Virus record (IMG/VR): IMGVR_UViG_3300045996_000987
DNA length: 64,000 nt
Source of the DNA: a virus
Reading direction: 5' to 3' (one strand)
Made by a program: the position numbers and the translations under genes. Shown piece by piece: positions 1-64,000 of the stretch. Below the pieces are notes generated by a model that was not told the DNA's origin, did no database searches, and saw nothing but the letters and a program-made list of their open reading frames with translations. Positions within the stretch are counted from its first letter, which is position 1, and the number at the start of each line of letters is the position of its first letter.

Positions 1-2537
1 CGGAGGCCCTTCACCGCCGCTCCCACCTCCTCGGCCGAGATACCGTGCTTGAGGAGCAGCGACGTCAACTTGCCGAGGGCCGTCGCGTACGGCCGTAGCT
101 CCTCGTCGCCCTGCTCGTCCACCACGAACGCCTCTACTGGCTGGCTGTCCGCGTTGGTGCCGACGTAGACGTAGACCTTCCGCTCTGAGCCGCTATTCGA
201 GTTCCGGAAGCTCGCCTTGAACATCGAGCCCTGCGTCTCCCGGCCACGGGTCGTGAGGTGCGTGCACGCCGCTTCCGCGAACGTCGCTCTGGCCGCGGCG
301 AGTTCCTTGCGCAGCGAGGAGATCTCGGACGTGGCGGTCCCCAACTCCATCGACAGCCGGTAGATCTCGCCTTCGCTCGTCTGAGGCCGCTCGACGTAGC
401 TCGCCGGACGCGGGTCACCCCACTCGGTTGTACCGCACTCGCAGTAAGCGAACGGCTCTTCCTTCTCGAAGGCGAACGGCTGCTTGCAGTGCTCGCAGTA
501 GGGCCAGTAGGGGATTGTCTTCGGCGTCTCGGGCGCCGGCTTGGCGGCCGGTTCCTCGGTCACCGCGGTGAGCACCTGCGCGTCCCGTGAGCCGTCTCGG
601 TAGACCGTGACACCCTTGCAGCCCGACTGCCACGCCTCCATGTAGATCGCGGCCACATCGGCGGCCGTCGCGTGGCTCGGCAGGTTGAGCGTGCTGGAGA
701 TCGAGTGGTCGATGTGCTCCTGAATGGCCGCCTGCATCTTCACACGGGCGCTCCAGTCGATGTCTGCGCTCGTGACGAAGTAGTCGGGTAGCTGAACGAT
801 CCGCTGGAACTCCTCGAACGTCTTCGGCCCTTCGGGGATGTAAATGTCCTGCCGGAGCCGGACGTCCACGGCACCCTTGTAGGCCAGCGTCAGGTAGCGC
901 GTGATGTTGTCGTTGTAGAGTTCGTAGCTCACCCACGCGTCGCCCTGCGCATCCACGTACTCCGGCGTGACGTTCTCACGCGCCGGGTCCACCTTCCGGC
1001 GGCGCTTCGTCTTGTTGGCGAAGACGGGCTCCACACCCGACGAGCAGTTGAAGGACATGATCGACGTGCTGCCCGTGGGCGCGTTCGTCAGGATCGCCCC
1101 GTTCCGCCGTCCGTTCGCCTGCATGTCGGCATAGAGGGCCGGGTCTTCCACGGCGATGCGCTGGATGAACTCGCACTTCGCATCCACCTTCGGGTCGAAG
1201 AGGGGGAAGGCGCCCCGCTGCTTGGCCAGTTCCACCGACTCCCGGTAGGCGGACAGCTTGAGCGTCCGGTAGATGACACGCGCCATCTCGATACCCTCCT
1301 CCGAGTCGTACCGGATGCCGAGGCGGGCGAGCGTATCCGCGAGGCCGTGCGTGCCGAGGCCGGTGCGACGACCATCGCGGCACTTTGCGAGGAAGCGCGA
1401 GTACAGCAGGTACTCGTCGGAGCCCCGAGCCGACTTGTCCCGGAGCGCGGTCAGCTTTTCCGCTTCGAGATCCACGAGGTCATCCGAGAGGCGCATCGCC
1501 ATCCGGGTGACGTCCTCGAAGCCGGCGACATCGAAGAACGCCTCGGCCGTGAACTCGTTCCGCACGAAGTTCGCGAGGTAGATCGAGATCAGCCGGCACG
1601 AGTCGTACGGGCACAGCGGGATCTCCCCGCACGGGTTGGTCGAAACGACGCCGAAGCCCCGGTAGCCGTTGAGCGGCAGGTTGCGCTCGATCGTGTCCCA
1701 AAACAGCACGCCGGGTTCCGCCGTCGCGCAGGCCGTCTCCGCGATGAGCGTGAAGATCTCGCGAGCGCGCACCGTCCGCGTGATCTTGCACGACTCCACG
1801 AGCGCGTTCACCGGCCAGCGTAGCGTGTACTCCTCGTCGGCCTCAACGGCGCGCATGAAGTCGTCGGTGACCTTCACCGAGACGTTGGCCCCGGTGACCT
1901 TCGAGAGATCCTTCTTCATCTCGATGAACTTCTCGATGTCCGGGTGCCGGACGTCCATCGACAGCATGAGGGCACCGCGGCGTCCACTCTGGCCAACCAT
2001 CCGGGTGACGTGCGAGAAGAACTCCGCGAAGGACCACGCACCCGTGCTCGTGATCGCGGCGTTGTTCACCGGGGCACCGGCCGGACGCAGTTCCGAGAGA
2101 TCGGTGCCGACACCGGCCCGGCGCTTGTAGAGGTTCGCCATGTCCCGAGCGACGTTGAAGATGTCGCTCATGTTGTCCTGCGGCGCGGGGAGCACCTTGC
2201 AGTTGCTCGTGCTCACCAGTTGAAAGGTGTTCCCGATGCCGAACATCGGGCTGCCCTGCGGCACGATCTCCGCGAAGTTGTCGAGGTGCGAGAAGATCTC
2301 CTCTGCGCGCCGCGCGTGCAGGTAGCGCTCCTCGATCCGCGCGAACTCACGGGCCATCCGCCAGTGCATATCCGCAGGCGTGCGCTCGTAGTAAACGCCG
2401 TTCTGGTCACGAAGGGCGTACTTCTCCACGAAGACGTTCGCGGCGAGCGTGGGATTGCTCTGCCCCTGTCGCCCGCCGAAGTACACCTCCGACGCCGCCT
2501 GCACCTCTGCCTTCTCAAAAGTCTCTCGTTCCGTCAT
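1..2537 (-). CDS. nrdJ: Class II (adenosylcobalamin-dependent) ribonucleotide reductase, partial; C-terminus runs off the left edge
   Basis: Continuous minus-strand frame from ATG at 2537..2535 to position 1, absent from the ORF track because it lacks a stop. Translation carries the TNPCGEIPL thiyl-radical motif and a C-terminal Cys cluster. CAAGTAACC plus a GAGGCGAGG RBS lie upstream. Confidence 0.85.
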   Translation of the reverse strand, partial: MTERETFEKAEVQAASEVYFGGRQGQSNPTLAANVFVEKYALRDQNGVYYERTPADMHWRMAREFARIEERYLHARRAEEIFSHLDNFAEIVPQGSPMFGIGNTFQLVSTSNCKVLPAPQDNMSDIFNVARDMANLYKRRAGVGTDLSELRPAGAPVNNAAITSTGAWSFAEFFSHVTRMVGQSGRRGALMLSMDVRHPDIEKFIEMKKDLSKVTGANVSVKVTDDFMRAVEADEEYTLRWPVNALVESCKITRTVRAREIFTLIAETACATAEPGVLFWDTIERNLPLNGYRGFGVVSTNPCGEIPLCPYDSCRLISIYLANFVRNEFTAEAFFDVAGFEDVTRMAMRLSDDLVDLEAEKLTALRDKSARGSDEYLLYSRFLAKCRDGRRTGLGTHGLADTLARLGIRYDSEEGIEMARVIYRTLKLSAYRESVELAKQRGAFPLFDPKVDAKCEFIQRIAVEDPALYADMQANGRRNGAILTNAPTGSTSIMSFNCSSGVEPVFANKTKRRRKVDPARENVTPEYVDAQGDAWVSYELYNDNITRYLTLAYKGAVDVRLRQDIYIPEGPKTFEEFQRIVQLPDYFVTSADIDWSARVKMQAAIQEHIDHSISSTLNLPSHATAADVAAIYMEAWQSGCKGVTVYRDGSRDAQVLTAVTEEPAAKPAPETPKTIPYWPYCEHCKQPFAFEKEEPFAYCECGTTEWGDPRPASYVERPQTSEGEIYRLSMELGTATSEISSLRKELAAARATFAEAACTHLTTRGRETQGSMFKASFRNSNSGSERKVYVYVGTNADSQPVEAFVVDEQGDEELRPYATALGKLTSLLLKHGISAEEVGAAVKGL

Positions 2538-2595
2538 GCCTCGCCTCTGCGGTTACTTGCTCTTCGATTACTCAGCGCACGATGTGCGCACGGTT

Positions 2596-2623
2596 TACCT
2601 CCCGGCAGGCCGTAACTAGGACA
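2596..2623 (-). promoter_or_regulatory. Promoter-like element TGTCCT-N14-GGGAGGTA upstream of nrdJ
   Basis: Reverse complement of tacctccc(2596-2603)...aggaca(2618-2623); same element and spacing as 10 other copies. Confidence 0.4.
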
Positions 2624-2675
2624 GACGAAGGGCGCCGGTTGCCCGACGCCCCCGTTCGTGCCGGACCCCTAAGTC

Positions 2676-3116
2676 CTAGTGAGCCCACATCGGGATCAGT
2701 TGCCCATCGTCTGTCATCACCCGGAGGCTGATCCCAGCCTCGGTGAGCAGCGCCAACCCCTCCGGCGAACGGTACTGCTGGCGGAACACGACGTGCCGGA
2801 CCTTCGAGTTGATGATCGCTTCGGCACACGCCGCGCATGGGCTGTGCGTGACGAACATCATTAGCTCGCCCTCGTGGTAGGGCGCCTTGATGAGCGCGTT
2901 CATCTCGGCATGGAGCTTACACCCACAGTTCCCCGGCTCGTCCCGGAGGCACCCATTCGGGAGCCCCCGAGCGCGGCCGTTGTACCCGACGCTCCATGAG
3001 ATTGTCATCTCCATGTTGGTGATGACCGCCCCGACTTGGAGCCGGGCGCAGGTGCCACGGGTGGCCACCACTTCCGCGATGCACATCCACATCTCGGGCA
3101 GTGAGGGCCGTTCCAT
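2676..3116 (-). CDS. dCMP deaminase (deoxycytidylate deaminase)
   Basis: HAEMNAL and SPCAACA zinc-binding motifs. Start refined to MERPSL (ATG 3116), overlapping the upstream stop as TGATG. Confidence 0.8.
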   Translation of the reverse strand: MERPSLPEMWMCIAEVVATRGTCARLQVGAVITNMEMTISWSVGYNGRARGLPNGCLRDEPGNCGCKLHAEMNALIKAPYHEGELMMFVTHSPCAACAEAIINSKVRHVVFRQQYRSPEGLALLTEAGISLRVMTDDGQLIPMWAH

Positions 3117-3316
3117 CACGCCGGCACCGTGACGGGTCCGGGTCCGGGCATCACCCACAGCGCCTCCTCCTCGTCCTCCTCGATCTCGTCATCGTGGTCC
3201 TCGTCCTGCTCTTCGTCCTCATCCCCGAACAGGGTGGCCGAGAGCACGAAGAGGATGCCAATGACGGCGAGGATGAGCGAGAGGTACGGCGAGGGGCTGT
3301 ACTCCACGAGCCTCAT
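3116..3316 (-). CDS. Small hydrophobic protein with acidic N-terminal half
   Basis: 66-aa ORF: acidic run (DEDEEQDEDHDDEIEEDEEE) then a hydrophobic helix; translationally coupled on both sides. Confidence 0.4.
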   Translation of the reverse strand: MRLVEYSPSPYLSLILAVIGILFVLSATLFGDEDEEQDEDHDDEIEEDEEEALWVMPGPGPVTVPA

Positions 3317-3648
3317 CGCACGGCCCTCAGTCGATCTGCGAGCTTGACGTACGGCACGCGGCCGACGAAGCTCTCGATGACATGCTGGTTGCGGACGAAG
3401 AGCGTCGTGGGGAAGGCCGTGATGCGATACCGGGCCGCCGAGGCGGGACAGGCATCCACGTTCGCCTTAACCACAGCGAAACGGCCGGCGAACTCCTGCG
3501 CGAGCATGTCGAGGGACGGCGCCATCAGCTTGCACGGGCCGCAGTCCGTCTTGTAGAACTCTAGGACGACCACATCGGACGGCAGGCCGAGCAGCAGCGA
3601 CTCAAGGTGGCGGTCGTCCGGGACGTCTATGGCTTTCGCGTTATTCAT
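3313..3648 (-). CDS. trx: Thioredoxin
   Basis: FYKTDCGPCK active site and thioredoxin-fold pattern; CAAGTAACC 6 nt upstream of the ATG. Confidence 0.8.
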   Translation of the reverse strand: MNNAKAIDVPDDRHLESLLLGLPSDVVVLEFYKTDCGPCKLMAPSLDMLAQEFAGRFAVVKANVDACPASAARYRITAFPTTLFVRNQHVIESFVGRVPYVKLADRLRAVR

Positions 3649-3847
3649 CGGGGGTTACTTGTGACATGGCATGCGCCGCATTGACGGTTTCCCGCAGTAG
3701 CTCCAGCGCGTTGCCGATGATCTCGAAGTCGAAGGCCGTGAGGTCTTCGATGCTACGTCCCTGTGACCGGGACTTGCCCACCTTCCGGCGAAGCAGATCA
3801 ATGCGATTGATCGTGCGCTTCACGTCGTGCGTCTCGGAAGCCGGCAT
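3641..3847 (-). CDS. Hypothetical protein
   Basis: 68-aa ORF; CAAGTAATCGAGG upstream of the ATG. Confidence 0.35.
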   Translation of the reverse strand: MPASETHDVKRTINRIDLLRRKVGKSRSQGRSIEDLTAFDFEIIGNALELLRETVNAAHAMSQVTPDE

Positions 3848-3857
3848 TGTACCTCGA

Positions 3858-4340
3858 TTACTTGGGGCGACGCTGCTTGGGCTTCGTCTTTGTAGGCTTT
3901 GGCGTGCGGCGCGGTGGCGGGGAGGGAGACTTCTTCGGTGCGGGCTTCTTGGCCGGTGGGGGCGTAATCGCCGCAGTCGGGGCTTTCACGCGCCAGATGC
4001 CGTCCTTGCCGATCGTGCCGGTCGCGAACCGCTTGGCGTCGGGACCGCGGAGGGTCTGTTTCTTCCGGAATGGGGCCACCGCTTCCGCGCCCACGTAGCC
4101 ATCGAGAAACGAGACGATCACCTCTGTAGGACAGGCGGGATTCCCGCACGGGTACTTGAGATTGCTCACGCCGGGGATGCCGGACGGATTCCGTGTCCAT
4201 CCGCGATGCCCGGCAAGCTCGTGCTCGACCCTCTTGGCCAGCGACGGGATCGAGAAGCAGTGCGGGCAGATGGTCTTTCCGCTGTCTGGCGCATAGGCGC
4301 ACGCGACGCGTTGGACCTTGATCTTCGGGGTGCGTGCCAT
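3858..4340 (-). CDS. Zinc-ribbon protein with Pro/Lys-rich basic tail (histone H1-like), putative DNA binding
   Basis: CPHC...CGNPAC Cys4 motif; C-terminal PPPAKKPAPKKSPSPPPRRTPKPTKTKPKQRRPK. Confidence 0.45.
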   Translation of the reverse strand: MARTPKIKVQRVACAYAPDSGKTICPHCFSIPSLAKRVEHELAGHRGWTRNPSGIPGVSNLKYPCGNPACPTEVIVSFLDGYVGAEAVAPFRKKQTLRGPDAKRFATGTIGKDGIWRVKAPTAAITPPPAKKPAPKKSPSPPPRRTPKPTKTKPKQRRPK

Positions 4341-4395
4341 CGTGCGACGGGGGTGCGGTGGAGCACGCCGTGTGACGTGCCCCGACCGCTCCCGC

Positions 4396-4851
4396 TCAGA
4401 AGGGCAGGCCGGACTTGTTGTCCGCGGACACGCCCGAGGGGCGGTTCACGGGACCACGGCCCGAGCGACGCGCGCCAGAGGGCGCCGACGACGAGGCACC
4501 ACGATCGGACCCACGCGGGGCCGACGCCTCACCGCCCATGGCCTCCTGATACTTCGCGAACGCAGCCTGCGCCATCTCCTCGACGTACTTGACACCGCGC
4601 TCATCACGAGCCTCGGCATCCACGTCATAGGCGGCACGCCAGAAGTCCGAGTATTCCGTCTTCCCGTCCTTCTCGTAGCTGCGGAACGGCGCGGCAACGA
4701 ACACGCCGTTCTTCCCCTCGATCAGCCGCACATCGCGGAACTCGATACCGATCTCGGTATCGACCGTCGTGAAGTAGGCGAGGACATTGCCCTTGCCGTT
4801 CTTCACGGGGCGCATGGCGTACTTACCGGGGAACTGGAAACGCTGGCTCAT
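4396..4851 (-). CDS. SpoVG-like nucleic-acid-binding protein with Gly/Ser/Arg-rich linker and C-terminal ...SGLPF tip
   Basis: RLIEGKNGVFVAAPFRSYEKDGKTEYSDF resembles the SpoVG core; start refined to MSQRF (ATG 4851) with GGAGCAAGTAACA upstream. Confidence 0.4.
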   Translation of the reverse strand: MSQRFQFPGKYAMRPVKNGKGNVLAYFTTVDTEIGIEFRDVRLIEGKNGVFVAAPFRSYEKDGKTEYSDFWRAAYDVDAEARDERGVKYVEEMAQAAFAKYQEAMGGEASAPRGSDRGASSSAPSGARRSGRGPVNRPSGVSADNKSGLPF

Positions 4852-4909
4852 GTTACTTGCTCCATCGAAGTGATTACTCGGCGGCATCACCGCGATGCCG
4901 CACACCCGG

Positions 4910-4937
4910 TACCTCTCGATGGGCCGTAACTAGGACA
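4910..4937 (-). promoter_or_regulatory. Promoter-like element TGTCCT-N14-GAGAGGTA
   Basis: Reverse complement of tacctctc...aggaca; sits directly downstream of the terminator at 4948-4980. Confidence 0.4.
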
Positions 4938-4947
4938 GAAACGAAAA

Positions 4948-4980
4948 GAGCCCCGGCAGCCGTGATGGCCACCGGGGCTC
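4948..4980 (-). terminator. Rho-independent terminator after gene 5001..5453
   Basis: GAGCCCCGG...CCGGGGCTC hairpin followed by a T-run on the minus strand. Confidence 0.55.
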
Positions 4981-5000
4981 GCCCGTGCGGTACTGGCGGG

Positions 5001-5453
5001 CTACTTGAGGTGCCCGCGCTCGCGTAGGTACGCCTCTGTCTCTTCCATTGCCTGATGCTCCGCGGCGTCGCCCTCCAGCACCTCATGCTTCACCGTGTCG
5101 AGATCCCAGCCGGCAAGAGCGAGTCGTTCCTGCTGCGCGATGAAGGCGCGGAGATCCGGGGAACCATCCGGCTTGCGCGGCGTGCCAAACGTGGTGATCT
5201 CGTAGACACAGACCGTGCCGACTGCGTGCTTCGGCTGCGGGCGCTTCTCGCAGAACTCCAGCATCGCCTTGAACTCCGGACGGTCGAAGGTCATACCGTT
5301 CGCCGTAGGGCCGAGATCCATGAACTGCCGCTCGGGCGGGACCGGCCCGAAGCGCTGCTCCAGCATGGCGAGTTGCTGCGCGACGGAGAGCGTGTGCAGA
5401 CCGTCTGCCCGGACGTAGAAGACCTTCGGCTTGCGGGGTAGTCGGCCTGTCAT
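5001..5453 (-). CDS. Serine-recombinase (resolvase) catalytic-domain-like protein with the active-site Ser replaced
   Basis: VFYVRADGLHTLSVAQQLAMLEQ...DRPEFKAMLEF aligns to the resolvase N-domain (YxRVSTxxQ...DRPg), but RVS is RAD; no recombinase or Zn-ribbon domain follows. Confidence 0.45.
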   Translation of the reverse strand: MTGRLPRKPKVFYVRADGLHTLSVAQQLAMLEQRFGPVPPERQFMDLGPTANGMTFDRPEFKAMLEFCEKRPQPKHAVGTVCVYEITTFGTPRKPDGSPDLRAFIAQQERLALAGWDLDTVKHEVLEGDAAEHQAMEETEAYLRERGHLK

Positions 5454-5456
5454 GGT

Positions 5457-5672
5457 TCAGGGGGTGGGGACGGGGAGGTTCTGGAAGGCGGGGCCGGTGT
5501 CCCGCACGATGCGGCCGGTCGGGGAGGTGGGGGCGGGCTTGTCGTAGCGGTGCGTCTTGTAGAGTTGGTCCGCCCACTCCAGCGCCTCGCGGGGGCTCCA
5601 GCCCCGCTTCCGCATCTGCTCGACACGCTGCTCGTGCATCTGGTCGAACTGCTCTCTCGGGACGACGATCAT
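5457..5672 (-). CDS. Hypothetical protein
   Basis: ORF with start refined to MIVVP (ATGA overlap with the upstream stop). Confidence 0.35.
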   Translation of the reverse strand: MIVVPREQFDQMHEQRVEQMRKRGWSPREALEWADQLYKTHRYDKPAPTSPTGRIVRDTGPAFQNLPVPTP

Positions 5673-6019
5673 GGCGCGCATGGAGGTGGGGCGGTGGGGT
5701 CGAGTCGAGTGGCGGTGCGATAGTACCAGCATTCGTACGCGCCTTCGGTCGGGGTGTAGTGCCGTTGGTGACGCTCGCGCTCGGCTAGGAGAGCCAGCGT
5801 CGCCGCGTTGGCCTCAACCGTACGCAGATGATTGTCGGCGGGCATTTCGATCACCACCCACTTCTCGTCGGTGACAGTGGTGTGCTCCGTCGAGGTGTTC
5901 ACCCACTCTTTCTCGTTGATCTTGACGTGCTTGCGCTCGGTGACCGTGTGGTAGAGCACGAGGTGGACCCGCACCGCGATGGTGTCGGTCTTGCGCTCGT
6001 TCTGCGCCATGAGGCTCAT
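5669..6019 (-). CDS. Hypothetical protein
   Basis: 116-aa ORF, codon usage consistent with neighbours. Confidence 0.4.
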   Translation of the reverse strand: MSLMAQNERKTDTIAVRVHLVLYHTVTERKHVKINEKEWVNTSTEHTTVTDEKWVVIEMPADNHLRTVEANAATLALLAERERHQRHYTPTEGAYECWYYRTATRLDPTAPPPCAP

Positions 6020-6020
6020 G

Positions 6021-6236
6021 TCAGTTATACCTCTCCTCGCAGGTGACGCCCCGTGCGTGCTCGATCGGGGACAGCCGGCGCTCGACGTCGCGTCGGTCCT
6101 GCTCCGACCGCGCTTCCGCCTCGATGTCGATGGGCTTGGGTTGCTGGCCGGGGGCGAGCCGGTCGGCCGCGCGCTTCTCGATGAGTTGCCATGTGCCGCG
6201 GAGCGCGAGTCGCCATACGTAGCGGTCCAGTGTCAT
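6021..6236 (-). CDS. Hypothetical protein
   Basis: 71-aa ORF. Confidence 0.3.
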   Translation of the reverse strand: MTLDRYVWRLALRGTWQLIEKRAADRLAPGQQPKPIDIEAEARSEQDRRDVERRLSPIEHARGVTCEERYN

Positions 6237-6439
6237 AGCTGTCTTTGGCGCAGCCCCGCTTCGATCTGGTCCGCCATGCTCCGCAGCATCGCGGGCAGGG
6301 CCACGGTGGTTGCGAGTGTCGCCTGCACCGAGAAGCCGCTGCCCTTGGCGCCGTTGATGACGAGGAGCGCGACTTCACCCCCGACGCGTTCGCGCACGTC
6401 GGTGGTGATGTCGTCGTATGTGCCGGGTCCGAGGGGCAT
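6233..6439 (-). CDS. Hypothetical protein
   Basis: ORF 6233..6514 with start refined to MPLGPG, overlapping the upstream stop. Confidence 0.3.
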   Translation of the reverse strand: MPLGPGTYDDITTDVRERVGGEVALLVINGAKGSGFSVQATLATTVALPAMLRSMADQIEAGLRQRQL

Positions 6440-6702
6440 TAGGAAGGTGTGTGTGGGGTCGGGGCAGGGTCCGTGGCACGGCGCAGGAACGATCCTGTAC
6501 CATGCACGCCCCATCCGAGGGCGTCGTCAATCTCCGCGCCCGTGCGGCGATCGAAGGACCACTCGTAGCAGTGGATGAGCGTGGCCGTCACCTTGGTCAC
6601 GCGCAGGGGCACAGGTATGACCCCCGCAAGGTACCGGATCACGGTGTCGCCCACCTTCACGTCGGTCAGGTTCACGGCAGGGACGTTCTCTGGCGCGGTC
6701 AT
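6439..6702 (-). CDS. Hypothetical protein
   Basis: 87-aa ORF. Confidence 0.35.
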   Translation of the reverse strand: MTAPENVPAVNLTDVKVGDTVIRYLAGVIPVPLRVTKVTATLIHCYEWSFDRRTGAEIDDALGWGVHGTGSFLRRATDPAPTPHTPS

Positions 6703-6711
6703 GTTCCTCCG

Positions 6712-6897
6712 TTACGCTAGTGCCTTGGCGAGCTTGCGGCATTTCGTGCACTCGATGGCCTCGATCCCACCAGTGGCGCGGCAAAACTCCGCGCGCTTGG
6801 CGACGATCGCCCCGCAAGCCGGGCGCAGATCCTCCGTGATGAGGTGGACGCGCCCGATCTTGTTCGAGATCGTGTTCTTATAGTACCCGATCTTCAT
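6712..6897 (-). CDS. Small zinc-ribbon protein
   Basis: 61 aa with CGA...C and C..C pairs. Confidence 0.35.
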   Translation of the reverse strand: MKIGYYKNTISNKIGRVHLITEDLRPACGAIVAKRAEFCRATGGIEAIECTKCRKLAKALA

Positions 6898-7154
6898 TCC
6901 AGCCTACCGATGCTGCGGAAGTAGTCGATGTCTTCGAGCGTCGGGTGGTTCGGACAGTCGCGGCGAAGCTCGGCTTCGAGCGGCAGGCCCATCTTGGCCA
7001 CGGCCAGCCGAAACTCCTCCGGCCCGCACAACTCCGCGAGCATCCGGCCCACCGACATCAACTGCGCCTCGCCCTGCTCCGTCCCGGTGGTCACACGGTA
7101 GCCACCGTCGTTCACGATGTCGTTCACGTCGTCCGGCGTAATCGGCTGCGTCAT
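6894..7154 (-). CDS. Hypothetical protein
   Basis: 86-aa ORF. Confidence 0.4.
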   Translation of the reverse strand: MTQPITPDDVNDIVNDGGYRVTTGTEQGEAQLMSVGRMLAELCGPEEFRLAVAKMGLPLEAELRRDCPNHPTLEDIDYFRSIGRLE

Positions 7155-7215
7155 GGCGTCCTCACTGGGGATGAATGGGTACAGGAAATGTACGGCTGCT
7201 ACGGATCAGTGCAAC

Positions 7216-8529
7216 TCACTCGTCCGCTTTCTTGGCGGACTTCCGCGGCGCTCTCGGCTTTTTCGGCGCCGGTTCTTTCTTCGGCTTGGCCGCCTTCTCC
7301 ACGGGCTCCTCGCCGCGCTGCTTGCGGAAGAAGTTGTCGGTGATGCGAGTGTCTTCGTCGGTCGTCGGCTCGATCGTTGGCGCCGGTACTTCGATTGGCC
7401 GGTGCGAGGCGTACTCGAACGCGGCCTCGGGGTCCATGCCGTCTGCGACGAGATCGTATTCGAGCCGGGGGTTCGGGCAGACTTCGGAGCCGTGGAAGGC
7501 GCAGAAGTCGCAGAGCCACGAGTGGCTGCCCTTGCTCGACCGATCGGGCTTGGCCACGGTCCCCCGTGACTTGCGGAGCACGAGCGTGTCTAGGATCTCG
7601 CGCGCCTCGCTGCGGATGTACTCCTCGACCCACTCGACGGTGCCGAGGTCGATCGGGTACATGGGCCACGGCTTGAACGGGTGCCGATAGTCATCCTTCC
7701 ATACGAAAGGACCACCGCCCGTCCATGGCGCCTCGCCCATCGCGAATGCCTGAATGTGCGACTCGACCATGACTACCTGCTTCACCCCGCGTGCCACGAG
7801 CGAGGCCGGGGGCGTCGAGCGACTGGCGAGGTACGCGTACACGCGGGCCTGCTTCACATAGTCGTCCTTGATCGCCGGGTGCAGCGTGTTCTTCGGGTCA
7901 CCCTTCACGAAGAGGCGCAGGGCGTACTCTTTCTGCGTCTTGATGTCGTGGAGCTTGCACGGCAGCACGCCTGTCTCGGCATCGAACAGATGCCAGAGCG
8001 GCTGGGAGCCGTCGAGCGTGCCGCCGAGGATGATGACGAGATCACTCGGTAGCCCCTCGGCCGTGCAGACCGGGCACTCTAGCTGCGCGTAGGTCGCGAG
8101 GTCATCGACGTCGGTGTCGGCCGGAATCGGGAAGCCGCCGTGCCCTTCACGCAGGCAGAAGCCGACCTTCATGTTCCATTCGAGCACGAAGCCGTAATCC
8201 ACGAGGCTCTTGCCGCTCGATAGGACGACCGTCGCGGCTTCCTCGATCACCGTGTGGGTGATCGTTCCGCGGAACGCGGCGTAGCACTCCTCGTAGTAGG
8301 GCGCGTAGTCTAGCTCGCGCTCGGCACGCAGGCGGCGCTTGCACGACGGGAGGGCCGTCGCGCTGACATAGCGGCCTTTGTGATGATTCTTCTGATTGAC
8401 CGCGGCGATGGCGGCCATCAGGAATGGGGAGTAGCACTGGTGCTGGCACTGCGTGATGCAGTGCTCGACGTCGTGCTGCTCACCAAAGGTCGGCTTGCCG
8501 GGCGGGCAGGCGAAGGCGGCGATGGGCAT
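7216..8529 (-). CDS. Putative Cas4/RecB-family PD-(D/E)XK nuclease with Fe-S-type Cys cluster and Lys-rich tail
   Basis: LHDIKTQK resembles the RecB-family (D/E)YKT motif. N-terminal CITQCQHQC and C-terminal CDFCAFHGSEVC clusters. Tail KPKKEPAPKKPRAPRKSAKK. CAAGTAACCCGGAGAGAC-ATG upstream. Confidence 0.45.
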   Translation of the reverse strand: MPIAAFACPPGKPTFGEQHDVEHCITQCQHQCYSPFLMAAIAAVNQKNHHKGRYVSATALPSCKRRLRAERELDYAPYYEECYAAFRGTITHTVIEEAATVVLSSGKSLVDYGFVLEWNMKVGFCLREGHGGFPIPADTDVDDLATYAQLECPVCTAEGLPSDLVIILGGTLDGSQPLWHLFDAETGVLPCKLHDIKTQKEYALRLFVKGDPKNTLHPAIKDDYVKQARVYAYLASRSTPPASLVARGVKQVVMVESHIQAFAMGEAPWTGGGPFVWKDDYRHPFKPWPMYPIDLGTVEWVEEYIRSEAREILDTLVLRKSRGTVAKPDRSSKGSHSWLCDFCAFHGSEVCPNPRLEYDLVADGMDPEAAFEYASHRPIEVPAPTIEPTTDEDTRITDNFFRKQRGEEPVEKAAKPKKEPAPKKPRAPRKSAKKADE

Positions 8530-8621
8530 GTCTCTCCGGGTTACTTGTGTCGTGCGGTGATTTGATGAAGCGTCTTTTAATAGCGGGGCGGGCTATTAAA
8601 GTTTCGGGCGCTTTCCTTTAA

Positions 8622-9821
8622 CTACCGCTTGGCGGCCTTGCACACGTCGCGCACGAAGGCGGGCCAGCGGGCCTCGTCCAGCATCGTGCGCTGGAACGCG
8701 CTGAGGAGGTCGGTCATGCCCTTCCCGGCCTCGGTCTTCTCGATGGTCGCGAGATGGTCGGAGCAGGCGCGGTCCTGCGCGATGCGCCAGAACATCTTGC
8801 TTCGGAGCCGCGCGACGTAGTGCTCCCGCTCCCGCTCGATGGCCGCGCGCATCTCCGAGCTTCCGGGGGCCGGCTGCTCCACCCGCCCGACCGTGCGCTG
8901 CGCCCGCTCGCCGTCGAAGCCGCAGAGCATGCGGAGTTCCGGGTCCGTGTGCAGGATCGAGAGCATGCGCGCGTGCATCTCGGGGAGCTTCCGCACCATG
9001 TCCCGCTTGATGCGCTCGAACTCTTTGGCGCCCAGTTCCTCTTCCGTGAGCCCGGCGATGCGCAGCACCTCGCTGTACCGGCGGGGGAAGAACAGCCACT
9101 CGGTGAGCCAGAAGATCGCAGCCGGCGCCCCGTACTCCCGCACCGCGATCTCCATCACCCGCGTGACGCCGGGGCCGAAGATGTTGCGCTCATCCTCCAT
9201 GAGCCGGTGGAACTCGGCGTTCTCCACCCGGTCCATGCTATCGTAGTCAGCGATCGGCAGTGCAACCGCTTCCGGATCGAAGGGCGAGACGCGAGGGCCG
9301 TGGCGGAACTGGCGCGCGTCCAGCTTGGCGCTGGCCCGGCCGGCGGTCGCGAGGGGGACGAGGCCGACGCGCGCCTGCTTCCGCTGCATCTCCTCCTGAT
9401 GATAGTCGGTCCCGACTCCGGCGATCAGGTCGCGGAACTCCTGCGCCGCCGCGCGCACGACCTCTTCGTCCGGCACAGGGATGTGCGGCACGTAGCTGCC
9501 GAAATCCGGAAACTCGGCCACGATGATGTCGTGGTCGTGCGTCCGGTCTTTACCCGTGCAGCCATGCTTCCGGCGGGCGGCGATCCACCACGCGTCATCG
9601 AGCCCCCGGAGGAGGGAGAAGCGGTTGATGAGGACGCGGTAGAGGCCGAAGGCCAAGGCCGATTGTAGGTACTGCTCGATGTCCTCGTCGGGGAGCGCTG
9701 CCCGCGAGATCACCTTGCGCACCGTGTTGATCCGGTGCCGGACGGCCCCGCGTAGCTGCTTGAGGAGGGCGGGGCGGCAGACGTACCCGGTGATAAATTG
9801 GCCCTGCTGAGAGGTTGACAT
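8622..9821 (-). CDS. Hypothetical protein (weak ThyX-like RHR and RKQAR-LVPLAT motifs only)
   Basis: 399-aa ORF. Motifs are reminiscent of flavin-dependent thymidylate synthase but in a non-canonical arrangement and without the N-domain. Confidence 0.4.
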   Translation of the reverse strand: MSTSQQGQFITGYVCRPALLKQLRGAVRHRINTVRKVISRAALPDEDIEQYLQSALAFGLYRVLINRFSLLRGLDDAWWIAARRKHGCTGKDRTHDHDIIVAEFPDFGSYVPHIPVPDEEVVRAAAQEFRDLIAGVGTDYHQEEMQRKQARVGLVPLATAGRASAKLDARQFRHGPRVSPFDPEAVALPIADYDSMDRVENAEFHRLMEDERNIFGPGVTRVMEIAVREYGAPAAIFWLTEWLFFPRRYSEVLRIAGLTEEELGAKEFERIKRDMVRKLPEMHARMLSILHTDPELRMLCGFDGERAQRTVGRVEQPAPGSSEMRAAIEREREHYVARLRSKMFWRIAQDRACSDHLATIEKTEAGKGMTDLLSAFQRTMLDEARWPAFVRDVCKAAKR

Positions 9822-9916
9822 GCGGCGGATACTTGGGGAGCCCGAAAACGGTTACTCGGAACGTACCGGAGACGCGCCGGGGGCAGGAACGTAACGCACC
9901 CCCGGCGGCTCATCCG

Positions 9917-10204
9917 TTAGGCACGGGCCGCCCGTTGAACGCGGGGTGGGGGAGGCCCCGACACCCGCGCGTCCGCCATCTCCTGTTCCGAGATTCCGTA
10001 GTAGGCGGCGATCCGGGCCGGGCCGGGGCATTGGTCCGCCCAGCCCCAGTGCCGCATCGAGGCCGCCGCTTCGATGTTTCGCTGGCGGCAGACGCCGCAG
10101 ACGTGCTCGTGGCGGATCTGGCCGTACAGCTTGACCGAGCGGCAGTGCTTGGCCCGCCGCAGTTTGCAGTCGGAGCAGAGGTCTACCTGTCCTTCGGCTA
10201 CCAT
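9917..10204 (-). CDS. Cys-rich zinc-finger protein
   Basis: CSDC...C and CGVC motifs; GGAGG RBS. Confidence 0.4.
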   Translation of the reverse strand: MVAEGQVDLCSDCKLRRAKHCRSVKLYGQIRHEHVCGVCRQRNIEAAASMRHWGWADQCPGPARIAAYYGISEQEMADARVSGPPPPRVQRAARA

Positions 10205-10215
10205 GCGGCCTCCGG

Positions 10216-11358
10216 CTACGTGGATGATCTAGCTACAGGGGATCGTGGTCGTCGGGTCGGTTGGAGTGGCCGAAGACCCCGCCCCGTTACTTGTGGTGCA
10301 AGCGGACGCCCTGCATGAGCGACCTCGCCCGCCCGCGCACTCTGCCGCGCCCGTACAACCTCACGTAGTGCAGGGGAGTAGTCCCGGAGCGGGTCAGCAA
10401 CGAAGGTGCCAGCATCCTCGGCGGCCTGAACCGCAAGCTCGTCCAACGGGGCCAGTGGGCAGAGCGCGCACCGCGTGGGATCGCCTAGCGGGATCTCCCC
10501 GCAGGGGAAGCCGAGAGGCGTCCCACGGTCCCACGGTGTCTGCGGCTCGATGCCGACAGGGATGTGCGGCACCGGCTGCACGCGCGCCGGGGGCGGCCCG
10601 ACGAACGGCCCCTCGTACTGGACTCCCCGCATCGTGTCCGGGTGTGCGCTCGGCGCGAGGGGGATCGTCGCGCCATTCGCCATTACTAGCCGCTGCCCCT
10701 TCACACCCGAGGCGAGGAGGAGGAGGACGGCGAGCGGATCGAGCAGGAAGGCGAGCACCGTGATGACCAGCTTGGCCAGCCCGTCCTGCGTCGTGCCGAA
10801 GAGATCCGCGGCGAACCGTAGCTCCCCGATGTCCTGCTCGGCCGTGATCTGCGAGCGCCGGAGGGTCGATAGCTCCGTGCGCTTCTCCGTGATGGTGGCC
10901 GAGAGCCGGTCGATCTCGGGCTGCACCGTGGCGAGCATCCGCCGCCGGTTCGTGCCCTGTGCCGCCGGGATGGACTCCACCTGCCGGAGCAGGCGGTCCC
11001 GATCAGCCTCGATCGCGGTGATCTCCGAGGCCACGATCTCGATGGTGCCGGCCCCGGTCACGGCCGTCGTGCGGCCCTGATCGTATGCCCGGCCGAGGTA
11101 CCCGTAGATCCCGAGCGACGAGATCCCGACGAGGCAGAGCAGGCCCACGGTGAGCAGGAGCGGGACGAGCCGGACCCGGAAGTTCTGGATCAGATGGAGG
11201 GTGATCGCGACCTTCGCCGTCTCGAAGGCGATGGCCATGACGAGGATGGACAGCCCGGCCCCGGCGAAGAGGTGGACAAGCCCCGTCGCGGAGAAGTAGA
11301 GCGAGATGCCAGCAAGGAAGAGCCCCGAGAGGAGGGGCAGATTGCGGAGGTGTCTCAC
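10216..11358 (-). CDS. Membrane protein with coiled-coil segment
   Basis: N-terminal and central hydrophobic helices plus a heptad-like region; the C-terminal part is low complexity, so the true stop is uncertain. Confidence 0.35.
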   Translation of the reverse strand: MRHLRNLPLLSGLFLAGISLYFSATGLVHLFAGAGLSILVMAIAFETAKVAITLHLIQNFRVRLVPLLLTVGLLCLVGISSLGIYGYLGRAYDQGRTTAVTGAGTIEIVASEITAIEADRDRLLRQVESIPAAQGTNRRRMLATVQPEIDRLSATITEKRTELSTLRRSQITAEQDIGELRFAADLFGTTQDGLAKLVITVLAFLLDPLAVLLLLASGVKGQRLVMANGATIPLAPSAHPDTMRGVQYEGPFVGPPPARVQPVPHIPVGIEPQTPWDRGTPLGFPCGEIPLGDPTRCALCPLAPLDELAVQAAEDAGTFVADPLRDYSPALREVVRARQSARAGEVAHAGRPLAPQVTGRGLRPLQPTRRPRSPVARSST

Positions 11359-11552
11359 TCGGAGATCTCCAACGAACTGTCGTCCACCGAGACGAGGACG
11401 CCGGGAAGCTCATCGAAGAGCACCATCGGCGTGCCGTCCGTTGCATAGGCCACGATCCGGCCGGTCGCGCCCTCCTCGATATGAAGGCTAACCTTGCCCC
11501 GCCCGTGGTGGTTGTAGACGCCCGTGTAGCGTACCCACTCTCCCACCTTCAT
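11355..11552 (-). CDS. Hypothetical protein
   Basis: 65-aa ORF. Confidence 0.35.
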   Translation of the reverse strand: MKVGEWVRYTGVYNHHGRGKVSLHIEEGATGRIVAYATDGTPMVLFDELPGVLVSVDDSSLEISE

Positions 11553-11941
11553 TCCTCAGTCTCCGTCTTCGGGTTGAGAACGGTGTGGACCGCCTCTAAC
11601 GTGGCGGTCGGGAGATCCTTCCACTTCGTCGCCCCGATCTTCTCGATCAACCGAGCCCGCAGGCGGACCTCGCGGACCTCGGCCAGCGCCTCGGGCGTCG
11701 CTTGGGCGAGGAAGGTGCGCCCGCCCCACAGACCCCCGGCGCCTCCGACGAGGTTGCCGTCCTTCCGGCGGAAGCGATCCTGCCGCGCGCTGCTCCGGCG
11801 CACGATGATCTGCGTGCCGGTCAGCCGGACGACCTTGCAGATGGTGCGCTCGATGGCGGTGTAGCCCGTGCAGACGAGCACGAGATCACCGGGGGCGAGC
11901 TTCGAGAGCCAGTCTTCGCTCTCCGAATCAAGGAAGGACAT
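11549..11941 (-). CDS. Hypothetical protein
   Basis: 130-aa ORF; CAAGTAACC 22 nt upstream of the ATG. Confidence 0.4.
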   Translation of the reverse strand: MSFLDSESEDWLSKLAPGDLVLVCTGYTAIERTICKVVRLTGTQIIVRRSSARQDRFRRKDGNLVGGAGGLWGGRTFLAQATPEALAEVREVRLRARLIEKIGATKWKDLPTATLEAVHTVLNPKTETEE

Positions 11942-12067
11942 TGCGATCTCGCGGAACGGGGTTACTTGGACACGTAGGCGGTGGACGCCGCCAAGGGCTT
12001 ACCTCTCGGCCGGGAGGAATAGGACAAGGCGACGTAACCGAAAGAGCTACGTCGCCTCGCTAGTGAC

Positions 12068-14302
12068 CTACTCGGACTCGGATCGTCCCTGCTTCTGTCG
12101 CCGGGCTTCCCATGCTCGGCGGGCGCCCTCAGCACGGGCAGGAGACATGACGGTCTTCCCGTCCCGTTTCTTCTGGCGCCACTTCCTCATATAGTCGGTG
12201 GCGTCTTCGCGCCGCCGCTCGTGGTGGGGCGCTTGCGGTTCCTTGTAGACCCCGCGGAGCTTGGCGACTTCCACGCGGGAGAGGTTTCGCAGGGCAACGG
12301 TCACCTTGCTAATTCCCCTCCGAGTGGACCCAACGGTCATTGCTTGCACCGCGAGGGGTTTTCCCGTTCCACAAACGCAAGGGCTCTCGAAGCAGGAGGG
12401 GCACACCTCCGTGGCGCGAACGCCGAGTTGGAGTGCCCGCTGATCGAGAGCGAACTGCTTTTTCTCCTCGCGCGTCATGTTCCGGCAGACGACGCTGTGA
12501 GGGGTGTTCGGGAAGTGCCGGAGCCAGATGTGAAGCTGATAGGGGCGGCCGTGGGAGCGGTCCTTCGGGTCGAACTGGATGTCGATCCGGCGCACCCAGT
12601 ACCCGATGATCCGGAGCTTGTCTTCGAGCGGGGAGTGCTCCCACGCTTCCAGCACCTCCGACGTCTCATCAAGGATCTCCTCGATCATCTGCCAGTCGTC
12701 GGTCGAGCGCATCGACGCCGACTCGGCATCCTTCACAGCCTCCTGCGCCGCCTGTAGCTCGACGCCCAACCGGGCCAGCCCGTCCCGGTGCATCTGCTTC
12801 GAGAACTCGTCCGGGGTCCGGTCGATCTCGTCGGCCTTCGCGCGTGCCGATTCGAGGATGGCCTTGACCTTGGCCTTCGCCTTCTCGACCGAGTTCTCAG
12901 ACGCCTCGACGTTGTTGACGGCCTCCTCGTAGAGCGCCTTCATGGCCAGTCCCCACGCCGGGCCGGTGCGGAACTTTTTCAGTTCGTCACGGACGGCGCA
13001 CTCCACGGACCAGCCATCGACGTGATACTCACGGCAGCCGAGCGCCTTCTGCCGCTCCCGCATCTCCTGCTTCTCGCGGTTGTAGGTGCGCGAGCGGTGC
13101 TTGTACTCGGCCGACCCGTACTGGAGAAAGTGGCCTTCCTTCCCGTTCGGCTTCCGGGTGCGGGCCGTGTAGAGGCAGCCGCAGTCCGCGCAGAACATGA
13201 TGTTCGAGAGGACACGGGCCGAGTACGGCTCCGGCCGCTTCCGGCGCTGTTGGTCCCGGCGCTCCATCTCGTCCTGCACCTTCTGCCAGAGCGAAAGGGG
13301 CACCATCGGTTCCCAGTTCGCGTCGTACCATTCCTTCTCCTGCACCTTCCGCCCGCCGTAGGGCACCTTCCCGATCAGCACCTTATTGGTGAGAACCGCC
13401 CGCACCCCCCGCGTGTCCCATAGCTCGTTGTTGTGCGAGTTCCGGTAGCCTGACTTGTTCATCAACTCCACGAGCCGGGGGAACGACCAGTGGCGCAGGA
13501 AGGCCGGGGCCAGTGTGTCGGTCCAGAACGCGATTTTCTCGTCGTGCGGCTGGAGGATGGTCGAGTTCTTCTGGCCGTAGTCGCCGGGGAGCGTCTTCAC
13601 CTCACCGAAGTCGTCGGTGTACTTCTCGCCCGTCGAGTCGCGGAGCGGCACCTTCCGGCGGGTGCAGAAGCGCACCGTACCGAACGGCGCCCGCGAGTAG
13701 ACCCAGTACCCGAGCTTGGCCCAGTCCTGCTTCCCCCGCGACGTGTCGAGCGTGAGGTTGGCCGACGTCTCACCGGCCTGCCGGATGGCCATCTGGAACG
13801 TGAAGTCATCGACTTCATCGAAGCCGGTATCGGCCACACCATTGACAAAGCGCGGCAGCCAGCCCGCCTCCCACAACTGGAGATAGACGAGCGCCGCCTT
13901 CCGGGCCTCAACGATTAGCTCGTCGTTCTTCCCCTTCCGAACCGGACGAGCGAAGCGCGACGGGTGATTGATCCGGATGTGGCACTTGTTCTCCCGTGGC
14001 TGCGGATTGGCGAGGCAGAAGGCTACCATCCGCTCGAACTGCGGGCGGTCCCACTTCCGGCCGGACATCTTGTCCCCGTAGTGCGTGGGGATCTCCGTGC
14101 CCGGAATGGTCAGCGGCACCTCGCCCCACTTCCGGTAGATCTCGTTGTGCTGCTGTGGAATGGAATGCGACTGGTTCGTCGCCTCCGCGCGAGACGACGA
14201 TCGAGCGTACACGAGGGACGTGCCCGGAGGCACGCGGAGCCCGCGGGCGGGGGTGAGCCCACCGACGAGCACCTTGAGATCGGGTCTGGCGGGTGAGGTC
14301 AT
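12068..14302 (-). CDS. Large serine recombinase (phage integrase type)
   Basis: SLVYARSSS...Q...DRPQFERM resolvase catalytic motifs, a long recombinase domain, a CADCGC zinc ribbon and a coiled-coil. Start refined to MTSPARP (ATG 14302) with GGTAACCCAA-ATG upstream. Confidence 0.8.
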   Translation of the reverse strand: MTSPARPDLKVLVGGLTPARGLRVPPGTSLVYARSSSRAEATNQSHSIPQQHNEIYRKWGEVPLTIPGTEIPTHYGDKMSGRKWDRPQFERMVAFCLANPQPRENKCHIRINHPSRFARPVRKGKNDELIVEARKAALVYLQLWEAGWLPRFVNGVADTGFDEVDDFTFQMAIRQAGETSANLTLDTSRGKQDWAKLGYWVYSRAPFGTVRFCTRRKVPLRDSTGEKYTDDFGEVKTLPGDYGQKNSTILQPHDEKIAFWTDTLAPAFLRHWSFPRLVELMNKSGYRNSHNNELWDTRGVRAVLTNKVLIGKVPYGGRKVQEKEWYDANWEPMVPLSLWQKVQDEMERRDQQRRKRPEPYSARVLSNIMFCADCGCLYTARTRKPNGKEGHFLQYGSAEYKHRSRTYNREKQEMRERQKALGCREYHVDGWSVECAVRDELKKFRTGPAWGLAMKALYEEAVNNVEASENSVEKAKAKVKAILESARAKADEIDRTPDEFSKQMHRDGLARLGVELQAAQEAVKDAESASMRSTDDWQMIEEILDETSEVLEAWEHSPLEDKLRIIGYWVRRIDIQFDPKDRSHGRPYQLHIWLRHFPNTPHSVVCRNMTREEKKQFALDQRALQLGVRATEVCPSCFESPCVCGTGKPLAVQAMTVGSTRRGISKVTVALRNLSRVEVAKLRGVYKEPQAPHHERRREDATDYMRKWRQKKRDGKTVMSPARAEGARRAWEARRQKQGRSESE

Positions 14303-14307
14303 TTGGG

Positions 14308-14490
14308 TTACCGGGTGATCCTTCGCTTGAAGGCGGTGAAGCACACCTCAATGTACTTCCGGAAGACTAGCGCCTCGTCTTCGTCCTTGTAGCGCTCTGC
14401 GATCCACGCCTTCGCGCGGGCTCGCATCTCCTCCGTGTACGGAGGAAGTGCCACCGGCATACTACTCATACGCGCACGCCGGTCAAGCAC
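14308..14490 (-). CDS. Hypothetical protein
   Basis: 60-aa ORF, likely starting at MSSMPV. Confidence 0.3.
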   Translation of the reverse strand: MLDRRARMSSMPVALPPYTEEMRARAKAWIAERYKDEDEALVFRKYIEVCFTAFKRRITR

Positions 14491-14599
14491 CCGTCCGGGT
14501 GCTCGTTGTTCTTACCGTAAAACATGATCCGGGTTACCTGATCGAGCGGTTACTTGGCGGGGGTGTCCAGTCCCCGCGGGTGGTACGTGTCCACCCACT

Positions 14600-14626
14600 A
14601 CCTCCCGATTCCCGGATCTAGGACAA
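14600..14626 (-). promoter_or_regulatory. Promoter-like element TGTCCT-N13-GGGAGGTA
   Basis: Reverse complement of tacctccc(14600-07)...aggaca(14621-26); directly downstream of the terminator at 14624-14663. Confidence 0.4.
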
Positions 14627-14663
14627 AAACTGGCGAGGCCCCGTCATCCAGACCGGGGCCTCC
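14624..14663 (-). terminator. Rho-independent terminator after gene 14693..14929
   Basis: GAGGCCCCG...CGGGGCCTC hairpin plus a T-run on the minus strand. Confidence 0.5.
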
Positions 14664-14692
14664 CTGTTACCGCGTGTTACCGTAGCGCGAGG

Positions 14693-14929
14693 CTAGAAGT
14701 GCTCGCGGAGCCACCGCCGCTTGGCGGGCAGGACGTAGCGCGCGTGGAAGGTGGGGATCGTCATCCCGCGGAACGCCCGCGGATGCTTCGGCTTGAGCTT
14801 GTTGTAGACCTCAGTCGAGGCGACGTCGTAGTTGCGCTTCACCGCGCGCCAGACGGCCTCCTTCACGTTCTCATCGACATTGCTCTTCACGCGCGGCTTG
14901 CGCGGCGCGGTACGGGCGAGTGCGGGCAT
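14693..14929 (-). CDS. Hypothetical basic protein
   Basis: Start refined to MPALART with an AGGAG RBS. Confidence 0.35.
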   Translation of the reverse strand: MPALARTAPRKPRVKSNVDENVKEAVWRAVKRNYDVASTEVYNKLKPKHPRAFRGMTIPTFHARYVLPAKRRWLREHF

Positions 14930-15036
14930 GTGGTACTCCTGATGTGGGGAGTGAATCTGCCAGAGGAAAGGGCTGAAATGACTCGGGCGAGCCAACTGGG
15001 CTCGCCCGGTCACCGACCGCGGTTGTCGTGCAAGGA

Positions 15037-16146
15037 CTACGCCGAGGGTATCGCGGGTTCTCCCCGGCGGCTGCTAAAACGGCCGCTGCTGCGCCGAAGC
15101 TCGCCCTCGCGATTGTCGCGAGCGCGGTCCTGTGTGTTGTGGTCGATACCCGGTCCCCGCTTCGGGAAGATCCCGTAGAGGTTGGCCAGCGCGAATCTCC
15201 CGCTGTCGTCCGGGTGCTGGTAGTCGGGCTTGGGCTTGGGGGGTACCCAGTCCGTCGCCTGCCGGAACTCTCCGATCCGCTTCGCGAGCCGGGCGGGCAC
15301 GGCGAGGATGTCTGTCCAGCTACGCATCTTGATCTCCCCCACGCTGATGCGTTCGCGCCAGCGCACGGAGAGCGTGTGGTTGACGATGTTCAGGACGCTC
15401 TCCCATGCCCGCATCTTGTTCACCTTGTTCTGCACCGCGAGGGCCGCGTCGATCTCCGGCCGGGCCTCGGGCACGTAGGACAGGATGAACTTGACCGCGG
15501 AGTTGGTCACCGCCGTGTCGGCCACCCACTCCTGCCACGCGGTCGGGAAAATGACCCACATCGGCGCCGTCCCGGCCAGCGTGACCAGCTTCCACGTCTC
15601 CTTCACGCCGGTCCCGAAGCTCACGCGCTGCTCCTCGTGCTCGTCGCACACGAGGTAGTCCCGGTCGGGATCGAAGTCCACGGTGGCCGTGACCTCGACC
15701 GACAGGAACTCGTCGGTCTTCTCCGCGACCTTCACGGAAAAGACCCCTTCACGGCTCGCCCACAGGACGGCCCACTTCCCGAGGTAGTTCGGGTTGTCGG
15801 TCGGCCGCCGGTCGAGCACGGTCGTCGTCCACGTCCCCCACGGCTCGCCCACCAACTCCTCGTAGGTGTCGTGGGCAAGCGTGAGGGCACGGATGGTGTC
15901 GTGGGGCACCGCGAAGTACCGCGTGCCGTCCGTGGTGAAAGGATTTGGGTACTCGTACCGTTCGAGATCCGCGAGCGGGATGTCGGCGCAGAAGACGTCC
16001 GGCCCGTGGCCCTTCACGGGTTGACTCGTGAAACACAGATGTGGATAGTCCTTCCCCGCCAGCCGGCACTCCTGCCGCATGCAGGGAAGAATCCCGCGCA
16101 ACGGCGATACCAACTCCCGTCTCGCGGTGGTGTAGTAGGCGATCAT
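15037..16146 (-). CDS. Hypothetical protein
   Basis: 369-aa ORF; no recognised motif. Confidence 0.4.
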   Translation of the reverse strand: MIAYYTTARRELVSPLRGILPCMRQECRLAGKDYPHLCFTSQPVKGHGPDVFCADIPLADLERYEYPNPFTTDGTRYFAVPHDTIRALTLAHDTYEELVGEPWGTWTTTVLDRRPTDNPNYLGKWAVLWASREGVFSVKVAEKTDEFLSVEVTATVDFDPDRDYLVCDEHEEQRVSFGTGVKETWKLVTLAGTAPMWVIFPTAWQEWVADTAVTNSAVKFILSYVPEARPEIDAALAVQNKVNKMRAWESVLNIVNHTLSVRWRERISVGEIKMRSWTDILAVPARLAKRIGEFRQATDWVPPKPKPDYQHPDDSGRFALANLYGIFPKRGPGIDHNTQDRARDNREGELRRSSGRFSSRRGEPAIPSA

Positions 16147-16181
16147 CGCAGGGGCCTCGGAGTAGATAGCGTTTCGGGTAC

Positions 16182-17378
16182 CTAGTCTGCCGGAGTATTC
16201 AGCCAGCCGTAAAGTTCAAGTGCACGCTCAGTGAGGCATTGTCCGCCGATTGTGGTGAGCAACCCCAACCGGATCAGCTTGGGCTGGATGCGCTTGAGAT
16301 ACGTGTTGCGATCCACCCCAGCGGCGCTGCACAGCGCCGTCTCAGACATCTTGTACCGCACCTCGCCTGAGCGACCGGCGAGCCGATGCGGGGAGCGCAG
16401 GAGCGCCGCAATACAATCGCGGTCCTCGCGCAGCAACCCCCGCTGATCCACCTCCATCAACCGAAACGCTTTCGCCGCATGGTCCGGGGTGATGGACGAC
16501 GCCCCCGCCACACGCGCAACCTTTCGTGCCTCCGAGAAGATGAGCTTCGCCTGCCACGGAAACAACGCTCGCTCCGCGATCTCGTACGCGGCGTCGGGAT
16601 GTACTGGCACCCCGATCGCCCCGCCCTGATCCTGCACGATGAGACTCAGGGTATCGTGGTCCGGCTCCGTCAGTCGAAGCTCGGGCTCCAGACGCCGCCG
16701 CATCGCGCCGCCGGTCGTCCGGTCCAGATCGCCCGGATCTGTGGTGGCCCCAATCCACGAGATCGTCGGCGCCACGTCCAGCCACGAACCATCACCGCAC
16801 GGGAACCGAAGACGGCCGGTGTCGTGCAGCGTGTGGAAGAGGTGTTCGAGGTTCTGGAGCGTGTGGATCTCGTCAATGAAGACCGAGGCCCACGGGTCGT
16901 GGCAGACCGCCCGCATGAACCGTTCAAGCTGCCCCGCCGTGGGCACCTGCGCGGGCAGGAGTTCCCAGTAGCTACCGGGCGGCAGGCCCATCTCCATCCG
17001 CCGCTCCTGCACCCGCAGGACCGTGATCCGGGCCAGTGTCGTCTTCCCGGTCCCTGCGGGGCCAGTGAGCAACGCCTTGATCCGGTCCCCGGTTCCCAAG
17101 GCGTTGATGTGCAACATCAGGCGTTCCTTGATCGCCTCCTGCCCCCGGTAGGGCAGGGCGCCGTCCCCCACGAAGAAGCAGTCCGGCTCGCCCTCGGGGA
17201 AGTCGAGGGCGGTGGGCTCGAAGCCGGGGTCCACCAGTGGGGCCACCGTTGTCTTCCCGCTCCCCCACAGGCCCTCGACCATGTAGGGGAAGGACTTCGG
17301 GACGAAGTTCCGGATCATGCCGCAGACGTGATCGGTCACCGCGGCGAAGGCGTCGTTTCCGTTCGGTCGTGTCGTCAT
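16182..17378 (-). CDS. RuvB-like AAA+ ATPase (Holliday-junction helicase-like)
   Basis: Walker A LLTGPAGTGKTTLARI, Walker B VFIDEIHTL, sensor IGATTDPGDLDRTT, and a C-terminal winged-helix pattern matching RuvB. Start MTTRPNG with GTAGGAGGTAACCTG-ATG upstream. Confidence 0.65.
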   Translation of the reverse strand: MTTRPNGNDAFAAVTDHVCGMIRNFVPKSFPYMVEGLWGSGKTTVAPLVDPGFEPTALDFPEGEPDCFFVGDGALPYRGQEAIKERLMLHINALGTGDRIKALLTGPAGTGKTTLARITVLRVQERRMEMGLPPGSYWELLPAQVPTAGQLERFMRAVCHDPWASVFIDEIHTLQNLEHLFHTLHDTGRLRFPCGDGSWLDVAPTISWIGATTDPGDLDRTTGGAMRRRLEPELRLTEPDHDTLSLIVQDQGGAIGVPVHPDAAYEIAERALFPWQAKLIFSEARKVARVAGASSITPDHAAKAFRLMEVDQRGLLREDRDCIAALLRSPHRLAGRSGEVRYKMSETALCSAAGVDRNTYLKRIQPKLIRLGLLTTIGGQCLTERALELYGWLNTPAD

Positions 17379-17389
17379 CAGGTTACCTC

Positions 17390-18424
17390 CTACGCGGCTA
17401 CGTGGGGAAAGGAACTCCGGGGGTGTGCACTCAGGGCCGACTCGAATGCCTCGTCTTCGAGTCCGAGATAGATACACGTCGTCCGCACGTCGGAGTGTCC
17501 GAGCATCTTGGACACGACGTACAGATCGACTCCCCGATTGAGAAGGTTCGTGGCGAAGCTGTGACGGAATCGGTGCGGCGTGATTCCCGTTTCCCCGATG
17601 CGCTCCGCGTAGACGCCGACGCGCCGCCAGATGGCGTTGCCCGGATCGTCCAGTGTGGCCAGTGGGGTCATGGTGACGATGCCGCGGCGTACGGCGTAGA
17701 AGAAATGAGCGGTGGGCTTGCGTCGGCGCAGATCATCGAACGCAGCATCAGTGCCGATCTCGGATGTTACCGTAACCGTCCGCTCATCCCCGAGATGGCT
17801 CACCGCCCAGTCCCTCAGTGCCCGGTACTCCTCGGGCGTCACGATCGTCTCGCGCTCGACGTTCCCCTTGCCGACCACGTAGAGGCGGTCCCTCTTCGCG
17901 AGGCCGGCGAGGGAGAGACACGCTGCTTCCTCGCGGCGCAGCCCCGACCCGTAGAGCACTTCCAGCATGGCCCGGTCCTGCAACGTGACCGGCGTGACCT
18001 CTTCCGCGTAGACGGCGGCGAAGATCTGCTTGAGGACGTCCTTCGCCAGCGCCTTCATCCGTGCGTTCCGTCTCGGTACGGCTTGGGTCACCAGCCCCAC
18101 AGTAGGATTAGTGTGGCACAGACCCCGCTCAGTTAGAAAGGCGAAGAAGGACCGAAGGGCAGCAACCTTTACGTTCTGCGTCGGGATGGATGCCGCACCC
18201 TTACCGGGGACTTGGGCGATGGCCTGCCGCCATGCGTGCAGGGTTTCGGTCGTGGCGTAGCTCGGGTGACCGAACTCTTGGCAGAAATCCTCCGCGTAGG
18301 TGCGGTATCGAGCGGCGGTGTCCTCGGTGCGTGGTTTCTTTCCGCTGGTGGGTACCCATGCCTCGAACTCGTCCAGCACGAGCGCGAGTGCATCGGATAC
18401 GGTGGTCGGCCTGTGGCGTCCCAT
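17390..18424 (-). CDS. Tyrosine recombinase, XerC/D-like
   Basis: HRFRHSFAT and LGHSDVRTTCIYL catalytic motifs; VLYGSGLRREEA box. Confidence 0.8.
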   Translation of the reverse strand: MGRHRPTTVSDALALVLDEFEAWVPTSGKKPRTEDTAARYRTYAEDFCQEFGHPSYATTETLHAWRQAIAQVPGKGAASIPTQNVKVAALRSFFAFLTERGLCHTNPTVGLVTQAVPRRNARMKALAKDVLKQIFAAVYAEEVTPVTLQDRAMLEVLYGSGLRREEAACLSLAGLAKRDRLYVVGKGNVERETIVTPEEYRALRDWAVSHLGDERTVTVTSEIGTDAAFDDLRRRKPTAHFFYAVRRGIVTMTPLATLDDPGNAIWRRVGVYAERIGETGITPHRFRHSFATNLLNRGVDLYVVSKMLGHSDVRTTCIYLGLEDEAFESALSAHPRSSFPHVAA

Positions 18425-18470
18425 GTGACCTCCTTGCGGTTACTCGATCGGGTTACTTGCTCGGGAACAC

Positions 18471-18510
18471 GAAGGGCTCCCCAAGTCAGCCTCAACTTAG
18501 GGAGCCCTTC
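18471..18510 (-). terminator. Terminator hairpin after gene 18555..19115
   Basis: GAAGGGCTCCC...GGGAGCCCTTC 11-bp stem. Confidence 0.45.
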
Positions 18511-18554
18511 CATTTCGGCAAGCGCTGCTGCGCCTGCCGCTCCTGCTACCGCGA

Positions 18555-19115
18555 CTAGGCCGCGGCGCCCTCGTTCATCTTCGTGCCGGTCACCGTCTCG
18601 ATCGCGTCCACGACCACGCGGGCCAGTCGCATCCGCTCGGGCAGCGCCCGGCCGTTCTCCATGATGAACGCCTTGAGCCGCACCGTGGCGCCCTCGATCG
18701 TCGCTTCGGCGTCGTCGGTGAGGCTCGGGAACATCTCCTTGATGAAGGACAGCATCTCGTCGTGCTCGCGGTTCTGGCGCTCGACCTTGAGCATTTCCTG
18801 CCGCGAGGCGCGCTCCTTCGTCGTCTGGTAGTTCAGGTTGGCCAGCGCCCGACCGATCGCTGACGTCTCGGAGTTCTCCAGATGCGACGTGCGGTTGACG
18901 GGCGACTTGCCCTCGACTTCGCGAGCGAAGCCGGAGGTGTAGACGCCGTTCACCACTTCCTCGGGGTTGCGGAAGATCCGCGCCTCGAAGATGACCTCCG
19001 GCCCCTCGACGTGACGGAGGAAGGTCTGGATGCTGCCCTGCGGATGCTCCACGTAGAACTCCTGAATGCGATCCTTGACTTCGGCGTACTTGGAGAGATC
19101 GAAATTGCCGGCCAT
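18555..19115 (-). CDS. Hypothetical protein
   Basis: 186-aa ORF. Confidence 0.45.
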   Translation of the reverse strand: MAGNFDLSKYAEVKDRIQEFYVEHPQGSIQTFLRHVEGPEVIFEARIFRNPEEVVNGVYTSGFAREVEGKSPVNRTSHLENSETSAIGRALANLNYQTTKERASRQEMLKVERQNREHDEMLSFIKEMFPSLTDDAEATIEGATVRLKAFIMENGRALPERMRLARVVVDAIETVTGTKMNEGAAA

Positions 19116-19191
19116 GCTCTACCTCGACGTGACTGTGGGTACGTGGTACTGCGTCACGTACTACCTCCCAGTCACGCCGGGTAGGACAGGA

Positions 19192-19389
19192 TCATGTAAC
19201 TCTCCTGCTGTAGCGGGCCTTCACGAATAGCTCCGCTTCCTCCACCTCGATCGAATCCTCGCAGACCTCGGAACCGTGCTTGGCCCACGTCGTCTCGCTG
19301 ATCGTACGCGCGAGGTGAGCCCTGCCCCCGCTCCAGCGCACACCGGCCGCCAGCCCATCGAGGAATGCCTGCTCTTCCTTCGTCAGTTT
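19192..19389 (-). CDS. Hypothetical protein (GTG start)
   Basis: GGAGGTGAT-GTG start context. Confidence 0.3.
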   Translation of the reverse strand, partial: KLTKEEQAFLDGLAAGVRWSGGRAHLARTISETTWAKHGSEVCEDSIEVEEAELFVKARYSRRVT

Positions 19390-19655
19390 CACATCACCTC
19401 CAGCAGTACGTCGAACATGTGGGCGGGGCGTGGCTTGTACGTGTGACCGGGCCACCGGGCGATCAACATCTTGGCCTCGGCCTCGCTCGCGGCCTTGCAC
19501 CGCCACTCCTCCTCGTCATCGAAGACATCGTAGACCGGGTGGTCGTACAGCCACGAGGCGGCTTTCTCTGAACTAGCAAAACCGCCCCGGACCTTCTCGC
19601 CCCGGTCGTCGTAGACCGCGTAGGTCGCTCGCGGCTCCTCCGACTCTGTGGGCAT
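19389..19655 (-). CDS. Hypothetical acidic protein
   Basis: 88-aa ORF. Confidence 0.4.
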   Translation of the reverse strand: MPTESEEPRATYAVYDDRGEKVRGGFASSEKAASWLYDHPVYDVFDDEEEWRCKAASEAEAKMLIARWPGHTYKPRPAHMFDVLLEVM

Positions 19656-19656
19656 G

Positions 19657-19977
19657 CTATTCCTCCGTGGCCGTCACCTCGTGCTGGATCTTGGAGAGAT
19701 CGCCGGGGATCTCGTTGAGGGCGAACCGCTCCTTCGCCTTCTGGAGCGCTTCGATCATGCGGTCGATCTCGGCCGGCGAGATCATCAACTCGAACGAGTG
19801 CCCGACGTACTGGCCCTCGGTGGCCGTGCTCTCCATGCGCCAGCCGAGGACGTCGTGCGCCACGACACCGTGCCGCTGCTTCGAGTAGGTGGCGAAGGCG
19901 GCCGACTGCACCGCCTTCTCCGCGTCGAGCGGGATGATGCTCTTCGCGCTCTTGGTCTTTTTGTTGTGGACGATTTC
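19657..19977 (-). CDS. Hypothetical protein
   Basis: Start refined to MEIVHNKK. Confidence 0.35.
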   Translation of the reverse strand, partial: EIVHNKKTKSAKSIIPLDAEKAVQSAAFATYSKQRHGVVAHDVLGWRMESTATEGQYVGHSFELMISPAEIDRMIEALQKAKERFALNEIPGDLSKIQHEVTATEE

Positions 19978-19979
19978 CA

Positions 19980-20477
19980 TCAGCGCGACGCCTCGATCTG
20001 TTCGAGGAACGTCGTGCGGACGCGCGGATCGGCGTGGCGGAAGCGCGCGTAGACGTCGATCCACATGCGGGCCTCGGCCCTGTTGCCTTCGTTGAGGAAG
20101 CCGTTCGCCCGGCTGAACGCCTCCATCGGGGCGTTCGGGCCGTGCTGCTCACCCCACTCGACCGCCATCTGCGCGATGACGGCCCGGTAGTCCGGGGTAT
20201 CGAGGCTGTCGGCGCGACCGTACTCGATCGCCGCCTCGATCGTCTTCTCGATCTCCGGCGAGTCGGTGATCGGCGTGTAGATCTCGAAGCCGTCGCCGCC
20301 CTGCCGCGCCGCGAGGTGCTGCACCAGCACCGGCCTGCCGTTCGGGGCGAGGTAGTAGTACACCGCCTTCTGCGCGCCCTGACCGGGGCGCACGAACTTG
20401 AAGCCCGCCTCTTCGAGCCGGTCGCACGCGACGTCGAAGCGGTTCTTCTCCATCAGCTTGTTGATCTGCTCGGCCAT
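19980..20477 (-). CDS. Hypothetical protein
   Basis: 165-aa ORF. Confidence 0.4.
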   Translation of the reverse strand: MAEQINKLMEKNRFDVACDRLEEAGFKFVRPGQGAQKAVYYYLAPNGRPVLVQHLAARQGGDGFEIYTPITDSPEIEKTIEAAIEYGRADSLDTPDYRAVIAQMAVEWGEQHGPNAPMEAFSRANGFLNEGNRAEARMWIDVYARFRHADPRVRTTFLEQIEASR

Positions 20478-20540
20478 TGTCGTGTCCTCGTCTGTGGGTA
20501 CTTGGGGAACTTACCCGGAACCTCGTCCTACGTACTGCGC

Positions 20541-21209
20541 CTACAACCGGCCGACGTACCCGGAGTACGGGGCCGTCACCGCGGTGACCTTCCATGTGAA
20601 GACGTACTCGTTCGTCACGCCTTGGATTTCGAGCGGGAGGAGCATCTGCAACGACTTCCCGGCGTACTCCGCGTTGTACTGTTCCAGCGACGCGCCGGCC
20701 TGCGCCGTCACGAACGTCAGGCGCGGCAGCATCGGGGAGAAGCTGTTCCCGTACTGGCAGCAGTTCCAGTTCGTCACCGGGGCGATGTGATCCTCGACGC
20801 GACCTCGCCGGACGATGATGGTCGGCGGCTGGGGCTGCGTCCGAGTAGCGTAGGTCACGCCGTTGTGCACGACGCGCTCGCTCGCGCCGTCGAAGCCGAC
20901 GATCGCGGCCTCGTCCCAGTTCACCTTGATGCTATGGTCCGTGAGGTTCGTGATGGTGAGGCGGATGCCGGTGCGCATCGGGACCGCGATCACCTGCACC
21001 AGCGAGTCCTCGAACGTGTATCCGTAGACGCCACCGCTGTCGGCGCCGCGGGTGATCTTCGGGGGGCCGTACCGCTGCTGCGCGTTGGTAGGCCGCTCGA
21101 CCTCCGTGAGTTCGAGGTCGTACCTCGCCTCCTGCGGAATCATGCCGGCGCAGGCGGTGAGGAGGAGGGCCACGGCGAAGAGCGAGAGGAAGCGGGTCGT
21201 GCGGATCAT
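20541..21209 (-). CDS. Lipoprotein (signal peptide with LTAC lipobox)
   Basis: MIRTTRFLSLFAVALLLTAC N-terminus; GGAGTAACCCCA-ATG upstream. Confidence 0.5.
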   Translation of the reverse strand: MIRTTRFLSLFAVALLLTACAGMIPQEARYDLELTEVERPTNAQQRYGPPKITRGADSGGVYGYTFEDSLVQVIAVPMRTGIRLTITNLTDHSIKVNWDEAAIVGFDGASERVVHNGVTYATRTQPQPPTIIVRRGRVEDHIAPVTNWNCCQYGNSFSPMLPRLTFVTAQAGASLEQYNAEYAGKSLQMLLPLEIQGVTNEYVFTWKVTAVTAPYSGYVGRL

Positions 21210-21297
21210 TGGGGTTACTCCTAATGGGGAGGATGGAAGAGGGGCGGCCCAAGATTCAGGCCGCCCCACGGGTACGTCAAGGGTTTACTGCGGTCTA

Positions 21298-22167
21298 CTA
21301 CTTGGCGGCGAGCCCGAACCGCTTCCGGATCTCGGGGAGCGCCGCCCGGAGCGCCACATCAGCCTCGAAGACCGTCTTGTCCTTGAAGAACGGCTTCTCA
21401 TCTCCGAAGTGGATACGCACCGTGCTGCCGTGCCGGGCGGACACCTTCACCTCGACGCCGGTTGCCCCGTGCTGGCCACCGAGGAGGTAGAAGTTGAACT
21501 CCATGCCGCCGCGGCTCGTCCAGTAGTTCATGTGCTCCCCGAGGCTGCCGTCGAACTCGTCGCGCACGAGCGCTTCGAGCACGTTCCGCGGCGTCGGGGT
21601 GTCGAGCGCAGGGGGCTTCGGCTTGGCCGGCGTCTTCTCCTTCGGCTTCTCCTTCCACGCGGTGATCTCGGCCGCCCCGTTCGGCGTCCCCTCGAACGCG
21701 AGATCGGCATCGCGCTTGACCGAGAGGATCTTCTTCGCGCAGTCGGTACCGATCCACATGCCGATCGGGTGACCGTCCTTCGTCTCCCCTACCACGGGGC
21801 ACCACGAGAACGCGCTGTAGATCGCCTTGTTGCAGAGCGCACAGTGGCCACCGTCTCCGAAGCGGCTCGTGAAGAGCGTCCCCTTCGGCCAGCGCACGAT
21901 GCCGACCAGCACTTCCCGCTCCCGAAGCTCCGTGATCTCGCCAGTGCCGTAGTTCCACCAGCGAGCAGTGCGAGCGGGGCACGTAGGGCAGCGCTCCTTC
22001 TTGTTCCACTCCCCCACCTGTCCCGTGCCGTGGCAGGTGGGGCACCGCACCTTCGTGGGCACCTTCCTCAGCACGAGCTTGAAGTCGATGCGCGCAACCT
22101 TCCACCCGTCGATCTTGGCGTTCATCAGGCGCAAGGTCGTCAGCGCCTTCTCGCTGTGCGTGCTCAT
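21298..22167 (-). CDS. Zinc-finger protein
   Basis: CPTCHGTG...CPTC and CALC...C motifs; Lys/Pro-rich linker. Confidence 0.45.
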   Translation of the reverse strand: MSTHSEKALTTLRLMNAKIDGWKVARIDFKLVLRKVPTKVRCPTCHGTGQVGEWNKKERCPTCPARTARWWNYGTGEITELREREVLVGIVRWPKGTLFTSRFGDGGHCALCNKAIYSAFSWCPVVGETKDGHPIGMWIGTDCAKKILSVKRDADLAFEGTPNGAAEITAWKEKPKEKTPAKPKPPALDTPTPRNVLEALVRDEFDGSLGEHMNYWTSRGGMEFNFYLLGGQHGATGVEVKVSARHGSTVRIHFGDEKPFFKDKTVFEADVALRAALPEIRKRFGLAAK

Positions 22168-22193
22168 GTGGCTCCTCGTGGGTACTTGGGTCG

Positions 22194-22628
22194 TCAGGCG
22201 AGATAGTCGTCGTTCGCGATGTCCGCCGCGGCGCTCTCGTACTCTTCGGCCCTACTCTCCAGATCGTCCGCGACCGTTTCGAGCGAGGTGAGGTCGAGCG
22301 AGGGCCAGTCCCGGTCGAGGTTGCTCACCTCCTCCAGCCGTGAGATGGCCTCGGCTACCATCTGCCCATTATCGCCCTCCTGCCACTTCTCGGACTTCTC
22401 GTCGTAGCTGTCCTGCATCTCCGTCGCGAAGCCCTCGGCCTCGCTCTCCGCGTTGGCCGCGGCATCGTCCGCGCGGTCGAGGCACGGCTTCACCTGCTCC
22501 TCGAAGTCGCTCGTGATCTCCACGATCAGATTGCGGACCCTCTGCGCCGCCTCCCTGAGAAAGTTGCCCGTGCGGTTCAGGTCTGCGACGATCGCCTCGG
22601 CGCGCTTCTTCTGTGCCTTGCTGGCCAT
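22194..22628 (-). CDS. Acidic coiled-coil protein
   Basis: 144-aa ORF. Confidence 0.4.
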   Translation of the reverse strand: MASKAQKKRAEAIVADLNRTGNFLREAAQRVRNLIVEITSDFEEQVKPCLDRADDAAANAESEAEGFATEMQDSYDEKSEKWQEGDNGQMVAEAISRLEEVSNLDRDWPSLDLTSLETVADDLESRAEEYESAAADIANDDYLA

Positions 22629-22647
22629 GGTTGTCTCCGATGGTTGG

Positions 22648-22866
22648 TTACTTGGTGTCCTTCGCGTCCTTCTCCTCGACCGCCTTGCGCCACGCCTTGC
22701 ACGCCAGCACGAGCAGTTCGAGGTGCGCCTTCTCGTTCTGTTCCAACTCAGCGAGCGTCATCCACGAGGGGACCGCCATCCTCCCGTCCTTGATTAGCTG
22801 GACGGTCGTGGCGGTCGCCTCGTAGCTCTGGATGGCCTGATGGAGTGGCTTGTCGATCCGCCGCAT
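22648..22866 (-). CDS. Hypothetical protein
   Basis: Start refined to MRRIDKP; the upstream part of the track ORF is Arg-rich noise. Confidence 0.35.
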   Translation of the reverse strand: MRRIDKPLHQAIQSYEATATTVQLIKDGRMAVPSWMTLAELEQNEKAHLELLVLACKAWRKAVEEKDAKDTK

Positions 22867-23084
22867 CAGGGGTACGTCTTGCCGGTCGGCCGCCGCAGGT
22901 GCTTCGGCCACACGTAGAGCGGCGTGCCGTGCTCCGGGGCGATGTAGACCTGACCGATGCTGTTGATCGACAGCACCTCGCACGCCTGCCACCGCTCGGA
23001 CGTCTCGGGCGACGCGGAGAGGGCCGCGTAGTTCACCTCGGCCTTGTCGCCCACGTTCCACTCGCTCGGTGCGCGCTTGGTCAT
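22866..23084 (-). CDS. Hypothetical protein
   Basis: Start refined to MTKRAPSEW; ATGA coupling. Confidence 0.35.
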   Translation of the reverse strand: MTKRAPSEWNVGDKAEVNYAALSASPETSERWQACEVLSINSIGQVYIAPEHGTPLYVWPKHLRRPTGKTYP

Positions 23085-23317
23085 CCGGTCACCTTGGCGC
23101 GTGCCCCCATCGCGATGTGCTCCTTCGCTTCCGCCAGCGAATCCACGCGCCCGTCGTGCTCGTGCTCCCGGAAGATGTCGTACTTGCCCTCGGGGCCATC
23201 GTCGGCGCCGGGGGTCACGTTCTCCACCTGCCACAACTCGCCGTCGTAGACGAAGTAGCGGCTGCCGTCCTTCACCGGGTCGCGCGTGAGCTTCACGTCG
23301 ATCTTCGTCTTGTCCAT
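23081..23317 (-). CDS. Hypothetical protein
   Basis: 78-aa ORF. Confidence 0.4.
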   Translation of the reverse strand: MDKTKIDVKLTRDPVKDGSRYFVYDGELWQVENVTPGADDGPEGKYDIFREHEHDGRVDSLAEAKEHIAMGARAKVTG

Positions 23318-23330
23318 GATCTCCTCGTGG

Positions 23331-23570
23331 TCAGATGTACCCGTGGACCCGCGCCCGCGCCTTCACCTCCTCCTGCTTCTCCGGCCGGAGATCTCCGAGC
23401 CGCACCCACACGTCCCCGCGGGTATTGGCGTCCTTCCAGCCGTGGTACACCACGTCGTCCGGCGCCTTGTCCGCCAGCGCCCGATCGACGTTGAAGTCCG
23501 TGTTGCCGGCCAGCATGCGGTTCCACGTCCGGAGGTAGGGGTACCGCACCTTCTTCTTCTGCTCGGGCAT
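23331..23570 (-). CDS. Hypothetical protein
   Basis: 79-aa ORF. Confidence 0.4.
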   Translation of the reverse strand: MPEQKKKVRYPYLRTWNRMLAGNTDFNVDRALADKAPDDVVYHGWKDANTRGDVWVRLGDLRPEKQEEVKARARVHGYI

Positions 23571-23630
23571 GACTAGCTCCTGAAAGGGTTCACTGTGTTA
23601 TCGCAGTGAGGGGGCCGGGTGTAAACCAGA

Positions 23631-23825
23631 TCAGATCTCCTCGATCTCGTCAGGGTCCAGCAGGATCGCGTGTCGCGCCCCGTCGAAGAACACGCGGTAG
23701 GAAGGCGGGCAGTTCTCGCCGCGGTTCACGAGTTCCGTGACGGTCCCCTGCTTCCCGTACATGGCCTCGACCAGCCGGGTGTTCGCACGCACCCGCTGCC
23801 CAATCTTGAATCGCTTCTCCGGCAT
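23631..23825 (-). CDS. Hypothetical protein
   Basis: 64-aa ORF. Confidence 0.35.
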   Translation of the reverse strand: MPEKRFKIGQRVRANTRLVEAMYGKQGTVTELVNRGENCPPSYRVFFDGARHAILLDPDEIEEI

Positions 23826-23852
23826 GTTTGGTAGGGTTGGCGGTGTGATGAT

Positions 23853-24245
23853 TTACGGGGACGCGAAGAGGGCGTTCACCCGCGCCTGCTCCACCACGGT
23901 ACGCGTGATGTGGCGGGCCGTCTCCTCGTGATCCGCGAGCGGACGGGGACGCCACGACTCCTGCTCCAGAATGGCCTTGATGAGCGGCCCCACGGCGTCG
24001 GAGAGCGCCCGGAGCTTCTGCTGCTCCTGCTCCGTGGAGATGTCGAGGTACCGGCGGATGTTCGCCGCGAGCTTCGGGCTCTTGCGGGCGCGGTCGAGAA
24101 GGATGCGCTTCACCTCGTCGCCGTCGTCGTGCTCAAAGCAGGCCGAGAAGCGGCGGGTTGACGGTCGGCCGCTGCGGATGATCGCCGCCGCAATGTCGGC
24201 GCGCTGCTTCGCCGTGGTGCTCGGCACGTAGGCAATCGCGGGCAT
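23853..24245 (-). CDS. Hypothetical protein
   Basis: 130-aa ORF. Confidence 0.4.
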   Translation of the reverse strand: MPAIAYVPSTTAKQRADIAAAIIRSGRPSTRRFSACFEHDDGDEVKRILLDRARKSPKLAANIRRYLDISTEQEQQKLRALSDAVGPLIKAILEQESWRPRPLADHEETARHITRTVVEQARVNALFASP

Positions 24246-24247
24246 GG

Positions 24248-24697
24248 TCAGATCTCCTCGTAGTGCTCCAGCAGGGAGCCGAGCTTCGACGTGGGCATGG
24301 TATGGATGCCGGCGGGCGTCCGGCAGATCGCGCTATCATCGGTCACGGCGATGAGGTCGAGGGTGGTCGGGCCAAGAGCCTCGTGCCCCTTCCTGATCTT
24401 GAGCCGCACGAGGGCGAATCGCTCCGTCGCCAGCGGTGCCTCGATCATGGCCTCGATCTGCGCGGGCGTCTCACGGACAGTGAGCGGCTTGACGTCCTTC
24501 CCCTTGATCTCGATCACCGACTGAATGTTGCCACGCACGGTCATCCACGAGTCGGGCCAGACCGGGGTGACCTTGGCGATCGTGTCGAGCGGGAGGATCG
24601 TCGGTGTGAAGATGTTGATGGGCGACTTGTCCAGCGCATGCGAACCTTCGTGGACGGTCGTCACCGTGATGAACTGGCGCTTCGTCTTGGTGGTCAT
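24248..24697 (-). CDS. Hypothetical protein
   Basis: Start refined to MTTKTKRQF. Confidence 0.4.
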   Translation of the reverse strand: MTTKTKRQFITVTTVHEGSHALDKSPINIFTPTILPLDTIAKVTPVWPDSWMTVRGNIQSVIEIKGKDVKPLTVRETPAQIEAMIEAPLATERFALVRLKIRKGHEALGPTTLDLIAVTDDSAICRTPAGIHTMPTSKLGSLLEHYEEI

Positions 24698-24987
24698 GGG
24701 TCGCGTTCGAGGTCGAGGGCGAGGTTGATGTGCATGCGGCGGGTGTGCAGGGCGCCGAGGGCGGCGAGGAACCACACCAGCGCGGCGAGTCCGTTGTACC
24801 AGTAGCTCTCGCCGGCACGGAGATCGAGCACCATGCCGATCAGGTTGGTGACGGACACGCCGAGCATGGCGAGGAAGAGCAGGACCATGACCTTCGCCTG
24901 CTTCCGGTTGATGCGGGCGAGCTTCCCGTTGTTGTACCGGATCTCTTCGAGCATCCGGGTGCGGGCCGTCTGAAATGGGTCTGTCAT
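24694..24987 (-). CDS. Small membrane protein (2 TM helices)
   Basis: 97-aa ORF with hydrophobic helices. Confidence 0.4.
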   Translation of the reverse strand: MTDPFQTARTRMLEEIRYNNGKLARINRKQAKVMVLLFLAMLGVSVTNLIGMVLDLRAGESYWYNGLAALVWFLAALGALHTRRMHINLALDLERDP

Positions 24988-25092
24988 ACCGAAACCTCGG
25001 GCTGCCTTACTACCAGTAAGACCCTGAAATGGGGGTGGAATGCGGGAAGATAGGGCGGGGCGCCCGATCCTGCGACGCCCCGTCCCGGTGAC

Positions 25093-26268
25093 TCAATCAA
25101 TCAGGCGAAGGGGCATGATAAGATTCACGCTGCCCGCGATGCCCACCGGCTCCACGAGCGCCGCGCGCTCCGGGGCCTTGAAGCTCATGCTCACGGCCGC
25201 CGTCGTCAGGACCGCGAGCGTGTCCAGCACGTACTGCCCGTTGAAGCCGATGGTCATCGGCTCGCCGGAGTAGAGAACGTCCATCTCCATCTTCGCATCG
25301 CCCTTGTCGGGCGTGCTCGCCTCGGCCACGAGCAGACCGGGCTTGAGCGTGAACTTGATGCGGTGCGTCTGATCGCTGGCCACCGCGACGATCGGCTTCA
25401 CCCGCTTGATGAACGCCTCGCGCTCCACGATGAGCGTGCGGTCGTTGTCCCTCGGGATCACCTGCGCGTAGTTCGGGTACGGCCCCTCGATGAGCCGGGC
25501 GATGATCTCGCCGCCCTCGAAGACGATCTTGAGGTGCGTCCGGTGCGTGTCGCCCTTCGTCTGCTTCCGCTCCGGCGTGACCGTGAGCGTGAGCTTCCCG
25601 CTCGTGTCCTTGCCGAGCGCCTTGACGAGCAGCTTGAAGACGGTCGGCGGGATGATGAGGTCGGGCAGCTTCTCGTCCCCCTTCACGCGCTTCGAGCAGC
25701 GGAGCGCCATGATGTGCCCGTTCGTGCCCACGGCGCGGATCTCCTGCTCGCGCTCCGAGTAGTGCACGTAGAGGCCGTTCAGGATCGGGCGGCTCTCCTC
25801 CTCGGAGACGCACTCCATCGCGGGGAGCACGAGGCCGAGCAACCGCGAGGCGGGGCCGCTCCACGCCTTGTCCGTCGTCTCCCACTGGAACGTCGGGAAC
25901 TCATCCACCGGGAGACTGAGGAGCCGCGAGCGGATGCCGTCGCGCTCCACCTCGACCTTCGGATTTCCGCCTTCGGTATCGGCCGGGATCAGCGCGAGCG
26001 CCACGGTGGCACCCTTCTCGGCCTTGCCCTTCAAGATCTCCCGAAGATCCTTGAGGGGGACCAGCACGTCGCCGTCCGCCGTCGCCTTGGCATCGGGGAG
26101 GACGAGGGTGGTCATGTTGTCGAGATCGGTCGTGGTGATGGTGACGCGCCCGTCGCGTGCCGTGAACTTGGCGTAGGTGAGCACGGGGAGCGTCGCGCGG
26201 CGGGGGCAGGAGAGGGCGGCGACAGCGAGGATCTGCGTGAGGCTGGCGCGGCTCGTCGTGATACGCAT
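25093..26268 (-). CDS. dnaN: DNA polymerase III beta sliding clamp
   Basis: Aligns along the full length with E. coli DnaN: ATLPVL, TTTDLD, SRLLSLPVDEFP, NGLYVHYSE...AVGTNGH, GPYPNYAQVIPRD, DVLYSGEPMTIGFNGQYVLDTL, MPLRL. Confidence 0.85.
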   Translation of the reverse strand: MRITTSRASLTQILAVAALSCPRRATLPVLTYAKFTARDGRVTITTTDLDNMTTLVLPDAKATADGDVLVPLKDLREILKGKAEKGATVALALIPADTEGGNPKVEVERDGIRSRLLSLPVDEFPTFQWETTDKAWSGPASRLLGLVLPAMECVSEEESRPILNGLYVHYSEREQEIRAVGTNGHIMALRCSKRVKGDEKLPDLIIPPTVFKLLVKALGKDTSGKLTLTVTPERKQTKGDTHRTHLKIVFEGGEIIARLIEGPYPNYAQVIPRDNDRTLIVEREAFIKRVKPIVAVASDQTHRIKFTLKPGLLVAEASTPDKGDAKMEMDVLYSGEPMTIGFNGQYVLDTLAVLTTAAVSMSFKAPERAALVEPVGIAGSVNLIMPLRLID

Positions 26269-26330
26269 GGTGGTGATCTCCTAGAGGATACTTGGATGAA
26301 GGAACCTGCGGTTACCTACGGGTACTGCGA

Positions 26331-26570
26331 CTACTTGGCCGGGCGCAGCCAGTCGGTCGGCCGAAGCCAGATGCGCGGCTCACTGTCGCCCGCGAGTGCG
26401 GGTAGTGCAATCAGCACTTCGCCGTTCTTGTGCCCAACTACGATGGCATCGACCTCGTAGTCCTTCGGGTCGTACGATTTGGTGAGGCGCACCCTGTCCC
26501 CGAACTTGTAGTCCGTTGCGAGCACTGGGACGGGCGTGCTACTTGTGGCGCGCTGTCTTGTTCGGGCCAT
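26331..26570 (-). CDS. Hypothetical protein
   Basis: Start refined to MARTRQ; the rest of the track ORF is Arg-rich noise. Confidence 0.3.
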   Translation of the reverse strand: MARTRQRATSSTPVPVLATDYKFGDRVRLTKSYDPKDYEVDAIVVGHKNGEVLIALPALAGDSEPRIWLRPTDWLRPAK

Positions 26571-27156
26571 TGAGGTAAAGCCCCTGTGGGTTGAGGTCCG
26601 TGAGCATGCCGAGACGATCGACGGGCACGAGGATGCGAAGCTCCGCGGTGTGGTGCATCGCCGCGTAGATCTCTCCGGCTGGCCAGCCTTCCACTGGAGC
26701 GCTGGCGAGCGTCTGCCAGCCCGGCCGATCGAGCGGCCCGAGCAGATCGAGGAAGTCCTTCGCCGCCTCGGAAAGCGGGGTCTTCGGGGTGAGCTTGATG
26801 GGCTTCCCTCCGCGTGAGGTTGGGCGGCCCCAACTCCAGATGGAGCCGGAACCGTGCGGCGTGTGACGGCCCTCCGCGGCCGTCCCGATCCAGATGCCTT
26901 TGACCGTCGTGTCGTAGCTCCACAGCGTCGGGTCCACGATGATCGCATCGTGGGCGTAGCAGTCGTGGCCGACCACGACCCACGAGTGCTGGCCGCCGAC
27001 CTTCTTCGCGCTGCCTCGTGCGACCCGGACGAACTGCTCTCCGAAGACGCCGGACTTCACGAGTTGGATGGCTGCGGCGTGGCACGCCTTCGCCCACGGA
27101 TCGAGCGAGCCGCCGAGCGCGGCCATGAGGTCTGCTTCGGGTGGGACTCCCTTCAC
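26539..27156 (-). CDS. Hypothetical protein
   Basis: 205-aa ORF. Confidence 0.4.
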   Translation of the reverse strand: MKGVPPEADLMAALGGSLDPWAKACHAAAIQLVKSGVFGEQFVRVARGSAKKVGGQHSWVVVGHDCYAHDAIIVDPTLWSYDTTVKGIWIGTAAEGRHTPHGSGSIWSWGRPTSRGGKPIKLTPKTPLSEAAKDFLDLLGPLDRPGWQTLASAPVEGWPAGEIYAAMHHTAELRILVPVDRLGMLTDLNPQGLYLNGPNKTARHK

Positions 27157-27329
27157 CTGATCTCCTCCGGCGCCAACTCGCGGAAGTCGTCCTCGGGCTC
27201 GGCGGTGCCGTTGTGCACGTTGGCGAAGTCCTCCTCGACCTTGCTCGCGATGAGGGACGCCGCGAGGTGCGCCGTGTCGCGGTTGGGCGCGTCGATGTCG
27301 AAGTAGATCTTCGTGCGGAAGCGGGGCAT
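27153..27329 (-). CDS. Hypothetical small acidic protein
   Basis: Start MPRFRTK with an AGGAGGAAG RBS. Confidence 0.4.
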   Translation of the reverse strand: MPRFRTKIYFDIDAPNRDTAHLAASLIASKVEEDFANVHNGTAEPEDDFRELAPEEIR

Positions 27330-27331
27330 GG

Positions 27332-27766
27332 CTACTTCCTCCTCTTGAGTGGAACAGATAAGGACAGCTTCGGTGGGCGCTGCCGCGGCTTCTTCTTCAT
27401 GTGCTGGCGAAGCTCCTCCTCGGCCCCGCGCTTCCAGTGGGGGTGCCGCATAAGCCGGACTCGCGTTTCGAGGTGTTGGCGCTCGGCCTCCCACGTACGG
27501 AACCGATCCGGCCCGTTCAAGCGAAAGTCGATGTAGGCCGCGACCGCCAGCTTCTCGGTATCGTCGGCGGCGTGATCCGCCATGCAGTTGAAACCGATGC
27601 GCTGCCGGCCATACCCGCGATACGGCACGACACCCGAGCACTCCTTGCAGACGGGCATGCCACAGGCGAAACAGTCCGGGATCGGCCCCTCCTGCGGTTC
27701 GAGGGCTGGTGGTGCTTGACAGTTGCCCTCCACCACGTCACACGTTGGCCATTGCTTACGGGCCAC
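27332..27766 (-). CDS. Cys-rich hypothetical protein
   Basis: CFACGMPVCKEC motifs; basic tail. Confidence 0.4.
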   Translation of the reverse strand: MARKQWPTCDVVEGNCQAPPALEPQEGPIPDCFACGMPVCKECSGVVPYRGYGRQRIGFNCMADHAADDTEKLAVAAYIDFRLNGPDRFRTWEAERQHLETRVRLMRHPHWKRGAEEELRQHMKKKPRQRPPKLSLSVPLKRRK

Positions 27767-27849
27767 TTCGGAATCCTCGTGGGTAAGGGTAGAGCCGCCG
27801 CCCGTGAGGGCGCGGCGGCTCCGAGAGTCCTGCCTTACTGCGAGTAAGG

Positions 27850-28095
27850 CTACCGGGGCTTGTGCCCTTCGCGCCGCGCCATGACCAGCACGGTCGCCGT
27901 AGCTACGACGCTCGCCGTCGTTGCCAAGTAGGGGACGTCGAAGTACATGCCGATGCCGAGCGCGATCATGCAGAGGATCACCAGCCAGAGCCCGGCTGGC
28001 GTGGGCCGGCGCAGGACGAGGCGAGCGATGGCGATGCCCACGCCCGCGGAGAAGATCGTGATGGCCGCTGCGATGATCCAGAAGGGTTGCGTCAT
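27850..28095 (-). CDS. Small membrane protein (2 TM helices; possible holin-like)
   Basis: Start refined to MTQPFWII. Confidence 0.35.
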   Translation of the reverse strand: MTQPFWIIAAAITIFSAGVGIAIARLVLRRPTPAGLWLVILCMIALGIGMYFDVPYLATTASVVATATVLVMARREGHKPR

Positions 28096-28108
28096 GTGCC
28101 GGCTCCGG

Positions 28109-28699
28109 TCAGTAGTCGTACTGTTCGGCTCGCGCCTTGTCCACACACTGCTTCAAGGTGTAGAGCTTCGTGGCGTAGAGCAAGCTGGCCCCAGTGAAAG
28201 CCAGTCCTGCCGCCATCAGGGCCGGACTCGCCGCCCCGGCCGTGAGCGCCGTGAACCCGCCGAGGTGGATGACCGTATGTCCGGTGGCGACCACCGTGAG
28301 GCCCGCCGCGATGGCCTCTCCGGATTCCTTCACGCACACGATCGGGTCTTGATAAAACATGTCCCAGTCCACGCTCAGGTTCAGCCCCTCGCCCTGCGGG
28401 CCGATGCGCCGCATGGCCGGCGCCCCTGCCGCGTCGTAGCTCAGGAGCGACGCATCGCCGGTCGTCGGGAGCGTAGCCGCGCCGTCGCCCACGTAGCTCG
28501 TGAGCACGCCGCCGCCCATGCTGGCGATCATCTCCCCGTTCCGGTAGTGCTCGACCTTGCCGTTCGCCATCACGAACACGTCGTTGCCCGAGCGAAGCAC
28601 AGTCGGTTGCTCCGGTGCAGCCGGAGCCGTGGGCGCATCGCTGCACGCAGCGAGGCCGATGAGCAGGGCAAGCGTGGCCAGTCTTCCTGTCTGACGCAT
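28109..28699 (-). CDS. Lipoprotein (LAAC lipobox)
   Basis: MRQTGRLATLALLIGLAAC signal. Confidence 0.5.
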   Translation of the reverse strand: MRQTGRLATLALLIGLAACSDAPTAPAAPEQPTVLRSGNDVFVMANGKVEHYRNGEMIASMGGGVLTSYVGDGAATLPTTGDASLLSYDAAGAPAMRRIGPQGEGLNLSVDWDMFYQDPIVCVKESGEAIAAGLTVVATGHTVIHLGGFTALTAGAASPALMAAGLAFTGASLLYATKLYTLKQCVDKARAEQYDY

Positions 28700-28814
28700 G
28701 TGCATCTCCATCCATGAGTGAACAGTGAGGCAGGTAAGCATCGTCGCCTACCTGCCCCATCATACAACGGTCGCTACTGCACGCCAGTCTCAGTGTGTCA
28801 TTACCGTAATCGTG

Positions 28815-29411
28815 TCACGGCCCTCCCTTGCTCACGTAGCCCTCGGGGTACTCCTCGCCCGTCTCGATGAAGTACCGGCCCTCGGCCGACAGCGTGTCGC
28901 GCATTGTCCGCTCGACGTACTCGCGGAGCCGGTCGAGGTCCGGCACGTTCTCGACCCCCGACGCCTTCGCACTGTCCTTGGCCCACTGGATCTCGTACAG
29001 CATCCGGTCGCGCGTCACCGGCTCCCCTGCCGCATACTGCTTGAGCGGACAGGGGTCGTTGTCGCACTCCCACTGCCCCGCGATCCTCCGCGCCTCGGCC
29101 TCGTAAATCGGGTACGGCTTGGGTTCGGTGTCCAGCAACAAGCGGCCGAACCTCGTGATCCGGTATTTCTGCCAGCGGTCCTCGTCCACGTTGCCGTCCT
29201 TCTCGATCCATCCGCGAGCGAGGGCGTTCTGCACCTGATTGAGCGTCGGCCGCCGGACCTTGATCCACCACTCCGTCGCGGGAGAGAGATCCGGCCACTC
29301 CCGCGGCTTCTTCGCGTCGATCGTGTAGCCGCCGCCGCTACCGATCTGCACGGCTAGTGCACCATCCGCCGCCGCGAGGAGCAGCACGTACATGGCGTTG
29401 CTCAGGCCCAT
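28815..29411 (-). CDS. Hypothetical protein
   Basis: Start refined to MGLSNAMYVLLLAA. Confidence 0.4.
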   Translation of the reverse strand: MGLSNAMYVLLLAAADGALAVQIGSGGGYTIDAKKPREWPDLSPATEWWIKVRRPTLNQVQNALARGWIEKDGNVDEDRWQKYRITRFGRLLLDTEPKPYPIYEAEARRIAGQWECDNDPCPLKQYAAGEPVTRDRMLYEIQWAKDSAKASGVENVPDLDRLREYVERTMRDTLSAEGRYFIETGEEYPEGYVSKGGP

Positions 29412-29415
29412 GGGG

Positions 29416-29668
29416 TCACCGCTCCAAGTGCGGCACCGCGGAGATGTCCACCCCCGCCGTGTCGCGGACAAGGTTGTAGAGGTAGCGACGTGCCGAACGC
29501 ATGGCGTCCAGTTCGTCGCGCGGGTAGAGCTTCGCGGTGCACGGCTGGTTCGGGTGCGGGATGTCCTCGATCTTCTGGAACGCCCGCTCCGGCCCGCCGT
29601 TCTGGTTGTCGCTCAGGCCGAGGATGAGCGCGATACCCTCGGCCTGTTTCTCTGTCGGCTTCCTCACT
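29416..29668 (-). CDS. Hypothetical protein (GTG start)
   Basis: GGAGGAACA-GTG overlapping the upstream stop. Confidence 0.3.
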
Positions 29669-30497
29669 GTTCCTCCATGCTCTCGTTGTTGCGGAGCCTC
29701 CGCACAAGTCTCGGGATGTCCGCCCAATCCTCGAAGTGACGCCGGGCGATTTGCTTCCGCTCCTTCACCGACCGCTCCCCATACACCTGATGGAGCGGAT
29801 CGGCGCCGGTCTGGAGCATCCGCAGGTAGTACGGCGCCCACGAATCAAACCACGCGTCAGGCCCGAACTGCGCCAGCCACGCGTCGTAGTACGGGTTGGC
29901 CACGTCGCACGACTCGTAGTGGTCCCACCCATCCTCGTCACCGCTGTCGAAGGTGTGCACCAGTCGTCCACCGTAGTCCGGGCTCACCTCAAACTTGTCC
30001 GCAATGAAGTAGTCGTGCCCACTCTCGTGCTCCTCGCACGACCTCCACCACCCGTCACCCCCATCCGTCATGGGCGACTCCCACGAGGTACCGTCGCGGA
30101 TCGCCGCCTCGACCTCGGTGCGCCACACGTCCGGCATCACCTCGTCAAGCCACCGCCGCACCGCCGGGAGAGCCAGATACGCCTCGCGCTTCTCCAGCGT
30201 GTCCAGATCGCCCTCGTTCTCCCTGCTCCAGAGCGACGCGTACTTCTCCGCAGCGCGGCGTCGCTCCTCGCGGTCGTAAAACACGTACTCGAACAGCCCG
30301 TACAGCGCACGCCGGATGCTGCGCGTGCTGTAGTCCGACTCGGCGTGCCAGATGGCGTCCTCGTCGCTGTTCGGGAACAGGTAGAAGATGTATCCATGTG
30401 GCACGCCATCCCACTCGATTGAGTACGGCTCGGGGAGCATCTTTCGCACCGACTCGACCATCTCGTACAACTTCGGGTTGCTGTCGCGCTTCGTCAT
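29664..30497 (-). CDS. Hypothetical acidic, Trp-rich protein
   Basis: Start refined to MTKRDSNP with an AGGAGAGACGACA RBS. Confidence 0.4.
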   Translation of the reverse strand: MTKRDSNPKLYEMVESVRKMLPEPYSIEWDGVPHGYIFYLFPNSDEDAIWHAESDYSTRSIRRALYGLFEYVFYDREERRRAAEKYASLWSRENEGDLDTLEKREAYLALPAVRRWLDEVMPDVWRTEVEAAIRDGTSWESPMTDGGDGWWRSCEEHESGHDYFIADKFEVSPDYGGRLVHTFDSGDEDGWDHYESCDVANPYYDAWLAQFGPDAWFDSWAPYYLRMLQTGADPLHQVYGERSVKERKQIARRHFEDWADIPRLVRRLRNNESMEEQ

Positions 30498-30661
30498 TGT
30501 CGTCTCTCCTATGGGGTGGTGGTGCCAACCCACGGGAGGTTCGACGCACTCTTACGTTGCCCCGCTTACCCCCGCGCCGTGCCCGGATTCATGCCGGGTC
30601 TGTGCTCTTGGGGAGCCGCCCGCAACCACGGGTGATCCCGTGGGTCGGCGGTTGGGAATGA

Positions 30662-30934
30662 CTACAGCTTGCCGTTGAACTCGGGATCGGCCAGCACGTA
30701 GGCGAGGTCGTTGATCTTCGCCTCGGCCTCGATCGTGAAGCTCGGGCGGTTGCCTCGCCCGGCCAGCACACGGTCACCGTCAGGTCCACTCGGGGCCAGC
30801 ACACGGCCGTCGCTGAACGTGAGACTGACGCCCTTCTTGAGAAGCCGCTGCATCGCCTCGACGTCTTCGCGGAACTCCTTGAGCAGCGTGTCCTCGAACG
30901 ACCCGCTCGGGGTGATCGTCTTCGTCTGTGCCAT
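30662..30934 (-). CDS. Hypothetical protein
   Basis: 90-aa ORF. Confidence 0.4.
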   Translation of the reverse strand: MAQTKTITPSGSFEDTLLKEFREDVEAMQRLLKKGVSLTFSDGRVLAPSGPDGDRVLAGRGNRPSFTIEAEAKINDLAYVLADPEFNGKL

Positions 30935-30966
30935 CGGTTACCTGTCCGGGATGATGGTGAACCTAC

Positions 30967-31293
30967 TCACGGGGCTACTGAGTCCACCGGATAGCCGCCG
31001 CCGGCTAAGAGCAACTGCGCGGCTACGATCGCCGCGTGCTCGGTGTTATCCGTGTTCAGGTTGAACTCGAAGCTCACCTTCTCGGTGTCCTCACGATACA
31101 CCCTGCCGACGAACCCGTCCGCCGTCGTGAGCCAGAGCTTCGCCCCGTCCACGAGGATGTACGGGCCTTGGTACTTGTCGAACGGCCGGAGGATACCGTC
31201 CAAGTGACGGGCGATGGCGGCGTGCACGTTCCACACCTCACCGTTGCTGTCTTCGCCCGTAGCCGTGTCGATGTGGTGCATCTCGCCGGTCAT
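30967..31293 (-). CDS. Hypothetical protein
   Basis: 108-aa ORF. Confidence 0.4.
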   Translation of the reverse strand: MTGEMHHIDTATGEDSNGEVWNVHAAIARHLDGILRPFDKYQGPYILVDGAKLWLTTADGFVGRVYREDTEKVSFEFNLNTDNTEHAAIVAAQLLLAGGGYPVDSVAP

Positions 31294-31499
31294 CCGTCCT
31301 TGTCCTCGATGAGTGAGAGGGTACCGACGCTGTTGCCGTTGACGTCGCGCAGCGTGATGTGCGTCTCGCGATCCTCCGGCGTGATGCGGCGCACCCTGCG
31401 GGCGCAGTCATCGAGGATCTGCGCGACCTGATACTTGAGGTCGAGTTCGTTCGGGCCGAACGAGTCGTTCTCGCAGTCGATCGTGATCTCGATTCTCAT
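31290..31499 (-). CDS. Hypothetical protein
   Basis: Start MRIEITIDCE; CAAGTAACCGCGAGGTGTCGC-ATG upstream. A 1-nt ambiguity in my reading near 31440 means the start is ±1 nt. Confidence 0.35.
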   Translation of the reverse strand: MRIEITIDCENDSFGPNELDLKYQVAQILDDCARRVRRITPEDRETHITLRDVNGNSVGTLSLIEDKDG

Positions 31500-31549
31500 G
31501 CGACACCTCGCGGTTACTTGGCGTTGCCTTACTGCCGGTAAGGCGCGGG

Positions 31550-31951
31550 CTACTTGTAGATGATGATGGCGACTTCGCCCCGATCCATCCAGCCGGTCTT
31601 CACCGCCTGAGCGACGCGCCGGAAGACAACCACGCCGACCGGATACCGGATCGCGAAGTAGTCGCCCTCGTCGTGCAGATAGCGGCCCTCGATCGGTGCC
31701 CCATCCGGCCGGGTGTACTCGTTGATGAGGGCGCCGACCCACGGGTTCTTGCCGTTGTGTTGCTTGATGCTGATGTCGTAGACCTTGCCCCGCTCGGGCG
31801 GCTTCTCGGTGGCGCGCTCGTAGGGCTTCGTCCGCGTCAGCTTGTCCAGCAGGTTCTCGGGCATGTCACACTCGTCTTCGCTGAGGTTATTGCCTTCCAT
31901 CGTTGGGCTCACCATCTGGATGAACTCCCCGACCGTGATGCGCTCGGTCAT
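31550..31951 (-). CDS. Hypothetical protein
   Basis: Start MTERITVGE with an AGGAGGAAGGGG RBS. Confidence 0.4.
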   Translation of the reverse strand: MTERITVGEFIQMVSPTMEGNNLSEDECDMPENLLDKLTRTKPYERATEKPPERGKVYDISIKQHNGKNPWVGALINEYTRPDGAPIEGRYLHDEGDYFAIRYPVGVVVFRRVAQAVKTGWMDRGEVAIIIYK

Positions 31952-32235
31952 ACCCCTTCCTCCTCTTCCGGAGCCTCGTGGTAGTGGACCCCAAGCTGCG
32001 GCTCCTTGCAGACTGGGCAGATGTTCGGGCCGCCGTAGTTCGGTTCCTCGGGCACCCACGTCGCGCACACACCCCCCATACCGCGATTGGGGGCGATGCT
32101 CTCGCAGGTGCCATCATCGTTGAGCCGCCACGCGTCGGCCGGTGCGAACTGCACACGCGGCTCGCCGTCGATGTAGTAGACGGTGCGGACGCACTCTTCG
32201 GTCGAGCCGTTCAGCTTGAGTCTGACCTTGGCCAT
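31948..32235 (-). CDS. Zinc-ribbon protein
   Basis: CPVCKEPQ motif. Confidence 0.35.
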   Translation of the reverse strand: MAKVRLKLNGSTEECVRTVYYIDGEPRVQFAPADAWRLNDDGTCESIAPNRGMGGVCATWVPEEPNYGGPNICPVCKEPQLGVHYHEAPEEEEGV

Positions 32236-32648
32236 CAGACGTCCTCGACGGTGATGATGGTGAACGGCCGACCCTCGATCTGCGGGTAGCCGAGGGCGTC
32301 GTTGAGCACGTCGTGCGCGTCGTCCCTGTTCCGCGCCGCGACCGTGAACTCCGCGGCGTCGAACCGATACCGCTCGCTCACGTCCACGGGAGCCACGTCG
32401 CCGTCGCTCAGGACGTCCATGAACTGTCGGCAGTCGTTGTGGGAGCGGAAGCGCACGGTAACCTTGAAGTCTCGCGTGCCTCGCAGATCGAGCGCCGCGT
32501 CGATCGCGTTCAGCGACGACTCGATGCCGTCCGGCACGAAGCCGCCGTTGACGATCCACTGAGTCAGCGCGCAGAGGTGGCGGGCACAGGCCACGTTGTC
32601 CTTGCCCGCCGCCGCCACCGCCTCTTCGAGCGTCTTGTCCGGGTCCAT
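32235..32648 (-). CDS. Hypothetical protein
   Basis: 137-aa ORF. Confidence 0.4.
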   Translation of the reverse strand: MDPDKTLEEAVAAAGKDNVACARHLCALTQWIVNGGFVPDGIESSLNAIDAALDLRGTRDFKVTVRFRSHNDCRQFMDVLSDGDVAPVDVSERYRFDAAEFTVAARNRDDAHDVLNDALGYPQIEGRPFTIITVEDV

Positions 32649-32649
32649 G

Positions 32650-32883
32650 TCAGCCCTCCGAGGTGAACTCGTACCAGAGGTTACTGTGTACGTGGACGAC
32701 GTACTTGTTGCCCTCTTTGTGCTGGAGCTTGGCGAAGTTGTACCTCTCCAGCGCGTTGATCGGCGCCACGTTGGCTGTCGGCACGCCGACGAAGCTGCTG
32801 TCGAGATCGTAGCGCTTCACCTCCTCGGCGTTCGTGAGGACGGCGTTGAAGCGCTTCTTGTGGGAGCGGGGGATCGTTGTCAT
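32650..32883 (-). CDS. Hypothetical protein
   Basis: CAAGTAACCGGAGTGACTGT-ATG upstream. Confidence 0.4.
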   Translation of the reverse strand: MTTIPRSHKKRFNAVLTNAEEVKRYDLDSSFVGVPTANVAPINALERYNFAKLQHKEGNKYVVHVHSNLWYEFTSEG

Positions 32884-32926
32884 ACAGTCACTCCGGTTAC
32901 TTGTTGCTTACTGGCCAGTAAGCGGG

Positions 32927-33688
32927 TCAGGCCGCGCGCCGGGCAGTCGCGATGCGGGCCATCATCTCTTCGCGCCACTCCAGCGCGAAGTCGAGCGAGT
33001 TCTGGAGGTTCGTCTGGTCGTCCGTGCTATGGTACTCCCGGCGAACACGCCGCGCTTGGAAGCTCCACGCGAGGCTGTCGCTCGATGCGAGGAAGGGGGC
33101 CGCACTGATGAGGCCCGTGACCTTGAAGCCGAAGCCGTGCAGCTTGAGCCCATGCGCCTTGAGTGTGCGGATGATGTACTGGCCCGAGAACTCCTGCTGT
33201 CGGCGGCAGACCGTGCCGACCCCGACGAGTGGGTAGGTACGAAGATCCACGCCGGCCGCTGTGTACATGTCGATGTGCCGCTCGTGGTCGCCGTGCATCG
33301 ACCATCCTTGTAGGACCGGGATGAACGGTAGCTCGGGCGCAAGATTGCGGAGACAGAGGAAGTTGTCCACGCTCCTCCGCTGGTGCTCCTCGACCGTGAG
33401 CTTCGTCTTGGCCAGCATGTCAGGCTCGCACATCCAGTCCTGCGGGGCGGCCCATGCCATCTTGCCGATCTCGTCCCGGAATCGGCGCACGAGGCGGACG
33501 TACTCGCGGGGGTCCAGCCGCCACTCCCCATACATCGAGAGTTCGCTGAATCCCCCGCTATCCAAAGCCCATCGGCCGAGCGCCCGAGGGAACGTCTTCC
33601 TCCGTTCCAACTGGCGCCGGCTGATGAACAACGGTACGTCGGTCCTCGCCAGCCACGGGACTACGTGGGTGCCGAGGTAGAACTTCAT
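32927..33688 (-). CDS. dpdA: 7-deazaguanine DNA transglycosylase (TGT family, DpdA-like)
   Basis: ALDSGGFSELSM matches the TGT LTDSGGFQVFSL catalytic segment. Further TGT-like segments FYLGTH, AAPQDWMCEP, IPVLQGWS, PLVGVGTV and SSDSLAWS. Short (253 aa) with no Zn subdomain, as in phage DpdA. Confidence 0.7.
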   Translation of the reverse strand: MKFYLGTHVVPWLARTDVPLFISRRQLERRKTFPRALGRWALDSGGFSELSMYGEWRLDPREYVRLVRRFRDEIGKMAWAAPQDWMCEPDMLAKTKLTVEEHQRRSVDNFLCLRNLAPELPFIPVLQGWSMHGDHERHIDMYTAAGVDLRTYPLVGVGTVCRRQQEFSGQYIIRTLKAHGLKLHGFGFKVTGLISAAPFLASSDSLAWSFQARRVRREYHSTDDQTNLQNSLDFALEWREEMMARIATARRAA

Positions 33689-34320
33689 GCGTCCCCGTGG
33701 TACTTGCAGTCGGGGAAGTCGCAGGCAGGGTCAGCCGGGGCGAACCCGTAAGGGCAGGCGCGCGTGTTGGCGCGAGTCGTGATGAAGTCGTCCATCTGCG
33801 GGTCACTCCCCCGCCCGCAGGCACCGCAGGGCTCGCGCTTGTTGCCCCATCCGGAGCACTCCAAGCAGGCCCCGTTGTCGTACTCCTCCTCGCCGTCGAT
33901 CGCTGCGTCGGTGATAACCTCGACGCCGGGAGCGCCGTGCGCGTTCACCGTGAGCTTGAAGCACACGAAGTCTTCGCTCGTGTCCGGGTTGTCCCGAATC
34001 TCGCGGGCCTTGGCCAGCAGCGCCGCGTCGTTCTCGAACGGTCCCTCCAGTGCGGGCTCGCTGTACTCCAGCCACACGAGGTAGGGCGTGTCCGCGATCC
34101 TCGTGATGGCGTAATGCGGCTCCTCGTCAGCGCTGCTCGCCATGCGGAGCGCCTTCGACTTCTCCGCACAGTCCTCGCAAGCATCGAACTCCATCGGGGC
34201 GGCCCGCTCGTCCGTGCTGCGGAAGTGATAGACCGCGGGCTTGCCGCAGTCCTTGTTCTCTCCGGGGTTGGGCCATCCGCAAGTGCAGATGCGGATGCCT
34301 GCGCCGCTATACTTGGCCAT
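33685..34320 (-). CDS. Cys-rich hypothetical protein
   Basis: Many CxxC pairs (CTCG, CEDC, CLEC, CGAC). Confidence 0.4.
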   Translation of the reverse strand: MAKYSGAGIRICTCGWPNPGENKDCGKPAVYHFRSTDERAAPMEFDACEDCAEKSKALRMASSADEEPHYAITRIADTPYLVWLEYSEPALEGPFENDAALLAKAREIRDNPDTSEDFVCFKLTVNAHGAPGVEVITDAAIDGEEEYDNGACLECSGWGNKREPCGACGRGSDPQMDDFITTRANTRACPYGFAPADPACDFPDCKYHGDA

Positions 34321-34323
34321 CGG

Positions 34324-34614
34324 TTACCTCGCGAAGATGAGCGCCATGTTGCGCGACTTGTTCTCGATGAAGAAGCCGTCCGGTGTCGTCCACGGGGCGG
34401 TCTGCCACGAGCCGCCGTCCCACAGGTACTCGATGCTGCCACCGAAGGGCAGGAACTCGAAGCTCAGGATGTTGACGGCCACGGCGGGTGGGGAAGACAG
34501 TGCCTCCCCCATCCGCTCGCTCACGACGACATCCTCGGCCGTGTACCCGGCTGCCACCACGATCTCGCGCAGGACCGCTGCAAGAGCGTTGGCCACGTCG
34601 AGGCGCGTCATGGT
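34324..34614 (-). CDS. Hypothetical protein
   Basis: Start refined to MTRLDVANAL. Confidence 0.35.
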   Translation of the reverse strand, partial: TMTRLDVANALAAVLREIVVAAGYTAEDVVVSERMGEALSSPPAVAVNILSFEFLPFGGSIEYLWDGGSWQTAPWTTPDGFFIENKSRNMALIFAR

Positions 34615-35006
34615 CAGCCCTTTCGCGCCCGCTTGGCCGACTGCCGGATCTCGTGCTCCGCGACGTCGCTGCGGTTGCGCTCGATCGCCTGCTTGTAGTG
34701 CTTGTTCCACTCGCCGTCCTTCATCGTCGTGACGTTCGTGGAAAGGCCGATGTGGCGCCGCACGTCCTCGAACTCGAAGTACCACGGCTGCGCGTTCTTG
34801 TGCATGAACGCGGTGACGTTGCGCTGCCAGAGGTCGAGGCGGCGCCAGAACTCGTACAGGTTGTCCTCGGTGATGCGGCCGAAGCCGATCACCATCGTGG
34901 CCAGCGTGAGCGCCCACGTCACCGTCGCCCACTCGTCCGGGTTGTGCGGGTCCGTGCAGACCGTCTCGAAGTCCTTGATCTTGCTGTAGTCGAAGTTGAG
35001 CGACAT
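34614..35006 (-). CDS. Hypothetical protein
   Basis: 130-aa ORF; two tandem palindromes directly upstream (35041-35074). Confidence 0.4.
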   Translation of the reverse strand: MSLNFDYSKIKDFETVCTDPHNPDEWATVTWALTLATMVIGFGRITEDNLYEFWRRLDLWQRNVTAFMHKNAQPWYFEFEDVRRHIGLSTNVTTMKDGEWNKHYKQAIERNRSDVAEHEIRQSAKRARKG

Positions 35007-35107
35007 GGCGATACCTTGCGTGCTTGGGTGGTTACCTGTGCCTTACTGGCCAGTAACGTTACTGGCCAGTAAGGCGGGGGTACGTCAACAGCGATGCTGC
35101 GGGTGGT

Positions 35108-35593
35108 TCACGGATAGCTGTCGGCGGCCAGCGCCAACGTGGTCATCTGGTCGTAGATGGCCGAGTTCTCCCAGTTCCCCGTTCGGATCACGACGTCGGC
35201 ACCGTAGATCGAGCGGATCACGGTCGGTGTGTCGTCGGAGCCGTACCACCGCCCCTCGCTCGGGACGTAGATCATCCTGTCGTAACCCTGCACGATCTCG
35301 CGGTAGGGCTTGCCGGGCGCGTACTCCTCATCGAAGTACAACATCACGACGACGATGCCGTGGTCGGGCGTCTGGCCCGGCTGGAGCATGCGACTGGAGA
35401 GCGTGTCGCCGTTGGCGTACCAGAGCCGCCAGCCCACGATGTCGAAGATGCCGTCGCCCTTGACCGGGGTGCTGGCCACCACCGACGCCTGCGGTTGCAC
35501 CCCCGACGCCGGGGTCGGGTCCGTGGGGACGGTGCAGGCCGCGGCGAGGACGAGCGAGAGGAGGAGCGTTGTGGAGCGGAACAGCGTGCGCAT
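35108..35593 (-). CDS. Lipoprotein (LAAC lipobox)
   Basis: MRTLFRSTTLLLSLVLAAAC signal. Confidence 0.5.
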   Translation of the reverse strand: MRTLFRSTTLLLSLVLAAACTVPTDPTPASGVQPQASVVASTPVKGDGIFDIVGWRLWYANGDTLSSRMLQPGQTPDHGIVVVMLYFDEEYAPGKPYREIVQGYDRMIYVPSEGRWYGSDDTPTVIRSIYGADVVIRTGNWENSAIYDQMTTLALAADSYP

Positions 35594-35650
35594 TGCGTGT
35601 CTCCGAAATGGAGGGTGGGTACTACGAGGGAACTGCGGGGTGCTACGGTA

Positions 35651-35830
35651 CTACACGATCGAGCGGGGCGGAATGGGATTGCCGCCCTTGCAGCCCTTCT
35701 TGTGCGGGCGCTCCCAGTCCCCGACGCGCCCTTTGGCCCACTGCCAGCGCGCCCCGCACTCTTCGCACGGCCCCGAGGGAGGGGTGTACGTCGCGTCCTC
35801 GGCCGTGATCGTGGTCGGCTCGTCCATCAC
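35651..35830 (-). CDS. Small zinc-ribbon protein
   Basis: Start MDEPTTI with a GGAGGAG RBS; CEEC motif. Confidence 0.3.
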   Translation of the reverse strand: MMDEPTTITAEDATYTPPSGPCEECGARWQWAKGRVGDWERPHKKGCKGGNPIPPRSIV

Positions 35831-36552
35831 TCCTCCATCGGCCGGACTTCCGCGCCGAAGAGCAGGGCATGGAACCGCCCCTTCTTGAAGTTCTGCTCGA
35901 CGTACCACGCCGGGGGATCGTCGGGCCGGACCTCGACACCGAACCAGTTGTCCGGCGAGTGGACGAAGTACGCGCAGACGACGCCCGTGCCGAGACTGCC
36001 CATCCGGACCCGCTCCCCGACCTTCGGCATCCAGTGCTTCGGGTGGCTCCAGCGCCCGGACTGGCCGTTCGCCTCGTAGATCGCGTGATCGACGTGCTTG
36101 CCGTCCATCAGCGTCGTGCTCGACCCGGTGTGCTCGGCCGGACCCTTGAGGCACAGCCGGTAGTCGCCGGTCTGCGGGATGTAGGCGCTCGCGATCGGCT
36201 TGAAGTAGGCGACGACGTAGAGGTAGCCGTGGCTGGCCTGCGGGTTGGCCAGCACGACGAGGTGCTGATCCTCGTACAGCGTCACCTCCTTGTCCTCGTC
36301 GGTGCGAAGCTCGTACGCCTTGAGCAGCCGCGCCGCCTCGCGCCGCTCGGCGCCGTCCACCTCGGTGTTCAGGTAGTCGAGGAGCCGCTTGCGCTCGTCG
36401 TCGGGTCCGAAGCAGTCCTGCCGGTTGTGCACCTGATCGACGTGCCCGTTCTGCTTCACGATCCAGCGGGCACCCCATGCGGCGATGACGCCAGCGATGA
36501 GGCCGCGGTTGTAGCCGAAGCTCAGGCTGGACTTCTGCGCGGTCGCTTCCAT
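35827..36552 (-). CDS. Hypothetical protein
   Basis: 241-aa ORF. Confidence 0.4.
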   Translation of the reverse strand: MEATAQKSSLSFGYNRGLIAGVIAAWGARWIVKQNGHVDQVHNRQDCFGPDDERKRLLDYLNTEVDGAERREAARLLKAYELRTDEDKEVTLYEDQHLVVLANPQASHGYLYVVAYFKPIASAYIPQTGDYRLCLKGPAEHTGSSTTLMDGKHVDHAIYEANGQSGRWSHPKHWMPKVGERVRMGSLGTGVVCAYFVHSPDNWFGVEVRPDDPPAWYVEQNFKKGRFHALLFGAEVRPMEE

Positions 36553-36573
36553 GTTGGTCACTTGGGTGAGTGG

Positions 36574-36768
36574 TTACTTGGACTGCTCGAACGTGAACGG
36601 ATCGGGGCACGCGTCGTTGGTGCACCCCAAGTCCTCGCCGCTGACCTTGCCGCCACAGCCGGGACACGTCGTGTCGGGCGGGTCGGGGCGGTCGTACTTG
36701 CCGACGCCCATCGCCTCCTCCCACTCCTCGGTGGTCGTGGCGGGCATGTCGTCTCGCGGGTCGTCCAT
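36574..36768 (-). CDS. Small zinc-ribbon protein
   Basis: CPGCGG...C...C motif. Confidence 0.35.
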   Translation of the reverse strand: MDDPRDDMPATTTEEWEEAMGVGKYDRPDPPDTTCPGCGGKVSGEDLGCTNDACPDPFTFEQSK

Positions 36769-36802
36769 GTGGCCTCCTTACTGGCCAGTAAGCGGTGAGC
36801 GC

Positions 36803-37543
36803 TCAGTAGACCGGCACAAGGTTGGCCGGTAGCTTGGGCTCGGGATCACCCTGCTCGATGTCGTCCCGATCGCGGACGATGATGGTGATGTGCGGGGACG
36901 TTGCCTCGGCGCCCTGTACCACGCCGCCGGAGCAGTGAACGACGACGGTGATCTTGTCGGCCGGCGCCTCACTGTCGTCCGTCTCCTCCTCGTCGTCCAC
37001 CGTGACGCCAGCGAGCGCGAGGGCGGCGTCCGCGTCGTCCCCCAAACTGTCGGTGTGCCCGGCATCCATCTGCCGGTACGCGAGCAGAGCCTTGGTCAGA
37101 GCCGCGATGATGGCGTCCTTGTCCCGCCCCTTGAGCGGAATCGGCTCGCCCGACACGTCGTTGGTGGGCGGGTCGAAGCCTTGAAGAATGAAGTCCGACT
37201 GGAAGATCGCGTTGAGCATGGTCTGGAAGCTCACCGCGTCGAACGGCCCGTGGAGTAGGGCGCACACCGCATCGTGCATCAGCCCGCGCATGCGCATGAT
37301 GCTCTCGGCCACCTCCTTGCCGTACACCGGAGCGATGCAGTCCGCCTCACGCTGCCAGTGCTGGCTGAGACGCGGGACCATCGGAGACGCGAGCACGGCC
37401 GCGAGCTTCCGGACGTCGCTCTGCTCCGGGTCGTGTAGGGTGATGCGCGGCTGCGAGAGCAGCATGATGAGTCGGTGAAGTCCCTGCGCCTGCTCCGTGG
37501 TGAGCACGACGGGGCCAGTCGGGGGAAAGTCGGGATGTGACAT
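36803..37543 (-). CDS. Hypothetical protein
   Basis: 246-aa ORF; acidic C-terminal region. Confidence 0.4.
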   Translation of the reverse strand: MSHPDFPPTGPVVLTTEQAQGLHRLIMLLSQPRITLHDPEQSDVRKLAAVLASPMVPRLSQHWQREADCIAPVYGKEVAESIMRMRGLMHDAVCALLHGPFDAVSFQTMLNAIFQSDFILQGFDPPTNDVSGEPIPLKGRDKDAIIAALTKALLAYRQMDAGHTDSLGDDADAALALAGVTVDDEEETDDSEAPADKITVVVHCSGGVVQGAEATSPHITIIVRDRDDIEQGDPEPKLPANLVPVY

Positions 37544-37548
37544 GGTGG

Positions 37549-37818
37549 TTACTTGTGAGTGGCGGCGAACTGGTACCCGTGCACCTCACCGTGGCGCCAG
37601 TGCTGCGTGCCGGTGTAGGGCTCGGGGGCGGGCTTACCCTCGAAGAACGCGCGGGCGCCGTCGAGCCAGCCGAAGGTGTACGCCATCGACTTGTGCTCGC
37701 TGGTGTCATCGAAGTAGGCGCGGAGCTTCTTCGGGTTGACGCGCTTCTGCGTCCCGTCGAGCGTGCGCTTCACCCGCTGCACATACTCCGGGCGAGGATC
37801 GGCCTGTGTCTCGGGCAT
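37549..37818 (-). CDS. Hypothetical protein
   Basis: 89-aa ORF. Confidence 0.4.
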   Translation of the reverse strand: MPETQADPRPEYVQRVKRTLDGTQKRVNPKKLRAYFDDTSEHKSMAYTFGWLDGARAFFEGKPAPEPYTGTQHWRHGEVHGYQFAATHK

Positions 37819-37876
37819 CGGGCGTTACTGGTCGTAAGGTGGGTGCCGGGGCCGAAGCCCCGGCCGTGGTGGGTGA

Positions 37877-38047
37877 CTAGGGGAAGCGGAACATCTGCCG
37901 CAGGATCTTCGGCCCCTGCTCGTTCTTCGGCAGCTTGGCCACCGCCTCGTCCTCCAGCTTCTCGCACTTGCGGCACTTGCCGTACTGTGCGCGTGTCGGC
38001 TTGCCGCAGCCCTTGCAGGGCATCGGCTTTCGGTTGGCGTTGAGCAT
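37877..38047 (-). CDS. Small zinc-ribbon protein
   Basis: CKGCGKP...CRKC motif; start refined to MLNANRK. Confidence 0.35.
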   Translation of the reverse strand: MLNANRKPMPCKGCGKPTRAQYGKCRKCEKLEDEAVAKLPKNEQGPKILRQMFRFP

Positions 38048-38048
38048 G

Positions 38049-38471
38049 TCAGTCGCGGAAGCAGCGCTTGAAGAAGCGGGCGTACGCGGCCTCCTCGCAC
38101 GCCCAGCGGGTCCGCTGGTCGCGATCGGGGACTGTGGCGTCACCGTAGGTGTAGCTCCGGAGCAGGAAGTAGTCGCCGTCCATGAAGTAGTTCTCGTCGG
38201 CGTTGTAGAGCCAGACGATGTACTGCTCCTTGTCGGGGTTCCAGCAGAGGACGACCCACCGATCGACCGTGCGGGACTCGGGGGCCAGATGCTCGGCCTT
38301 CACGACCTCGCAGCCGCGCTCCTCCGCGAGCTTCACCATCGGCTCGGGCAGAGCGAAGACGGCCTGCCGCACCGTCTCCTTGTCGGCGTCGTGATGCGAA
38401 AGGGCGACGAGGGCCGCCGTCCCCTCTGCGAAGAAGAGGCGGATCAGGGCGCCGCGGACACTCGTGGTCAT
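38049..38471 (-). CDS. Hypothetical protein
   Basis: ORF with start likely MTTSVRG. Confidence 0.35.
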   Translation of the reverse strand: MTTSVRGALIRLFFAEGTAALVALSHHDADKETVRQAVFALPEPMVKLAEERGCEVVKAEHLAPESRTVDRWVVLCWNPDKEQYIVWLYNADENYFMDGDYFLLRSYTYGDATVPDRDQRTRWACEEAAYARFFKRCFRD

Positions 38472-38522
38472 GGCAAGCATGTGCGTTACTCTCCAGTAAG
38501 GCTGGATGGTGGATGGGAACTG

Positions 38523-39161
38523 CTAGTAGATCATCGCGAGGCGATCGAACGGCACGATCGCCTCGTACTCCCCGTACGGCCGCGTCTCGTCAGTCGAGGC
38601 CGCGTGGTTCGGATCGTCCCGGTCGGTCCACACGACGCGGACCTTCTTCTCGAAGGCGAAGACCTCCGCGATCCGGGCGGTGGCCATGTAGTTCGTGTAA
38701 GGGACGTCGTTGCCCCACTTGCTCGTGCGGCGGGCGGTGATTGGGAACGCCTTCCCGCCGAGATCGGTCACCCGCACTCGCTCTCCGAGCTTGATGCGCT
38801 TCGGGTCGATCGCCTCGTTGCAGAGGGCGATGGCCTGCTCGTGGGTGATGCTCGTGATCGTGCCCTCGCCGCCGTCGTGCTTCACAGTGATGAGGAAGGT
38901 CACGAACGACGAGTTCTCGCGGAGCCAGTAGGCGAGTCCGTCGTTACCCGGCGGGCCGGCGTTGAGCAGGTACATCTCGGTGCCATGGGTGCGCAGGAGC
39001 CAGACGAAGCGGTCACCCGCCTTCGACTTGGCCAGTCGGTTCCGGTCGTGCTCGTGGAGGTCTTCCTTGTACGCCACGAGCAGGTGCGGGAACTCGGCGG
39101 CGAGTGCCACGAGCAACGTGTAGAGGTTGCCCGTGCGTCGGATGATCTTGGTGGTCGTCAT
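38523..39161 (-). CDS. Hypothetical protein
   Basis: Start MTTTKIIRR immediately after the palindrome GTTACTGGCCAGTAAGG. Confidence 0.4.
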   Translation of the reverse strand: MTTTKIIRRTGNLYTLLVALAAEFPHLLVAYKEDLHEHDRNRLAKSKAGDRFVWLLRTHGTEMYLLNAGPPGNDGLAYWLRENSSFVTFLITVKHDGGEGTITSITHEQAIALCNEAIDPKRIKLGERVRVTDLGGKAFPITARRTSKWGNDVPYTNYMATARIAEVFAFEKKVRVVWTDRDDPNHAASTDETRPYGEYEAIVPFDRLAMIY

Positions 39162-39178
39162 GTTACTGGCCAGTAAGG

Positions 39179-39388
39179 CTAGACGGTGGACTTGAAGGCC
39201 CCGCCGTTGTCCATGATGCGAGCAACGGTAGGCCATGCGAAACCGCATCCGAGGAACGGCGTCTCGTACGTCTCGACGCGGGCGTAGGCGAGCTTCACGC
39301 CGTACACACGGGCCGGTCGTCCATCGAGAGTGCAGGCACCCTCAGTGATGGCGCGCTCACAGAGAGCGCGCTTGTCGTCCTCGCTCAC
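39179..39388 (-). CDS. Hypothetical protein
   Basis: 69-aa ORF. Confidence 0.35.
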   Translation of the reverse strand: MSEDDKRALCERAITEGACTLDGRPARVYGVKLAYARVETYETPFLGCGFAWPTVARIMDNGGAFKSTV

Positions 39389-39891
39389 GCGTCCTCCTCC
39401 GTCTTCGGATTGTGATGCTGCACGTAGCGCAGCAGCGCATTGAGCCGGGCCTTCTCGAAGCGGCGGGAGAGCACGGGGAGCCCGCTCTTGCCCGACGCGA
39501 GGCTGCGCAGGTTGTCCTCGATCTCACGCTCCGCTCCGTCCACGATGGTCCCGGTGCTCGACAGTGCGTAGAGCGGGAAGAACTGCCCACCGTGCCACTC
39601 GGACGCGATGCGCCGGGCTGCGCTCTCGTGCAGGATGGCACAGCCGTCGTACTCCGCGGCTGCGGCGCTCGCCGCCTGCGACGCCGCACGGACGTAGCCA
39701 CGAGCGAGGTGAACACTGAGCTTCATCGGCCCCGTATCCCTCGCCGCCTTGTACTTGCGCGCCCGCTCCATGTGGACGCTGGCGCTCTCCAGCATGTCTT
39801 CGATGAAGCTCGGACGATGCCCGTAGGTGGAGCGAAGGTACTCCACGAACTCCGGGATCGTCTTGTAGGTGTAGCCGTCGATGATGTGCAT
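39385..39891 (-). CDS. Hypothetical protein
   Basis: 168-aa ORF. Confidence 0.4.
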   Translation of the reverse strand: MHIIDGYTYKTIPEFVEYLRSTYGHRPSFIEDMLESASVHMERARKYKAARDTGPMKLSVHLARGYVRAASQAASAAAAEYDGCAILHESAARRIASEWHGGQFFPLYALSSTGTIVDGAEREIEDNLRSLASGKSGLPVLSRRFEKARLNALLRYVQHHNPKTEEDA

Positions 39892-39896
39892 GAGGC

Positions 39897-40580
39897 TTAC
39901 TGGGCAGTAAGGGGCTCGTTGACGACCGCCATGAAGTCGCTCCAGTCGCGGTCGATGGGCCAGATCAGGTAGAACTCACCCGGCGTGTCGTGCGAGCCGG
40001 ACGAATACTGCCCCATCTTGAAGACGCCACTCTCGCGCGCCTTCTGCTGCAAGAGCCACGGCAGGCGCCACTCGTAGTGGGTGATCCGGTTATCGCGGTC
40101 CCGCTGGTGGCACTCCTCGATCCGCCACGGCAGCGGGTCGAGGGAGACTTCCACCATCGCCATCATGTCGTCGGTGAGGCGCGTGAACCACGTCACCTCG
40201 ACCTTGTGGTAGCTCGGCCCGTGCTTGCTGCCCCACTGATTCAGGGTGAGCACGAAGGGCGCGATGTGCGTGATGTCGTTATGCTCCGTGTCCTTGTCGG
40301 TGAGCAGGGCGGTGGGCTTGAAGCTCAGGAACGTGCCCTTCACTCGGGAGAGGTCGAGCGGGGGCAGCGTCTCCATGAGCGCGGCCACCTTGTCCAGCGG
40401 CACGCCCTCGATCGCGACCCGCGCCTTGGTGTACGTCTCGTGGATGGAGCAGCGCACCTTGTAGGCGAAAACCGACTCGGGCAGCGCCGCGGTGATGGCC
40501 GCCTCGCGCTCGATGCGCGCCTTCTCTTCCTCGAACTTGCGCTGCGCCTCGGCCAGCGCTTCCTCTTTGGTCTGTGGCAT
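39897..40580 (-). CDS. Hypothetical protein
   Basis: 227-aa ORF. Confidence 0.4.
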   Translation of the reverse strand: MPQTKEEALAEAQRKFEEEKARIEREAAITAALPESVFAYKVRCSIHETYTKARVAIEGVPLDKVAALMETLPPLDLSRVKGTFLSFKPTALLTDKDTEHNDITHIAPFVLTLNQWGSKHGPSYHKVEVTWFTRLTDDMMAMVEVSLDPLPWRIEECHQRDRDNRITHYEWRLPWLLQQKARESGVFKMGQYSSGSHDTPGEFYLIWPIDRDWSDFMAVVNEPLTAQ

Positions 40581-40612
40581 GGTCCGTTACTGGGCAGTAA
40601 GAGGGTGAGCTA

Positions 40613-41164
40613 TCAGGAAGCGTAGGGATGCAGCCAAGGCACGTACTTGTCGGGCTCCCTCGTGAACCACGAGTAGTCGCCGCGGCTGCGGTACTCGGTC
40701 GCAGGCACGAGGATGGTGCGCTCCTCGCTCGTCTCGGTGTGCCTGATGTGGACGCCGACGTAGCCCTCCGGCACGGTCTTGTGCCAGTCGCCCGATGCGG
40801 AGACGCCCTCCCACGCACCCTTGATGCGCTCCGTGTGCGCCCGCTTCGCGAGGATGTACGAATCCGCCTCGGTCAGCGTCTCCCCGGTGTGCTGCATGTA
40901 CCGATCGGGGTGATAGTTCTTCGCGGTCGCCTTCGCACTCTCCACCACCTCCGGCTTGAACAGGTGCGGGAAGGCGAGCGCCACGAGGGACCAGTCGCAG
41001 TCCTCCTCGTAGATGCCGTGCGGCAGGCGCAGGGGAGCGGGCATGGTGGCGAGCACCGCATCATCCACGATGATGCCCCCGTGACCCGCCGTGCTCACCT
41101 GCCGGATACCGGGGGCGAGCGTGTCGGAGTGCTGGACGGCACCCCACCGATGATCGTATGCCAT
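40613..41164 (-). CDS. Hypothetical protein
   Basis: 183-aa ORF. Confidence 0.4.
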   Translation of the reverse strand: MAYDHRWGAVQHSDTLAPGIRQVSTAGHGGIIVDDAVLATMPAPLRLPHGIYEEDCDWSLVALAFPHLFKPEVVESAKATAKNYHPDRYMQHTGETLTEADSYILAKRAHTERIKGAWEGVSASGDWHKTVPEGYVGVHIRHTETSEERTILVPATEYRSRGDYSWFTREPDKYVPWLHPYAS

Positions 41165-41190
41165 GTTCCGTTACTCGCAGTAAGGCGTGG

Positions 41191-41442
41191 TTACTCGGGC
41201 CGCACGAGGCCGTGCGACTGGGCGTACTCGATGACGGACTGCGTGAGATCGCGGCCGGACTTGAAGAAGCCGTCCTCGAACATCGACCGAGCGTCGTCGT
41301 CCCACCACTCCGCGACGGTGGTGTTCTCGTCGCCGTGATAGAGGTGGATGTGGAGACGGTCGCGCTCCTCCCACACGGACACCTTGCACTCCGACGCGGG
41401 GGGCGCAGCCTTGCGATGCTTGCCGGTGCGCGGGACCATCAG
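41191..41442 (-). CDS. Hypothetical protein
   Basis: Start refined to MVPRTGKH; ATGA coupling. Confidence 0.35.
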   Translation of the reverse strand: MMVPRTGKHRKAAPPASECKVSVWEERDRLHIHLYHGDENTTVAEWWDDDARSMFEDGFFKSGRDLTQSVIEYAQSHGLVRPE

Positions 41443-41705
41443 AGTGTCGTCGGAAAGAGGGTGTCGAACGGAACGCCGCGCACGATGTCGTACTTGTCGG
41501 AGATCAGGACGACCGTGGCGCCATCGCCCTCGGCGTCGAAGTCGTAGACGGTGTACGGCAGGCCGCGGTACTGGCGCCGGTCCCCGATCTTCACCCCACG
41601 GCAGGACGTGCCCTTCGCCTTGTGGTAGCGGATGTGGTCGAGCGCAGCGTTGCGCTCGTCGTCGCGCAGCCGGCGGGTGGTGATCTTCATTGCGGTGGAC
41701 ATCAA
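41439..41705 (-). CDS. Hypothetical protein
   Basis: 88-aa ORF. Confidence 0.4.
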   Translation of the reverse strand: MMSTAMKITTRRLRDDERNAALDHIRYHKAKGTSCRGVKIGDRRQYRGLPYTVYDFDAEGDGATVVLISDKYDIVRGVPFDTLFPTTL

Positions 41706-41781
41706 TCGGTCCTCGTGGTGCTTGGGTGAGTAAGGGGACCAGCAAGGCGGCAGGGCGCCGCCTTACTGGCCAGTAAGCGAG

Positions 41782-42282
41782 CTACGCCGCGGCGCCGGAG
41801 TAGATGCGACCCCCGCTGGCGATGTCGTACGCCTCGTCCTTCGACTTGCCATCCGCGAGCGCCGCCTGATAGCGCCGCTGGAACGCGATCCACGACCGGA
41901 GTTCGTCCGCCACGCTGCTGTGCGAGAACCCGATCCCCGTGATGAACGCCTCGTCGTCCTCGACCGCGGGCGTCCACGCGTTCTGGCCAAGGTGCAGGCG
42001 CATCCACTCGGCGGCCGACTCCATCGGCACGTCGTGGCTCGTCTGGCTGTGGCACCCACTGATGCTGCCGTCCTCACGGATCAGCGCACTCACGATGCCG
42101 GCGGACGAGTCGCGCCAGATGATGCCGCGGTGGCCGTGCACGGTGATGATGACCGGCGTGTAGCTCGCCCGCATCGCGCGCTCGATGAAGCGCTCGGCGT
42201 TCGCCTTCGCCTCGGCCCTCGTGGCGCCCTCCGCGTAGACGCTGAGGTACTGCACCTGCACGGTCTTCTTGCGACCAGCCAT
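41782..42282 (-). CDS. Hypothetical protein
   Basis: 166-aa ORF. Confidence 0.4.
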   Translation of the reverse strand: MAGRKKTVQVQYLSVYAEGATRAEAKANAERFIERAMRASYTPVIITVHGHRGIIWRDSSAGIVSALIREDGSISGCHSQTSHDVPMESAAEWMRLHLGQNAWTPAVEDDEAFITGIGFSHSSVADELRSWIAFQRRYQAALADGKSKDEAYDIASGGRIYSGAAA

Positions 42283-42345
42283 GATGATCCTCGCAGAAAC
42301 TTGGGTTACTTGACGTGCCTTACTGGACAGTAAGGCGGGACCGCC

Positions 42346-42639
42346 TCAGCACCGTCCGGGCGGGTACTCCTTGTCGAAGTCGGCCTTGAGGATGGCCTGC
42401 TCCGTCGCGTCCTCGTTGAACAGCCTCTCGCGGTACGCGGTGACCTCGGCCGGGGACAGCGGGGCCGGCGTGAGTTCATCGCAAAACGCGTTGTGCGTCT
42501 CGTCCGTGGCCACATCCCGCACCTCGTACATCGGCGCGTTCTCGATGTCCACCTCGGACGGGACGGATAGTTCGCGCACTATCTCCACCTCGATGTCCTT
42601 GAGGTGGGGCGCGTCGGAGTCGATCGAAGTGAAGCGCAT
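42346..42639 (-). CDS. Hypothetical acidic protein
   Basis: 97-aa ORF. Confidence 0.4.
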   Translation of the reverse strand: MRFTSIDSDAPHLKDIEVEIVRELSVPSEVDIENAPMYEVRDVATDETHNAFCDELTPAPLSPAEVTAYRERLFNEDATEQAILKADFDKEYPPGRC

Positions 42640-42657
42640 TGTACTAGTGGTTGAGTG

Positions 42658-43077
42658 TTAGCAGCCCATGCGGCGCTCGGACTCCGCGATCAGGTCGGGC
42701 GGCTCGTACTCGGCCACCTGCCGGACCATATCGACCTTGCCCGTGCCGTTGCACGTCGTGCATGTGACGTCGTAGTTACCCGCCATCATGCCCTCGAATG
42801 CCTCGAAGTCCTCTGCGATGTCGCTCGACGTCCAGACGGAGCACGCGGGGTGCACGCGGCGGCCCTCGCCGTTGCAGTCGTCGCAGATGACCCACTCGCG
42901 AATGCCCTTCGAGCGAAGGTGACGGTTGTGCTGGCGGTGGCACGAGGCCGCGGTGCAGATGAGCCGCTTCGTGCCGTGCTCGCAGCGGGTGAGGTAGTCG
43001 TCGTGCTCGCGGTCCTCGTCCTTCTCCGGGGGAAGCTCGTGCTTCTCCCCGCAGTAGAAGCAGTTGGCGTCTGCCAT
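42658..43077 (-). CDS. Cys-rich zinc-finger protein (DnaJ-type CxxCxGxG repeat)
   Basis: CFYCGEKH, CTAASCH, CDDCNGEG and CTTCNGTGKV motifs; start MADANCF. Confidence 0.4.
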   Translation of the reverse strand: MADANCFYCGEKHELPPEKDEDREHDDYLTRCEHGTKRLICTAASCHRQHNRHLRSKGIREWVICDDCNGEGRRVHPACSVWTSSDIAEDFEAFEGMMAGNYDVTCTTCNGTGKVDMVRQVAEYEPPDLIAESERRMGC

Positions 43078-43106
43078 GGGCGTTACTGGCCAGTAAGGGT
43101 GGAGGG

Positions 43107-43478
43107 TCAGATGATCGCGCCCTTCTGCACGAGCCGGGCGATCAGGTCGCACTTCTTCCAGTACGGCATCGCGACGAACTTCTCGCGATTCGCGTCGTTC
43201 AGCTTGCCCGGCTTGCCGTCGCTGCCCAGCAGCATGTCGATGCGGGCATCGTAGAACGTCTCCATCGCCCAGCCGATGCGCTTGCGAAACGCGGACTCGC
43301 TGATGTCCGTGGCCTTGGCCGGAAGGGGCTCACGGTTGTCGCCCCCGCACGAGCGGCACATACCGTACCCATAGTCGAACGGGTACGGCTCCTGCCCAAA
43401 GACCGTGTTCTCGTCGGCGTTGTTGCGCACGCCGCCGCCACAGCAGGAGCAGGATAGGATGTCGTCCACGATGTGCAT
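43107..43478 (-). CDS. Cys-rich hypothetical protein
   Basis: CSCCGGG and CRSCGG motifs; start MHIVDD. Confidence 0.35.
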   Translation of the reverse strand: MHIVDDILSCSCCGGGVRNNADENTVFGQEPYPFDYGYGMCRSCGGDNREPLPAKATDISESAFRKRIGWAMETFYDARIDMLLGSDGKPGKLNDANREKFVAMPYWKKCDLIARLVQKGAII

Positions 43479-43488
43479 GGTGTCTCCG

Positions 43489-43797
43489 TTACTCGCCCGT
43501 AAGGCGGTGAGTGACCGTCTCGACGGTGTGCTTCTGCACACGCACGAGGCAGGCGATGTGGTATGGAATGGAGAGATCGTTGGGTGCGCGGTACGCCGTG
43601 ATGACGGCGCCGGACAGGTACCACTCGCCCGCCTTCGGAGCACGCTTCTCGCCTGTCCACTCGGCTCGGACCTCGGGCCATGCGAGCTTGCTCAGGTCGA
43701 TGCTCAGGGCTGCCCGCTCTTCGCGGGTGACGTAATCGCCCACGGGGTAGGTCGCGCCCCGGCGCAGCTTCTCGGACGCGTCGCTCTGGTGTGCCAT
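43489..43797 (-). CDS. Hypothetical protein
   Basis: Start MAHQSDASEK. Confidence 0.35.
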   Translation of the reverse strand: MAHQSDASEKLRRGATYPVGDYVTREERAALSIDLSKLAWPEVRAEWTGEKRAPKAGEWYLSGAVITAYRAPNDLSIPYHIACLVRVQKHTVETVTHRLTGE

Positions 43798-43826
43798 GGT
43801 CGTTACTGGCCGGTAAGGGTGGGCGA

Positions 43827-44306
43827 TCAGGGAAGGGGACGGATGGGCGTGCGCATCTTGAGGTTGAGCGTGAAGTAGTGCGGCCGGTGCTCCTTGATGA
43901 TGTCGTGCGCGCTGTCCAGCGATGCGGACCACGCGCAGTCACCGCCGTACTCGACGCACACCGCGCAGTCGCACCGGATGTTGCAGTTCCAGCGCCACAC
44001 GGCCCACTGATAGTGCGTGCAGCGCCCGCGCTCGTCGCAGTCGTTCCCGCAGACCGTGCAGAGCTTCGGCAGAGGAACGGCCGTGCAGGACATGACGATG
44101 TGGGCGCCGGAGTGCTGACCGTTGAACTCCCGGTGCTCGGGCTCGTGGTGCATGTGGCAGACGTCCCGTGTGTCCCTCGTGCGAACCTCGCCATTGGCGA
44201 GCGTCCGGAACGTCTCGCGAAGCTCTGCGCGGAACGTGCAGCGGGTGGCAGGGTTGGCGCGGTTGTGCTGGCAGGTGCGGTGCGTTTGGGCAGGCAGCAG
44301 ACGCAT
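43827..44306 (-). CDS. Cys/His-rich hypothetical protein
   Basis: About 14 Cys; start MRLLPAQ with GGAG upstream. Confidence 0.35.
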   Translation of the reverse strand: MRLLPAQTHRTCQHNRANPATRCTFRAELRETFRTLANGEVRTRDTRDVCHMHHEPEHREFNGQHSGAHIVMSCTAVPLPKLCTVCGNDCDERGRCTHYQWAVWRWNCNIRCDCAVCVEYGGDCAWSASLDSAHDIIKEHRPHYFTLNLKMRTPIRPLP

Positions 44307-44412
44307 GGCCGTTCTCCGAAGGAACATGGTGGGGAGCTAGAAGCTAAGGACCGGGACTGTCAGTGCCAGAGGCGTAGCCCTCCCCCAAAGAGGAGGGCAT
44401 GGATGAGATTAC

Positions 44413-44555
44413 GGAGCAGCCGCGACATGGCCGATGGTCGTGCTGATGGACGTGGTGAGGAAGGACGCCGCCTCGGCCGCCATCCAGAGGAAGCCGAGAA
44501 GGAGGATCGCGCGAGAGGCCGCGCAGAGCTTGCGATCGAGCGAGCGGTTCATGGC
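44413..44555 (-). CDS. Small membrane protein (46 aa, below the ORF-track cutoff)
   Basis: ATG immediately after a palindrome copy; hydrophobic ILLLGFLWMAAEAASFL helix; GCCCTCC...GGAGGGC hairpin downstream. Confidence 0.3.
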
Positions 44556-44573
44556 GTTACTGGCCGGTAAGGC

Positions 44574-44984
44574 TCAGTCCTCGATGGGGGTGAGGAAGAA
44601 CCACGCGGCAGCGTCAGCATCGCCGGACGTGGAGGGGGACACCTTGCCTGCGTGGTGGCCGATCGACCAACGGATCTCACCGCACCCATTGATTGAGAGC
44701 AGCATCACCCGCTGCCCGTCCTCGGTCGTCCACGCGTGGCCGTAGGTGCGCATCCAGCCCGTGCCCTGCCGATCCACCGGCACGATGCAGTAGGTGTTCC
44801 CCTGCTTCGACCAGTAGATGCGGCTGGAGTCAGCGCCGGGGTAGAGGCTACCAGCGGGAATCTGGACACGGCCGTCCTGCCGCATGTAGAGGACTTCGCG
44901 CTTGCGCGCCTCGCGCTCACGCTCCGCGGCACGCTGCCTCGCACGCTCCAGCCACGCCTCCACCTTGCCGTTTGCGTCGGTCAT
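44574..44984 (-). CDS. Hypothetical protein
   Basis: Upstream context is palindrome, then CAAGTAACC, then CGTAGGAGG, then ATG. Confidence 0.4.
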   Translation of the reverse strand: MTDANGKVEAWLERARQRAAEREREARKREVLYMRQDGRVQIPAGSLYPGADSSRIYWSKQGNTYCIVPVDRQGTGWMRTYGHAWTTEDGQRVMLLSINGCGEIRWSIGHHAGKVSPSTSGDADAAAWFFLTPIED

Positions 44985-45047
44985 ACGGTTACCTCCTACG
45001 GGTTACTTGGATGGGACACGCAGCCTTACTGGGAGTAAGGCTGACAG

Positions 45048-45134
45048 GGGACGAGGCACGAATCGAACGTGCGCCTCCGCGAGAACACGCATTACTGAGC
45101 GAGTCGCGGCGCTCTGCCACTGAGCTACCCGTCC
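45048..45134 (-). tRNA. tRNA-like gene with oversized (21-23 nt) anticodon loop
   Basis: Minus strand. Acceptor GGACGGG/CTCGTCC, D-arm GCTCAGTGGCAGAGC, T-arm GCACGTTCGATTCGTGC; the anticodon stem CCGCG/CGCGG encloses ACTCGCTCAGTAATGCGTGTTCT. Confidence 0.35.
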
Positions 45135-45140
45135 GATCTA

Positions 45141-45428
45141 CTAGATGGCGACGCCGTGGCTGTAGTCGCACACCGTGACGCCACGGGCGCGCAGCTTGGC
45201 GTCGATGTCGAGGATGTTGTTGCGCATCCTCTCGGTGATGTACGAGTGGACACCGGCCTTGCACGCGGCCACCCAGTCGGCCACGGCGACCTTGCGGGCG
45301 CCCTCCAGCGTGGCCACGGCCAGCCGGTGCTCGCGCTGCTCGGCCGTCTCGGTGGCGAGCTTGCGCTGCGCGACCGACTGCTGCGTGCGGCGGATCATCG
45401 TGGCCATCGCCTTGTCGTTCGTGCGCAT
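45141..45428 (-). CDS. Hypothetical protein
   Basis: 95-aa ORF. Confidence 0.4.
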   Translation of the reverse strand: MRTNDKAMATMIRRTQQSVAQRKLATETAEQREHRLAVATLEGARKVAVADWVAACKAGVHSYITERMRNNILDIDAKLRARGVTVCDYSHGVAI

Positions 45429-45498
45429 GATCGGTTACCTCAAGCGAAGGGTTACTTGGAACGGCGGCCTTACTGGCAGTAAGGCAGGGGTACTGCGA

Positions 45499-45555
45499 TG
45501 GCATGCCGCACGAGTCGAACGTGCGCGGAGTAGTGCTCCGGTCCAGACGCATGCC
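45499..45555 (-). ncRNA. Truncated tRNA-like element (acceptor, anticodon-like hairpin and T-arm; no D-arm)
   Basis: T-arm GCACGTTCGACTCGTGC is nearly identical to the element at 45048-45134; flanked by GGCATGC/GCATGCC. Confidence 0.2.
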
Positions 45556-45605
45556 GCTTGGCTAGAGCATGGTACAGCCCTCCATTAGCTGAGGAACATC
45601 GGGGA

Positions 45606-45938
45606 TCAGGCGCACGGGCGGGAGAACGGCCATGCCGTACCGAAGGGACTCACGCTCGGCTCCGTGGGGAACCAGTCCACGTAGATCGGCTCGACCGTGT
45701 GGATGGTCAGAATCTCGCCCTTCGAGGGAAAACCGATCGTCACGGGGTCGCCCTTGTCGAGATCGCGAAGCTGGCCGTGCGTCAGGCCGACCGCCATGCC
45801 GTGCGGGCCACTGGCGATGAGGGCGAAGACCACGCCGTGCGGATCGTTCTCGTGCCCGATGAACTTGGCCACAGCCGGGGCGACGTGCGCATCGACGCTG
45901 CCGTTCCGCCGCTCGCGGGCAATCAGGATCTTGCTCAT
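45606..45938 (-). CDS. Hypothetical protein
   Basis: 110-aa ORF. Confidence 0.4.
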   Translation of the reverse strand: MSKILIARERRNGSVDAHVAPAVAKFIGHENDPHGVVFALIASGPHGMAVGLTHGQLRDLDKGDPVTIGFPSKGEILTIHTVEPIYVDWFPTEPSVSPFGTAWPFSRPCA

Positions 45939-45982
45939 GGTTACTTGTGGTGAAGGGTTACTTGCCTTACTGCCAGTAAGGA

Positions 45983-46201
45983 TCAGCGGACGACCGTCTC
46001 GAAGAGGATGACGTAGGGACCGCCCTCGAAGTTCACGCGATCCTCGCCAACGCTCACGATGGATAGGTGCTGGTTGATGGCGATGCTATTGACCGTGGCG
46101 TAGAAGCCAGACTCGGCATCGGGACGCGCGGTGTAGTCGCGCTCTTCGGTTTCCATGGAGTCAGAGCCAGTGCGAGCTATGACCCGGTATGCGAGTCGCA
46201 T
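45983..46201 (-). CDS. Hypothetical protein
   Basis: GGAGG RBS; palindrome and CAAGTCACC upstream. Confidence 0.4.
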   Translation of the reverse strand: MRLAYRVIARTGSDSMETEERDYTARPDAESGFYATVNSIAINQHLSIVSVGEDRVNFEGGPYVILFETVVR

Positions 46202-46316
46202 GTGACCTCCTACGGGTGACTTGCCTTACTGCCAGTAAAGGACTGCCATGCGCGCCCACGGCCCGACCCGTGGCGACCTTACTGGCGAGTAAGGCCGAAC
46301 CCATGCGCGCTCCACG

Positions 46317-46556
46317 TCACTTCCGGGACTGACAAGGGCAGGCGCAAATCTTCGCCATCGCCGCGTCAATCTTCGCCTGCTCGTTCCGCTGGAACCGTTC
46401 GAGGTTGTGTGCACCCATGATGAACACGACGTGCCGGGGCGCATGCTTGTGCTGGAGCATGCGGAACTCGGCAAGCTGCGCGTCGATGAGGTCCATCGCG
46501 CAGCCAGTGCAGTCGCGCCACGGCTTCGTGTAGACGGCGATCGGGGCGGAAGCCAT
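46317..46556 (-). CDS. Glutaredoxin/NrdH-like redoxin
   Basis: IAVYTKPWRDCTGC (CxxC) and PRHVVFIMG resemble the Grx fold; start refined to MASAPIA. Confidence 0.4.
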   Translation of the reverse strand: MASAPIAVYTKPWRDCTGCAMDLIDAQLAEFRMLQHKHAPRHVVFIMGAHNLERFQRNEQAKIDAAMAKICACPCQSRK

Positions 46557-46756
46557 TGCTGTCTCCAAGTGAAGGGGAAAGCTTACTGCCAGTAAGGGAC
46601 GGGGAAGTGGGCCGGCGGGCATCGAATCCCGCACACGGGGCTGTTATCGAGCGAGGGGTTGCGTGTGTCCGATCTTCGGCCCAATGCGCGCCCACGGTGC
46701 GAGCCGTGGCAGCCTTACTGGGCAGTAAGGCCGAACCCATGCGCGCGTTCCATCTA

Positions 46757-47077
46757 CTAGGCGATCTGCAAGGCAGCCATGTCAGCCTTGCGACGCTTGG
46801 CGGCGTGGTGGTAGCTGGCCAGACCGCGGACGTGGACCGCCTTGCGCTCGAACTCGATGCGGGCGGCCGTGGCGACCTTGCGGTCGAGGACCATGAGGTA
46901 GACGTACTGCTCGAACTTCGCGGCGCGCTCCGCGATGAACGCCTGCGAGTCGCGGTAGTAGGTGCCGTGGTCGGACGTGCTCACCCACGCCAGATTGGAC
47001 CCCTGCTCGCGAAGATCGGCCGCGATGCGAGCGATGGCGCGACGGATGGCGAGGAAGATGCGGACCTTGCGGATCAT
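46757..47077 (-). CDS. Hypothetical protein
   Basis: Start refined to MIRKVRIF. Confidence 0.35.
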   Translation of the reverse strand: MIRKVRIFLAIRRAIARIAADLREQGSNLAWVSTSDHGTYYRDSQAFIAERAAKFEQYVYLMVLDRKVATAARIEFERKAVHVRGLASYHHAAKRRKADMAALQIA

Positions 47078-47207
47078 GGGACGTTCTCCGGAACATGGTG
47101 ACGTGTGCCTTACTGGCGAGTAAGGCGAGGGGACTGCCATGGCGCGGCGAGGGCGCGACCCCTCGCGACCTTACTGGCAGTAAGGCCGAACCGATCCGCG
47201 CGACCGA

Positions 47208-47480
47208 CTACTCGGAAGGATCGACGTGGCCAAGCGCGACCACGTTGAGCGTGCACACGTCGCGATCGTCAAACTTCCCGTGCGGGTCGATCCGGGCGAT
47301 TTCGTGCTCGGGTTGCGTGAGGCAGTCGAGGAACGCCCGCGGCTCGGAGCCGTAGGTGAACGTGACCGCGAAGCGGCTGACGTCGGCGCGAGCGGCGAGC
47401 ATGCGACGGCCGTCGTGCTGGCCAAGGAAGAAAGCGGCGAAGGCAAGCAGAACGGCGGCGACGGTGGCGATGGCGCGCAT
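47208..47480 (-). CDS. Secreted small protein (signal peptide)
   Basis: MRAIATVAAVLLAFAAFFLG N-terminus. Confidence 0.4.
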   Translation of the reverse strand: MRAIATVAAVLLAFAAFFLGQHDGRRMLAARADVSRFAVTFTYGSEPRAFLDCLTQPEHEIARIDPHGKFDDRDVCTLNVVALGHVDPSE

Positions 47481-47689
47481 GGGACGGACTCCGGAACATG
47501 GTGGACGTTACTGGCCAGTAAGGGACGGCCCTACGGTACTGCAACGTGCGCCGTGCCTGCGAAAGCACGCGGGCGGCACCCCTGCCTTACTGGCCAGTAA
47601 TGCCGCCCGAACCGATGCGCACTGCCGTTCGACTACACTGGCGGACGGGCGCGCACGTCTCGTGCGCGTCCGGCCGGCAGTCACCACAC

Positions 47690-48403
47690 TTACGCGACCG
47701 GCATGGCAGCGACGTTCTTGCCGACCGACGTCAGGACCGCGAGAATGTCCTTGGGAGCCATGCCGTCGCGCACGCCAGCCTTGACCGCATCGGCGAAGAT
47801 CGCCGCCATCTTCACGGCGTCCATCTTGCCCGTCGTGTCCACGGCCGGCGCGTCGGTCGCGGGCGCGTCCACCGTGCCGCCCTTGCCACCCTTGCGCGAC
47901 GGCGCCGCGGCGGCCCATCCCTGCTCGATGGCGTAGAAGCTGCCGACGTTGCCCGTGAAGAAACCGACCGCGGTCGCACTGCCGTTCATGGCGTCGCGGA
48001 CGGCGCGCGTCACCTTGCTGTACCGGACGGTGAGCGAACGGTAGGCGGTCACGACGGCCGCCATGCTCTCCGGGAACGTGTCGCACGCGTTGGCGTCGAA
48101 CCGATCTTCATCGCTCGCGAACGCGTCCCACATCTTGCGCTCGGCCGGCGACAGCTTGGCCAGCAACCCCGCCCGGAGCGCGTCCACCACGGCCGCCCGG
48201 AAGCCGTCCAGCATCTTGCGCTCGCTCCACGTCGCGAGCCCCGCGGCGACGGCCGCGATGTAGAAGGACCGGGCCACGTTGTCCATCTTGCGCCCGGCCG
48301 ACCGGCCCAACGTCGCGATGTCGAGGTTGTCCGCGATGGCGCCCGTGATGAACGCGGCGGCGATGGCGAACGTGACGTTGGCGTTGCTCGTGGTCTTCGA
48401 CAT
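47690..48403 (-). CDS. Hypothetical Ala-rich protein; first gene of the leftward block
   Basis: Start refined to MSKTTSNANV with AAAGGTGACCAAA-ATG upstream. Confidence 0.4.
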   Translation of the reverse strand: MSKTTSNANVTFAIAAAFITGAIADNLDIATLGRSAGRKMDNVARSFYIAAVAAGLATWSERKMLDGFRAAVVDALRAGLLAKLSPAERKMWDAFASDEDRFDANACDTFPESMAAVVTAYRSLTVRYSKVTRAVRDAMNGSATAVGFFTGNVGSFYAIEQGWAAAAPSRKGGKGGTVDAPATDAPAVDTTGKMDAVKMAAIFADAVKAGVRDGMAPKDILAVLTSVGKNVAAMPVA

Positions 48404-48445
48404 TTTGGTCACCTTTGGAAACTGGGTTGAACAGTCGCAAGGCAT

Positions 48446-49800
48446 TCGCTTGCGACACTGGCGCGCATCGCTCCGAAACGATGCGGAACCTTGCTGCCGT
48501 TACTGGCCAGTAAGGACCGAACCTATCGCGCCGTGACGGTCGCCCGTCACTTGGCATGCGTTCCACAATCCCGGCCCGACGCAATCCCTTGTGTTGAGAC
48601 TGCCGGAATCACTGGCGAATTCCCCGTGTCACGCCCTGTCACGGCCCGGATTCATCGCCCGATATTCCACCGCTCTTGCTTCCCGCATACTTGGCCCCAT
48701 GGCGTCCGGCCGTCGCGACGTTTCACAACGTTGCCCGGATTGCGTCCGCCATTGCCTAGACCGCATTCCCCGCGATGCACTCGGCTCGCTCTTGCGGTCA
48801 CTCGCTCCACCCGGCGCCATTCTGGCGAACCTTCCGCCCGCAACCCGCGGGTTGCGTTTGAACCTCTGGCACCTTGCCCGTTTCCCTTCCCGCCCTTTGG
48901 GGTCCACCGTCCGGTCGCATCCTTTCGGGATTCCATCCCCGGCCCCATCGGGCACGGTGGCGGAATCCGTTTCGGCGCTCCGGCGGGGCCGCTTCCCGAT
49001 CCGGGGAAGCGGCACGCCCCATTGGCGCGGTGTGCCTTTCGGCACTATGTCAATCAGCATGTGGTCCGGGGCCGATACGTTGCGCATGCTTGCCGCTTGC
49101 CGCTTGTCGCGCGCCTATCGGAATGCCGTCCGCCATTCTGTGCCGTACCGTGCGCCACACGTTCGCTTGCCGCTTGCCGCTTGTCCGTGTGTCCTACGCA
49201 ACCCGCCCGCTTGCTCGTGCATCGGAGTTGCCGCCGGTACGTGCCGGTCTTCCTTACTGCCGGTAACGTTGCGTTACCGTATCCGACCCGCTTGTGTCGG
49301 TCGCGCCACGCGTTGCGCACCGGCCGGGTTGTCTTTTCTGCCCGCCGCTTTCCTTCCGACCCCTCCGCATAAGCCCTTTTACGAATGCGGCCATTTTCCC
49401 AAACCCCCCATTTGCACCGACTTACAGCGCTCGATTTGCCATGCGCAAAACGCGAATGCCCCCGGTTGCCCCCATCGTCCTCGAAGTAACTGAGGACATC
49501 ACGGGAGTAACCGGGGACAACGTGTAAGTACCCGAGAAGTACAGGCTTAAACTCAGTGAATCCGACGAAAACGACCCCTTACGCACCCCCTTCGCGTACG
49601 TATGGGGTAGCTCTCGATCAACTCATGGCCATCTCTTCGCGCTTCCTATATAGGAAAAGACGGGATCGACGTTGGAGTAGGTGATGGGGGCCGAAAAGGG
49701 TGCGGGGCCGCTGAGGGCAGTGGGCCGAAAGTGTCCTATACGGCGTAATCGAGAGGTATCAGGTACCGAGTACCAAGTAACCGATCCTCAAGTAACCGCT
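48446..49800. promoter_or_regulatory. Non-coding divergent control region between the leftward and rightward gene blocks
   Basis: No credible ORF (only Arg/Pro-rich noise frames). Contains GCTTGCC direct repeats, hairpin CCGCTTCCCG...CGGGGAAGCGG, AT-rich palindrome TTCCTATATAGGAA (about 49641-49654), GGGCCGAAA(A)G direct repeats and promoter-like element A at 49732-49758. Confidence 0.5.
49732..49758 (+). promoter_or_regulatory. Promoter-like element TGTCCT-N13-GAGAGGTA, followed by two CAAGTAACC copies
   Basis: tgtcct(49732-37) and gagaggta(49751-58), then accaagtaacc...tcaagtaaccgctc-GTG. Confidence 0.45.
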
Positions 49801-49801
49801 C

Positions 49802-50746
49802 GTGCAGCTACAGGTCATTCAGGGCGCAGCCGTGCGCTTCTACAGCCGCATCACCCACGAGGGTGAGCATCACGTCTGGAACAACCCGAGATCCGCGCGC
49901 ACGACGCGCTTTGCCGCGCCCCACGACGGGCGGCAGCAGTTCGGTGAGCCGTCACGCCTCGCATGGATGCTGCACCACGGCTGCGAGGTACCGGCCGAGG
50001 ACGCGATCCGCCGAACCTGCGAGCATCCGCGGTGCGTAAACCCGCTCCACCTCGAACGGCAGTCCGTGCTGCACGCCCGGCGTGTCGAGCAACTGGCCAG
50101 CGAGCTACACGAGCGCCGGCAGAGCGAGGAACGAGAGCGCGTGGCACGGGCCGAGCGCGACCGGCGGGAGGACGCTGAGATCCGCGCGCTACGGGAGCGC
50201 GTGAAGCCACCGCCCTACATGGTGCAGGCCGCGACGCCGGAGGAACTACCGGCGCGTCGGGAGTGCCGACACTGCGGAGCGGACACCGAGCGCGCAAACC
50301 TGATTCAGTCGCGATCTAGCAAGACGGGGCTCTACCGTCAGATAGCGCAGTGTCGGCCGTGCGCGCGGGCCACGAACGCCGGATGGTACCGCCGGAGTAG
50401 CCAGTCGCCCGGCGGGCTCGTGAAGCGCGTCGTCTCCTCAGCACGGAAGCGGGCGCGGGATACCGGCATGGCCTTCGATCTCACCCACGAGTTCGTCGCG
50501 GAGCTATACCGGCGGCAAGGCGGGCGCTGCGCGCTGACCGACATCGCCTTCGAGTTCAACGATTTCAGGACGGGCTGGCAGAGCCACCCACACAACCCGT
50601 CCCTCGACCGGATCGACTCGAAGGGTGGGTACACGCAGGACAACGTGCGCTTCGTCCTGCTCGTCGTGAACGTGGCCCTCCGGGACTGGGGGCTCGAAGT
50701 CGTGCTCCCGGCCCTGCGGGCACTCACGAAGCGGCAGGTTGCCTAG
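49802..50746 (+). CDS. HNH endonuclease-like protein
   Basis: HHGCEVPAEDAIRRTCEHPRCVNPLHLE (HNH_3-like) and C-terminal CALTDIAF...SLDRIDSKGGYTQDNVRFVLLVVN nuclease-like segment; GTG start 6 nt after CAAGTAACC. Confidence 0.5.
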   Translation: MQLQVIQGAAVRFYSRITHEGEHHVWNNPRSARTTRFAAPHDGRQQFGEPSRLAWMLHHGCEVPAEDAIRRTCEHPRCVNPLHLERQSVLHARRVEQLASELHERRQSEERERVARAERDRREDAEIRALRERVKPPPYMVQAATPEELPARRECRHCGADTERANLIQSRSSKTGLYRQIAQCRPCARATNAGWYRRSSQSPGGLVKRVVSSARKRARDTGMAFDLTHEFVAELYRRQGGRCALTDIAFEFNDFRTGWQSHPHNPSLDRIDSKGGYTQDNVRFVLLVVNVALRDWGLEVVLPALRALTKRQVA

Positions 50747-50815
50747 CGGGCACGTCTGGCCCTTTCGCTAGACTCGATTAGGTTTTCGCCCTACATGCCT
50801 GTCAGGGAGTAACCG

Positions 50816-51283
50816 ATGGCCGAGAAACCGGGAGTCGTACGCGAGTGGACGCCGGGGCAGTTGTTCCGCGTATCCACGACCCTCTCCACGTTCGCCGCGG
50901 GGCTCGTGTGGGGAGGGGTGGTCGATCATCTGTGGGTCCGCCTCGGGCTCGTGCTCGCGGTGATGGTCGTCGCGGGCTTGCTCGGGTGGCTGGGGCAGCG
51001 CCGGGCGAAGGAGCGGACGCGCGAGCTTGGGGATGACGAGGAGGACGTCACCATCCTCGCGATGGCCGTCTCGCCCCAGTTCATCGACCGCGTGCAGCGG
51101 CTCGGGGAGAAGGCCGCGCACGAGGGGAGGCCCACCGTCGAGCCGCCGCACCTCATCTGCGCCTCGCTCGCCTTCATGGAGTGGGCGGTAGACCGCCAGA
51201 GCGAAGGGCTGCACATCGCGGCCGTCGCGGAGCTTCCGCCGGGTGCATGGCGGCCGTCCGAGCCGCGGGAGCCATGGCAGTGA
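50816..51283 (+). CDS. Membrane protein (2 TM helices)
   Basis: GGGAGTAACCG-ATG upstream; hydrophobic helices. Confidence 0.4.
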   Translation: MAEKPGVVREWTPGQLFRVSTTLSTFAAGLVWGGVVDHLWVRLGLVLAVMVVAGLLGWLGQRRAKERTRELGDDEEDVTILAMAVSPQFIDRVQRLGEKAAHEGRPTVEPPHLICASLAFMEWAVDRQSEGLHIAAVAELPPGAWRPSEPREPWQ

Positions 51284-51465
51284 ACGACGACGAGATCCGC
51301 TACGAGGTCTACCCGCCGGCCGGCTCGGGCACCCTCTACGCCGTCATCGCGATCCACCGCGCCTCGAAGATCTACGCCGCCGCCGCCGCGGAGGACGAGG
51401 ACGAGGCCAAGGCGACCGCAGCAAAAAGGCTCCGGCTGCTTGCGCCCCCGAAAACCCCTGATTAG
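51274..51465 (+). CDS. Hypothetical small protein
   Basis: Start MAVNDDEIRY with a GGGAG RBS; overlaps the upstream gene. Confidence 0.35.
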   Translation: MAVNDDEIRYEVYPPAGSGTLYAVIAIHRASKIYAAAAAEDEDEAKATAAKRLRLLAPPKTPD

Positions 51466-51613
51466 GCTCCCCCCGCGGCAACGGATTCGGCCCTGTTGTC
51501 GATGTGGCTTTCCTCGTAGGGCGAACACCGTTGGTAGCTGGGGCGTCCACTCCTACTACCAGCGGTGTTCGTGCGGGGAGCACTGGCCCGAGTATCCTGA
51601 GCGGAGAGTAGCC

Positions 51614-51871
51614 ATGCGCGCCAGCACGCCCACCGTGCTCGTAGACCCGCGCGAGATCTACCGCCGAGAGCGGAACTCCCCCACGCGCGAGGGCTCGCAC
51701 GATCGCCTCATGGCCGAGGCCCAGCGCCTCTTCGACGCCGCGCTCGCAGACGACAAGGCGAAGCGCGAGACGCAGAAGAAGGGCGGGCGCCCGAAGATGA
51801 AGCCGTTGAACACCGAGACGCGGCGCCGGGCGAAAAAAGTTTTGGAGCGAGCGACCGATTCTGTCCTATAG
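51614..51871 (+). CDS. Hypothetical basic protein
   Basis: Start MRASTPTV with a GGAGAG RBS; the 3' end overlaps promoter-like element B. Confidence 0.35.
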   Translation: MRASTPTVLVDPREIYRRERNSPTREGSHDRLMAEAQRLFDAALADDKAKRETQKKGGRPKMKPLNTETRRRAKKVLERATDSVL

Positions 51872-51888
51872 GGCGTAATCGAGAGGTA
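51862..51888 (+). promoter_or_regulatory. Promoter-like element TGTCCT-N13-GAGAGGTA(AGGGGTGTAAC)
   Basis: tgtcct(51862-67), gagaggta(51881-88). Confidence 0.45.
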
Positions 51889-51927
51889 AGGGGTGTAACT
51901 GACCGCCACCTCACGCTGACTCCTCCG

Positions 51928-52209
51928 ATGGCTCCCACTTTCGCTGTACCGCGTACCACGAACGCCCTGCTCTGGCAGACCTTCCGGGATCTCCAAGCGG
52001 AGTACGACGATTTCTCCGGGTGGGAAGTCGTGGAGGAGCGGGCGACGGGGAAGGTGAGTATCCGTGCGTATAGCCCGACGATGGGCGCCACGGTCTACGC
52101 GTTGGTCCTCAAGTACGACGACCATCCCGACGTCTGGTGCCGCCGGCTCCGCGCGCAGTTCAAGGAGTTCGCGCAACTGGCGGACGACCTCCACCGCTCC
52201 CACAAATGA
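51928..52209 (+). CDS. Hypothetical protein
   Basis: 93-aa ORF. Confidence 0.4.
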   Translation: MAPTFAVPRTTNALLWQTFRDLQAEYDDFSGWEVVEERATGKVSIRAYSPTMGATVYALVLKYDDHPDVWCRRLRAQFKEFAQLADDLHRSHK

Positions 52210-52391
52210 CCCTCACGCAGAAGTCGGCCCTCGTCGGCCGCACCATCGCCGCCGTAGAAGAGAAGCGCGAGAACATCATCGTCCTCCGCTTCACGGACGG
52301 GTCCGAAGCGCGCATCACGGCCTACGGGCTCAACTGCGCCGACATCGGGATTGCGTGCGAGGTGCGAGAACCGGAGCCGGCTTCGGCGTGA
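52206..52391 (+). CDS. Hypothetical small protein
   Basis: ATGA-coupled start MTLTQKS. Confidence 0.35.
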   Translation: MTLTQKSALVGRTIAAVEEKRENIIVLRFTDGSEARITAYGLNCADIGIACEVREPEPASA

Positions 52392-52648
52392 TCGACGTCA
52401 ACGGGCGGATCGGGGACGCACCGCCACCGTCGATGACCCTCGCGGAGTTCTGCGCCGCGTACACGGACGAGCACCGCAGGGAGTTGCACGAAGCGCTCGA
52501 AGCGCTGTGGCGAGAACGGACAGCAAAGCTCCGCGCGAGCGGAGTCGAGAAAGAGGCCGCGGAGTATGCAGCACACCTCGCGGGGGTAACCGGCAGGCAC
52601 GCTCTCCAGTTAATCAGCGCGATCCACGGAGAAACCTACAAGTGGTGA
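52388..52648 (+). CDS. Hypothetical protein (GTG start; ATG alternative at 52433)
   Basis: GTGA coupling. Confidence 0.3.
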   Translation: MIDVNGRIGDAPPPSMTLAEFCAAYTDEHRRELHEALEALWRERTAKLRASGVEKEAAEYAAHLAGVTGRHALQLISAIHGETYKW

Positions 52649-53025
52649 CGCAAGTAACCGCCCCCGAGCCCCGCGATCTCTCCGCGTGGGCACGCCAGAA
52701 GACGAACACCGAACTCGCCAGCGCGCTCGATCTCCTCGCCCGCGGCGCCCCGCAGCAGCCGGTGTTCGAGCAACAGGTGGCCATCCTACGGGAGAGCGCC
52801 CACCGCCTGCGCGAGAGCGTCGTAGACGAGCACTTCACGCTCACGATCGTCACCCCGGATGGCAGCACCGACGTCACGGTCGGCTCGCTGGAATCCGTGG
52901 CCAACTTCGAGCGCAGCTACAGTGGCGATGGCTACGCGGTCGTCCGCGCCGGACACCGCACGCTCGGTCGCGTCCCGCTTACTCCCGACGAGCAGCAGCG
53001 GCTCCGCGCGATGAGGGCCGACTGA
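52642..53025 (+). CDS. Hypothetical protein (GTG start)
   Basis: CAAGTAACC lies at codons 4-6. Confidence 0.3.
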   Translation: MVTQVTAPEPRDLSAWARQKTNTELASALDLLARGAPQQPVFEQQVAILRESAHRLRESVVDEHFTLTIVTPDGSTDVTVGSLESVANFERSYSGDGYAVVRAGHRTLGRVPLTPDEQQRLRAMRAD

Positions 53026-53210
53026 TGCCCCGCTACCTCTTCTCGTACCAAGGACGGCCCGCCTACCTGCCGCCGCGGTTCGTGGTCATCGACGCGCCGT
53101 CGCTCGAAGAGTGCGCGCCGATCGCGGAACCCCTGCGCCTGCGGTTCGAGGGGTACGCCGATGGGAGCGCGGTCGAATACAACGCGTGGCCCGAGTTGGT
53201 CGCGCACTGA
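53025..53210 (+). CDS. Hypothetical small protein
   Basis: TGATG-coupled start MPRYLF. Confidence 0.35.
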   Translation: MPRYLFSYQGRPAYLPPRFVVIDAPSLEECAPIAEPLRLRFEGYADGSAVEYNAWPELVAH

Positions 53211-53830
53211 TGCAGCCCTGCGAGTGCATCCCCGGCCCCACGGTCGTGCCCGAGCCCGCGACGTTCGCGCTCGTGGCGATCGGCCTCCTCTTGCTCGCCG
53301 TGCTCCACAAGCGGCGACGGCGGGTAGGGCTCGGGCTTCTCGCGGTGCTCACGTTCGCCCGCCCGGCCGAGGCGCAGTGCCCGTGCCCGCCGATCGTCCC
53401 GACGACGCCGGAGCTTCCGGCGCCCGTGGCCGATACGACAGGCTCACGCAACCGTGTTCCGTGGTGGCCGTTCCTCGCGCCCTTCCTCGTGCTGCCGTTC
53501 ATCGGCGGGGACGACGACGACGCGGAGATCGGGGCCGGCGAAGGCACCAGTAGCCCGCCCGCGGCGCCGGCTGCGCCGCTTTCGTTCTCCGACTTCCACG
53601 AGCGCACAGTGGCCGGCAGCGAGCCAGAACTGACACCGAGTGCGCGCGTGTTCCGGCAGCAGATGCACGCGGTCCCATCTCCGACCGCGCCCTCCGACGT
53701 GCACGAGCGGCCTACGGAGCGCATGGGCGTCGTACCACCGAAGACGGCCACGGTGCTGCCGTTCGCTCTCATGCTCGGGCTCGCGCTGTCGAGCGCGGGG
53801 CTCGCGCTCCTACGAAGGAAGAAGGCGTAG
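53210..53830 (+). CDS. Membrane-anchored Pro-rich protein with N-terminal PEP-TM-KRRRR segment and C-terminal TM plus RRKKA
   Basis: VPEPATFALVAIGLLLLAVLHKRRRR near the N-terminus; C-terminal VLPFALMLGLALSSAGLALLRRKKA. Confidence 0.4.
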   Translation: MQPCECIPGPTVVPEPATFALVAIGLLLLAVLHKRRRRVGLGLLAVLTFARPAEAQCPCPPIVPTTPELPAPVADTTGSRNRVPWWPFLAPFLVLPFIGGDDDDAEIGAGEGTSSPPAAPAAPLSFSDFHERTVAGSEPELTPSARVFRQQMHAVPSPTAPSDVHERPTERMGVVPPKTATVLPFALMLGLALSSAGLALLRRKKA

Positions 53831-53919
53831 CACGCTGTCCCAGTTACCGCCTACCGGGAGGTAATACGTGAAAGGCACACCGCATCGGGGTGCCACAACA
53901 CGGTGCCCCGGAGGGCGGG

Positions 53920-54186
53920 ATGGCGAAGAACGCGCTGGAAAACGCGGAAGCGGTACACAACCTGCTGCGACGCTTCGAGGACTTCATCGAGGAGAAGGCG
54001 CTGCGCGCGGAGTTCGAGCGCACGCTGGATGAGGAGGAGCTAGAGCACTACCGCAATACGTTCGATCACGTCGGTGAGCCGCCCAGCGATCTCGCAGATG
54101 CGTGGGGCGAGGACTACGACGACTACGAGGACGAGGAGGAAGCGGGCGGGCTGCCAGACGGATTCCGGTACGATGACGAAGACTGA
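53920..54186 (+). CDS. Hypothetical acidic protein
   Basis: GGAGGG RBS. Confidence 0.4.
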   Translation: MAKNALENAEAVHNLLRRFEDFIEEKALRAEFERTLDEEELEHYRNTFDHVGEPPSDLADAWGEDYDDYEDEEEAGGLPDGFRYDDED

Positions 54187-54637
54187 GTACGTCGTCGGCT
54201 TCGCCTACGACTCCGTTGGTCGTGTCGTCCTCATCCGGAAGACGCGGCCCACATGGCAGGCGGGGAAGCTCAACGGCGTCGGCGGGAAGATCGAAGCGCA
54301 CGAGACGGCGAAGCAGGCGATGGCCAGAGAGTTCGAGGAAGAGACGGGCGTGCAGACGCTCTCGACCGCGTGGCGTCACGTCGGTACGATGATCGGGGCC
54401 GCGTATGTTGTGCACATCCTTGCATTCGAGAGTGACACGATTACACTCGAAGTAGCGACAACGACGGACGAGCAAGTGGTGGTGCGCGACGGCCGGCGAC
54501 TGCCGGAAGACTGCCTCCCGAACGTGCCCTACCTCGTCGGCATGGCGATGGATCGCGACCTCACCGGGGCTCGCCTCGTGTACGGCCTGCCCGAGCCGGT
54601 GACGCAAGAAGAAAGGTGGAAGATTTCGGCAGCCTGA
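54173..54637 (+). CDS. NUDIX hydrolase
   Basis: Nudix box GGKIEAHETAKQAMAREFEEETGV (GGx5Ex7REUxEExGU). Confidence 0.75.
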   Translation: MTKTEYVVGFAYDSVGRVVLIRKTRPTWQAGKLNGVGGKIEAHETAKQAMAREFEEETGVQTLSTAWRHVGTMIGAAYVVHILAFESDTITLEVATTTDEQVVVRDGRRLPEDCLPNVPYLVGMAMDRDLTGARLVYGLPEPVTQEERWKISAA

Positions 54638-54647
54638 CCCCCGATTC

Positions 54648-54674
54648 TGTCCTGTAGGCGAAAATCGAGAGGTA
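54648..54674 (+). promoter_or_regulatory. Promoter-like element TGTCCT-N13-GAGAGGTA(AGGGGTGTAAG) upstream of the tRNA cluster
   Basis: tgtcct(54648-53), gagaggta(54667-74). Confidence 0.45.
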
Positions 54675-54757
54675 AGGGGTGTAAGCGAAGCGGTTCCTCG
54701 TTCCCGGCGAAAGCGAAAACGAGGTGGTGGAGGGTGACTGGCAGCAGTCGCCCCTAG

Positions 54758-54852
54758 TACGAGGTGGTGAACGGATAGCACCCGATTGCGCACCGCCCTT
54801 TGAGGGCGGGAAGGCGGGCGGCCCATGCGAGGTTCGAGTCCTCGCCCTCGTA
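54758..54852 (+). tRNA. Irregular tRNA-like gene (possible anticodon TTG; abnormal arm lengths)
   Basis: Acceptor TACGAGG/CCTCGTA, T-arm CGAGGTTCGAGTCCTCG, anticodon-like stem-loop CCGCC-CTTTGAG-GGCGG; the body is about 20 nt too long. Confidence 0.25.
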
Positions 54853-54865
54853 CGTGATGTGTGAT

Positions 54866-54945
54866 GGAACGCAGCGGTACGGCCGCCGTCAGTCCTCACC
54901 GGGCGATTGGCGCACGGCGGGAGGGTTCGACCCCCTCCCCGTTCC
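54866..54945 (+). tRNA. Irregular tRNA-like sequence (T-arm GAGGGTTCGACCCCCTC)
   Basis: T-loop consensus and partial acceptor pairing only. Confidence 0.2.
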
Positions 54946-54950
54946 CTTCG

Positions 54951-55024
54951 GTCCTTCTAGCTCAACTGGTTAGAGCAGCGGACTCTTAATCCGCAGGTTC
55001 TCGGTTCGATCCCGAGGGGGGACA
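54951..55024 (+). tRNA. tRNA-Lys(CTT): tRNA-Lys (anticodon CTT)
   Basis: Cloverleaf: acceptor GTCCTTC/GGGGGAC with two G-U pairs, D-arm GCTCAACTGGTTAGAGC, anticodon loop CTCTTAA, T-arm CTCGGTTCGATCCCGAG. Confidence 0.65.
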
Positions 55025-55166
55025 TAGGTACGGATGCAGTCGGGCCGCGGGAGTACAACATCGGGGGTGTGCGCAAGCACGAGTCGTTCCCCGTCAACGC
55101 TCCGGGTTCCGTAACTTCCGTACCGCTCGATCGAGTGGAAAGACCGGCGAAGACCCGGTACGGACA

Positions 55167-55200
55167 GGCTCCGTTCGTCTAGTCAGATAGGACGCCACTC
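55167..55200 (+). pseudogene. Diverged duplicate of the 5' half of tRNA-Glu (no 3' partner)
   Basis: GGCTCCGTTCGTCTAGTCAGATAGGACGCC shares CCGTTCGTCTA with tRNA-Glu at 55427; no complementary acceptor or T-arm follows. Confidence 0.3.
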
Positions 55201-55426
55201 ACGGCAGGTGTTGGTAGCAGGTGCGGGGCTCGCTTCATGGCGAAGCAATGCGAGGCCACAACCGTCCCGAGGCCCTAAGTTCCCACTGGTAGCTCAGTGG
55301 GCGACCTCCTTCTTAGGGTGTTCCCTCTACTCTTGGAGCGCGAACTAGGTCGCCACTGTGGTCGTAAGCGGGTAGCCTCGGAGTGTCTTGTCTTGGACAG
55401 CCCGCTCGTCGCAGGTGTCAGGTGAA

Positions 55427-55498
55427 GGCCCGTTCGTCTATCGGTTAGGACGCTACCCTTTCAAGGTGGAGAGACGAGTTCGACTCTCGTACGGGCTA
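55427..55498 (+). tRNA. tRNA-Glu(TTC): tRNA-Glu (anticodon TTC)
   Basis: Acceptor GGCCCGT/ACGGGCT, D-arm GTCTATCGGTTAGGAC, anticodon loop CTTTCAA, T-arm ACGAGTTCGACTCTCGT. Confidence 0.7.
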
Positions 55499-55938
55499 CT
55501 GCTCTTCGCTGTAACTTGAAGGGACTTAGGGAAGTGTAGGACCAGTACCGGGGCCGACATGGCATCGACTGGTATGTGACACGGAACGTCGAAGTGCGCC
55601 GAGGGACTTCATCTCGCCTCGTAAATCACGGGTGGACAAAACACAAATGCCAGCGATAACCTCGCGGCAGCGGATCGGCTTCTGGCCGAAGTTCTTGGCG
55701 GCGTAGCCGTCGAGAACCCCCACTTCGCAGCGGTCTAACGACCCTCGTAGCGGGTGACGCAACCCTGACGGACTCCGATACAGTCAGGGGCCTTGCATCG
55801 GGCGACACCGGGAGAGACTGGGGGTCTTGTCAGTGTCCCTTACCACGACTGACGACGGTTGGCTCGCTCGCCACGGGACCGTAACACCCGAAGGAGCTAC
55901 GCGCGCTGAACAAGACTGAACGACGATCATATCAACAC

Positions 55939-55963
55939 GGGAGTTCGATTCTCCCCGGCTCCA
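55939..55963 (+). ncRNA. Orphan tRNA 3'-end-like sequence (T-arm, acceptor 3' strand, CCA) ending a roughly 430-nt non-coding stretch
   Basis: GGGAGTTCGATTCTCCCCGGCTCCA; no matching 5' acceptor or D-arm upstream. Confidence 0.3.
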
Positions 55964-56181
55964 CTTGCTCCACGAGGTCACCATGCAGGTCATGTATCCA
56001 CGGACGCGAGTAACCGTACCGACAATGGAAGACGTGAAGAAGACGTGGGCGAGCCTACGTCATCGTGTGAAGTACGCGGTGAGCAAGACCTACCGTGAGC
56101 AGTTGGAACGGGAACGCGCAGAGCAGCGCGTGCGGGCCATGATGTACCTGCGGACGCCACCCGTCGTATAGCTCGCGGTAC

Positions 56182-56267
56182 GCCGGGGTATCCAAGAGGC
56201 CAAAGGGTGCTGACTGTAAATCAGCCGGGCGCCACGCCCTTCGTAGGTTCGACCCCTACCCCCGGCA
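56182..56267 (+). tRNA. tRNA-Tyr(GTA): tRNA-Tyr (anticodon GTA)
   Basis: Acceptor GCCGGGG/CCCCGGC, anticodon loop CTGTAAA, long variable arm, T-arm GTAGGTTCGACCCCTAC. Confidence 0.7.
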
Positions 56268-56274
56268 CTGTGCT

Positions 56275-56358
56275 GCTCGGATGGCGAAACTGGTAAACGC
56301 GCCAGACTTAGGATCTGGTGGGCGAAAGCCCCTGTCGGTTCGAGTCCGACTCTGAGCA
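56275..56358 (+). tRNA. tRNA-Leu(TAG): tRNA-Leu (anticodon TAG)
   Basis: Acceptor GCTCGGA/TCTGAGC, anticodon loop CTTAGGA, long variable arm, T-arm GTCGGTTCGAGTCCGAC. Confidence 0.7.
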
Positions 56359-56525
56359 TGTTGTCGCGTTTCCCCTGACAGGACGGGCGGTTAGTCATCA
56401 ACCAATATTGTCTGTCGCCGGTAGTTCGGAAATGCTCTCGTTTGATGGGGCGCGCTTGTAGAGGTGCTTAAACGCCGAAACCCCCAAAGGCACCCGTAGA
56501 TGAGCGACGGGGCCGACTACCAATG

Positions 56526-56560
56526 AAAAAGCCCGGTCACCGCAAGGTGCCGGGCTTCTT
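56526..56560. terminator. Bidirectional rho-independent terminator
   Basis: AAAAAGCCCGG...CCGGGCTTCTT, with an A-run before and a T-run after. Confidence 0.6.
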
Positions 56561-56580
56561 CATGTCCACCGCGCTCGCGC

Positions 56581-56892
56581 TCAGGTGATGGCCTCGATGT
56601 TCGTCCAGAGGCCGATCGTCGCACCCTTCGGACGGATCTTGATCTGGCCGCCGAGGATCTTCGTGTCCTCGATGAAGACCTCCACGCCCGCCCGGAGCAT
56701 GATGCACCGCGACTGCGCGATGAGGCTCGCCGCGGCCTCTTGGTCGCGGTTGACGATGTAGCGCGTGAACTGGCTGTGATCTTCGCGGGTGAGGCAGGCG
56801 GCGTACCCGCTCTTGGTCCGGCGAGACTGCCCCTCGGCGGCCTCAGAGACAGCGAGAAGGGCGACGGTCGCGAGGGCGAGCTTGGCAAGCAT
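56581..56892 (-). CDS. Secreted small protein (signal peptide)
   Basis: MLAKLALATVALLAVSEAAEG; GGAGG RBS. Confidence 0.5.
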   Translation of the reverse strand: MLAKLALATVALLAVSEAAEGQSRRTKSGYAACLTREDHSQFTRYIVNRDQEAAASLIAQSRCIMLRAGVEVFIEDTKILGGQIKIRPKGATIGLWTNIEAIT

Positions 56893-57010
56893 GGAGCGGC
56901 CTCCGTGGGAAGGGGAACGGCATGAGCGCTACTAATACCACCCCCGGCCGAACCCCGCCAGAGGGGAATAGCCTCTTGCGGAGAAGAAATCTTGCCCCAC
57001 AGGACCGATT

Positions 57011-57037
57011 CTGTCCTGTAACCGAAAATCGAGAGGT
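57011..57037 (+). promoter_or_regulatory. Promoter-like element TGTCCT-N13-GAGAGGTA, then GTGTAACC, CAACTAACC and CAAGTAATCC before the ATG
   Basis: tgtcct(57011-16), gagaggta(57030-37). Confidence 0.45.
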
Positions 57038-57082
57038 AAGACGTGTAACCCAACTAACCCAAGTAATCCGGAGATCCCCGCC

Positions 57083-57475
57083 ATGCGTAAGCCTGTGGAT
57101 TTTGCTGACCACCCGGTCCCTGTGCGCGGCCTCTATCGCGCCGTGTGCAAGCACGTCGTGGACGGCGACACGTTCGACTTCCTGATCGACCTCGGCTTCA
57201 ACCAGTACGCCTACGCGACCGTCCGACTGAACGGCGTGAACACGCCGGAGATTTTCAGCGGTACGGAGCGCGAGTGGGGCAAGAAGGTGAAGACGTACGT
57301 CGAGGGCCTGCTGCTCAACCGGCAGGTGGAGCTTCGCACGAAGCCCGACGCTATCACCTTCGGGCGCTACGTGGCCGATGTCCGCCTCTACGTCGAAGTG
57401 GAGCCCGGCGTCACGCAGAGCTTCGACCTCGCGAATCATCTTCTCACCCTCGACATGGCGGTAGCGGCGCGATGA
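57083..57475 (+). CDS. Thermonuclease (staphylococcal/micrococcal nuclease-like)
   Basis: VVDGDTFDFLIDLG...VRLNGVNTPE SNase active-site pattern. Confidence 0.65.
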   Translation: MRKPVDFADHPVPVRGLYRAVCKHVVDGDTFDFLIDLGFNQYAYATVRLNGVNTPEIFSGTEREWGKKVKTYVEGLLLNRQVELRTKPDAITFGRYVADVRLYVEVEPGVTQSFDLANHLLTLDMAVAAR

Positions 57476-57714
57476 CCCTCAAGACCGTCCTGCTCAAGAA
57501 CAGCCACATCGCCGTCGTGCTCATGGAGACGAAGACGGCGGGTGCGCGCATCCTACGCACGAAACGGTGGAAGGAGCGCGACGCGGAGTACGACCGGGCC
57601 AAGCGCGCCCTCACCCCGCTCGTCGGCTTCGAGGCCAGCAAACCCGAGCTACGCTCGATGGAAGCGTGGGACGTCGTGATCGGTCAGGTGGCCCTCAACC
57701 TCGGGCTCCGCTGA
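57472..57714 (+). CDS. Hypothetical protein
   Basis: ATGA-coupled start. Confidence 0.4.
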   Translation: MTLKTVLLKNSHIAVVLMETKTAGARILRTKRWKERDAEYDRAKRALTPLVGFEASKPELRSMEAWDVVIGQVALNLGLR

Positions 57715-57716
57715 CG

Positions 57717-58505
57717 ATGCACCTCCTTCTCATCGACTTCGCGAACCTCTGCTGCCGGCTCTACTACCGGAAGGGCTGCGCGACGCCCGCCGACGTCGTG
57801 CCCCACGTCCGTCACGCCCTGCTCGGCGCCGTGCGGGAGTGGGCGGCCACGCACCTGATCGCCGCGCTCGACGCCCCGCGGTGCTTCCGCTACGACCTCT
57901 ACCCGGAGTATAAGGGACATCGCGCCAGCAAGGACGGGCCGACTGCGCAGGAGATCTGCGCGGCCGTCATCCCGCACCTCGACGCGTGGGGCGTGCAGAC
58001 GGCATACGCCGATGACTTCGAGGCCGACGACGTGATCGCCACGCTCGTGAGCCGTGCAGCGGAGCGCGGGACCGCCGTCTCGATCCTCTCCACCGATCGC
58101 GACCTCTTCGCCCTCGTGAATGACGACCACCGCGTGTGCGTGCTCTACCCGGAGCACGGCAAGGAAGTTGTCATCCGAGAGGCGGATGTCTTGGCCCGTC
58201 TCGGCGTCTGGCCACAGCAGGTGGTGACATGGAAGCTCCTCGCCGGAGACAAGAGCGACAACATTCCGAAGGTCGGCCTCGACAAGATGACGGCCGCCGG
58301 GGTGCGGCGGTACGGCTTCACACCTGAGCGCGCCGCCGAGATCCTGACTCGACCGCTCGGGTATCGCGACCTCTCCGAGAAGGAGCAGGCGTGGGTAGAC
58401 GCGTCGCGCGACCAATGTGCCACGCTTCGTCTCGTGGTCGCGCTTCGGCCGGACGCGCCGGTCGCCGTCGATGCCTACCGCTGCGCCGTGTCGTATCTGC
58501 GATGA
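57717..58505 (+). CDS. 5'-3' exonuclease / flap endonuclease (Pol I N-terminal-domain-like)
   Basis: LLLIDFANLCCRLYY, YPEYKGHR, FEADDVIATL, LSTDRDLFAL and LLAGDKSDNIPKV motifs. Confidence 0.8.
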   Translation: MHLLLIDFANLCCRLYYRKGCATPADVVPHVRHALLGAVREWAATHLIAALDAPRCFRYDLYPEYKGHRASKDGPTAQEICAAVIPHLDAWGVQTAYADDFEADDVIATLVSRAAERGTAVSILSTDRDLFALVNDDHRVCVLYPEHGKEVVIREADVLARLGVWPQQVVTWKLLAGDKSDNIPKVGLDKMTAAGVRRYGFTPERAAEILTRPLGYRDLSEKEQAWVDASRDQCATLRLVVALRPDAPVAVDAYRCAVSYLR

Positions 58506-58735
58506 CCCAGTATCGCCTCCTCTGCCAGAACTTCCGCCGCTTCGTGCGCGTCAAGGTGCAACGGAACGTGGGCGGGCACTGGTCTACGACCGGCATCGAG
58601 CAGATGCACCTGCTCTTCTTCGCCGGCTGGCGCATGGAACTACAGCAATGGGCCGACGAGCGGGGCATCACGCTCGTGTGGACCGGCAACGCCGTCACCG
58701 CCAAGGTGCGTCTCCCCTCATGCGCCCGACCATGA
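58502..58735 (+). CDS. Hypothetical protein
   Basis: ATGA-coupled. Confidence 0.35.
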   Translation: MTQYRLLCQNFRRFVRVKVQRNVGGHWSTTGIEQMHLLFFAGWRMELQQWADERGITLVWTGNAVTAKVRLPSCARP

Positions 58736-59010
58736 TCCAGCGACTCCTGATGGCCCTGACCGCCGACTGGGTGCCTCGCGCCGAGTACCGCTACATCGTC
58801 TCCACCGCGACCGCTACGCACGGTACCGTGTGGCTCCAGCAGCGGCAGGTAGATCTCGCGAACAGCCGGCGGGAGCGGTGGGTACAGGTCGGATACACTT
58901 TCGAGATCTATCGACGCCGCGGGCTCCGCGTCGGTCAAGCGCTCTCGGTCGCGGAGGTCGTCAGCGGGCGTCCACAGCCGCTCGGAAGATTCGCCTACCG
59001 CCACGACTGA
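58732..59010 (+). CDS. Hypothetical protein
   Basis: ATGA-coupled start MIQRLL. Confidence 0.35.
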   Translation: MIQRLLMALTADWVPRAEYRYIVSTATATHGTVWLQQRQVDLANSRRERWVQVGYTFEIYRRRGLRVGQALSVAEVVSGRPQPLGRFAYRHD

Positions 59011-59013
59011 TTC

Positions 59014-59040
59014 TGTCCTGTAGCGCGTAATCGAGAGGTA
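59014..59040 (+). promoter_or_regulatory. Promoter-like element TGTCCT-N13-GAGAGGTA
   Basis: tgtcct(59014-19), gagaggta(59033-40). Confidence 0.45.
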
Positions 59041-59121
59041 GTGGATGTAACTGAGCGGCACGATGCCGACCGGGCCGGACGCCCCCGCGATGGCGCCCTA
59101 CAAGTAACCCGACCGAGTAAT

Positions 59122-59943
59122 ATGCGACGCTTCTTCCCCCTCCTTGCCGTGCTGGCGCTCGGCGCCTGCACCTCCATCGACTCGACCGATCACTGCGTCG
59201 AGACGCGCTACGGCGACGTCGTGACGCAGAAGATGAAGCCGGGACTCACGACGACGTTCACGACGGCGACGGAGTGCTTCCCGCTCACGCAGCAGACGTG
59301 GCCCAGCGGCAAGGGTGAAGACGGTCAGGCATCCGCGGAGAAGGTCAGCTTCATCACGAAGGACTCCGTGAGCATCGAGAACGCGGAGATCGCGCTGCTC
59401 TGGAAGTACACGGATGCAGGGCAGGCGTTCGGCATCAAGCGCACGCACGACGCCGTGCTCGTGGAACTCTCCAACGCCGTGCGCTCCGGTGTGCGGGACT
59501 TTGGCGCGACGCTGACCCTGCCGATGCTGCTTGGCGCGGAGCGGGCCAATCTCGATGAGGCGGCACGGAAGGCGATTCAGGACAAGATGAGCCCCTTCGT
59601 CCAGATCGAGAAGGTGTACCTGCGCAGCATGGAGCCGCCGGCCAACATCAAGGCGCTGTGGTCGTCCGCGATGGCCCAGCAGGGCGAGCAGACGAAGGCG
59701 CGGGCGCAGTTCGTCACCGACTCCCTCAACGCTCGGCGCAACGTGATGCTGGCCGAAGCTCGTGCGAAGGAGACGGAGTTGAAGAACCGCGCTCTCGCCG
59801 CGAATCCGGAAGTGCTCAAGCTGGAGCGCGACCGCTCGCTGGCTGAGGCGAGCGCGAAGCTCCTCTCCTCGTGCACGAGCAACTGCTTCATCGGCGGTGA
59901 CGCGTTCACGCGCAGCCTCCTCCAGACGGTGCCGCGTCAGTGA
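59122..59943 (+). CDS. Lipoprotein with SPFH/band-7-like domain and coiled-coil
   Basis: LLAVLALGAC lipobox; LLGAERANLDEAARKAIQDKMSPFVQIEKVYLRSMEPP then a coiled-coil; CAAGTAACCCGACCGAGTAAT-ATG upstream. Confidence 0.45.
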   Translation: MRRFFPLLAVLALGACTSIDSTDHCVETRYGDVVTQKMKPGLTTTFTTATECFPLTQQTWPSGKGEDGQASAEKVSFITKDSVSIENAEIALLWKYTDAGQAFGIKRTHDAVLVELSNAVRSGVRDFGATLTLPMLLGAERANLDEAARKAIQDKMSPFVQIEKVYLRSMEPPANIKALWSSAMAQQGEQTKARAQFVTDSLNARRNVMLAEARAKETELKNRALAANPEVLKLERDRSLAEASAKLLSSCTSNCFIGGDAFTRSLLQTVPRQ

Positions 59944-60089
59944 TCCCGGCCGCTCTCGTCATCATCGGTGGCGTCGTCCTGCTGATCGCCCGCGACATCG
60001 CCCACTCCGTGCGGAACCGCGCGCTCGAAGCGCGGCTCGCGAAGATCGAGGCGGCGCTAGAGACGGCCTGCCTGCTCTCCAGCAAGTAG
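59940..60089 (+). CDS. Small membrane protein (49 aa, GTG start overlapping the upstream stop)
   Basis: VIPAALVIIGGVVLLIARDIA helix then an amphipathic tail; below the ORF-track cutoff. Confidence 0.3.
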   Translation: MIPAALVIIGGVVLLIARDIAHSVRNRALEARLAKIEAALETACLLSSK

Positions 60090-60096
60090 TAACTCC

Positions 60097-60357
60097 GTGA
60101 GTCACCGCGTGGCCCCTTCGGGGGCCGCGCCCCACGTCCTCCCGACCATGCTCAAGCTCCGCATCCTCTTCTGGTTGCTCGTCGGTTGGTACGCCCACCG
60201 GCAGTGTCGTCTCGGGCAGTACCTCGTGAACGTCGCCCCGACCGGGGCCGATCTCTGGAACATCCGCGACATGGACTGGGCCTTCCGGCTGCGCATGGTA
60301 GCCCTCTACGGCCTCGACTGGGAGTTTCCCGCCAAGGAGCACGATTATGCCCACTGA
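60097..60357 (+). CDS. Hypothetical protein
   Basis: CAAGTAGTAACTCC-GTG; possible internal ATG at 60148. Confidence 0.35.
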   Translation: MSHRVAPSGAAPHVLPTMLKLRILFWLLVGWYAHRQCRLGQYLVNVAPTGADLWNIRDMDWAFRLRMVALYGLDWEFPAKEHDYAH

Positions 60358-60835
60358 GCGCGCTGTGAAGGCCCGGAAGACGTACAACGGCGAGATCCCG
60401 TTCGACCCGTTCACGGGCAACATGATGAGCTATCCGATGCCGCAGTGGGCCTACCGGGATCTCGACACCGGAGAAGTCTTCCCCCGCTCGCAGTTCGTGG
60501 CCGGGCGGAACGCCGAGTCGGTGTGGTTCGAGCCGGCGTACGAGTTCAACCGGATCTTCCGCGCTACGCTCCAGATCACCGGCTTCGGGCGGGGGCGTAG
60601 CTCCGCGGTGGTCTACCTCCGCGTGCTGCACATCCTCGATCCGCTCGGGGGTATCGAGAAGGGCGCACAGTTCTCCATGTTCCTCTCCGACTTCACGGAG
60701 ATGGTGATGGGTGCACGGAGCATCGACGGCGGGGTGCTCGATGGTTGTTGGACGTTCTGCAAGGTGGGCGCGAACTACGGCCTGCGCTGGCTCGGGGAGT
60801 GGGACGACCCGATCGCGCACGAGGACGACGAATGA
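60347..60835 (+). CDS. Hypothetical protein
   Basis: 162-aa ORF. Confidence 0.4.
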   Translation: MPTERAVKARKTYNGEIPFDPFTGNMMSYPMPQWAYRDLDTGEVFPRSQFVAGRNAESVWFEPAYEFNRIFRATLQITGFGRGRSSAVVYLRVLHILDPLGGIEKGAQFSMFLSDFTEMVMGARSIDGGVLDGCWTFCKVGANYGLRWLGEWDDPIAHEDDE

Positions 60836-61077
60836 GCCGGGGCCTCGTTCGTGATCCCCTCGCGCGCTCCATCGAGCGAGTCGTGAAGAAAGGGTGCGAC
60901 GCTCACCTCGGAGGCCGGCAGTGCCGGTGCGGTAGCCGCAATGGCGTCACCCGCAAGACGGCGCAGATCGCCCACTCCGTAGTGACGTATAGCGAGTGCA
61001 ACGACTGCAAGACGTGGCTGATGGACTCTCCCAACCGTCACCGTATGGCGGACGCGCAGTACCGGACGAACCGATGA
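60832..61077 (+). CDS. Zinc-finger protein
   Basis: CRCGS...CNDC motif; ATGA-coupled. Confidence 0.35.
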   Translation: MSRGLVRDPLARSIERVVKKGCDAHLGGRQCRCGSRNGVTRKTAQIAHSVVTYSECNDCKTWLMDSPNRHRMADAQYRTNR

Positions 61078-61367
61078 GCGCTGTCCCGGCATACGCCGCG
61101 CTCCGGGGCATCGCGGTGCTCGACTCCTACGGGCAGACGATCCTCCCCAACGCCAAAGTCGCGTTCAACCAGAGCGGCTTCCTCCGGCTCGGCCGGGTGA
61201 AGACGGCGCGCTGCATGAGTGAGGAGAAGCACCATTGGCGGGGCGTCTGGCGGACGTGGCTCGTGGAGATCGAGGTGATCGAGCCGAACGGGGGCACGCT
61301 GCACACCGCGAAGGTGCGCAACCCGGACGGGATTATCGTGCTCCCGGAGTTCCCGATCCTCCCATGA
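61074..61367 (+). CDS. Hypothetical protein
   Basis: ATGA-coupled. Confidence 0.35.
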   Translation: MSAVPAYAALRGIAVLDSYGQTILPNAKVAFNQSGFLRLGRVKTARCMSEEKHHWRGVWRTWLVEIEVIEPNGGTLHTAKVRNPDGIIVLPEFPILP

Positions 61368-61540
61368 TGGTCGATCTCCGTGACCTCGTGGCCGCGCTCG
61401 TGCTCCTCGCCTTCGGCGGCGCCGGCTCGGCCGTTCTCGCGAACGCGGTGTGGCCGAGCATCCCGGAGGTGCCGCACGTCGTGCTGCGCGTCATCATCGT
61501 CCTGCTCGGCGTGTGGGCGCTCCGCTGGATCGCTCGGTGA
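61364..61540 (+). CDS. Small membrane protein (2 TM helices)
   Basis: Hydrophobic helices; ATGA-coupled. Confidence 0.35.
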   Translation: MMVDLRDLVAALVLLAFGGAGSAVLANAVWPSIPEVPHVVLRVIIVLLGVWALRWIAR

Positions 61541-61553
61541 GTCTGGACACGAC

Positions 61554-61590
61554 GAACGCCCCGCGGTGACTCGCGGGGCGTTCCGTTCGT
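61554..61590. terminator. Bidirectional terminator hairpin
   Basis: GAACGCCCCGCG...CGCGGGGCGTTC 12-bp stem between convergent genes. Confidence 0.55.
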
Positions 61591-61598
61591 TCGGGAGC

Positions 61599-62384
61599 TT
61601 AGAAGGTCGTCCCGAAATCGACCTCGATCAACAGGCCCCTCGGCAGCCCGGCAAGGTCGAGGAGATCCGCGAGCAGCCCGTGCATCTCAGTCATCGGGGC
61701 GAAGAACATCGTCTCGCCCTGCATGCGGCGGGTGTTGTACGTGGTCACCATCGTCCGGAGCCGCTGCCGCTGATCGTGGCCCGTGATCTTCGCGCTCGCT
61801 CGCTTGGTCGGAGGCGGGCTCACCGTCCCGACACCAACGACGGCGGTCCCGTTCTGCGCCGCCTTCCTCGCGCGGAGCTTGATGGCGTTCGGCGTCATGG
61901 AGAGCGGCTTGCCCGTTCGCGGGGAGCGAGGCACCTGCCCGTCGCTGCGCGGCGCCCTCCCCGTGGGATGGGCACCCGGACGGGGCTTCCCGGCTTGCCC
62001 CGCTGCCCGGCGTATCCGTTCGAGTTGGTCCTGTGCGAAGGCGTACTCGTAGCCGCCCGCCAGCAACTCGGCCCGGATGTCCTCCTGCGACCGCCGAAGG
62101 GCCTTCGCGAGCGCCTTCACGAGCGGCGGGACGAACGGGTGGTTCACCGGCAGTTCGTAGTTCCGCTCCATCCGCATGAGCGAGCTATCGGACACCCCGC
62201 TCGCGTCCTGCATGGCGCGGAAGCTCAGGCCCGCCTCCGTGCGCAACCGTGCGAGGTTCTTGCTGACGGCCGCCGGGGGCCGCTGGTAGAACGAGCCCTC
62301 CGCGACACTCCGGAGCGACGGAGGGAGGGCCGTGTTCGAGGCCGGCGGGGTGATCTCCCCGACGACAGGGGCGGAAGCAGCCAT
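61599..62384 (-). CDS. XRE-family helix-turn-helix transcriptional regulator with C-terminal domain
   Basis: SKNLARLRTEAGLSFRAMQDASGVSDSSLMRMERN matches the HTH_XRE pattern. Confidence 0.6.
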   Translation of the reverse strand: MAASAPVVGEITPPASNTALPPSLRSVAEGSFYQRPPAAVSKNLARLRTEAGLSFRAMQDASGVSDSSLMRMERNYELPVNHPFVPPLVKALAKALRRSQEDIRAELLAGGYEYAFAQDQLERIRRAAGQAGKPRPGAHPTGRAPRSDGQVPRSPRTGKPLSMTPNAIKLRARKAAQNGTAVVGVGTVSPPPTKRASAKITGHDQRQRLRTMVTTYNTRRMQGETMFFAPMTEMHGLLADLLDLAGLPRGLLIEVDFGTTF

Positions 62385-62402
62385 GGTGCGGATCTCCTCG
62401 GG

Positions 62403-62894
62403 TTAGGACACGGCGGCGAGCAGTTCGCTCTCGATCGCGTGCCGGAGGTCGTTGATCTGGCCCTTCACCGGGCGCATCTCCTTGAGCGAGCCGTAGCGGT
62501 CGAACCAGCGGCTCAGTTCCCGCAACGCCTGCTCGACCACCTGCTCGCGGAGCCTCGACTGCCGCATGGCCGTCTGGAGGGGGACGTACGCCTTCCGGCT
62601 GTGCGGCGTCGGCTGCACGTAGACGAATGCCTTCGTGGCTGTCTTGCGGGCGCCCTTGACGAGCACCAACTGGGACATGACCGAGCCGGTCTGCTTCGTC
62701 CGGTAGAGGTCGGCCGCCTTGGCGTCGTCGCGCTCGATCAGCGGGTGGAGGGGACTCCGGCGATCGGCCGCCTCAGCCAAGATCGTTTCCTTCGTCACGC
62801 CGCCGTGTTCCGCCGCCAACGCTTCGAGGCGGTCACCGACCGCTTGGGCGTCGGCGGTGGGGAACAGGCTTTCGTTTCGCCATGCGTAGCGCAC
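62403..62894 (-). CDS. Hypothetical protein (GTG start)
   Basis: CAAGTATCC...GGAGACGGTC-GTG context; upstream part of the track ORF rejected. Confidence 0.35.
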   Translation of the reverse strand: MRYAWRNESLFPTADAQAVGDRLEALAAEHGGVTKETILAEAADRRSPLHPLIERDDAKAADLYRTKQTGSVMSQLVLVKGARKTATKAFVYVQPTPHSRKAYVPLQTAMRQSRLREQVVEQALRELSRWFDRYGSLKEMRPVKGQINDLRHAIESELLAAVS

Positions 62895-63042
62895 GACCGT
62901 CTCCGAGTTACAGGGTCCGTGGGATACTTGTGGACAAACGCCGTAAGTGGCTGCCCGCAAGGATGATACCGAGGCGTCCCGGACGGCGCCACCCTCTGCC
63001 CCCGTGGGGTGCCCCGGAGGGTGTAACTGGTGGCCATGGGAC

Positions 63043-63069
63043 TGTCCTGTCCGGGCCGATCGGGAGGTA
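63043..63069 (+). promoter_or_regulatory. Promoter-like element TGTCCT-N13-GGGAGGTA (no ORF downstream)
   Basis: tgtcct(63043-48), gggaggta(63062-69). Confidence 0.4.
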
Positions 63070-63183
63070 ATGGGGCTATTGGGCAAACCGCAGATAGCCC
63101 GGAGGTATTGGCACTCCAGCCCGGCGGGCAAATAACACCTAGAGGTTAAAAATGCACAATTCAACCTAGAGGTTATGGCGGTC

Positions 63184-63210
63184 TGTCCTATCCGGGGAAA
63201 TCGGGAGGTA
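63184..63210 (+). promoter_or_regulatory. Promoter-like element TGTCCT-N13-GGGAGGTA (no ORF downstream)
   Basis: tgtcct(63184-89), gggaggta(63203-10). Confidence 0.4.
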
Positions 63211-63289
63211 CTGCGTGGAGGACTCCACGAACGGGATTCAGTGCCGAAAGCTGGCGCCGCGCTTTTTTCTGCGCAGGCGACGGTTGTTG

Positions 63290-63560
63290 TGGGAGTGCGC
63301 CCGCGCGCCCCTACTACGAGTTACTGAGTTACTTCAACGTCGAAGTAGCTCGTTTGCCAGAGTTACTTGAGAGTGGCAATAAGAGAGTTACTTCGACGTA
63401 ACGGTCTAACTCAGACGTAACACTGAACTCACACGTAAATCACAAGGAACTCGAAGAGCAAAGAGTTACGAGAGAGTTCTAACAACATACGCTCACGTAA
63501 CAGAGAACAGATACTCTTCACGTTACGTCAACGAGAGCGTTGAGTAGCGTTGAGCCTGTG
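63290..63560. repeat. AT-rich island with at least 10 GTAAC/GTTAC-core repeats (GAGTTACT, ACGTAAC, CACGTTAC)
   Basis: About 45% G+C against about 67% overall; copies include AGAGTTACTTG, which is CAAGTAACTCT on the other strand. Confidence 0.6.
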
Positions 63561-63582
63561 GAGAAGACGGGTGACGGGATTC

Positions 63583-63610
63583 TGTCCTACGGGGCAGGGG
63601 ACGAGAGGTA
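63583..63610 (+). promoter_or_regulatory. Promoter-like element TGTCCT-N14-GAGAGGTA(AGGGGCGTAACC)
   Basis: tgtcct(63583-88), gagaggta(63603-10); 27 nt upstream of ATG 63637. Confidence 0.45.
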
Positions 63611-63636
63611 AGGGGCGTAACCCTACAGGAGCGCGA

Positions 63637-64000
63637 ATGTCAGGTCACCCGGATTACCCGATCGTCTACGAGTATCGGGACGGGAGCGAAGTGCACCCGG
63701 AGTGGGCGGGCCAGCAGGTGCCAGTGCCGCCGGAGTGGGTGCGCCAGCGTACCGGGCTCACGCGCGGCTGCGAGTTGGCGTGCCTCTCGCCGGAGTTGAA
63801 GGATCGGTTCAGCCCGGAGATCCGGAAGGGCCTCGTCGCCTACGTGCGCGACTACGAGCGCGTCCGCCGGGACGGCGCGAACCTGCTCGTCTGTGGATCG
63901 GGCGCGAGCTTCCGTCTCCGGCAGTGGGCCGCGGCGGCGACGCTCAACGAGATCGTCATGCGGTGGTCGTCGCGGTACGACCTCTCGGCGTCGTGGCTGT
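63637..64000 (+). CDS. Hypothetical protein, partial (runs off the right edge)
   Basis: ATG 63637 after GGAGCGCGA; open frame to the window end (MSGHPDYPIVYEYRDG...). Confidence 0.4.
   Translation, partial: MSGHPDYPIVYEYRDGSEVHPEWAGQQVPVPPEWVRQRTGLTRGCELACLSPELKDRFSPEIRKGLVAYVRDYERVRRDGANLLVCGSGASFRLRQWAAAATLNEIVMRWSSRYDLSASWL

Follow-up and report, generated by a model that had tools for sequence, protein, structure and literature searches.

A repeated two-block intergenic element, probably a lineage-specific promoter, in an uncultivated high-GC phage

A repeated element in the intergenic regions

The 64-kb stretch of viral DNA analysed here (the window) carries 14 copies of a two-block element which, judged by its sequence, is probably a promoter specific to the lineage of an uncultivated high-GC phage, read by a non-housekeeping sigma-type factor. 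The motif TGTCCT-N13/14-GRGAGGTA has 13 exact matches in the window against 0.01 expected (100 dinucleotide shuffles), so the repeated element noticed in the first-pass annotation is real. A near copy with TGTCCC at 53836-53863(+) raises the number to 14, and these 14 sites reached the 26-bit threshold of a position-weight scan, compared with none in shuffled sequence. All 11 copies listed earlier were recovered, two of them at slightly shifted coordinates (57012 instead of 57011 and 14599 instead of 14600), and two exact copies, 12000-12026(-) and 19162-19188(-), had been overlooked. The proposed spacing of 13 or 14 nt holds for all exact copies.

The extended motif can be written as (GATTC)TGTCCT..(A)ATCGRGAGGTA-N5-TG. 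The information is concentrated in two blocks separated by the 13- or 14-nt spacer of low information, and most copies in the window read AGGTAA/G. The conserved T-G is located 6-7 nt past GGTA, where the start site would be, with T at +6 in 11 of the 13 exact copies. At the same time, the 3' block makes a perfect Shine-Dalgarno sequence with an NTG behind it. Five plus-strand copies carry a long form containing GAGAGGTAAGGGGTGTAAC; they are near-identical across ~45 nt, including positions past the presumed start, and their spacer is partly conserved (RTAGG.CG.AAATCG). In four copies a CGATT/AATCG inverted repeat flanks TGTCCT on both sides, and the spacers of copies 2596, 4910 and 53836 contain AGTTACGGCC, which also occurs in the related metagenomic locus L145. 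The partial conservation of the long-form spacer and this recurrence in three copies are unusual for a pure sigma promoter.

A location inside coding sequence had been named in the first-pass annotation as evidence against a promoter. All 14 copies are intergenic, although only 20 % of the window is intergenic by a GC3-based gene call, and all 14 point toward a downstream gene or the tRNA/tmRNA cluster, co-oriented with the flanking genes. By chance, all 14 copies would be intergenic with a probability of ~0.2^14 and co-oriented with one of 2^-14.

Genes downstream of the copies

On the minus strand, the copy at 2596-2623 (14-nt spacing) lies 58 nt ahead of the start codon (2537) of the ribonucleotide reductase gene, and a GC hairpin (2629-2652) adjoins it on the upstream side. 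The copy at 4910-4937 is situated upstream of a weakly SpoVG-like gene with its ATG at 4851, directly after a terminator at 4948-4980. Copy 12000 precedes gene 11549-11941 and is adjoined by a hairpin at 12027-12057, while the copy at 14599-14625 is found upstream of a serine recombinase gene (12068-14344) with a hairpin upstream at 14628-14668. Copy 19162 is located 46 nt upstream of gene 18555-19115.

On the plus strand, the copy at 49732-49758 is the first of the rightward gene block and lies upstream of an HNH/endonuclease VII-like gene (49802-50746). It is followed by a long-form copy, GATTC...GAGAGGTAAGGGGTGTAAC, at 51862-51888, 39 nt upstream of gene 51928-52209, and by the near copy at 53836, which has 14-nt spacing, scores 28 bits and precedes a NUDIX gene (54074-54637). 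Three further long-form copies are located upstream of a tRNA-Lys/tRNA-Glu/tmRNA/tRNA-Tyr/tRNA-Leu cluster at 54951-56359 (copy 54648-54674), 44 nt upstream of an SNase-like gene at 57083-57475 that is followed by a 5'-3' exonuclease gene (copy 57012-57038), and upstream of an SPFH/Band-7 lipoprotein gene whose true start is likely at ~59122 (copy 59014-59040).

The copy at 63043-63069 lies in a divergent intergenic region where no convincing ORF follows it directly, and the copy at 63184-63210 is followed by a terminator-like site (63241-63257) and then by a GTAAC/GTTAC repeat array. It had been suggested that these two drive small RNAs, but this idea looks weak, as the ~55-nt putative RNA after copy 63184 folds no better than shuffles (z +1.6); it also matched no Rfam family. 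The two may instead be tandem promoters ahead of the repeat array and of the gene that begins at 63637. The last copy, of the long form with 14-nt spacing (63583-63610), is 26 nt upstream of this ORF, which is 43 % identical to positions 11784-12464 of the related locus L139, where the upstream layout is the same.

The copies had been described as typically following terminators. This applies to 4-5 of the 14, the other nine being without a hairpin. Copies 2596, 12000 and 14599 each have a strong GC hairpin abutting them upstream, and copy 49732 has a weaker one (folding z from -2.4 to -5.2). Of the two sites named as terminators, the one at 4948-4980 is canonical, the sole canonical one found, and the one beside copy 14599 is a GC hairpin. 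Terminator-like hairpins also stand directly ahead of some motif copies in the relatives.

Conservation in metagenomic relatives

The proteins of the relatives are only 35-55 % identical to those of the window, yet the core TGTCCY-N17/18-GGTA is kept, mostly followed by N5-T. Searching across loci with the relaxed pattern TGTCCY-N16-18-GGTA and comparing with shuffles, we obtained 14 matches in the window (shuffles 0.36), four in L101 (0.17) and seven in L102 (0.12). L103 and L139 have one match each, L145 has one copy, and 41 kb of unrelated high-GC loci gave no match. Between the relatives, the two blocks are conserved and the spacer is not. Their 3' block reads CAGGTA or CGGTA, and GGGTA in the L145 copy. 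TG or TA occupies the presumed start-site position in 12 of the relatives' 14 copies (counted by eye); TA replaces TG in L101, and L102 has ATG-TAT, without the stop.

Three copies are orthologously placed. The copy upstream of the ribonucleotide reductase has counterparts in L102 (15541) and L145 (8175), the one upstream of the SpoVG-like gene in L102 (13634, after a hairpin), and the one upstream of the recombinase also in L102 (6221). The L102 homologue of gene 18555-19115 has the putative -10 block ACAGGTAGGGGGTGTA upstream. Conservation of the core together with orthologous placement argues for a conserved recognition factor.

Promoter architecture and the putative recognition factor

Intergenic position, orientation, two-block layout and conservation in the relatives all support the promoter reading. 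The geometry is of the bipartite sigma type, and we infer that the motif would be read by the bacterial multi-subunit RNA polymerase with a non-housekeeping sigma-type specificity factor. TGTCCT, often with GATTC ahead, would serve as the -35 block, the loose spacer would separate it from (A)ATCGRG-AGGTA, an extended -10 block covering roughly positions -12 to -7, and transcription would begin 7 nt past GGTA, on the conserved purine of T-G. The motif is neither sigma-70, sigma-54 nor T7-like. In agreement with the first-pass annotation, consensus sites of the sigma-70 type occur at the chance level or below it, none of them falling on the motif, and no GG-N10-GC pattern of sigma-54 is conserved across the copies. 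To our knowledge, no known sigma consensus matches the TGTCCT block.

The window contains genes for replication and nucleotide metabolism along with small unknown genes; structural genes are absent from its 64 kb. The 14 copies would head units with the ribonucleotide reductase, recombinase, 5'-3' exonuclease, NUDIX, nuclease and tRNA/tmRNA cluster. This association with DNA-metabolism genes and the tRNA/tmRNA cluster points to a 'middle'-type class, which would be distinct from the block at 32.9-48.5 kb with its different palindromic motif.

The recognition factor is probably phage-encoded. A search for sigma factor or RNA polymerase genes, as proposed earlier, revealed no such Pfam domain in the window proteins of at least 95 aa, and the called genes of the relatives' loci (~70 kb examined) have none listed. 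The best candidate for the cognate factor is an unannotated protein encoded nearby at 8622-9821(-), an all-helical two-domain orphan of 399 aa with a putatively sigma-like fold. The profile of its 62-member family found no sigma factor among PDB sequences, none of the members matched the Sigma70 Pfam model even at E <=1, and hhalign of the family against E. coli sigma-70 and sigma-E gave <1 % probability. Upstream of its gene in the window there is only a degenerate motif copy (GTTCCT-N17-GGTA).

Alternative explanations

A phage regulator of transcription could bind the motif (as an activator or repressor, or as an anti-terminator being loaded), which would then lie beside promoters rather than be the core promoter. 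The partly conserved long-form spacer, the inverted repeat around TGTCCT and the recurring spacer sequence would fit such a site, and the phage clearly uses other protein-site-like repeats (GTAAC half-sites, palindromes). However, the motif is asymmetric and strictly orientation-locked, its blocks are spaced like -35 and -10 with a conserved pyrimidine-purine step 6-7 nt downstream, and the relatives keep the blocks and not the spacer. Moreover, the scarcity of sigma-70-like sites leaves no separate recognisable promoter alongside. We consider a regulator site unlikely.

Quite improbable is a promoter of a sigma-independent phage polymerase (a single-subunit enzyme like that of T7 or a multi-subunit one of the phiKZ/AR9 type) whose gene lies outside the window. 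The contig is part of a larger genome and lacks structural genes, so the polymerase gene could be elsewhere, and the conservation of the long-form copies extends past the presumed start. T7-type promoters, however, are contiguous ~20-bp blocks without a variable low-information spacer, and neither the window nor the gene listings for the ~70 kb of relatives' DNA examined offered an RNA polymerase domain. Among the enzymes considered in the first-pass annotation, a sigma-directed multi-subunit polymerase fits this anatomy far better than a single-subunit one.

Very doubtful, too, is an RNA-level translation signal, in which GGAGGT/GAGGT would act as a Shine-Dalgarno sequence with GTG/ATG/TTG 4 nt later, and a leader mini-ORF or the start-stop pair of the long form would load or park ribosomes before the real gene. 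Eleven of the 14 copies do have an NTG at +5 to +7 past GGTA, four long-form copies have GTG-TAA or ATG-TAA, and the mini-ORFs of copies 2596, 4910, 12000 and 14599 end in frame at the TAA of the first GTAAY (4/4; p ~0.01, post hoc). However, over all GTAAY motifs the TAA shows no preference for the frame of upstream ORFs (frame counts 31, 19 and 29), the CAGGTA and CGGTA of the relatives are not Shine-Dalgarno-like, and the start-stop pair is not conserved while TGTCCT and GGTA are. Such a signal also leaves the fixed-distance TGTCCT unexplained, and copy 54648 stands ahead of RNA genes.

That the copies are functionless leftovers of a small intergenic cassette that moved or was duplicated, as the near-identity of the long forms and the hairpins travelling with several copies might suggest, is extremely improbable, since only two blocks at fixed geometry survive at orthologous positions between such diverged lineages, every copy is oriented with its gene, and no IMG/VR contig with clustered copies was found.

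Comparison with known systems

A sigma-type promoter, the reading we prefer, has parallels in other systems. The middle/late promoters of coliphage phiEco32 are recognised by gp36, a divergent sigma factor that the phage itself encodes, with the consensus AATGTA centred at -11.5 (PMC12276001), which is unrelated to TGTCCT-N15/16-AGGTA. While gp36 is a recognisable distant sigma homologue of ~200 aa, the candidate described here has 399 aa and no detectable sigma sequence similarity.

Promoters of group-3 sigma factors of the sigma-B/sigma-F type read GTTTAA-N12-14-GGGTAT (PMC8346170), and the SigF promoter of Synechocystis has TAGGC at -32 and GGTAA at -12, with SigF driving also its own gene (PMC2532724). 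Our motif likewise has two parts, its G-rich -10 block being based on GGTA/GGGTA rather than TATAAT, and a presumed start a few nt downstream. It differs in its -35 block, which is TGTCCT and not GTTT or TAGGC, and in the spacing from GTCCTR to AGGTA (15-16 nt), 1-2 nt longer than in the sigma-B consensus. Neither the window nor the relatives' loci yielded a group-3 sigma gene, and the resemblance of the -10 block is a lead rather than a test.

The phage-encoded sigma factors SPO1 gp28 and gp33/34 and T4 gp55 set promoter classes, with factor and timing known experimentally. The window shares with these systems repeated phage-specific consensus elements, which here would assign parts of the genome to temporal classes; both the consensus sequences and the hosts are different. 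The T4-type promoter-stem-loop cassettes use host sigma-70 early promoters. Their arrangement of a hairpin or terminator followed by a promoter, recurring between genes, resembles that at copies 2596, 4910, 12000 and 14599, but here it is confined to 4-5 of the 14 copies and shows no sign of mobility. The element is familiar in kind, and its sequence is new.

Copies and anatomy of the motif

The motif TGTCCT-N13/14-GRGAGGTA has 13 exact matches in the window, where 0.01 would be expected, and a near copy carrying TGTCCC lies at 53836(+). All 11 copies listed in the first-pass annotation are present, two of them with coordinates off by one base, and the list was incomplete as it missed 12000(-) and 19162(-). 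Using a two-block weight matrix with a threshold of at least 26 bits, we recovered exactly 14 sites (2596, 4910, 12000, 14599 and 19162 on the minus strand; 49732, 51862, 53836, 54648, 57012, 59014, 63043, 63184 and 63583 on the plus strand) and none in shuffled sequences. All 14 are located in intergenic sequence, which makes up 20% of the window, and are oriented in the same direction as the downstream genes or RNA genes. The distance from the end of the motif to the true gene start ranges from 26 to about 280 nt. A weak site at 44990(-), TGTCCC-N15-GGAGGTA, was not counted, as we judged it to be the ribosome-binding site of the gene at 44574-44984 together with a chance TGTCCC. The literature search for the hexamer yielded nothing relevant.

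The information profile displays two conserved blocks, TGTCCT and (A)ATCGRGAGGTA, 13 or 14 nt apart, and a spacer with low information. The motif extends past its first description: TGTCCT is often preceded by GATTC and GRGAGGTA by (A)ATCG, and in 11 of the 13 exact copies GGTA is followed, after five variable bases, by T-G. Three copies, with spacers at 2602-2615(-), 4916-4929(-) and 53842-53855(+), have in common the spacer sequence AGTTAC(G/C)GCC.., in which GTAAC occurs in reverse. This spacer sequence is also kept 5′ of the SpoVG-like homologue in L145 (around 6195-6215), one of the related loci found on metagenomic contigs, where TGTCCT itself is lost, and it may represent an operator inside the promoter.

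The copies had been described as typically following terminators. Hairpins do sit just upstream of four copies (2596, 4910, 12000, 14599) and, with less clarity, of 49732 (z between -2.4 and -5.2), but none was found at the other nine, and only the hairpin at 4948-4980 passed a terminator scan. Hairpins also seemed to follow several copies, but structured 5′ leaders were rejected as a general feature; the 45 nt from the presumed start fold with a mean z of -0.09 and an energy no lower than that of random 45-mers. The suggestion that the copies near 63 kb drive small RNAs turned out to be weak: a terminator-like site follows 63184, but the fold is unremarkable and Rfam gave no match. The related locus L139 displays the same layout as the 63184 region: a motif copy is followed by an array of GTAAC/GTTAC repeats, by another site that contains TGTCCT without being a full motif copy, and then by the homologous gene, with a primase-helicase also downstream. 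Given this recurrence, the 63-kb copies may belong to a replication-control or origin region.

Gene content of the window and its relatives

The window has a GC content of 65%. Third-position GC assigns the genes between position 1 and about 48.5 kb to the minus strand and those from about 49.8 kb to the plus strand, except for two minus-strand genes at 61.6-63.2 kb. Recognisable products are a ribonucleotide reductase, serine recombinase, RuvB-like ATPase, DNA polymerase III beta clamp, NUDIX hydrolase, SNase-like nuclease, 5′-3′ exonuclease, SPFH protein, helix-turn-helix protein, tyrosine integrase, DpdA-like transglycosylase, HNH/endonuclease VII-like protein, thioredoxin, dCMP deaminase and a weakly SpoVG-like protein. 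Genes for capsid, portal, terminase or tail were not recognised, and the window is thus a section of a larger phage genome outside its structural module.

ARAGORN and Rfam agree on four tRNAs and one tmRNA, and ARAGORN alone calls a fifth tRNA, tRNA-Glu, at 45047-45134 on the minus strand. The tmRNA (55550-55966) and tRNA-Lys, tRNA-Glu, tRNA-Tyr and tRNA-Leu form a phage-borne plus-strand cluster at 54951-56359, which is apparently driven by the copy at 54648, and a similar set is present in L139. The units downstream of the copies comprise DNA-metabolism genes and this RNA cluster, and the small unknown genes between 32.9 and 48.5 kb form a block with a different motif and no copy of the promoter motif. 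From these unit types and the copy-free block we infer a separate 'middle'-like temporal class.

The window DNA has no match among 50,697 phage records, and two conserved window proteins had no tblastn match in the same set. A distant DNA search recovered the tRNAs as sole matches, and the IMG/VR scan for the motif pattern gave single matches only, at chance level. Scans of viral, genome and metagenome collections with the 5′-3′ exonuclease, the sigma-like family and the RuvB-like family resulted in nothing or in relatives of 25-30% identity. No prophage was found in these protein-guided scans, and they led to no host assignment. The relatives analysed here were reached solely via homologues of the exonuclease and of a 399-aa orphan protein encoded at 8622-9821(-); a protein listed as identical to the latter is carried by a 66,269-bp JGI metagenome contig. 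The loci L101, L102, L103/L104, L139 and L145 are syntenic with the window, with a protein identity of only 35-55%.

Conservation of the motif and competing readings

The strongest evidence is the conservation of the motif in these relatives, as intergenic DNA is not expected to align at 35-55% protein identity. The relaxed core TGTCCY-N16-18-GGTA is enriched in them, with 4 matches in L101 (shuffle mean 0.17), 7 in L102 (0.12), 1 in L103 (0.06), 1 in L139 (0.16) and 1 in L145, next to 14 in the window (0.36) and 0 in 41 kb of unrelated high-GC loci. Orthologous copies precede the ribonucleotide reductase (2596 in the window, 15541 in L102, 8175 in L145), the SpoVG-like gene (4910 and 13634 in L102) and the recombinase (14599 and 6221 in L102). 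The flanking block drifts from GAGAGGTAA in the window to CAGGTAG in L101/L102 and GGGTAG in L145. TGTCCY and GGTA are constant across relatives, and a T five bases 3′ of GGTA is present in 12 of 14 relatives' copies, counted by eye. These fixed positions are best explained by a conserved factor touching them.

The motif is real, strongly non-random and evolutionarily conserved. It most likely constitutes a family of promoters in this uncultivated phage lineage, and its anatomy is sigma-dependent. Based on the alignment and general bacterial promoter geometry, +1 would be the conserved purine 7 nt after GGTA, which would place GAGGTA at -12 to -7, and the T before this purine would be the usual pyrimidine at -1. 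TGTCCT, 15-16 nt upstream of GAGGTA, would then be the -35 block. Sigma-type promoters start transcription some 6-8 nt beyond the -10 block, and the one indirect sign of such a start here is the conserved T-G (T-A in L101) at +6/+7 after GGTA.

It is possible that the motif is instead a regulator-binding site, which the partial conservation of the spacer would fit, but this leaves the absence of another promoter, the strict asymmetry and the start-site-like step unexplained. A sigma-independent phage polymerase could be encoded outside the window, as the genome is incomplete, but the promoter anatomy speaks against such an enzyme. With low probability the motif is a translation signal, a leader mini-ORF or a start-stop element, a reading attractive inside the window, where GGAGGT is a perfect ribosome-binding site followed 4 nt later by NTG in 11 of 14 copies, and by GTG-TAA or ATG-TAA in four copies of the long form (upstream GATTC and an extended 3′ block); however, the relatives keep TGTCCY and GGTA while no longer resembling a ribosome-binding site or lacking the start codon or the stop, the TAA of the GTAAY motifs is not generally in frame, and one copy lies before RNA genes.

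Other repeats and motifs

The palindrome [CG]TTACTG-n0-2-CAGTAA[GC] has 23 strict copies between 32908 and 48513 (e.g. 43083-43096, 45967-45979 and 47508-47521), compared with 0.04 in shuffled sequences. All are found within the minus-strand block of small unknown genes without the promoter motif. The palindrome is placed between a stop codon and the next start, and several copies end 4-8 nt 5′ of an ATG without a Shine-Dalgarno sequence. Possible roles are those of an operator, of a signal for RNA processing or of a translation signal belonging to a second class of genes. A 63-nt repeat unit including the palindrome is found at 46248 and again 436 nt further on, at 46684, and an incomplete third unit lies near 47142 (region 46248-47202).

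A second, strand-specific leader motif, RGTAACY, is found window-wide, e.g. at 2551-2557(-), 4852-4859(-), 45939-45945(-) and 49776-49797(+), and CAAGTAAC is present 23 times against 0.39 expected. GTAACC was counted 32 times in sense-strand intergenic sequence, once in antisense and six times in 51 kb of coding sequence. RGTAACY lies 1-30 nt 5′ of start codons and resembles one half-site of the palindrome; its TAA has no frame preference with respect to upstream ORFs. In the relatives, GTAACT is located directly 5′ of ATG. An array of GAGTTAC and CGTAAC repeats with lower GC content spans 63300-63540, between the promoter copies 63184 and 63583, and the same array layout is found in L139 (around 11500-11700), where the downstream homologous gene, of 43% identity, is accompanied by the primase-helicase. 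This array may be an iteron/origin or an operator array. The 1.3-kb non-coding divergent region at 48446-49700 contains GCTTGCCGCTTGCCGCTTGTC twice.

Candidate factor for the motif

Pfam searches identified no sigma or RNA polymerase domain in the called window proteins of at least 95 aa, and the listed gene calls of the relatives' loci include none either. PHROGs searches on ten larger or unannotated window proteins added no sigma factor or RNA polymerase. The candidate cognate factor is the conserved 399-aa orphan. AlphaFold models it as an all-helical protein in which a disordered linker of about 60 residues separates a confident N-terminal domain from a C-terminal helical part. This may correspond to the two-domain sigma-70 fold, in which a linker connects a sigma-2-like N-terminal domain to a sigma-4-like helix-turn-helix domain. 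When residues 1-153 were re-modelled (pLDDT 90, pTM 0.80), the best structural matches were sigma factors, WhiG (5.6) and the SigE N-terminal domain (5.5), with terpene synthases close at 5.4; Foldseek found nothing significant.

The family is known from metagenomes only and comprises at least 61 clusters, the number reached after a full HMMER search. None of 62 family members matched the Sigma70 Pfam models at E ≤1, the family profile found no sigma factor among PDB sequences, and hhalign against sigma-70 and sigma-E gave a probability below 1%. By eye, the invariant residues G59, F68, G73 and W78 W79 resemble sigma region 2.1-2.3 (…GL…F…G…WWI…) and the invariant R273-L279 'RDMVRKL' resembles the end of region 4.2 (…ERI…RKL); we take this residue likeness as a lead and not as a test. 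A motif copy is located directly upstream of the gene for the 399-aa homologue in both L101 and L103/L104, which is the autoregulatory layout common among alternative sigma factors. L145 (1160-1280), which is more distantly related, has a sigma-70-like TTGACC-N18-TAGACT ahead of the sigma-like gene in place of the phage motif; this would be consistent with the host enzyme expressing the factor.

In all relatives, the sigma-like gene is followed immediately by the gene for a second conserved orphan of 437 aa, encoded in the window at 7216-8529(-). It is 55-71% identical in relatives, has no match in Pfam or PHROG, and by eye contains a D..D/E-x-K nuclease-like motif and a C-terminal cysteine cluster. 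The homologue of DpdA-like queuine/archaeosine tRNA-ribosyltransferases at 32927-33688(-) (phrog_1279, E 9e-83) suggests 7-deazaguanine modification of the phage DNA; if so, a polymerase reading the G-rich -10 block would need to tolerate 7-deazaguanine.

Taken together, we put the chance that the 399-aa protein is a sigma factor slightly below even. The wider reading is more doubtful: the family would be an unrecognised, sequence-orphan class of phage sigma factors with TGTCCT-N15/16-AGGTA as its partly autoregulated cognate promoter, forming one tier of a three-part regulatory code. The other tiers of this proposed code would be the TTACTG-n-CAGTAA palindrome at start codons of a separate gene block and the GTAAC half-sites in leaders and the origin-like array.

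Phage-specific promoters and factors reveal how phages schedule their genes and are usable as orthogonal expression parts. Here they offer a testable promoter-factor pair for a soil phage lineage without a cultured member or a match in 50,697 deposited phage records. Should the 399-aa protein prove to be the factor, the sigma family would include members invisible to sequence methods, which would imply that hidden specificity factors may exist among other 'orphan' helical phage proteins. Should the motif instead be read by a host sigma factor, its consensus may assist in host assignment.

Comparison with known promoter classes

The kind of feature is known and its consensus is new; the orphan sigma-like protein is a plausible candidate partner. 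The motif resembles sigma-type bipartite promoters in general, as it has two blocks separated by a low-information spacer of constrained length and is located upstream of, and co-oriented with, transcription units. Housekeeping sigma-70 promoters follow TTGACA-N16-18-TATAAT, the -10 hexamer carrying A as its second and T as its sixth base, and GAGGTA has only the A at -11 in common with them. Sigma-70 consensus sites were at or below chance in the scanned regions (window-wide counts of 2 and 0 against 1.9 expected) and none overlaps any copy. Sigma-54 promoters are marked at -24/-12 by a conserved GG and a conserved GC with a distance of 10 nt between them (TGGCAC-N5-TTGC), and the aligned copies lack a conserved GG-N10-GC. 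The earlier statement that the motif matches neither consensus is borne out.

ECF sigma promoters have a -35 element with AAC (GGAAC/GTAAC) and a -10 element with CGT; neither block of the motif fits, and the GTAAC motifs of the window sit in leaders beside start codons. T7-like promoters are a single contiguous conserved block of about 20 bp (-17 to +6), accompanied by a phage single-subunit polymerase gene. The motif is not of this type because its information lies in two blocks and the spacer length varies. The start-associated sequences of Cluster K mycobacteriophages are conserved motifs immediately upstream of true start codons that include the ribosome-binding site. The promoter motif, ending 26 to about 280 nt before the true starts, is unlike them, and the GTAAC motif of this phage is more alike.

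[quoted passage not shown] Sigma-B-type factors use a -10 block GGGTAT (PMC8346170) and Synechocystis SigF has GGTAA at -12 (PMC2532724). The window has AGGTA(A/G), L101/L102 have CAGGTAG and L145 has GGGTAG; the GGTA core is common to these and the group-3 block, although the first G is usually A. The known -35 element, in contrast, is GTTT.. (or TAGGC) 12-15 nt upstream, compared with TGTCCT and a spacer of 15-16 nt here, and the window proteins gave no match to the Pfam models Sigma70_r2, r3 or r4 that would point to a group-3 sigma gene. Owing to the mismatch in -35 block and spacing, we do not file the motif under group-3 sigma promoters.

Follow-up and report, generated by a model that had tools for sequence, protein, structure and literature searches.

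In the 64,000-nt stretch of viral DNA analysed here (the window), a leftward and a rightward block of genes diverge from a long interval in which no gene is apparent, and the function of this interval was the question addressed. A sequence-only reading had described it as a control region at the divergence point of the two blocks, suited to a lysis-lysogeny switch and/or an iteron-type origin. The explanation that is tentatively put forward, with a little less than even confidence, is a functional non-coding region controlling divergent transcription, whose architecture is conserved in the phage lineage and whose left part acts as a leader. The interval itself is probably functional, while the function assigned to it is putative.

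Extent, coding status and conservation of the gap

The gene-free region, called the gap below, was delimited to 48404-49801 (1,398 nt, no strand assigned), since the leftward block starts at ATG 48403 and the rightward block at GTG 49802. The first of these is the most likely start of the leftward gene, with AAAGGTGA lying just before the ATG. The GC content by codon position was flat from about 48420 to 49700 (maximum minus minimum 0.02-0.14) compared to 0.3-0.5 in both flanking genes. The sole other long stretch of the window lacking codon periodicity, when known RNA genes are set aside, is 63181-63750 (570 nt). Three open reading frames occur in the gap, of 293 aa (48491-49372, plus strand), 300 aa (48591-49493, plus strand) and 152 aa (48629-49087, minus strand). 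They are rich in Arg, Pro and Ala with GC1/2/3 of about 0.63-0.70, and their coding log-odds of -0.15 to -0.25 bits per codon stand against +0.63 to +0.99 in the neighbouring genes, which bears out the earlier view that the 290-300-aa frames are artefacts. Pfam and PHROG searches of these frames gave no match. A conserved protein gene with homologues was also looked for with HMMER among 1.84 billion representative proteins, and the search returned only the 264-aa gene call of the source annotation itself (P0123), which is spurious, along with low-complexity matches. The gap gave no Rfam match at the gathering score and nothing meaningful at E <= 10, and DNA and protein searches of cultured phages and plasmids with the gap and its left flank yielded nothing useful and no match to the gap. 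A hidden protein gene was ruled out by the missing periodicity, the negative log-odds and the lack of protein homologues, together with the small frames of the related gap described below; the region is gene-free, as had been claimed.

The left flank is the first gene of the leftward block (47690-48403, minus strand), a 237-aa ORFan starting MSKTT with GC3 of 0.94 and coding log-odds of +0.99, which matched only itself among 5.8 billion proteins. The right flank is the first gene of the rightward block (49802-50746, plus strand), whose 314-aa HNH/endonuclease VII-like product matches PHROG 3322, 1035 and 3118 at E 1e-23 to 1e-15. The rightward block contains nucleases, NUDIX, tRNAs and a tmRNA. 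The phage lineage, which has no cultured member, carries a DpdA-type DNA modification and its own tmRNA. Its small proteins that bind DNA or RNA include, besides the HTH_31 protein treated below, ProQ_C-like and SpoVG-like ones.

A single relative, the ENA soil contig JX, was found, and conservation is therefore judged from two genomes. Three proteins are shared at 40-50% identity (NUDIX 40%, FEN 50%) and the gene order NUDIX-tRNA-tmRNA-FEN is common to both phages. At the same divergence point JX has a gap of 1,435 nt, likewise gene-free and non-periodic, whose largest frame is at most 128 aa, and the plus strand of a tract of about 0.9 kb is depleted in A to 11.7% in JX and 11.9% in the window. 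The flanking genes of the two gaps are not homologous: the HNH/endonuclease VII-like gene is not kept in JX and the equivalent of the left flank is dissimilar. The sequence is not kept either. Aligning the gaps globally with MAFFT gave no meaningful result, no enriched k-mers were shared between the two tracts, and the sole segment with detectable, colinear similarity is 49303-49408 (no strand assigned; JX L007 3398-3506), with 66% identity over 111 columns and a blastn E value of 4e-4. Its local score of 21, against 14.5 +/- 1.7 in block shuffles, was reached by 1 of 150 shuffles. Since size, composition and layout are kept while the sequence is not and the flanks are non-homologous, the comparison argues for selection on the region itself.

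Decayed genes or a selectively neutral spacer would account for the lack of conserved sequence and for the absence of any structure signal over most of the tract. This is nevertheless extremely unlikely, as the gaps share their length and A depletion in spite of 40-50% protein identity and differing flanks, their composition is unlike the coding DNA of either block, and useless DNA is quickly lost from phage genomes. Phage genomes are tightly packed, so a non-coding stretch of 1.4 kb that is kept while its sequence and neighbours turn over is probably functional. Another possibility considered was that the gap corresponds to a physical end of the genome or serves packaging (as a terminal repeat in collapsed form, or as a cos or pac site with an entry leader like that at the left end of T7), and looks internal only through circular permutation of the contig. 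A long non-coding stretch beside early-type genes, with palindromes and short repeats, would suit this, and there are precedents: in T7, promoter-bearing non-coding DNA extends over about 0.9 kb ahead of the first gene, and the first-step-transfer DNA of T5 holds a repeat-rich non-coding stretch. Two contigs assembled independently of each other both have the gap in their interior, however, with no terminase or structural genes nearby and no mark of an end in the sequence, which leaves a genome end very improbable indeed.

Further relatives were sought widely. Scans of IMG/VR with both flank proteins, the promoter-like motif, the 18-mer palindrome and the JX palindrome pair returned nothing, and so did a scan of JGI metagenomes with the promoter-like motif; the palindrome gave 30 single-copy chance matches in JGI metagenomes, none related by tblastx. 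Other contigs with FEN homologues were not syntenic. Scans of GTDB genomes and IMG/VR with the NUDIX alignment gave 54 loci having essentially only NUDIX in common, and a scan of IMG/VR with the FEN alignment reached at most 38% identity.

Repeats and the question of an origin

The repeats and palindromes noted earlier were all present, within about 3 nt of the positions given for them. The heptamer array GCTTGCC GCTTGCC GCTTGTC (GCTTGCCGCTTGCCGCTTGTC) lies at 49088-49108 on the plus strand, and an exact 21-nt copy of it lies 77 bp apart at 49165-49185 on the same strand. The hexamer CGCTTG occurs 8 times compared to 0.46 expected, with single copies beyond the arrays at about 49208 and 49288. 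The inverted repeat GCCGCTTCCC/GGGAAGCGGC is found at 48988-49013, an 18-bp perfect palindrome (CGCAACCCGCGGGTTGCG, no strand) at 48839-48856, and the direct repeat GGGCCGAAA at 49688 and 49722. The palindrome TTCCTATATAGGAA at 49643-49656 (no strand) had been singled out as AT-rich and, of all perfect palindromes in the window that reach 12 bp, is the richest in AT. It lies in a zone of lower GC at about 49400-49700, where the drop is modest (54-56% in the lowest 200-nt windows against about 65% overall; 54-69% across the gap). The zone has a counterpart on the right side of the JX gap (50-54%, with the lowest 200-nt window at 50%, against about 62% overall). The heptamer arrays are candidates for lineage-specific binding sites.

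These arrays and the CGCTTG copies might be iterons for a phage initiator; the lower-GC zone, 200-400 bp further right, would then melt, possibly aided by transcription or by an R-loop from a G-rich leftward transcript. The exact 21-nt repeats, the excess of CGCTTG and the adjoining lower-GC zone all suit a replication origin. So do the two pairs of short direct repeats at the colinear position in JX (CGTGCCTTTGGGTC x2 and TGAARAATCAGCAC x2) and the minus-strand G-quadruplex motifs, of which each gap has 2, compared with 0.14-0.19 per kb elsewhere. A precedent is offered by the PLE satellites of Vibrio cholerae, where the origin lies within the rightmost quarter of a non-coding region of about 3 kb beside a leftward cluster (bioRxiv 10.1101/2020.03.12.988147). 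Against this, the repeat clusters are only two and are not shared, the JX repeats being unlike those of the window, and the so-called AT-rich zone still has 54-56% GC. No initiator (Rep-like) gene adjoins the gap, and in JX the primase-helicase is encoded about 14 kb away from the right end of the gap. A DnaA-dependent origin was rejected, as neither gap has a DnaA-box cluster; the window gap lacks any TTATCCACA-like site and JX has one near-match, at chance level. The GC-skew analysis proposed earlier was run, and the cumulative skew has no global extremum at the gap. The C>G bias of the window tract has no equivalent in JX, and the 0.9-kb A-depleted tract is left unexplained by an origin. 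A replication origin is considered unlikely, though not negligible. In the suggestion of an iteron-type origin the heptamer arrays proved real, whereas the accompanying features (more than two clusters, DnaA boxes, an adjacent initiator, conservation of the repeats in JX) are absent. Iteron origins of plasmids and phages likewise combine short direct repeats in tandem with a nearby stretch of lower GC, and differ from the gap on these same points.

Base composition and folding of the gap

The tract at 48520-49420 is strongly strand-asymmetric, its plus strand having 11.9% A, 38.3% C, 26.4% G and 23.4% T. Read in the leftward sense, it is 62% purine and poor in U. Among all 800-nt windows of the 64 kb it shows the lowest single-base fraction and the highest absolute AT skew. 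It has neither 3-nt periodicity nor a hidden repeat period, and a hidden tandem or periodic structure was excluded by the period analysis. The composition departs in sign or size from the coding DNA of both blocks: gene-sense strands show a mean A>T skew of +0.06 to +0.08 (range -0.17 to +0.22) against +0.33 and +0.38 for the minus strand of the tract, and the AT skew of the JX gap is -0.42 to -0.47. Both AT and GC skews switch sign within the lower-GC zone. Loading of Rho (C>G) or an R-loop (G-rich) was dismissed as a general explanation, as JX is A-depleted too but without C>G bias, and a CsrA-type GGA sponge was rejected on unremarkable GGA counts.

Two parts of the gap fold better than expected. 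The island at 48895-49045, assigned to the minus strand, holds the inverted repeat at 48988-49013 and a GAAA-loop hairpin at 49032-49045; its minus strand has a minimum free energy of -96 kcal/mol (z = -4.9), with sliding z of -5.2 on the minus and -2.3 on the plus strand. The second, 49400-49625, lies in the lower-GC zone and forms two long minus-strand hairpins (about 49625-49557 and 49522-49455), at -104 kcal/mol (z = -6.1) against -69 kcal/mol (z = -3.3) for the plus strand. For most of the tract, folding is no more stable than in shuffled sequence. Leftward transcription of the tract is suggested by the excess of A over T on its minus strand, as in gene-sense strands, and by the better folding of the islands as minus-strand RNA. 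Transcription through the tract, in its occurrence as in its direction, is read from composition only, and the gene-sense bias behind it is weak.

Such a tract might instead be one or more independent genes for long non-coding RNA, resembling the ICP1 transcript or GOLLD/ROOL, rather than the leader of an early operon. The ORF-less kilobase with purine-rich polarity, the z values of the two minus-strand islands and the conserved gap size would fit, and abundant kilobase-scale phage non-coding RNAs whose role is unexplained have been described: in phage ICP1 a very abundant RNA, about 800 nt long, is transcribed from an ORF-less space of about 1 kb (bioRxiv 10.1101/2020.03.12.988147). The known large structured phage RNA families (GOLLD, ROOL, others in Rfam) gave no covariance-model match in either gap, however, and the structured islands are confined to the window. 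The JX gap has no structured island (|z| < 2.8), and a single-sequence covariance model of the island at 48895-49045 found nothing in JX. The alignable segment at 49303-49408 has no convincing shared RNA fold, two sequences being too few for covariation to be assessed. No terminator-like site bounds the gap in the window or in JX. A conserved structured RNA was rejected on these grounds, and a separate non-coding RNA gene is regarded as rather improbable.

A bolder alternative, considered quite improbable, is that the kilobase represents a new kind of early phage RNA, a long leader or non-coding RNA, rich in purines, poor in U and with little structure over most of its length, that is selected for composition and length and not for sequence. 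Its orphan hairpins would be, or would be processed into, a regulator of the identical self-complementary hairpins ahead of each early gene. The result would be an RNA-based circuit for early-gene shut-off or immunity, similar in logic to P4 CI or P1 c4 but using one palindromic element. If the tract is an early leader or non-coding RNA, composition would be conserved rather than sequence or fold, and RNA searches based on homology or covariation would miss conservation of this type.

Promoter-like and hairpin elements and their known counterparts

At the right end of the gap, the promoter-like element pointed out earlier and its two start-associated copies were found. The element TGTCCTATACGGCGTAATCGAGAGGTA (49732-49758, plus strand) has 0 mismatches to a 27-nt motif, TGTCCTRTA-N5-WAATCGAGAGGTA, derived from five aligned copies, and is the first of 5 exact pattern matches in the rightward block. 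It is intergenic, in gene sense and 44 nt before GTG 49802. The motif, unfamiliar in itself, gave 7 matches at <=3 mismatches compared to 0.00 expected and recurs upstream of gene groups on both strands; its core TTCTGTCCT precedes minus-strand gene groups as well and occurs in JX, where the promoter-like GATTCTGTCCTA precedes the first rightward gene by about 55 nt. The octamer AAGTAACC occurs twice (49775 and 49790, together spanning 49775-49797, plus strand) just upstream of GTG 49802, and all of its 20 copies in the window are in gene sense (4 on the plus, 16 on the minus strand). By eye, the TTCCTATATAGGAA palindrome reads as two CCTATA cores of the motif placed back to back, and the minus strand shows a degenerate leftward copy, TTTTCCTATA-N9-CGAAGAG. 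A leftward promoter may be inferred at this palindrome from the degenerate match. No sigma-70-like promoter was found in either gap.

The left part carries a hairpin element, TTACT-N3-4-AGTAA, which is distributed through the non-coding DNA of the leftward block and precedes its small genes. The search gave 20 matches at <=2 mismatches compared to 0.03 expected, and 26 copies are listed. The copy TTACTGGCCAGTAA (48500-48523, minus strand) has exact arms at 48500-48513 and sits 97 nt upstream of the start codon of the first leftward gene; in the leftward sense it is preceded by GGTTCGGTCC, likewise four other copies at 46.2-47.6 kb, and its region shares a 61-nt similarity with 47492-47552. The second copy in the gap, CCTTACTGCCGGTAA at 49252-49266, is the degenerate palindrome copy that had been placed at 49251. 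It has one mismatch, is about 750 nt from the first and overlaps the inverted repeat GGTAACGTTGCGTTACC (49262-49278), the pair covering 49252-49278 with no strand assigned. The corresponding JX element, GTTACCGTGGTAAC, has three orphan copies inside the gap and seven in the leftward block, 6 of the 7 being 14-40 nt upstream of a small-gene start; all 10 are in a single orientation. The 5-nt arms are constant and the centre varies between 3 and 4 nt (13 or 14 nt in all), which fits a hairpin better than a dimer operator of fixed spacing.

Divergent control of transcription, the preferred explanation, would combine these features as follows. Rightward transcription would be served by the first 27-nt promoter-like motif and the two octamers upstream of the rightward block. 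The centre (about 49400-49700) is marked by the lower-GC zone, the skew switch, the TTCCTATATAGGAA palindrome and the two very stable hairpins. From this zone the left 0.9-1.0 kb (48404 to about 49420) would be transcribed leftward into a long purine-rich, U-poor untranslated leader of a small early-type gene block, carrying orphan copies of the hairpin found before the leftward small genes. Since the leader would bear the early-gene hairpin, a factor acting on this hairpin could take effect on the leader before transcription enters the first gene; it might repress or block transcription, or else bind or process RNA. The promoter-like motif on the right, the hairpin copy on the left and the recurrence of the layout in JX support the earlier description as a control region at the divergence point. 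The absence of the structured islands from JX counts against this explanation, as do the failure to find a sigma-70-like promoter in either gap and the inconsistent orientation of the hairpin centres in the window (9 G-rich and 5 C-rich on the plus strand). The gap marks the place where the early promoters, the regulator of the early genes and possibly the origin of an uncultured lineage may be sought.

The same elements bear on the lysis-lysogeny immunity region that had been proposed, including a variant in which hairpin RNA from the leader pairs with the early-gene elements in the manner of P4 CI or P1 c4. The blocks diverge, both phages have orphan copies of the early-gene element in the presumed leader, and the window encodes a serine recombinase as well as an HTH_31 protein. 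In P1, P7, N15 and P4, regulatory RNAs are known that derive from leaders and can pair with the leaders of genes through complementary sequence. No repressor/Cro pair flanks the gap, however, as its neighbours are the ORFan and the HNH/endonuclease VII-like gene. The sole HTH_31 (XRE-type) gene found, at 61599-62384, is 12 kb away beside another divergence point, and the recombinase is 34 kb away. Lambda-type immunity regions have a short intergenic space of about 0.1-0.3 kb in which sigma-70 promoters are overlapped by repeated operators, whereas the present gap is too long at 1,398 nt, is devoid of any sigma-70-like promoter that could be found, and has its palindrome copies about 750 nt apart. 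Intramolecular hairpins would also compete with pairing in trans. The switch was accordingly not upheld, and immunity in either form is very unlikely.

Other known systems resemble parts of this arrangement. Phage N4 has three hairpin promoters for its virion RNA polymerase, the product of a gene of about 3,500 aa (PMC4496689). The hairpin element is similar in its 5-7-bp stems, small loops and position upstream of early genes, but has 10-26 copies, and no gene of the N4 polymerase type is present in the 64 of 66.3 kb of the contig that the window covers, the longest frame there being 758 aa. In cluster A mycobacteriophages, stoperators lack symmetry, are 13-14 bp long and are recognised by a known repressor that binds as a monomer (PMC9283540). 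They share with the hairpin element a short site repeated many times in short intergenic spaces of a transcription unit, as well as the single orientation seen in JX, and differ from its hairpin-type inverted repeat with variable centre and its orphan copies in a presumed long leader. In Xanthomonas phage Xp15 (Alachuavirus), which gives the best NUDIX match among cultured phages and is an example of divergent early/middle promoter regions in tailed phages, a leftward small-gene block and a rightward block (NUDIX, then primase) likewise diverge from a non-coding stretch. There the stretch spans about 0.5-0.7 kb, is rich in AT (34-39% GC against 51%) and shows no strand skew, unlike the 1.4-kb gap with 54-69% GC and a 0.9-kb A-depleted tract. 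The PLE satellites and ICP1 have no sequence relation to the gap, for which no RepA-like initiator was identified and which is known from sequence alone; as here, a cluster of leftward genes in them adjoins an ORF-less stretch on the kilobase scale, and their 5' leaders are conserved in occurrence and not in sequence (bioRxiv 10.1101/2020.03.12.988147).

Gene content and non-coding status of the gap

The window, 64 kb out of a 66,269-nt JGI metagenome contig with a GC content of about 65%, looks like a phage or phage fragment. The majority of its genes are ORFans. The recognizable ones include replication and recombination genes (DnaN clamp, clamp-loader-like ATPase, large serine recombinase), a FEN-type 5'-3' exonuclease, a NUDIX hydrolase, nucleases, dCMP deaminase (2676-3158) and thioredoxin (3313-3648). 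A DpdA-family transglycosylase (32927-33688, minus strand; Pfam PF23859, E = 1e-75) implies 7-deazaguanine modification of the phage DNA. Several tRNAs and one tmRNA are present; tRNA-Lys, tRNA-Glu, tmRNA, tRNA-Tyr and tRNA-Leu lie at 54951-56359 in the plus block. An 88-nt tRNA-Glu(CTC) at 45047-45134 (minus strand) was called by ARAGORN alone and was absent from the Rfam results; a 34-nt repeat overlaps it, with further copies at 45493 and 38241.

The genes are arranged in a minus-strand block (about 2.7-48.4 kb) and a plus-strand block from 49802 onwards. The leftward gene next to the divergence point most likely starts at ATG 48403, preceded by AAAGGTGA, and this start places the gap at 48404-49801. 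The GC content of codon positions 1, 2 and 3 was flat over approximately 48420-49700 and strongly periodic in both flanks. Besides the tRNA/tmRNA cluster and 570 nt at 63.2 kb, the gap is the only long non-periodic stretch of the window. Codon periodicity was also seen at 22628-23853, where the GC3-based ORF list holds no gene.

GC1/2/3 was flat in the long ORFs of the gap (293 and 300 aa on the plus strand, 152 aa on the minus strand), their products are rich in Arg, Pro and Ala, and their coding log-odds were negative, compared to +0.63 to +0.99 bits per codon for the adjoining genes. The length of these ORFs is explained by composition, as the plus strand is A-poor and the minus strand T-poor, leaving few stop codons on both. 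No family was matched in Pfam or PHROG, and among 1.84 billion proteins a full HMMER scan retrieved nothing except the 264-aa call of the source and low-complexity matches. That call, a hypothetical protein (P0123) in the JGI annotation at 48699-49493 (plus strand), is almost certainly spurious, judged by composition, coding score and absence of homologues. The results are in accordance with the sequence-only reading, which described a gene-free stretch with the 290-300-aa ORFs as composition artefacts and named a conserved coding gene as the finding that would speak against it; none was found in these searches. The gap features it listed were all recovered, at most about 3 nt from the positions given.

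The tract 48520-49420 contains A 11.9%, C 38.3%, G 26.4% and T 23.4% on the plus strand. This is the lowest single-base fraction among all 800-nt windows, and the AT skew is tied for the largest. A hidden periodicity was looked for in the tract and not found; CGCTTG is 17-fold enriched in the gap. Both skews flip sign at about 49450-49550, within a zone of 54-56% GC. The minus-strand coding stretch at 22100-22950 has a plus-strand AT skew of -0.36, the value of the non-coding tract.

Promoter-like and hairpin elements

A 27-nt element, TGTCCTRTA-N5-WAATCGAGAGGTA (also given as TTCTGTCCTRTA-N5-WAATCGAGAGGTA), was present in five exact plus-strand copies in the plus block (49732, 51862, 54648, 57012 and 59014), with looser copies at 63184 (plus) and 14599 (minus); none is expected by chance. 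Its core TTCTGTCCT lies upstream of minus-strand gene groups at 19191, 14628, 4940 and 2626, with an additional plus-strand core at 63580. As the element is without exception intergenic and in gene sense, its behaviour is that of a phage-specific promoter. It is unlike sigma-70 promoters, none of which was found in the gap. The copy at 49732-49758 lies at the right end of the gap, followed downstream by two copies of the octamer AAGTAACC. The octamer has 20 sites in the window. All are in gene sense, about 5-30 nt before start codons of both blocks (for example 49775, 49790, 52652 and 59102 on the plus strand; 45956, 45939, 45450 and 45001 on the minus strand), and the octamer may serve in translation or as a signal of the 5'-UTR.

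The right half of the minus-strand block carries a different signal, the palindromic hairpin element TTACT-N3-4-AGTAA (often CCTTACTGGCCAGTAAGG), which is restricted to this half with 26 sites between 25007 and 48513 (for example 35043, 39163, 43083, 47508, 47587 and 48500). It lies mostly 1-40 nt 5' of leftward start codons and sometimes abuts the ATG. The lack of TTCTGTCCT elements sets this part of the block apart, apparently as an expression class of its own that is probably early. The arms are constant and the centre is 3 or 4 nt, a variation more easily reconciled with a hairpin than with a dimer operator of fixed spacing. CCUUA, the left arm, is identical to the 16S rRNA 3' end and the right arm UAAGG is Shine-Dalgarno-like, so that the element could mask ribosome binding. 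The gap itself contains an exact (48500-48513) and a degenerate copy (49252-49266). That these orphan copies are not followed by a gene suggests an action that goes further than translation of the adjacent gene, on transcription, on the processing of RNA or as a platform for binding. Two copies of the element make a 36-bp perfect palindrome at 35040-35075. Three compound intergenic units of about 63 nt (46248-46310, 46684-46746 and about 47140-47202; 84-89% alike), spaced 436-455 nt, lie between the small genes closest to the gap; each combines a GC-rich hairpin (CCACGG...CCGTGG) with a palindrome copy and has ATGCGCGC on both sides.

Conservation and proposed function of the gap

Searches for relatives were nearly all empty, the exception being the FEN exonuclease, whose second-best non-self homologue (P0004, about 50-51% identity) lies on JX, a 21.4-kb ENA farmland-soil contig (ERZ1761208; coordinates as L007) and the only FEN homologue contig long enough for context. 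JX shares NUDIX (40%), tRNA, tmRNA, FEN and one more protein in the same order, and nothing else; the order of the RNA genes relative to NUDIX and FEN is the same. In JX the small genes of the minus-strand block extend up to L007 2550, and the plus block starts at 3986. The 1,435 nt between them have no called gene, no codon periodicity and no ORF above 128 aa, with A at 11.7% over 830 nt, AT skew as low as -0.47 and a zone of 50-54% GC on the right side. JX has six copies of the TTCTGTCCT core, with a different downstream half, and GATTCTGTCCTA about 55 nt 5' of the first plus-strand gene; GTAACC stands immediately 5' of GGAGG, comparable to the octamer. The JX counterpart of the hairpin element, GTTACCGTGGTAAC, differs in sequence and has ten exact copies (L007 191-3322) in a single orientation. 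The minus block accounts for seven, six of these 14-40 nt before small-gene starts; the other three are orphans in the gap, at spacings of 337 and 382 nt. The difference in sequence between the two elements suggests that the hairpin co-evolves with a partner.

The two genomes thus have in common the position and length (1,398/1,435 nt) of the gap, the extreme scarcity of A on one strand, orphan copies of each genome's own early-gene hairpin, the lower-GC skew-flip zone and a right-end promoter-like element. No such agreement exists in primary sequence, RNA folds, short repeats or flanking genes; the bordering genes showed no homology. The sole gap-gap match, window 49303-49408 with L007 3398-3506, was colinear at 66% identity (E = 4e-4), a score equalled in 1 of 150 block shuffles. 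This persistence of layout and composition with loss of sequence argues against junk or decayed genes. RNA folding gave z-scores of about 0 over most of the tract, and two islands on the minus strand stood out, 48895-49045 (z = -4.9, GAAA-type loops) and 49400-49625 (a pair of long hairpins, -104 kcal/mol, z = -6.1; -69 kcal/mol, z = -3.3 as plus strand). A conserved structured RNA is also disfavoured: JX had no significantly structured island, a covariance model of the window island did not match JX, and the alignable segment gave no convincing common fold. Rfam had no family match to the gap even at E <= 10.

The gap is real and, on this comparison of two genomes, probably functional; the class that suits it best is that of long divergent control regions, non-coding and with an untranslated leader. 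Its right part would launch the rightward block, and leftward transcription of the left kilobase is probable: the A>T polarity there has the sign that mRNA-sense strands show in both genomes, at 4-5 times the strength, and the islands of the window fold better on the minus strand. The start may be at the AT-rich palindrome TTCCTATATAGGAA, which reads as two CCTATA promoter-motif cores back to back; its minus strand gives TTTTCCTATA-N9-CGAAGAG, a degenerate leftward copy of the motif, and the two strong hairpins directly after it would be the 5' end of the leftward RNA.

The kept layout and the right-end element support the earlier proposal of a control region. A lysis-lysogeny switch, also proposed, is not supported, as the pattern of kept and lost features argues against a conventional immunity region. 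As a candidate site for a repressor-controlled switch, the second divergence point (61599-63750) is preferable to the gap. There, two minus-strand genes, one of them (61599-62384) encoding an HTH_31 (XRE-type) protein of 261 aa, lie opposite a non-periodic stretch (63181-63750) with promoter-like copies at 63184 and 63580. A replication origin, proposed earlier as one of the iteron type, could coexist with the control region. The evidence in its favour is thin, consisting of the two heptamer clusters (49088-49108 and 49165-49185), a slight drop in GC and a minus-strand enrichment of G4 motifs that involves few of them, whereas the gap has no DnaA boxes and no adjacent initiator gene, and JX has in colinear position only two short direct-repeat pairs of unrelated sequence, so the repeats are not conserved.

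Comparison with known systems

Xanthomonas phage Xp15, which gave the best NUDIX match among cultured phages, is organised in the same general way, but its divergence region is ordinary, AT-rich, about 0.5-0.7 kb and without skew; this makes the long A-depleted tract a specific feature of the lineage of the window and JX. The repeated intergenic hairpin resembles mycobacteriophage stoperators and N4 hairpin promoters but lacks the features defining either. PLE satellites contain a non-coding region of about 3 kb with the origin in its rightmost quarter, and in phage ICP1 an ORF-less space of about 1 kb yields the most abundant transcript, of unknown role (bioRxiv 10.1101/2020.03.12.988147). 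Functional kilobase-scale ORF-less regions are thus already known, and the novelty of the present gap, as judged from two genomes, is that composition and length are conserved while the sequence is not.
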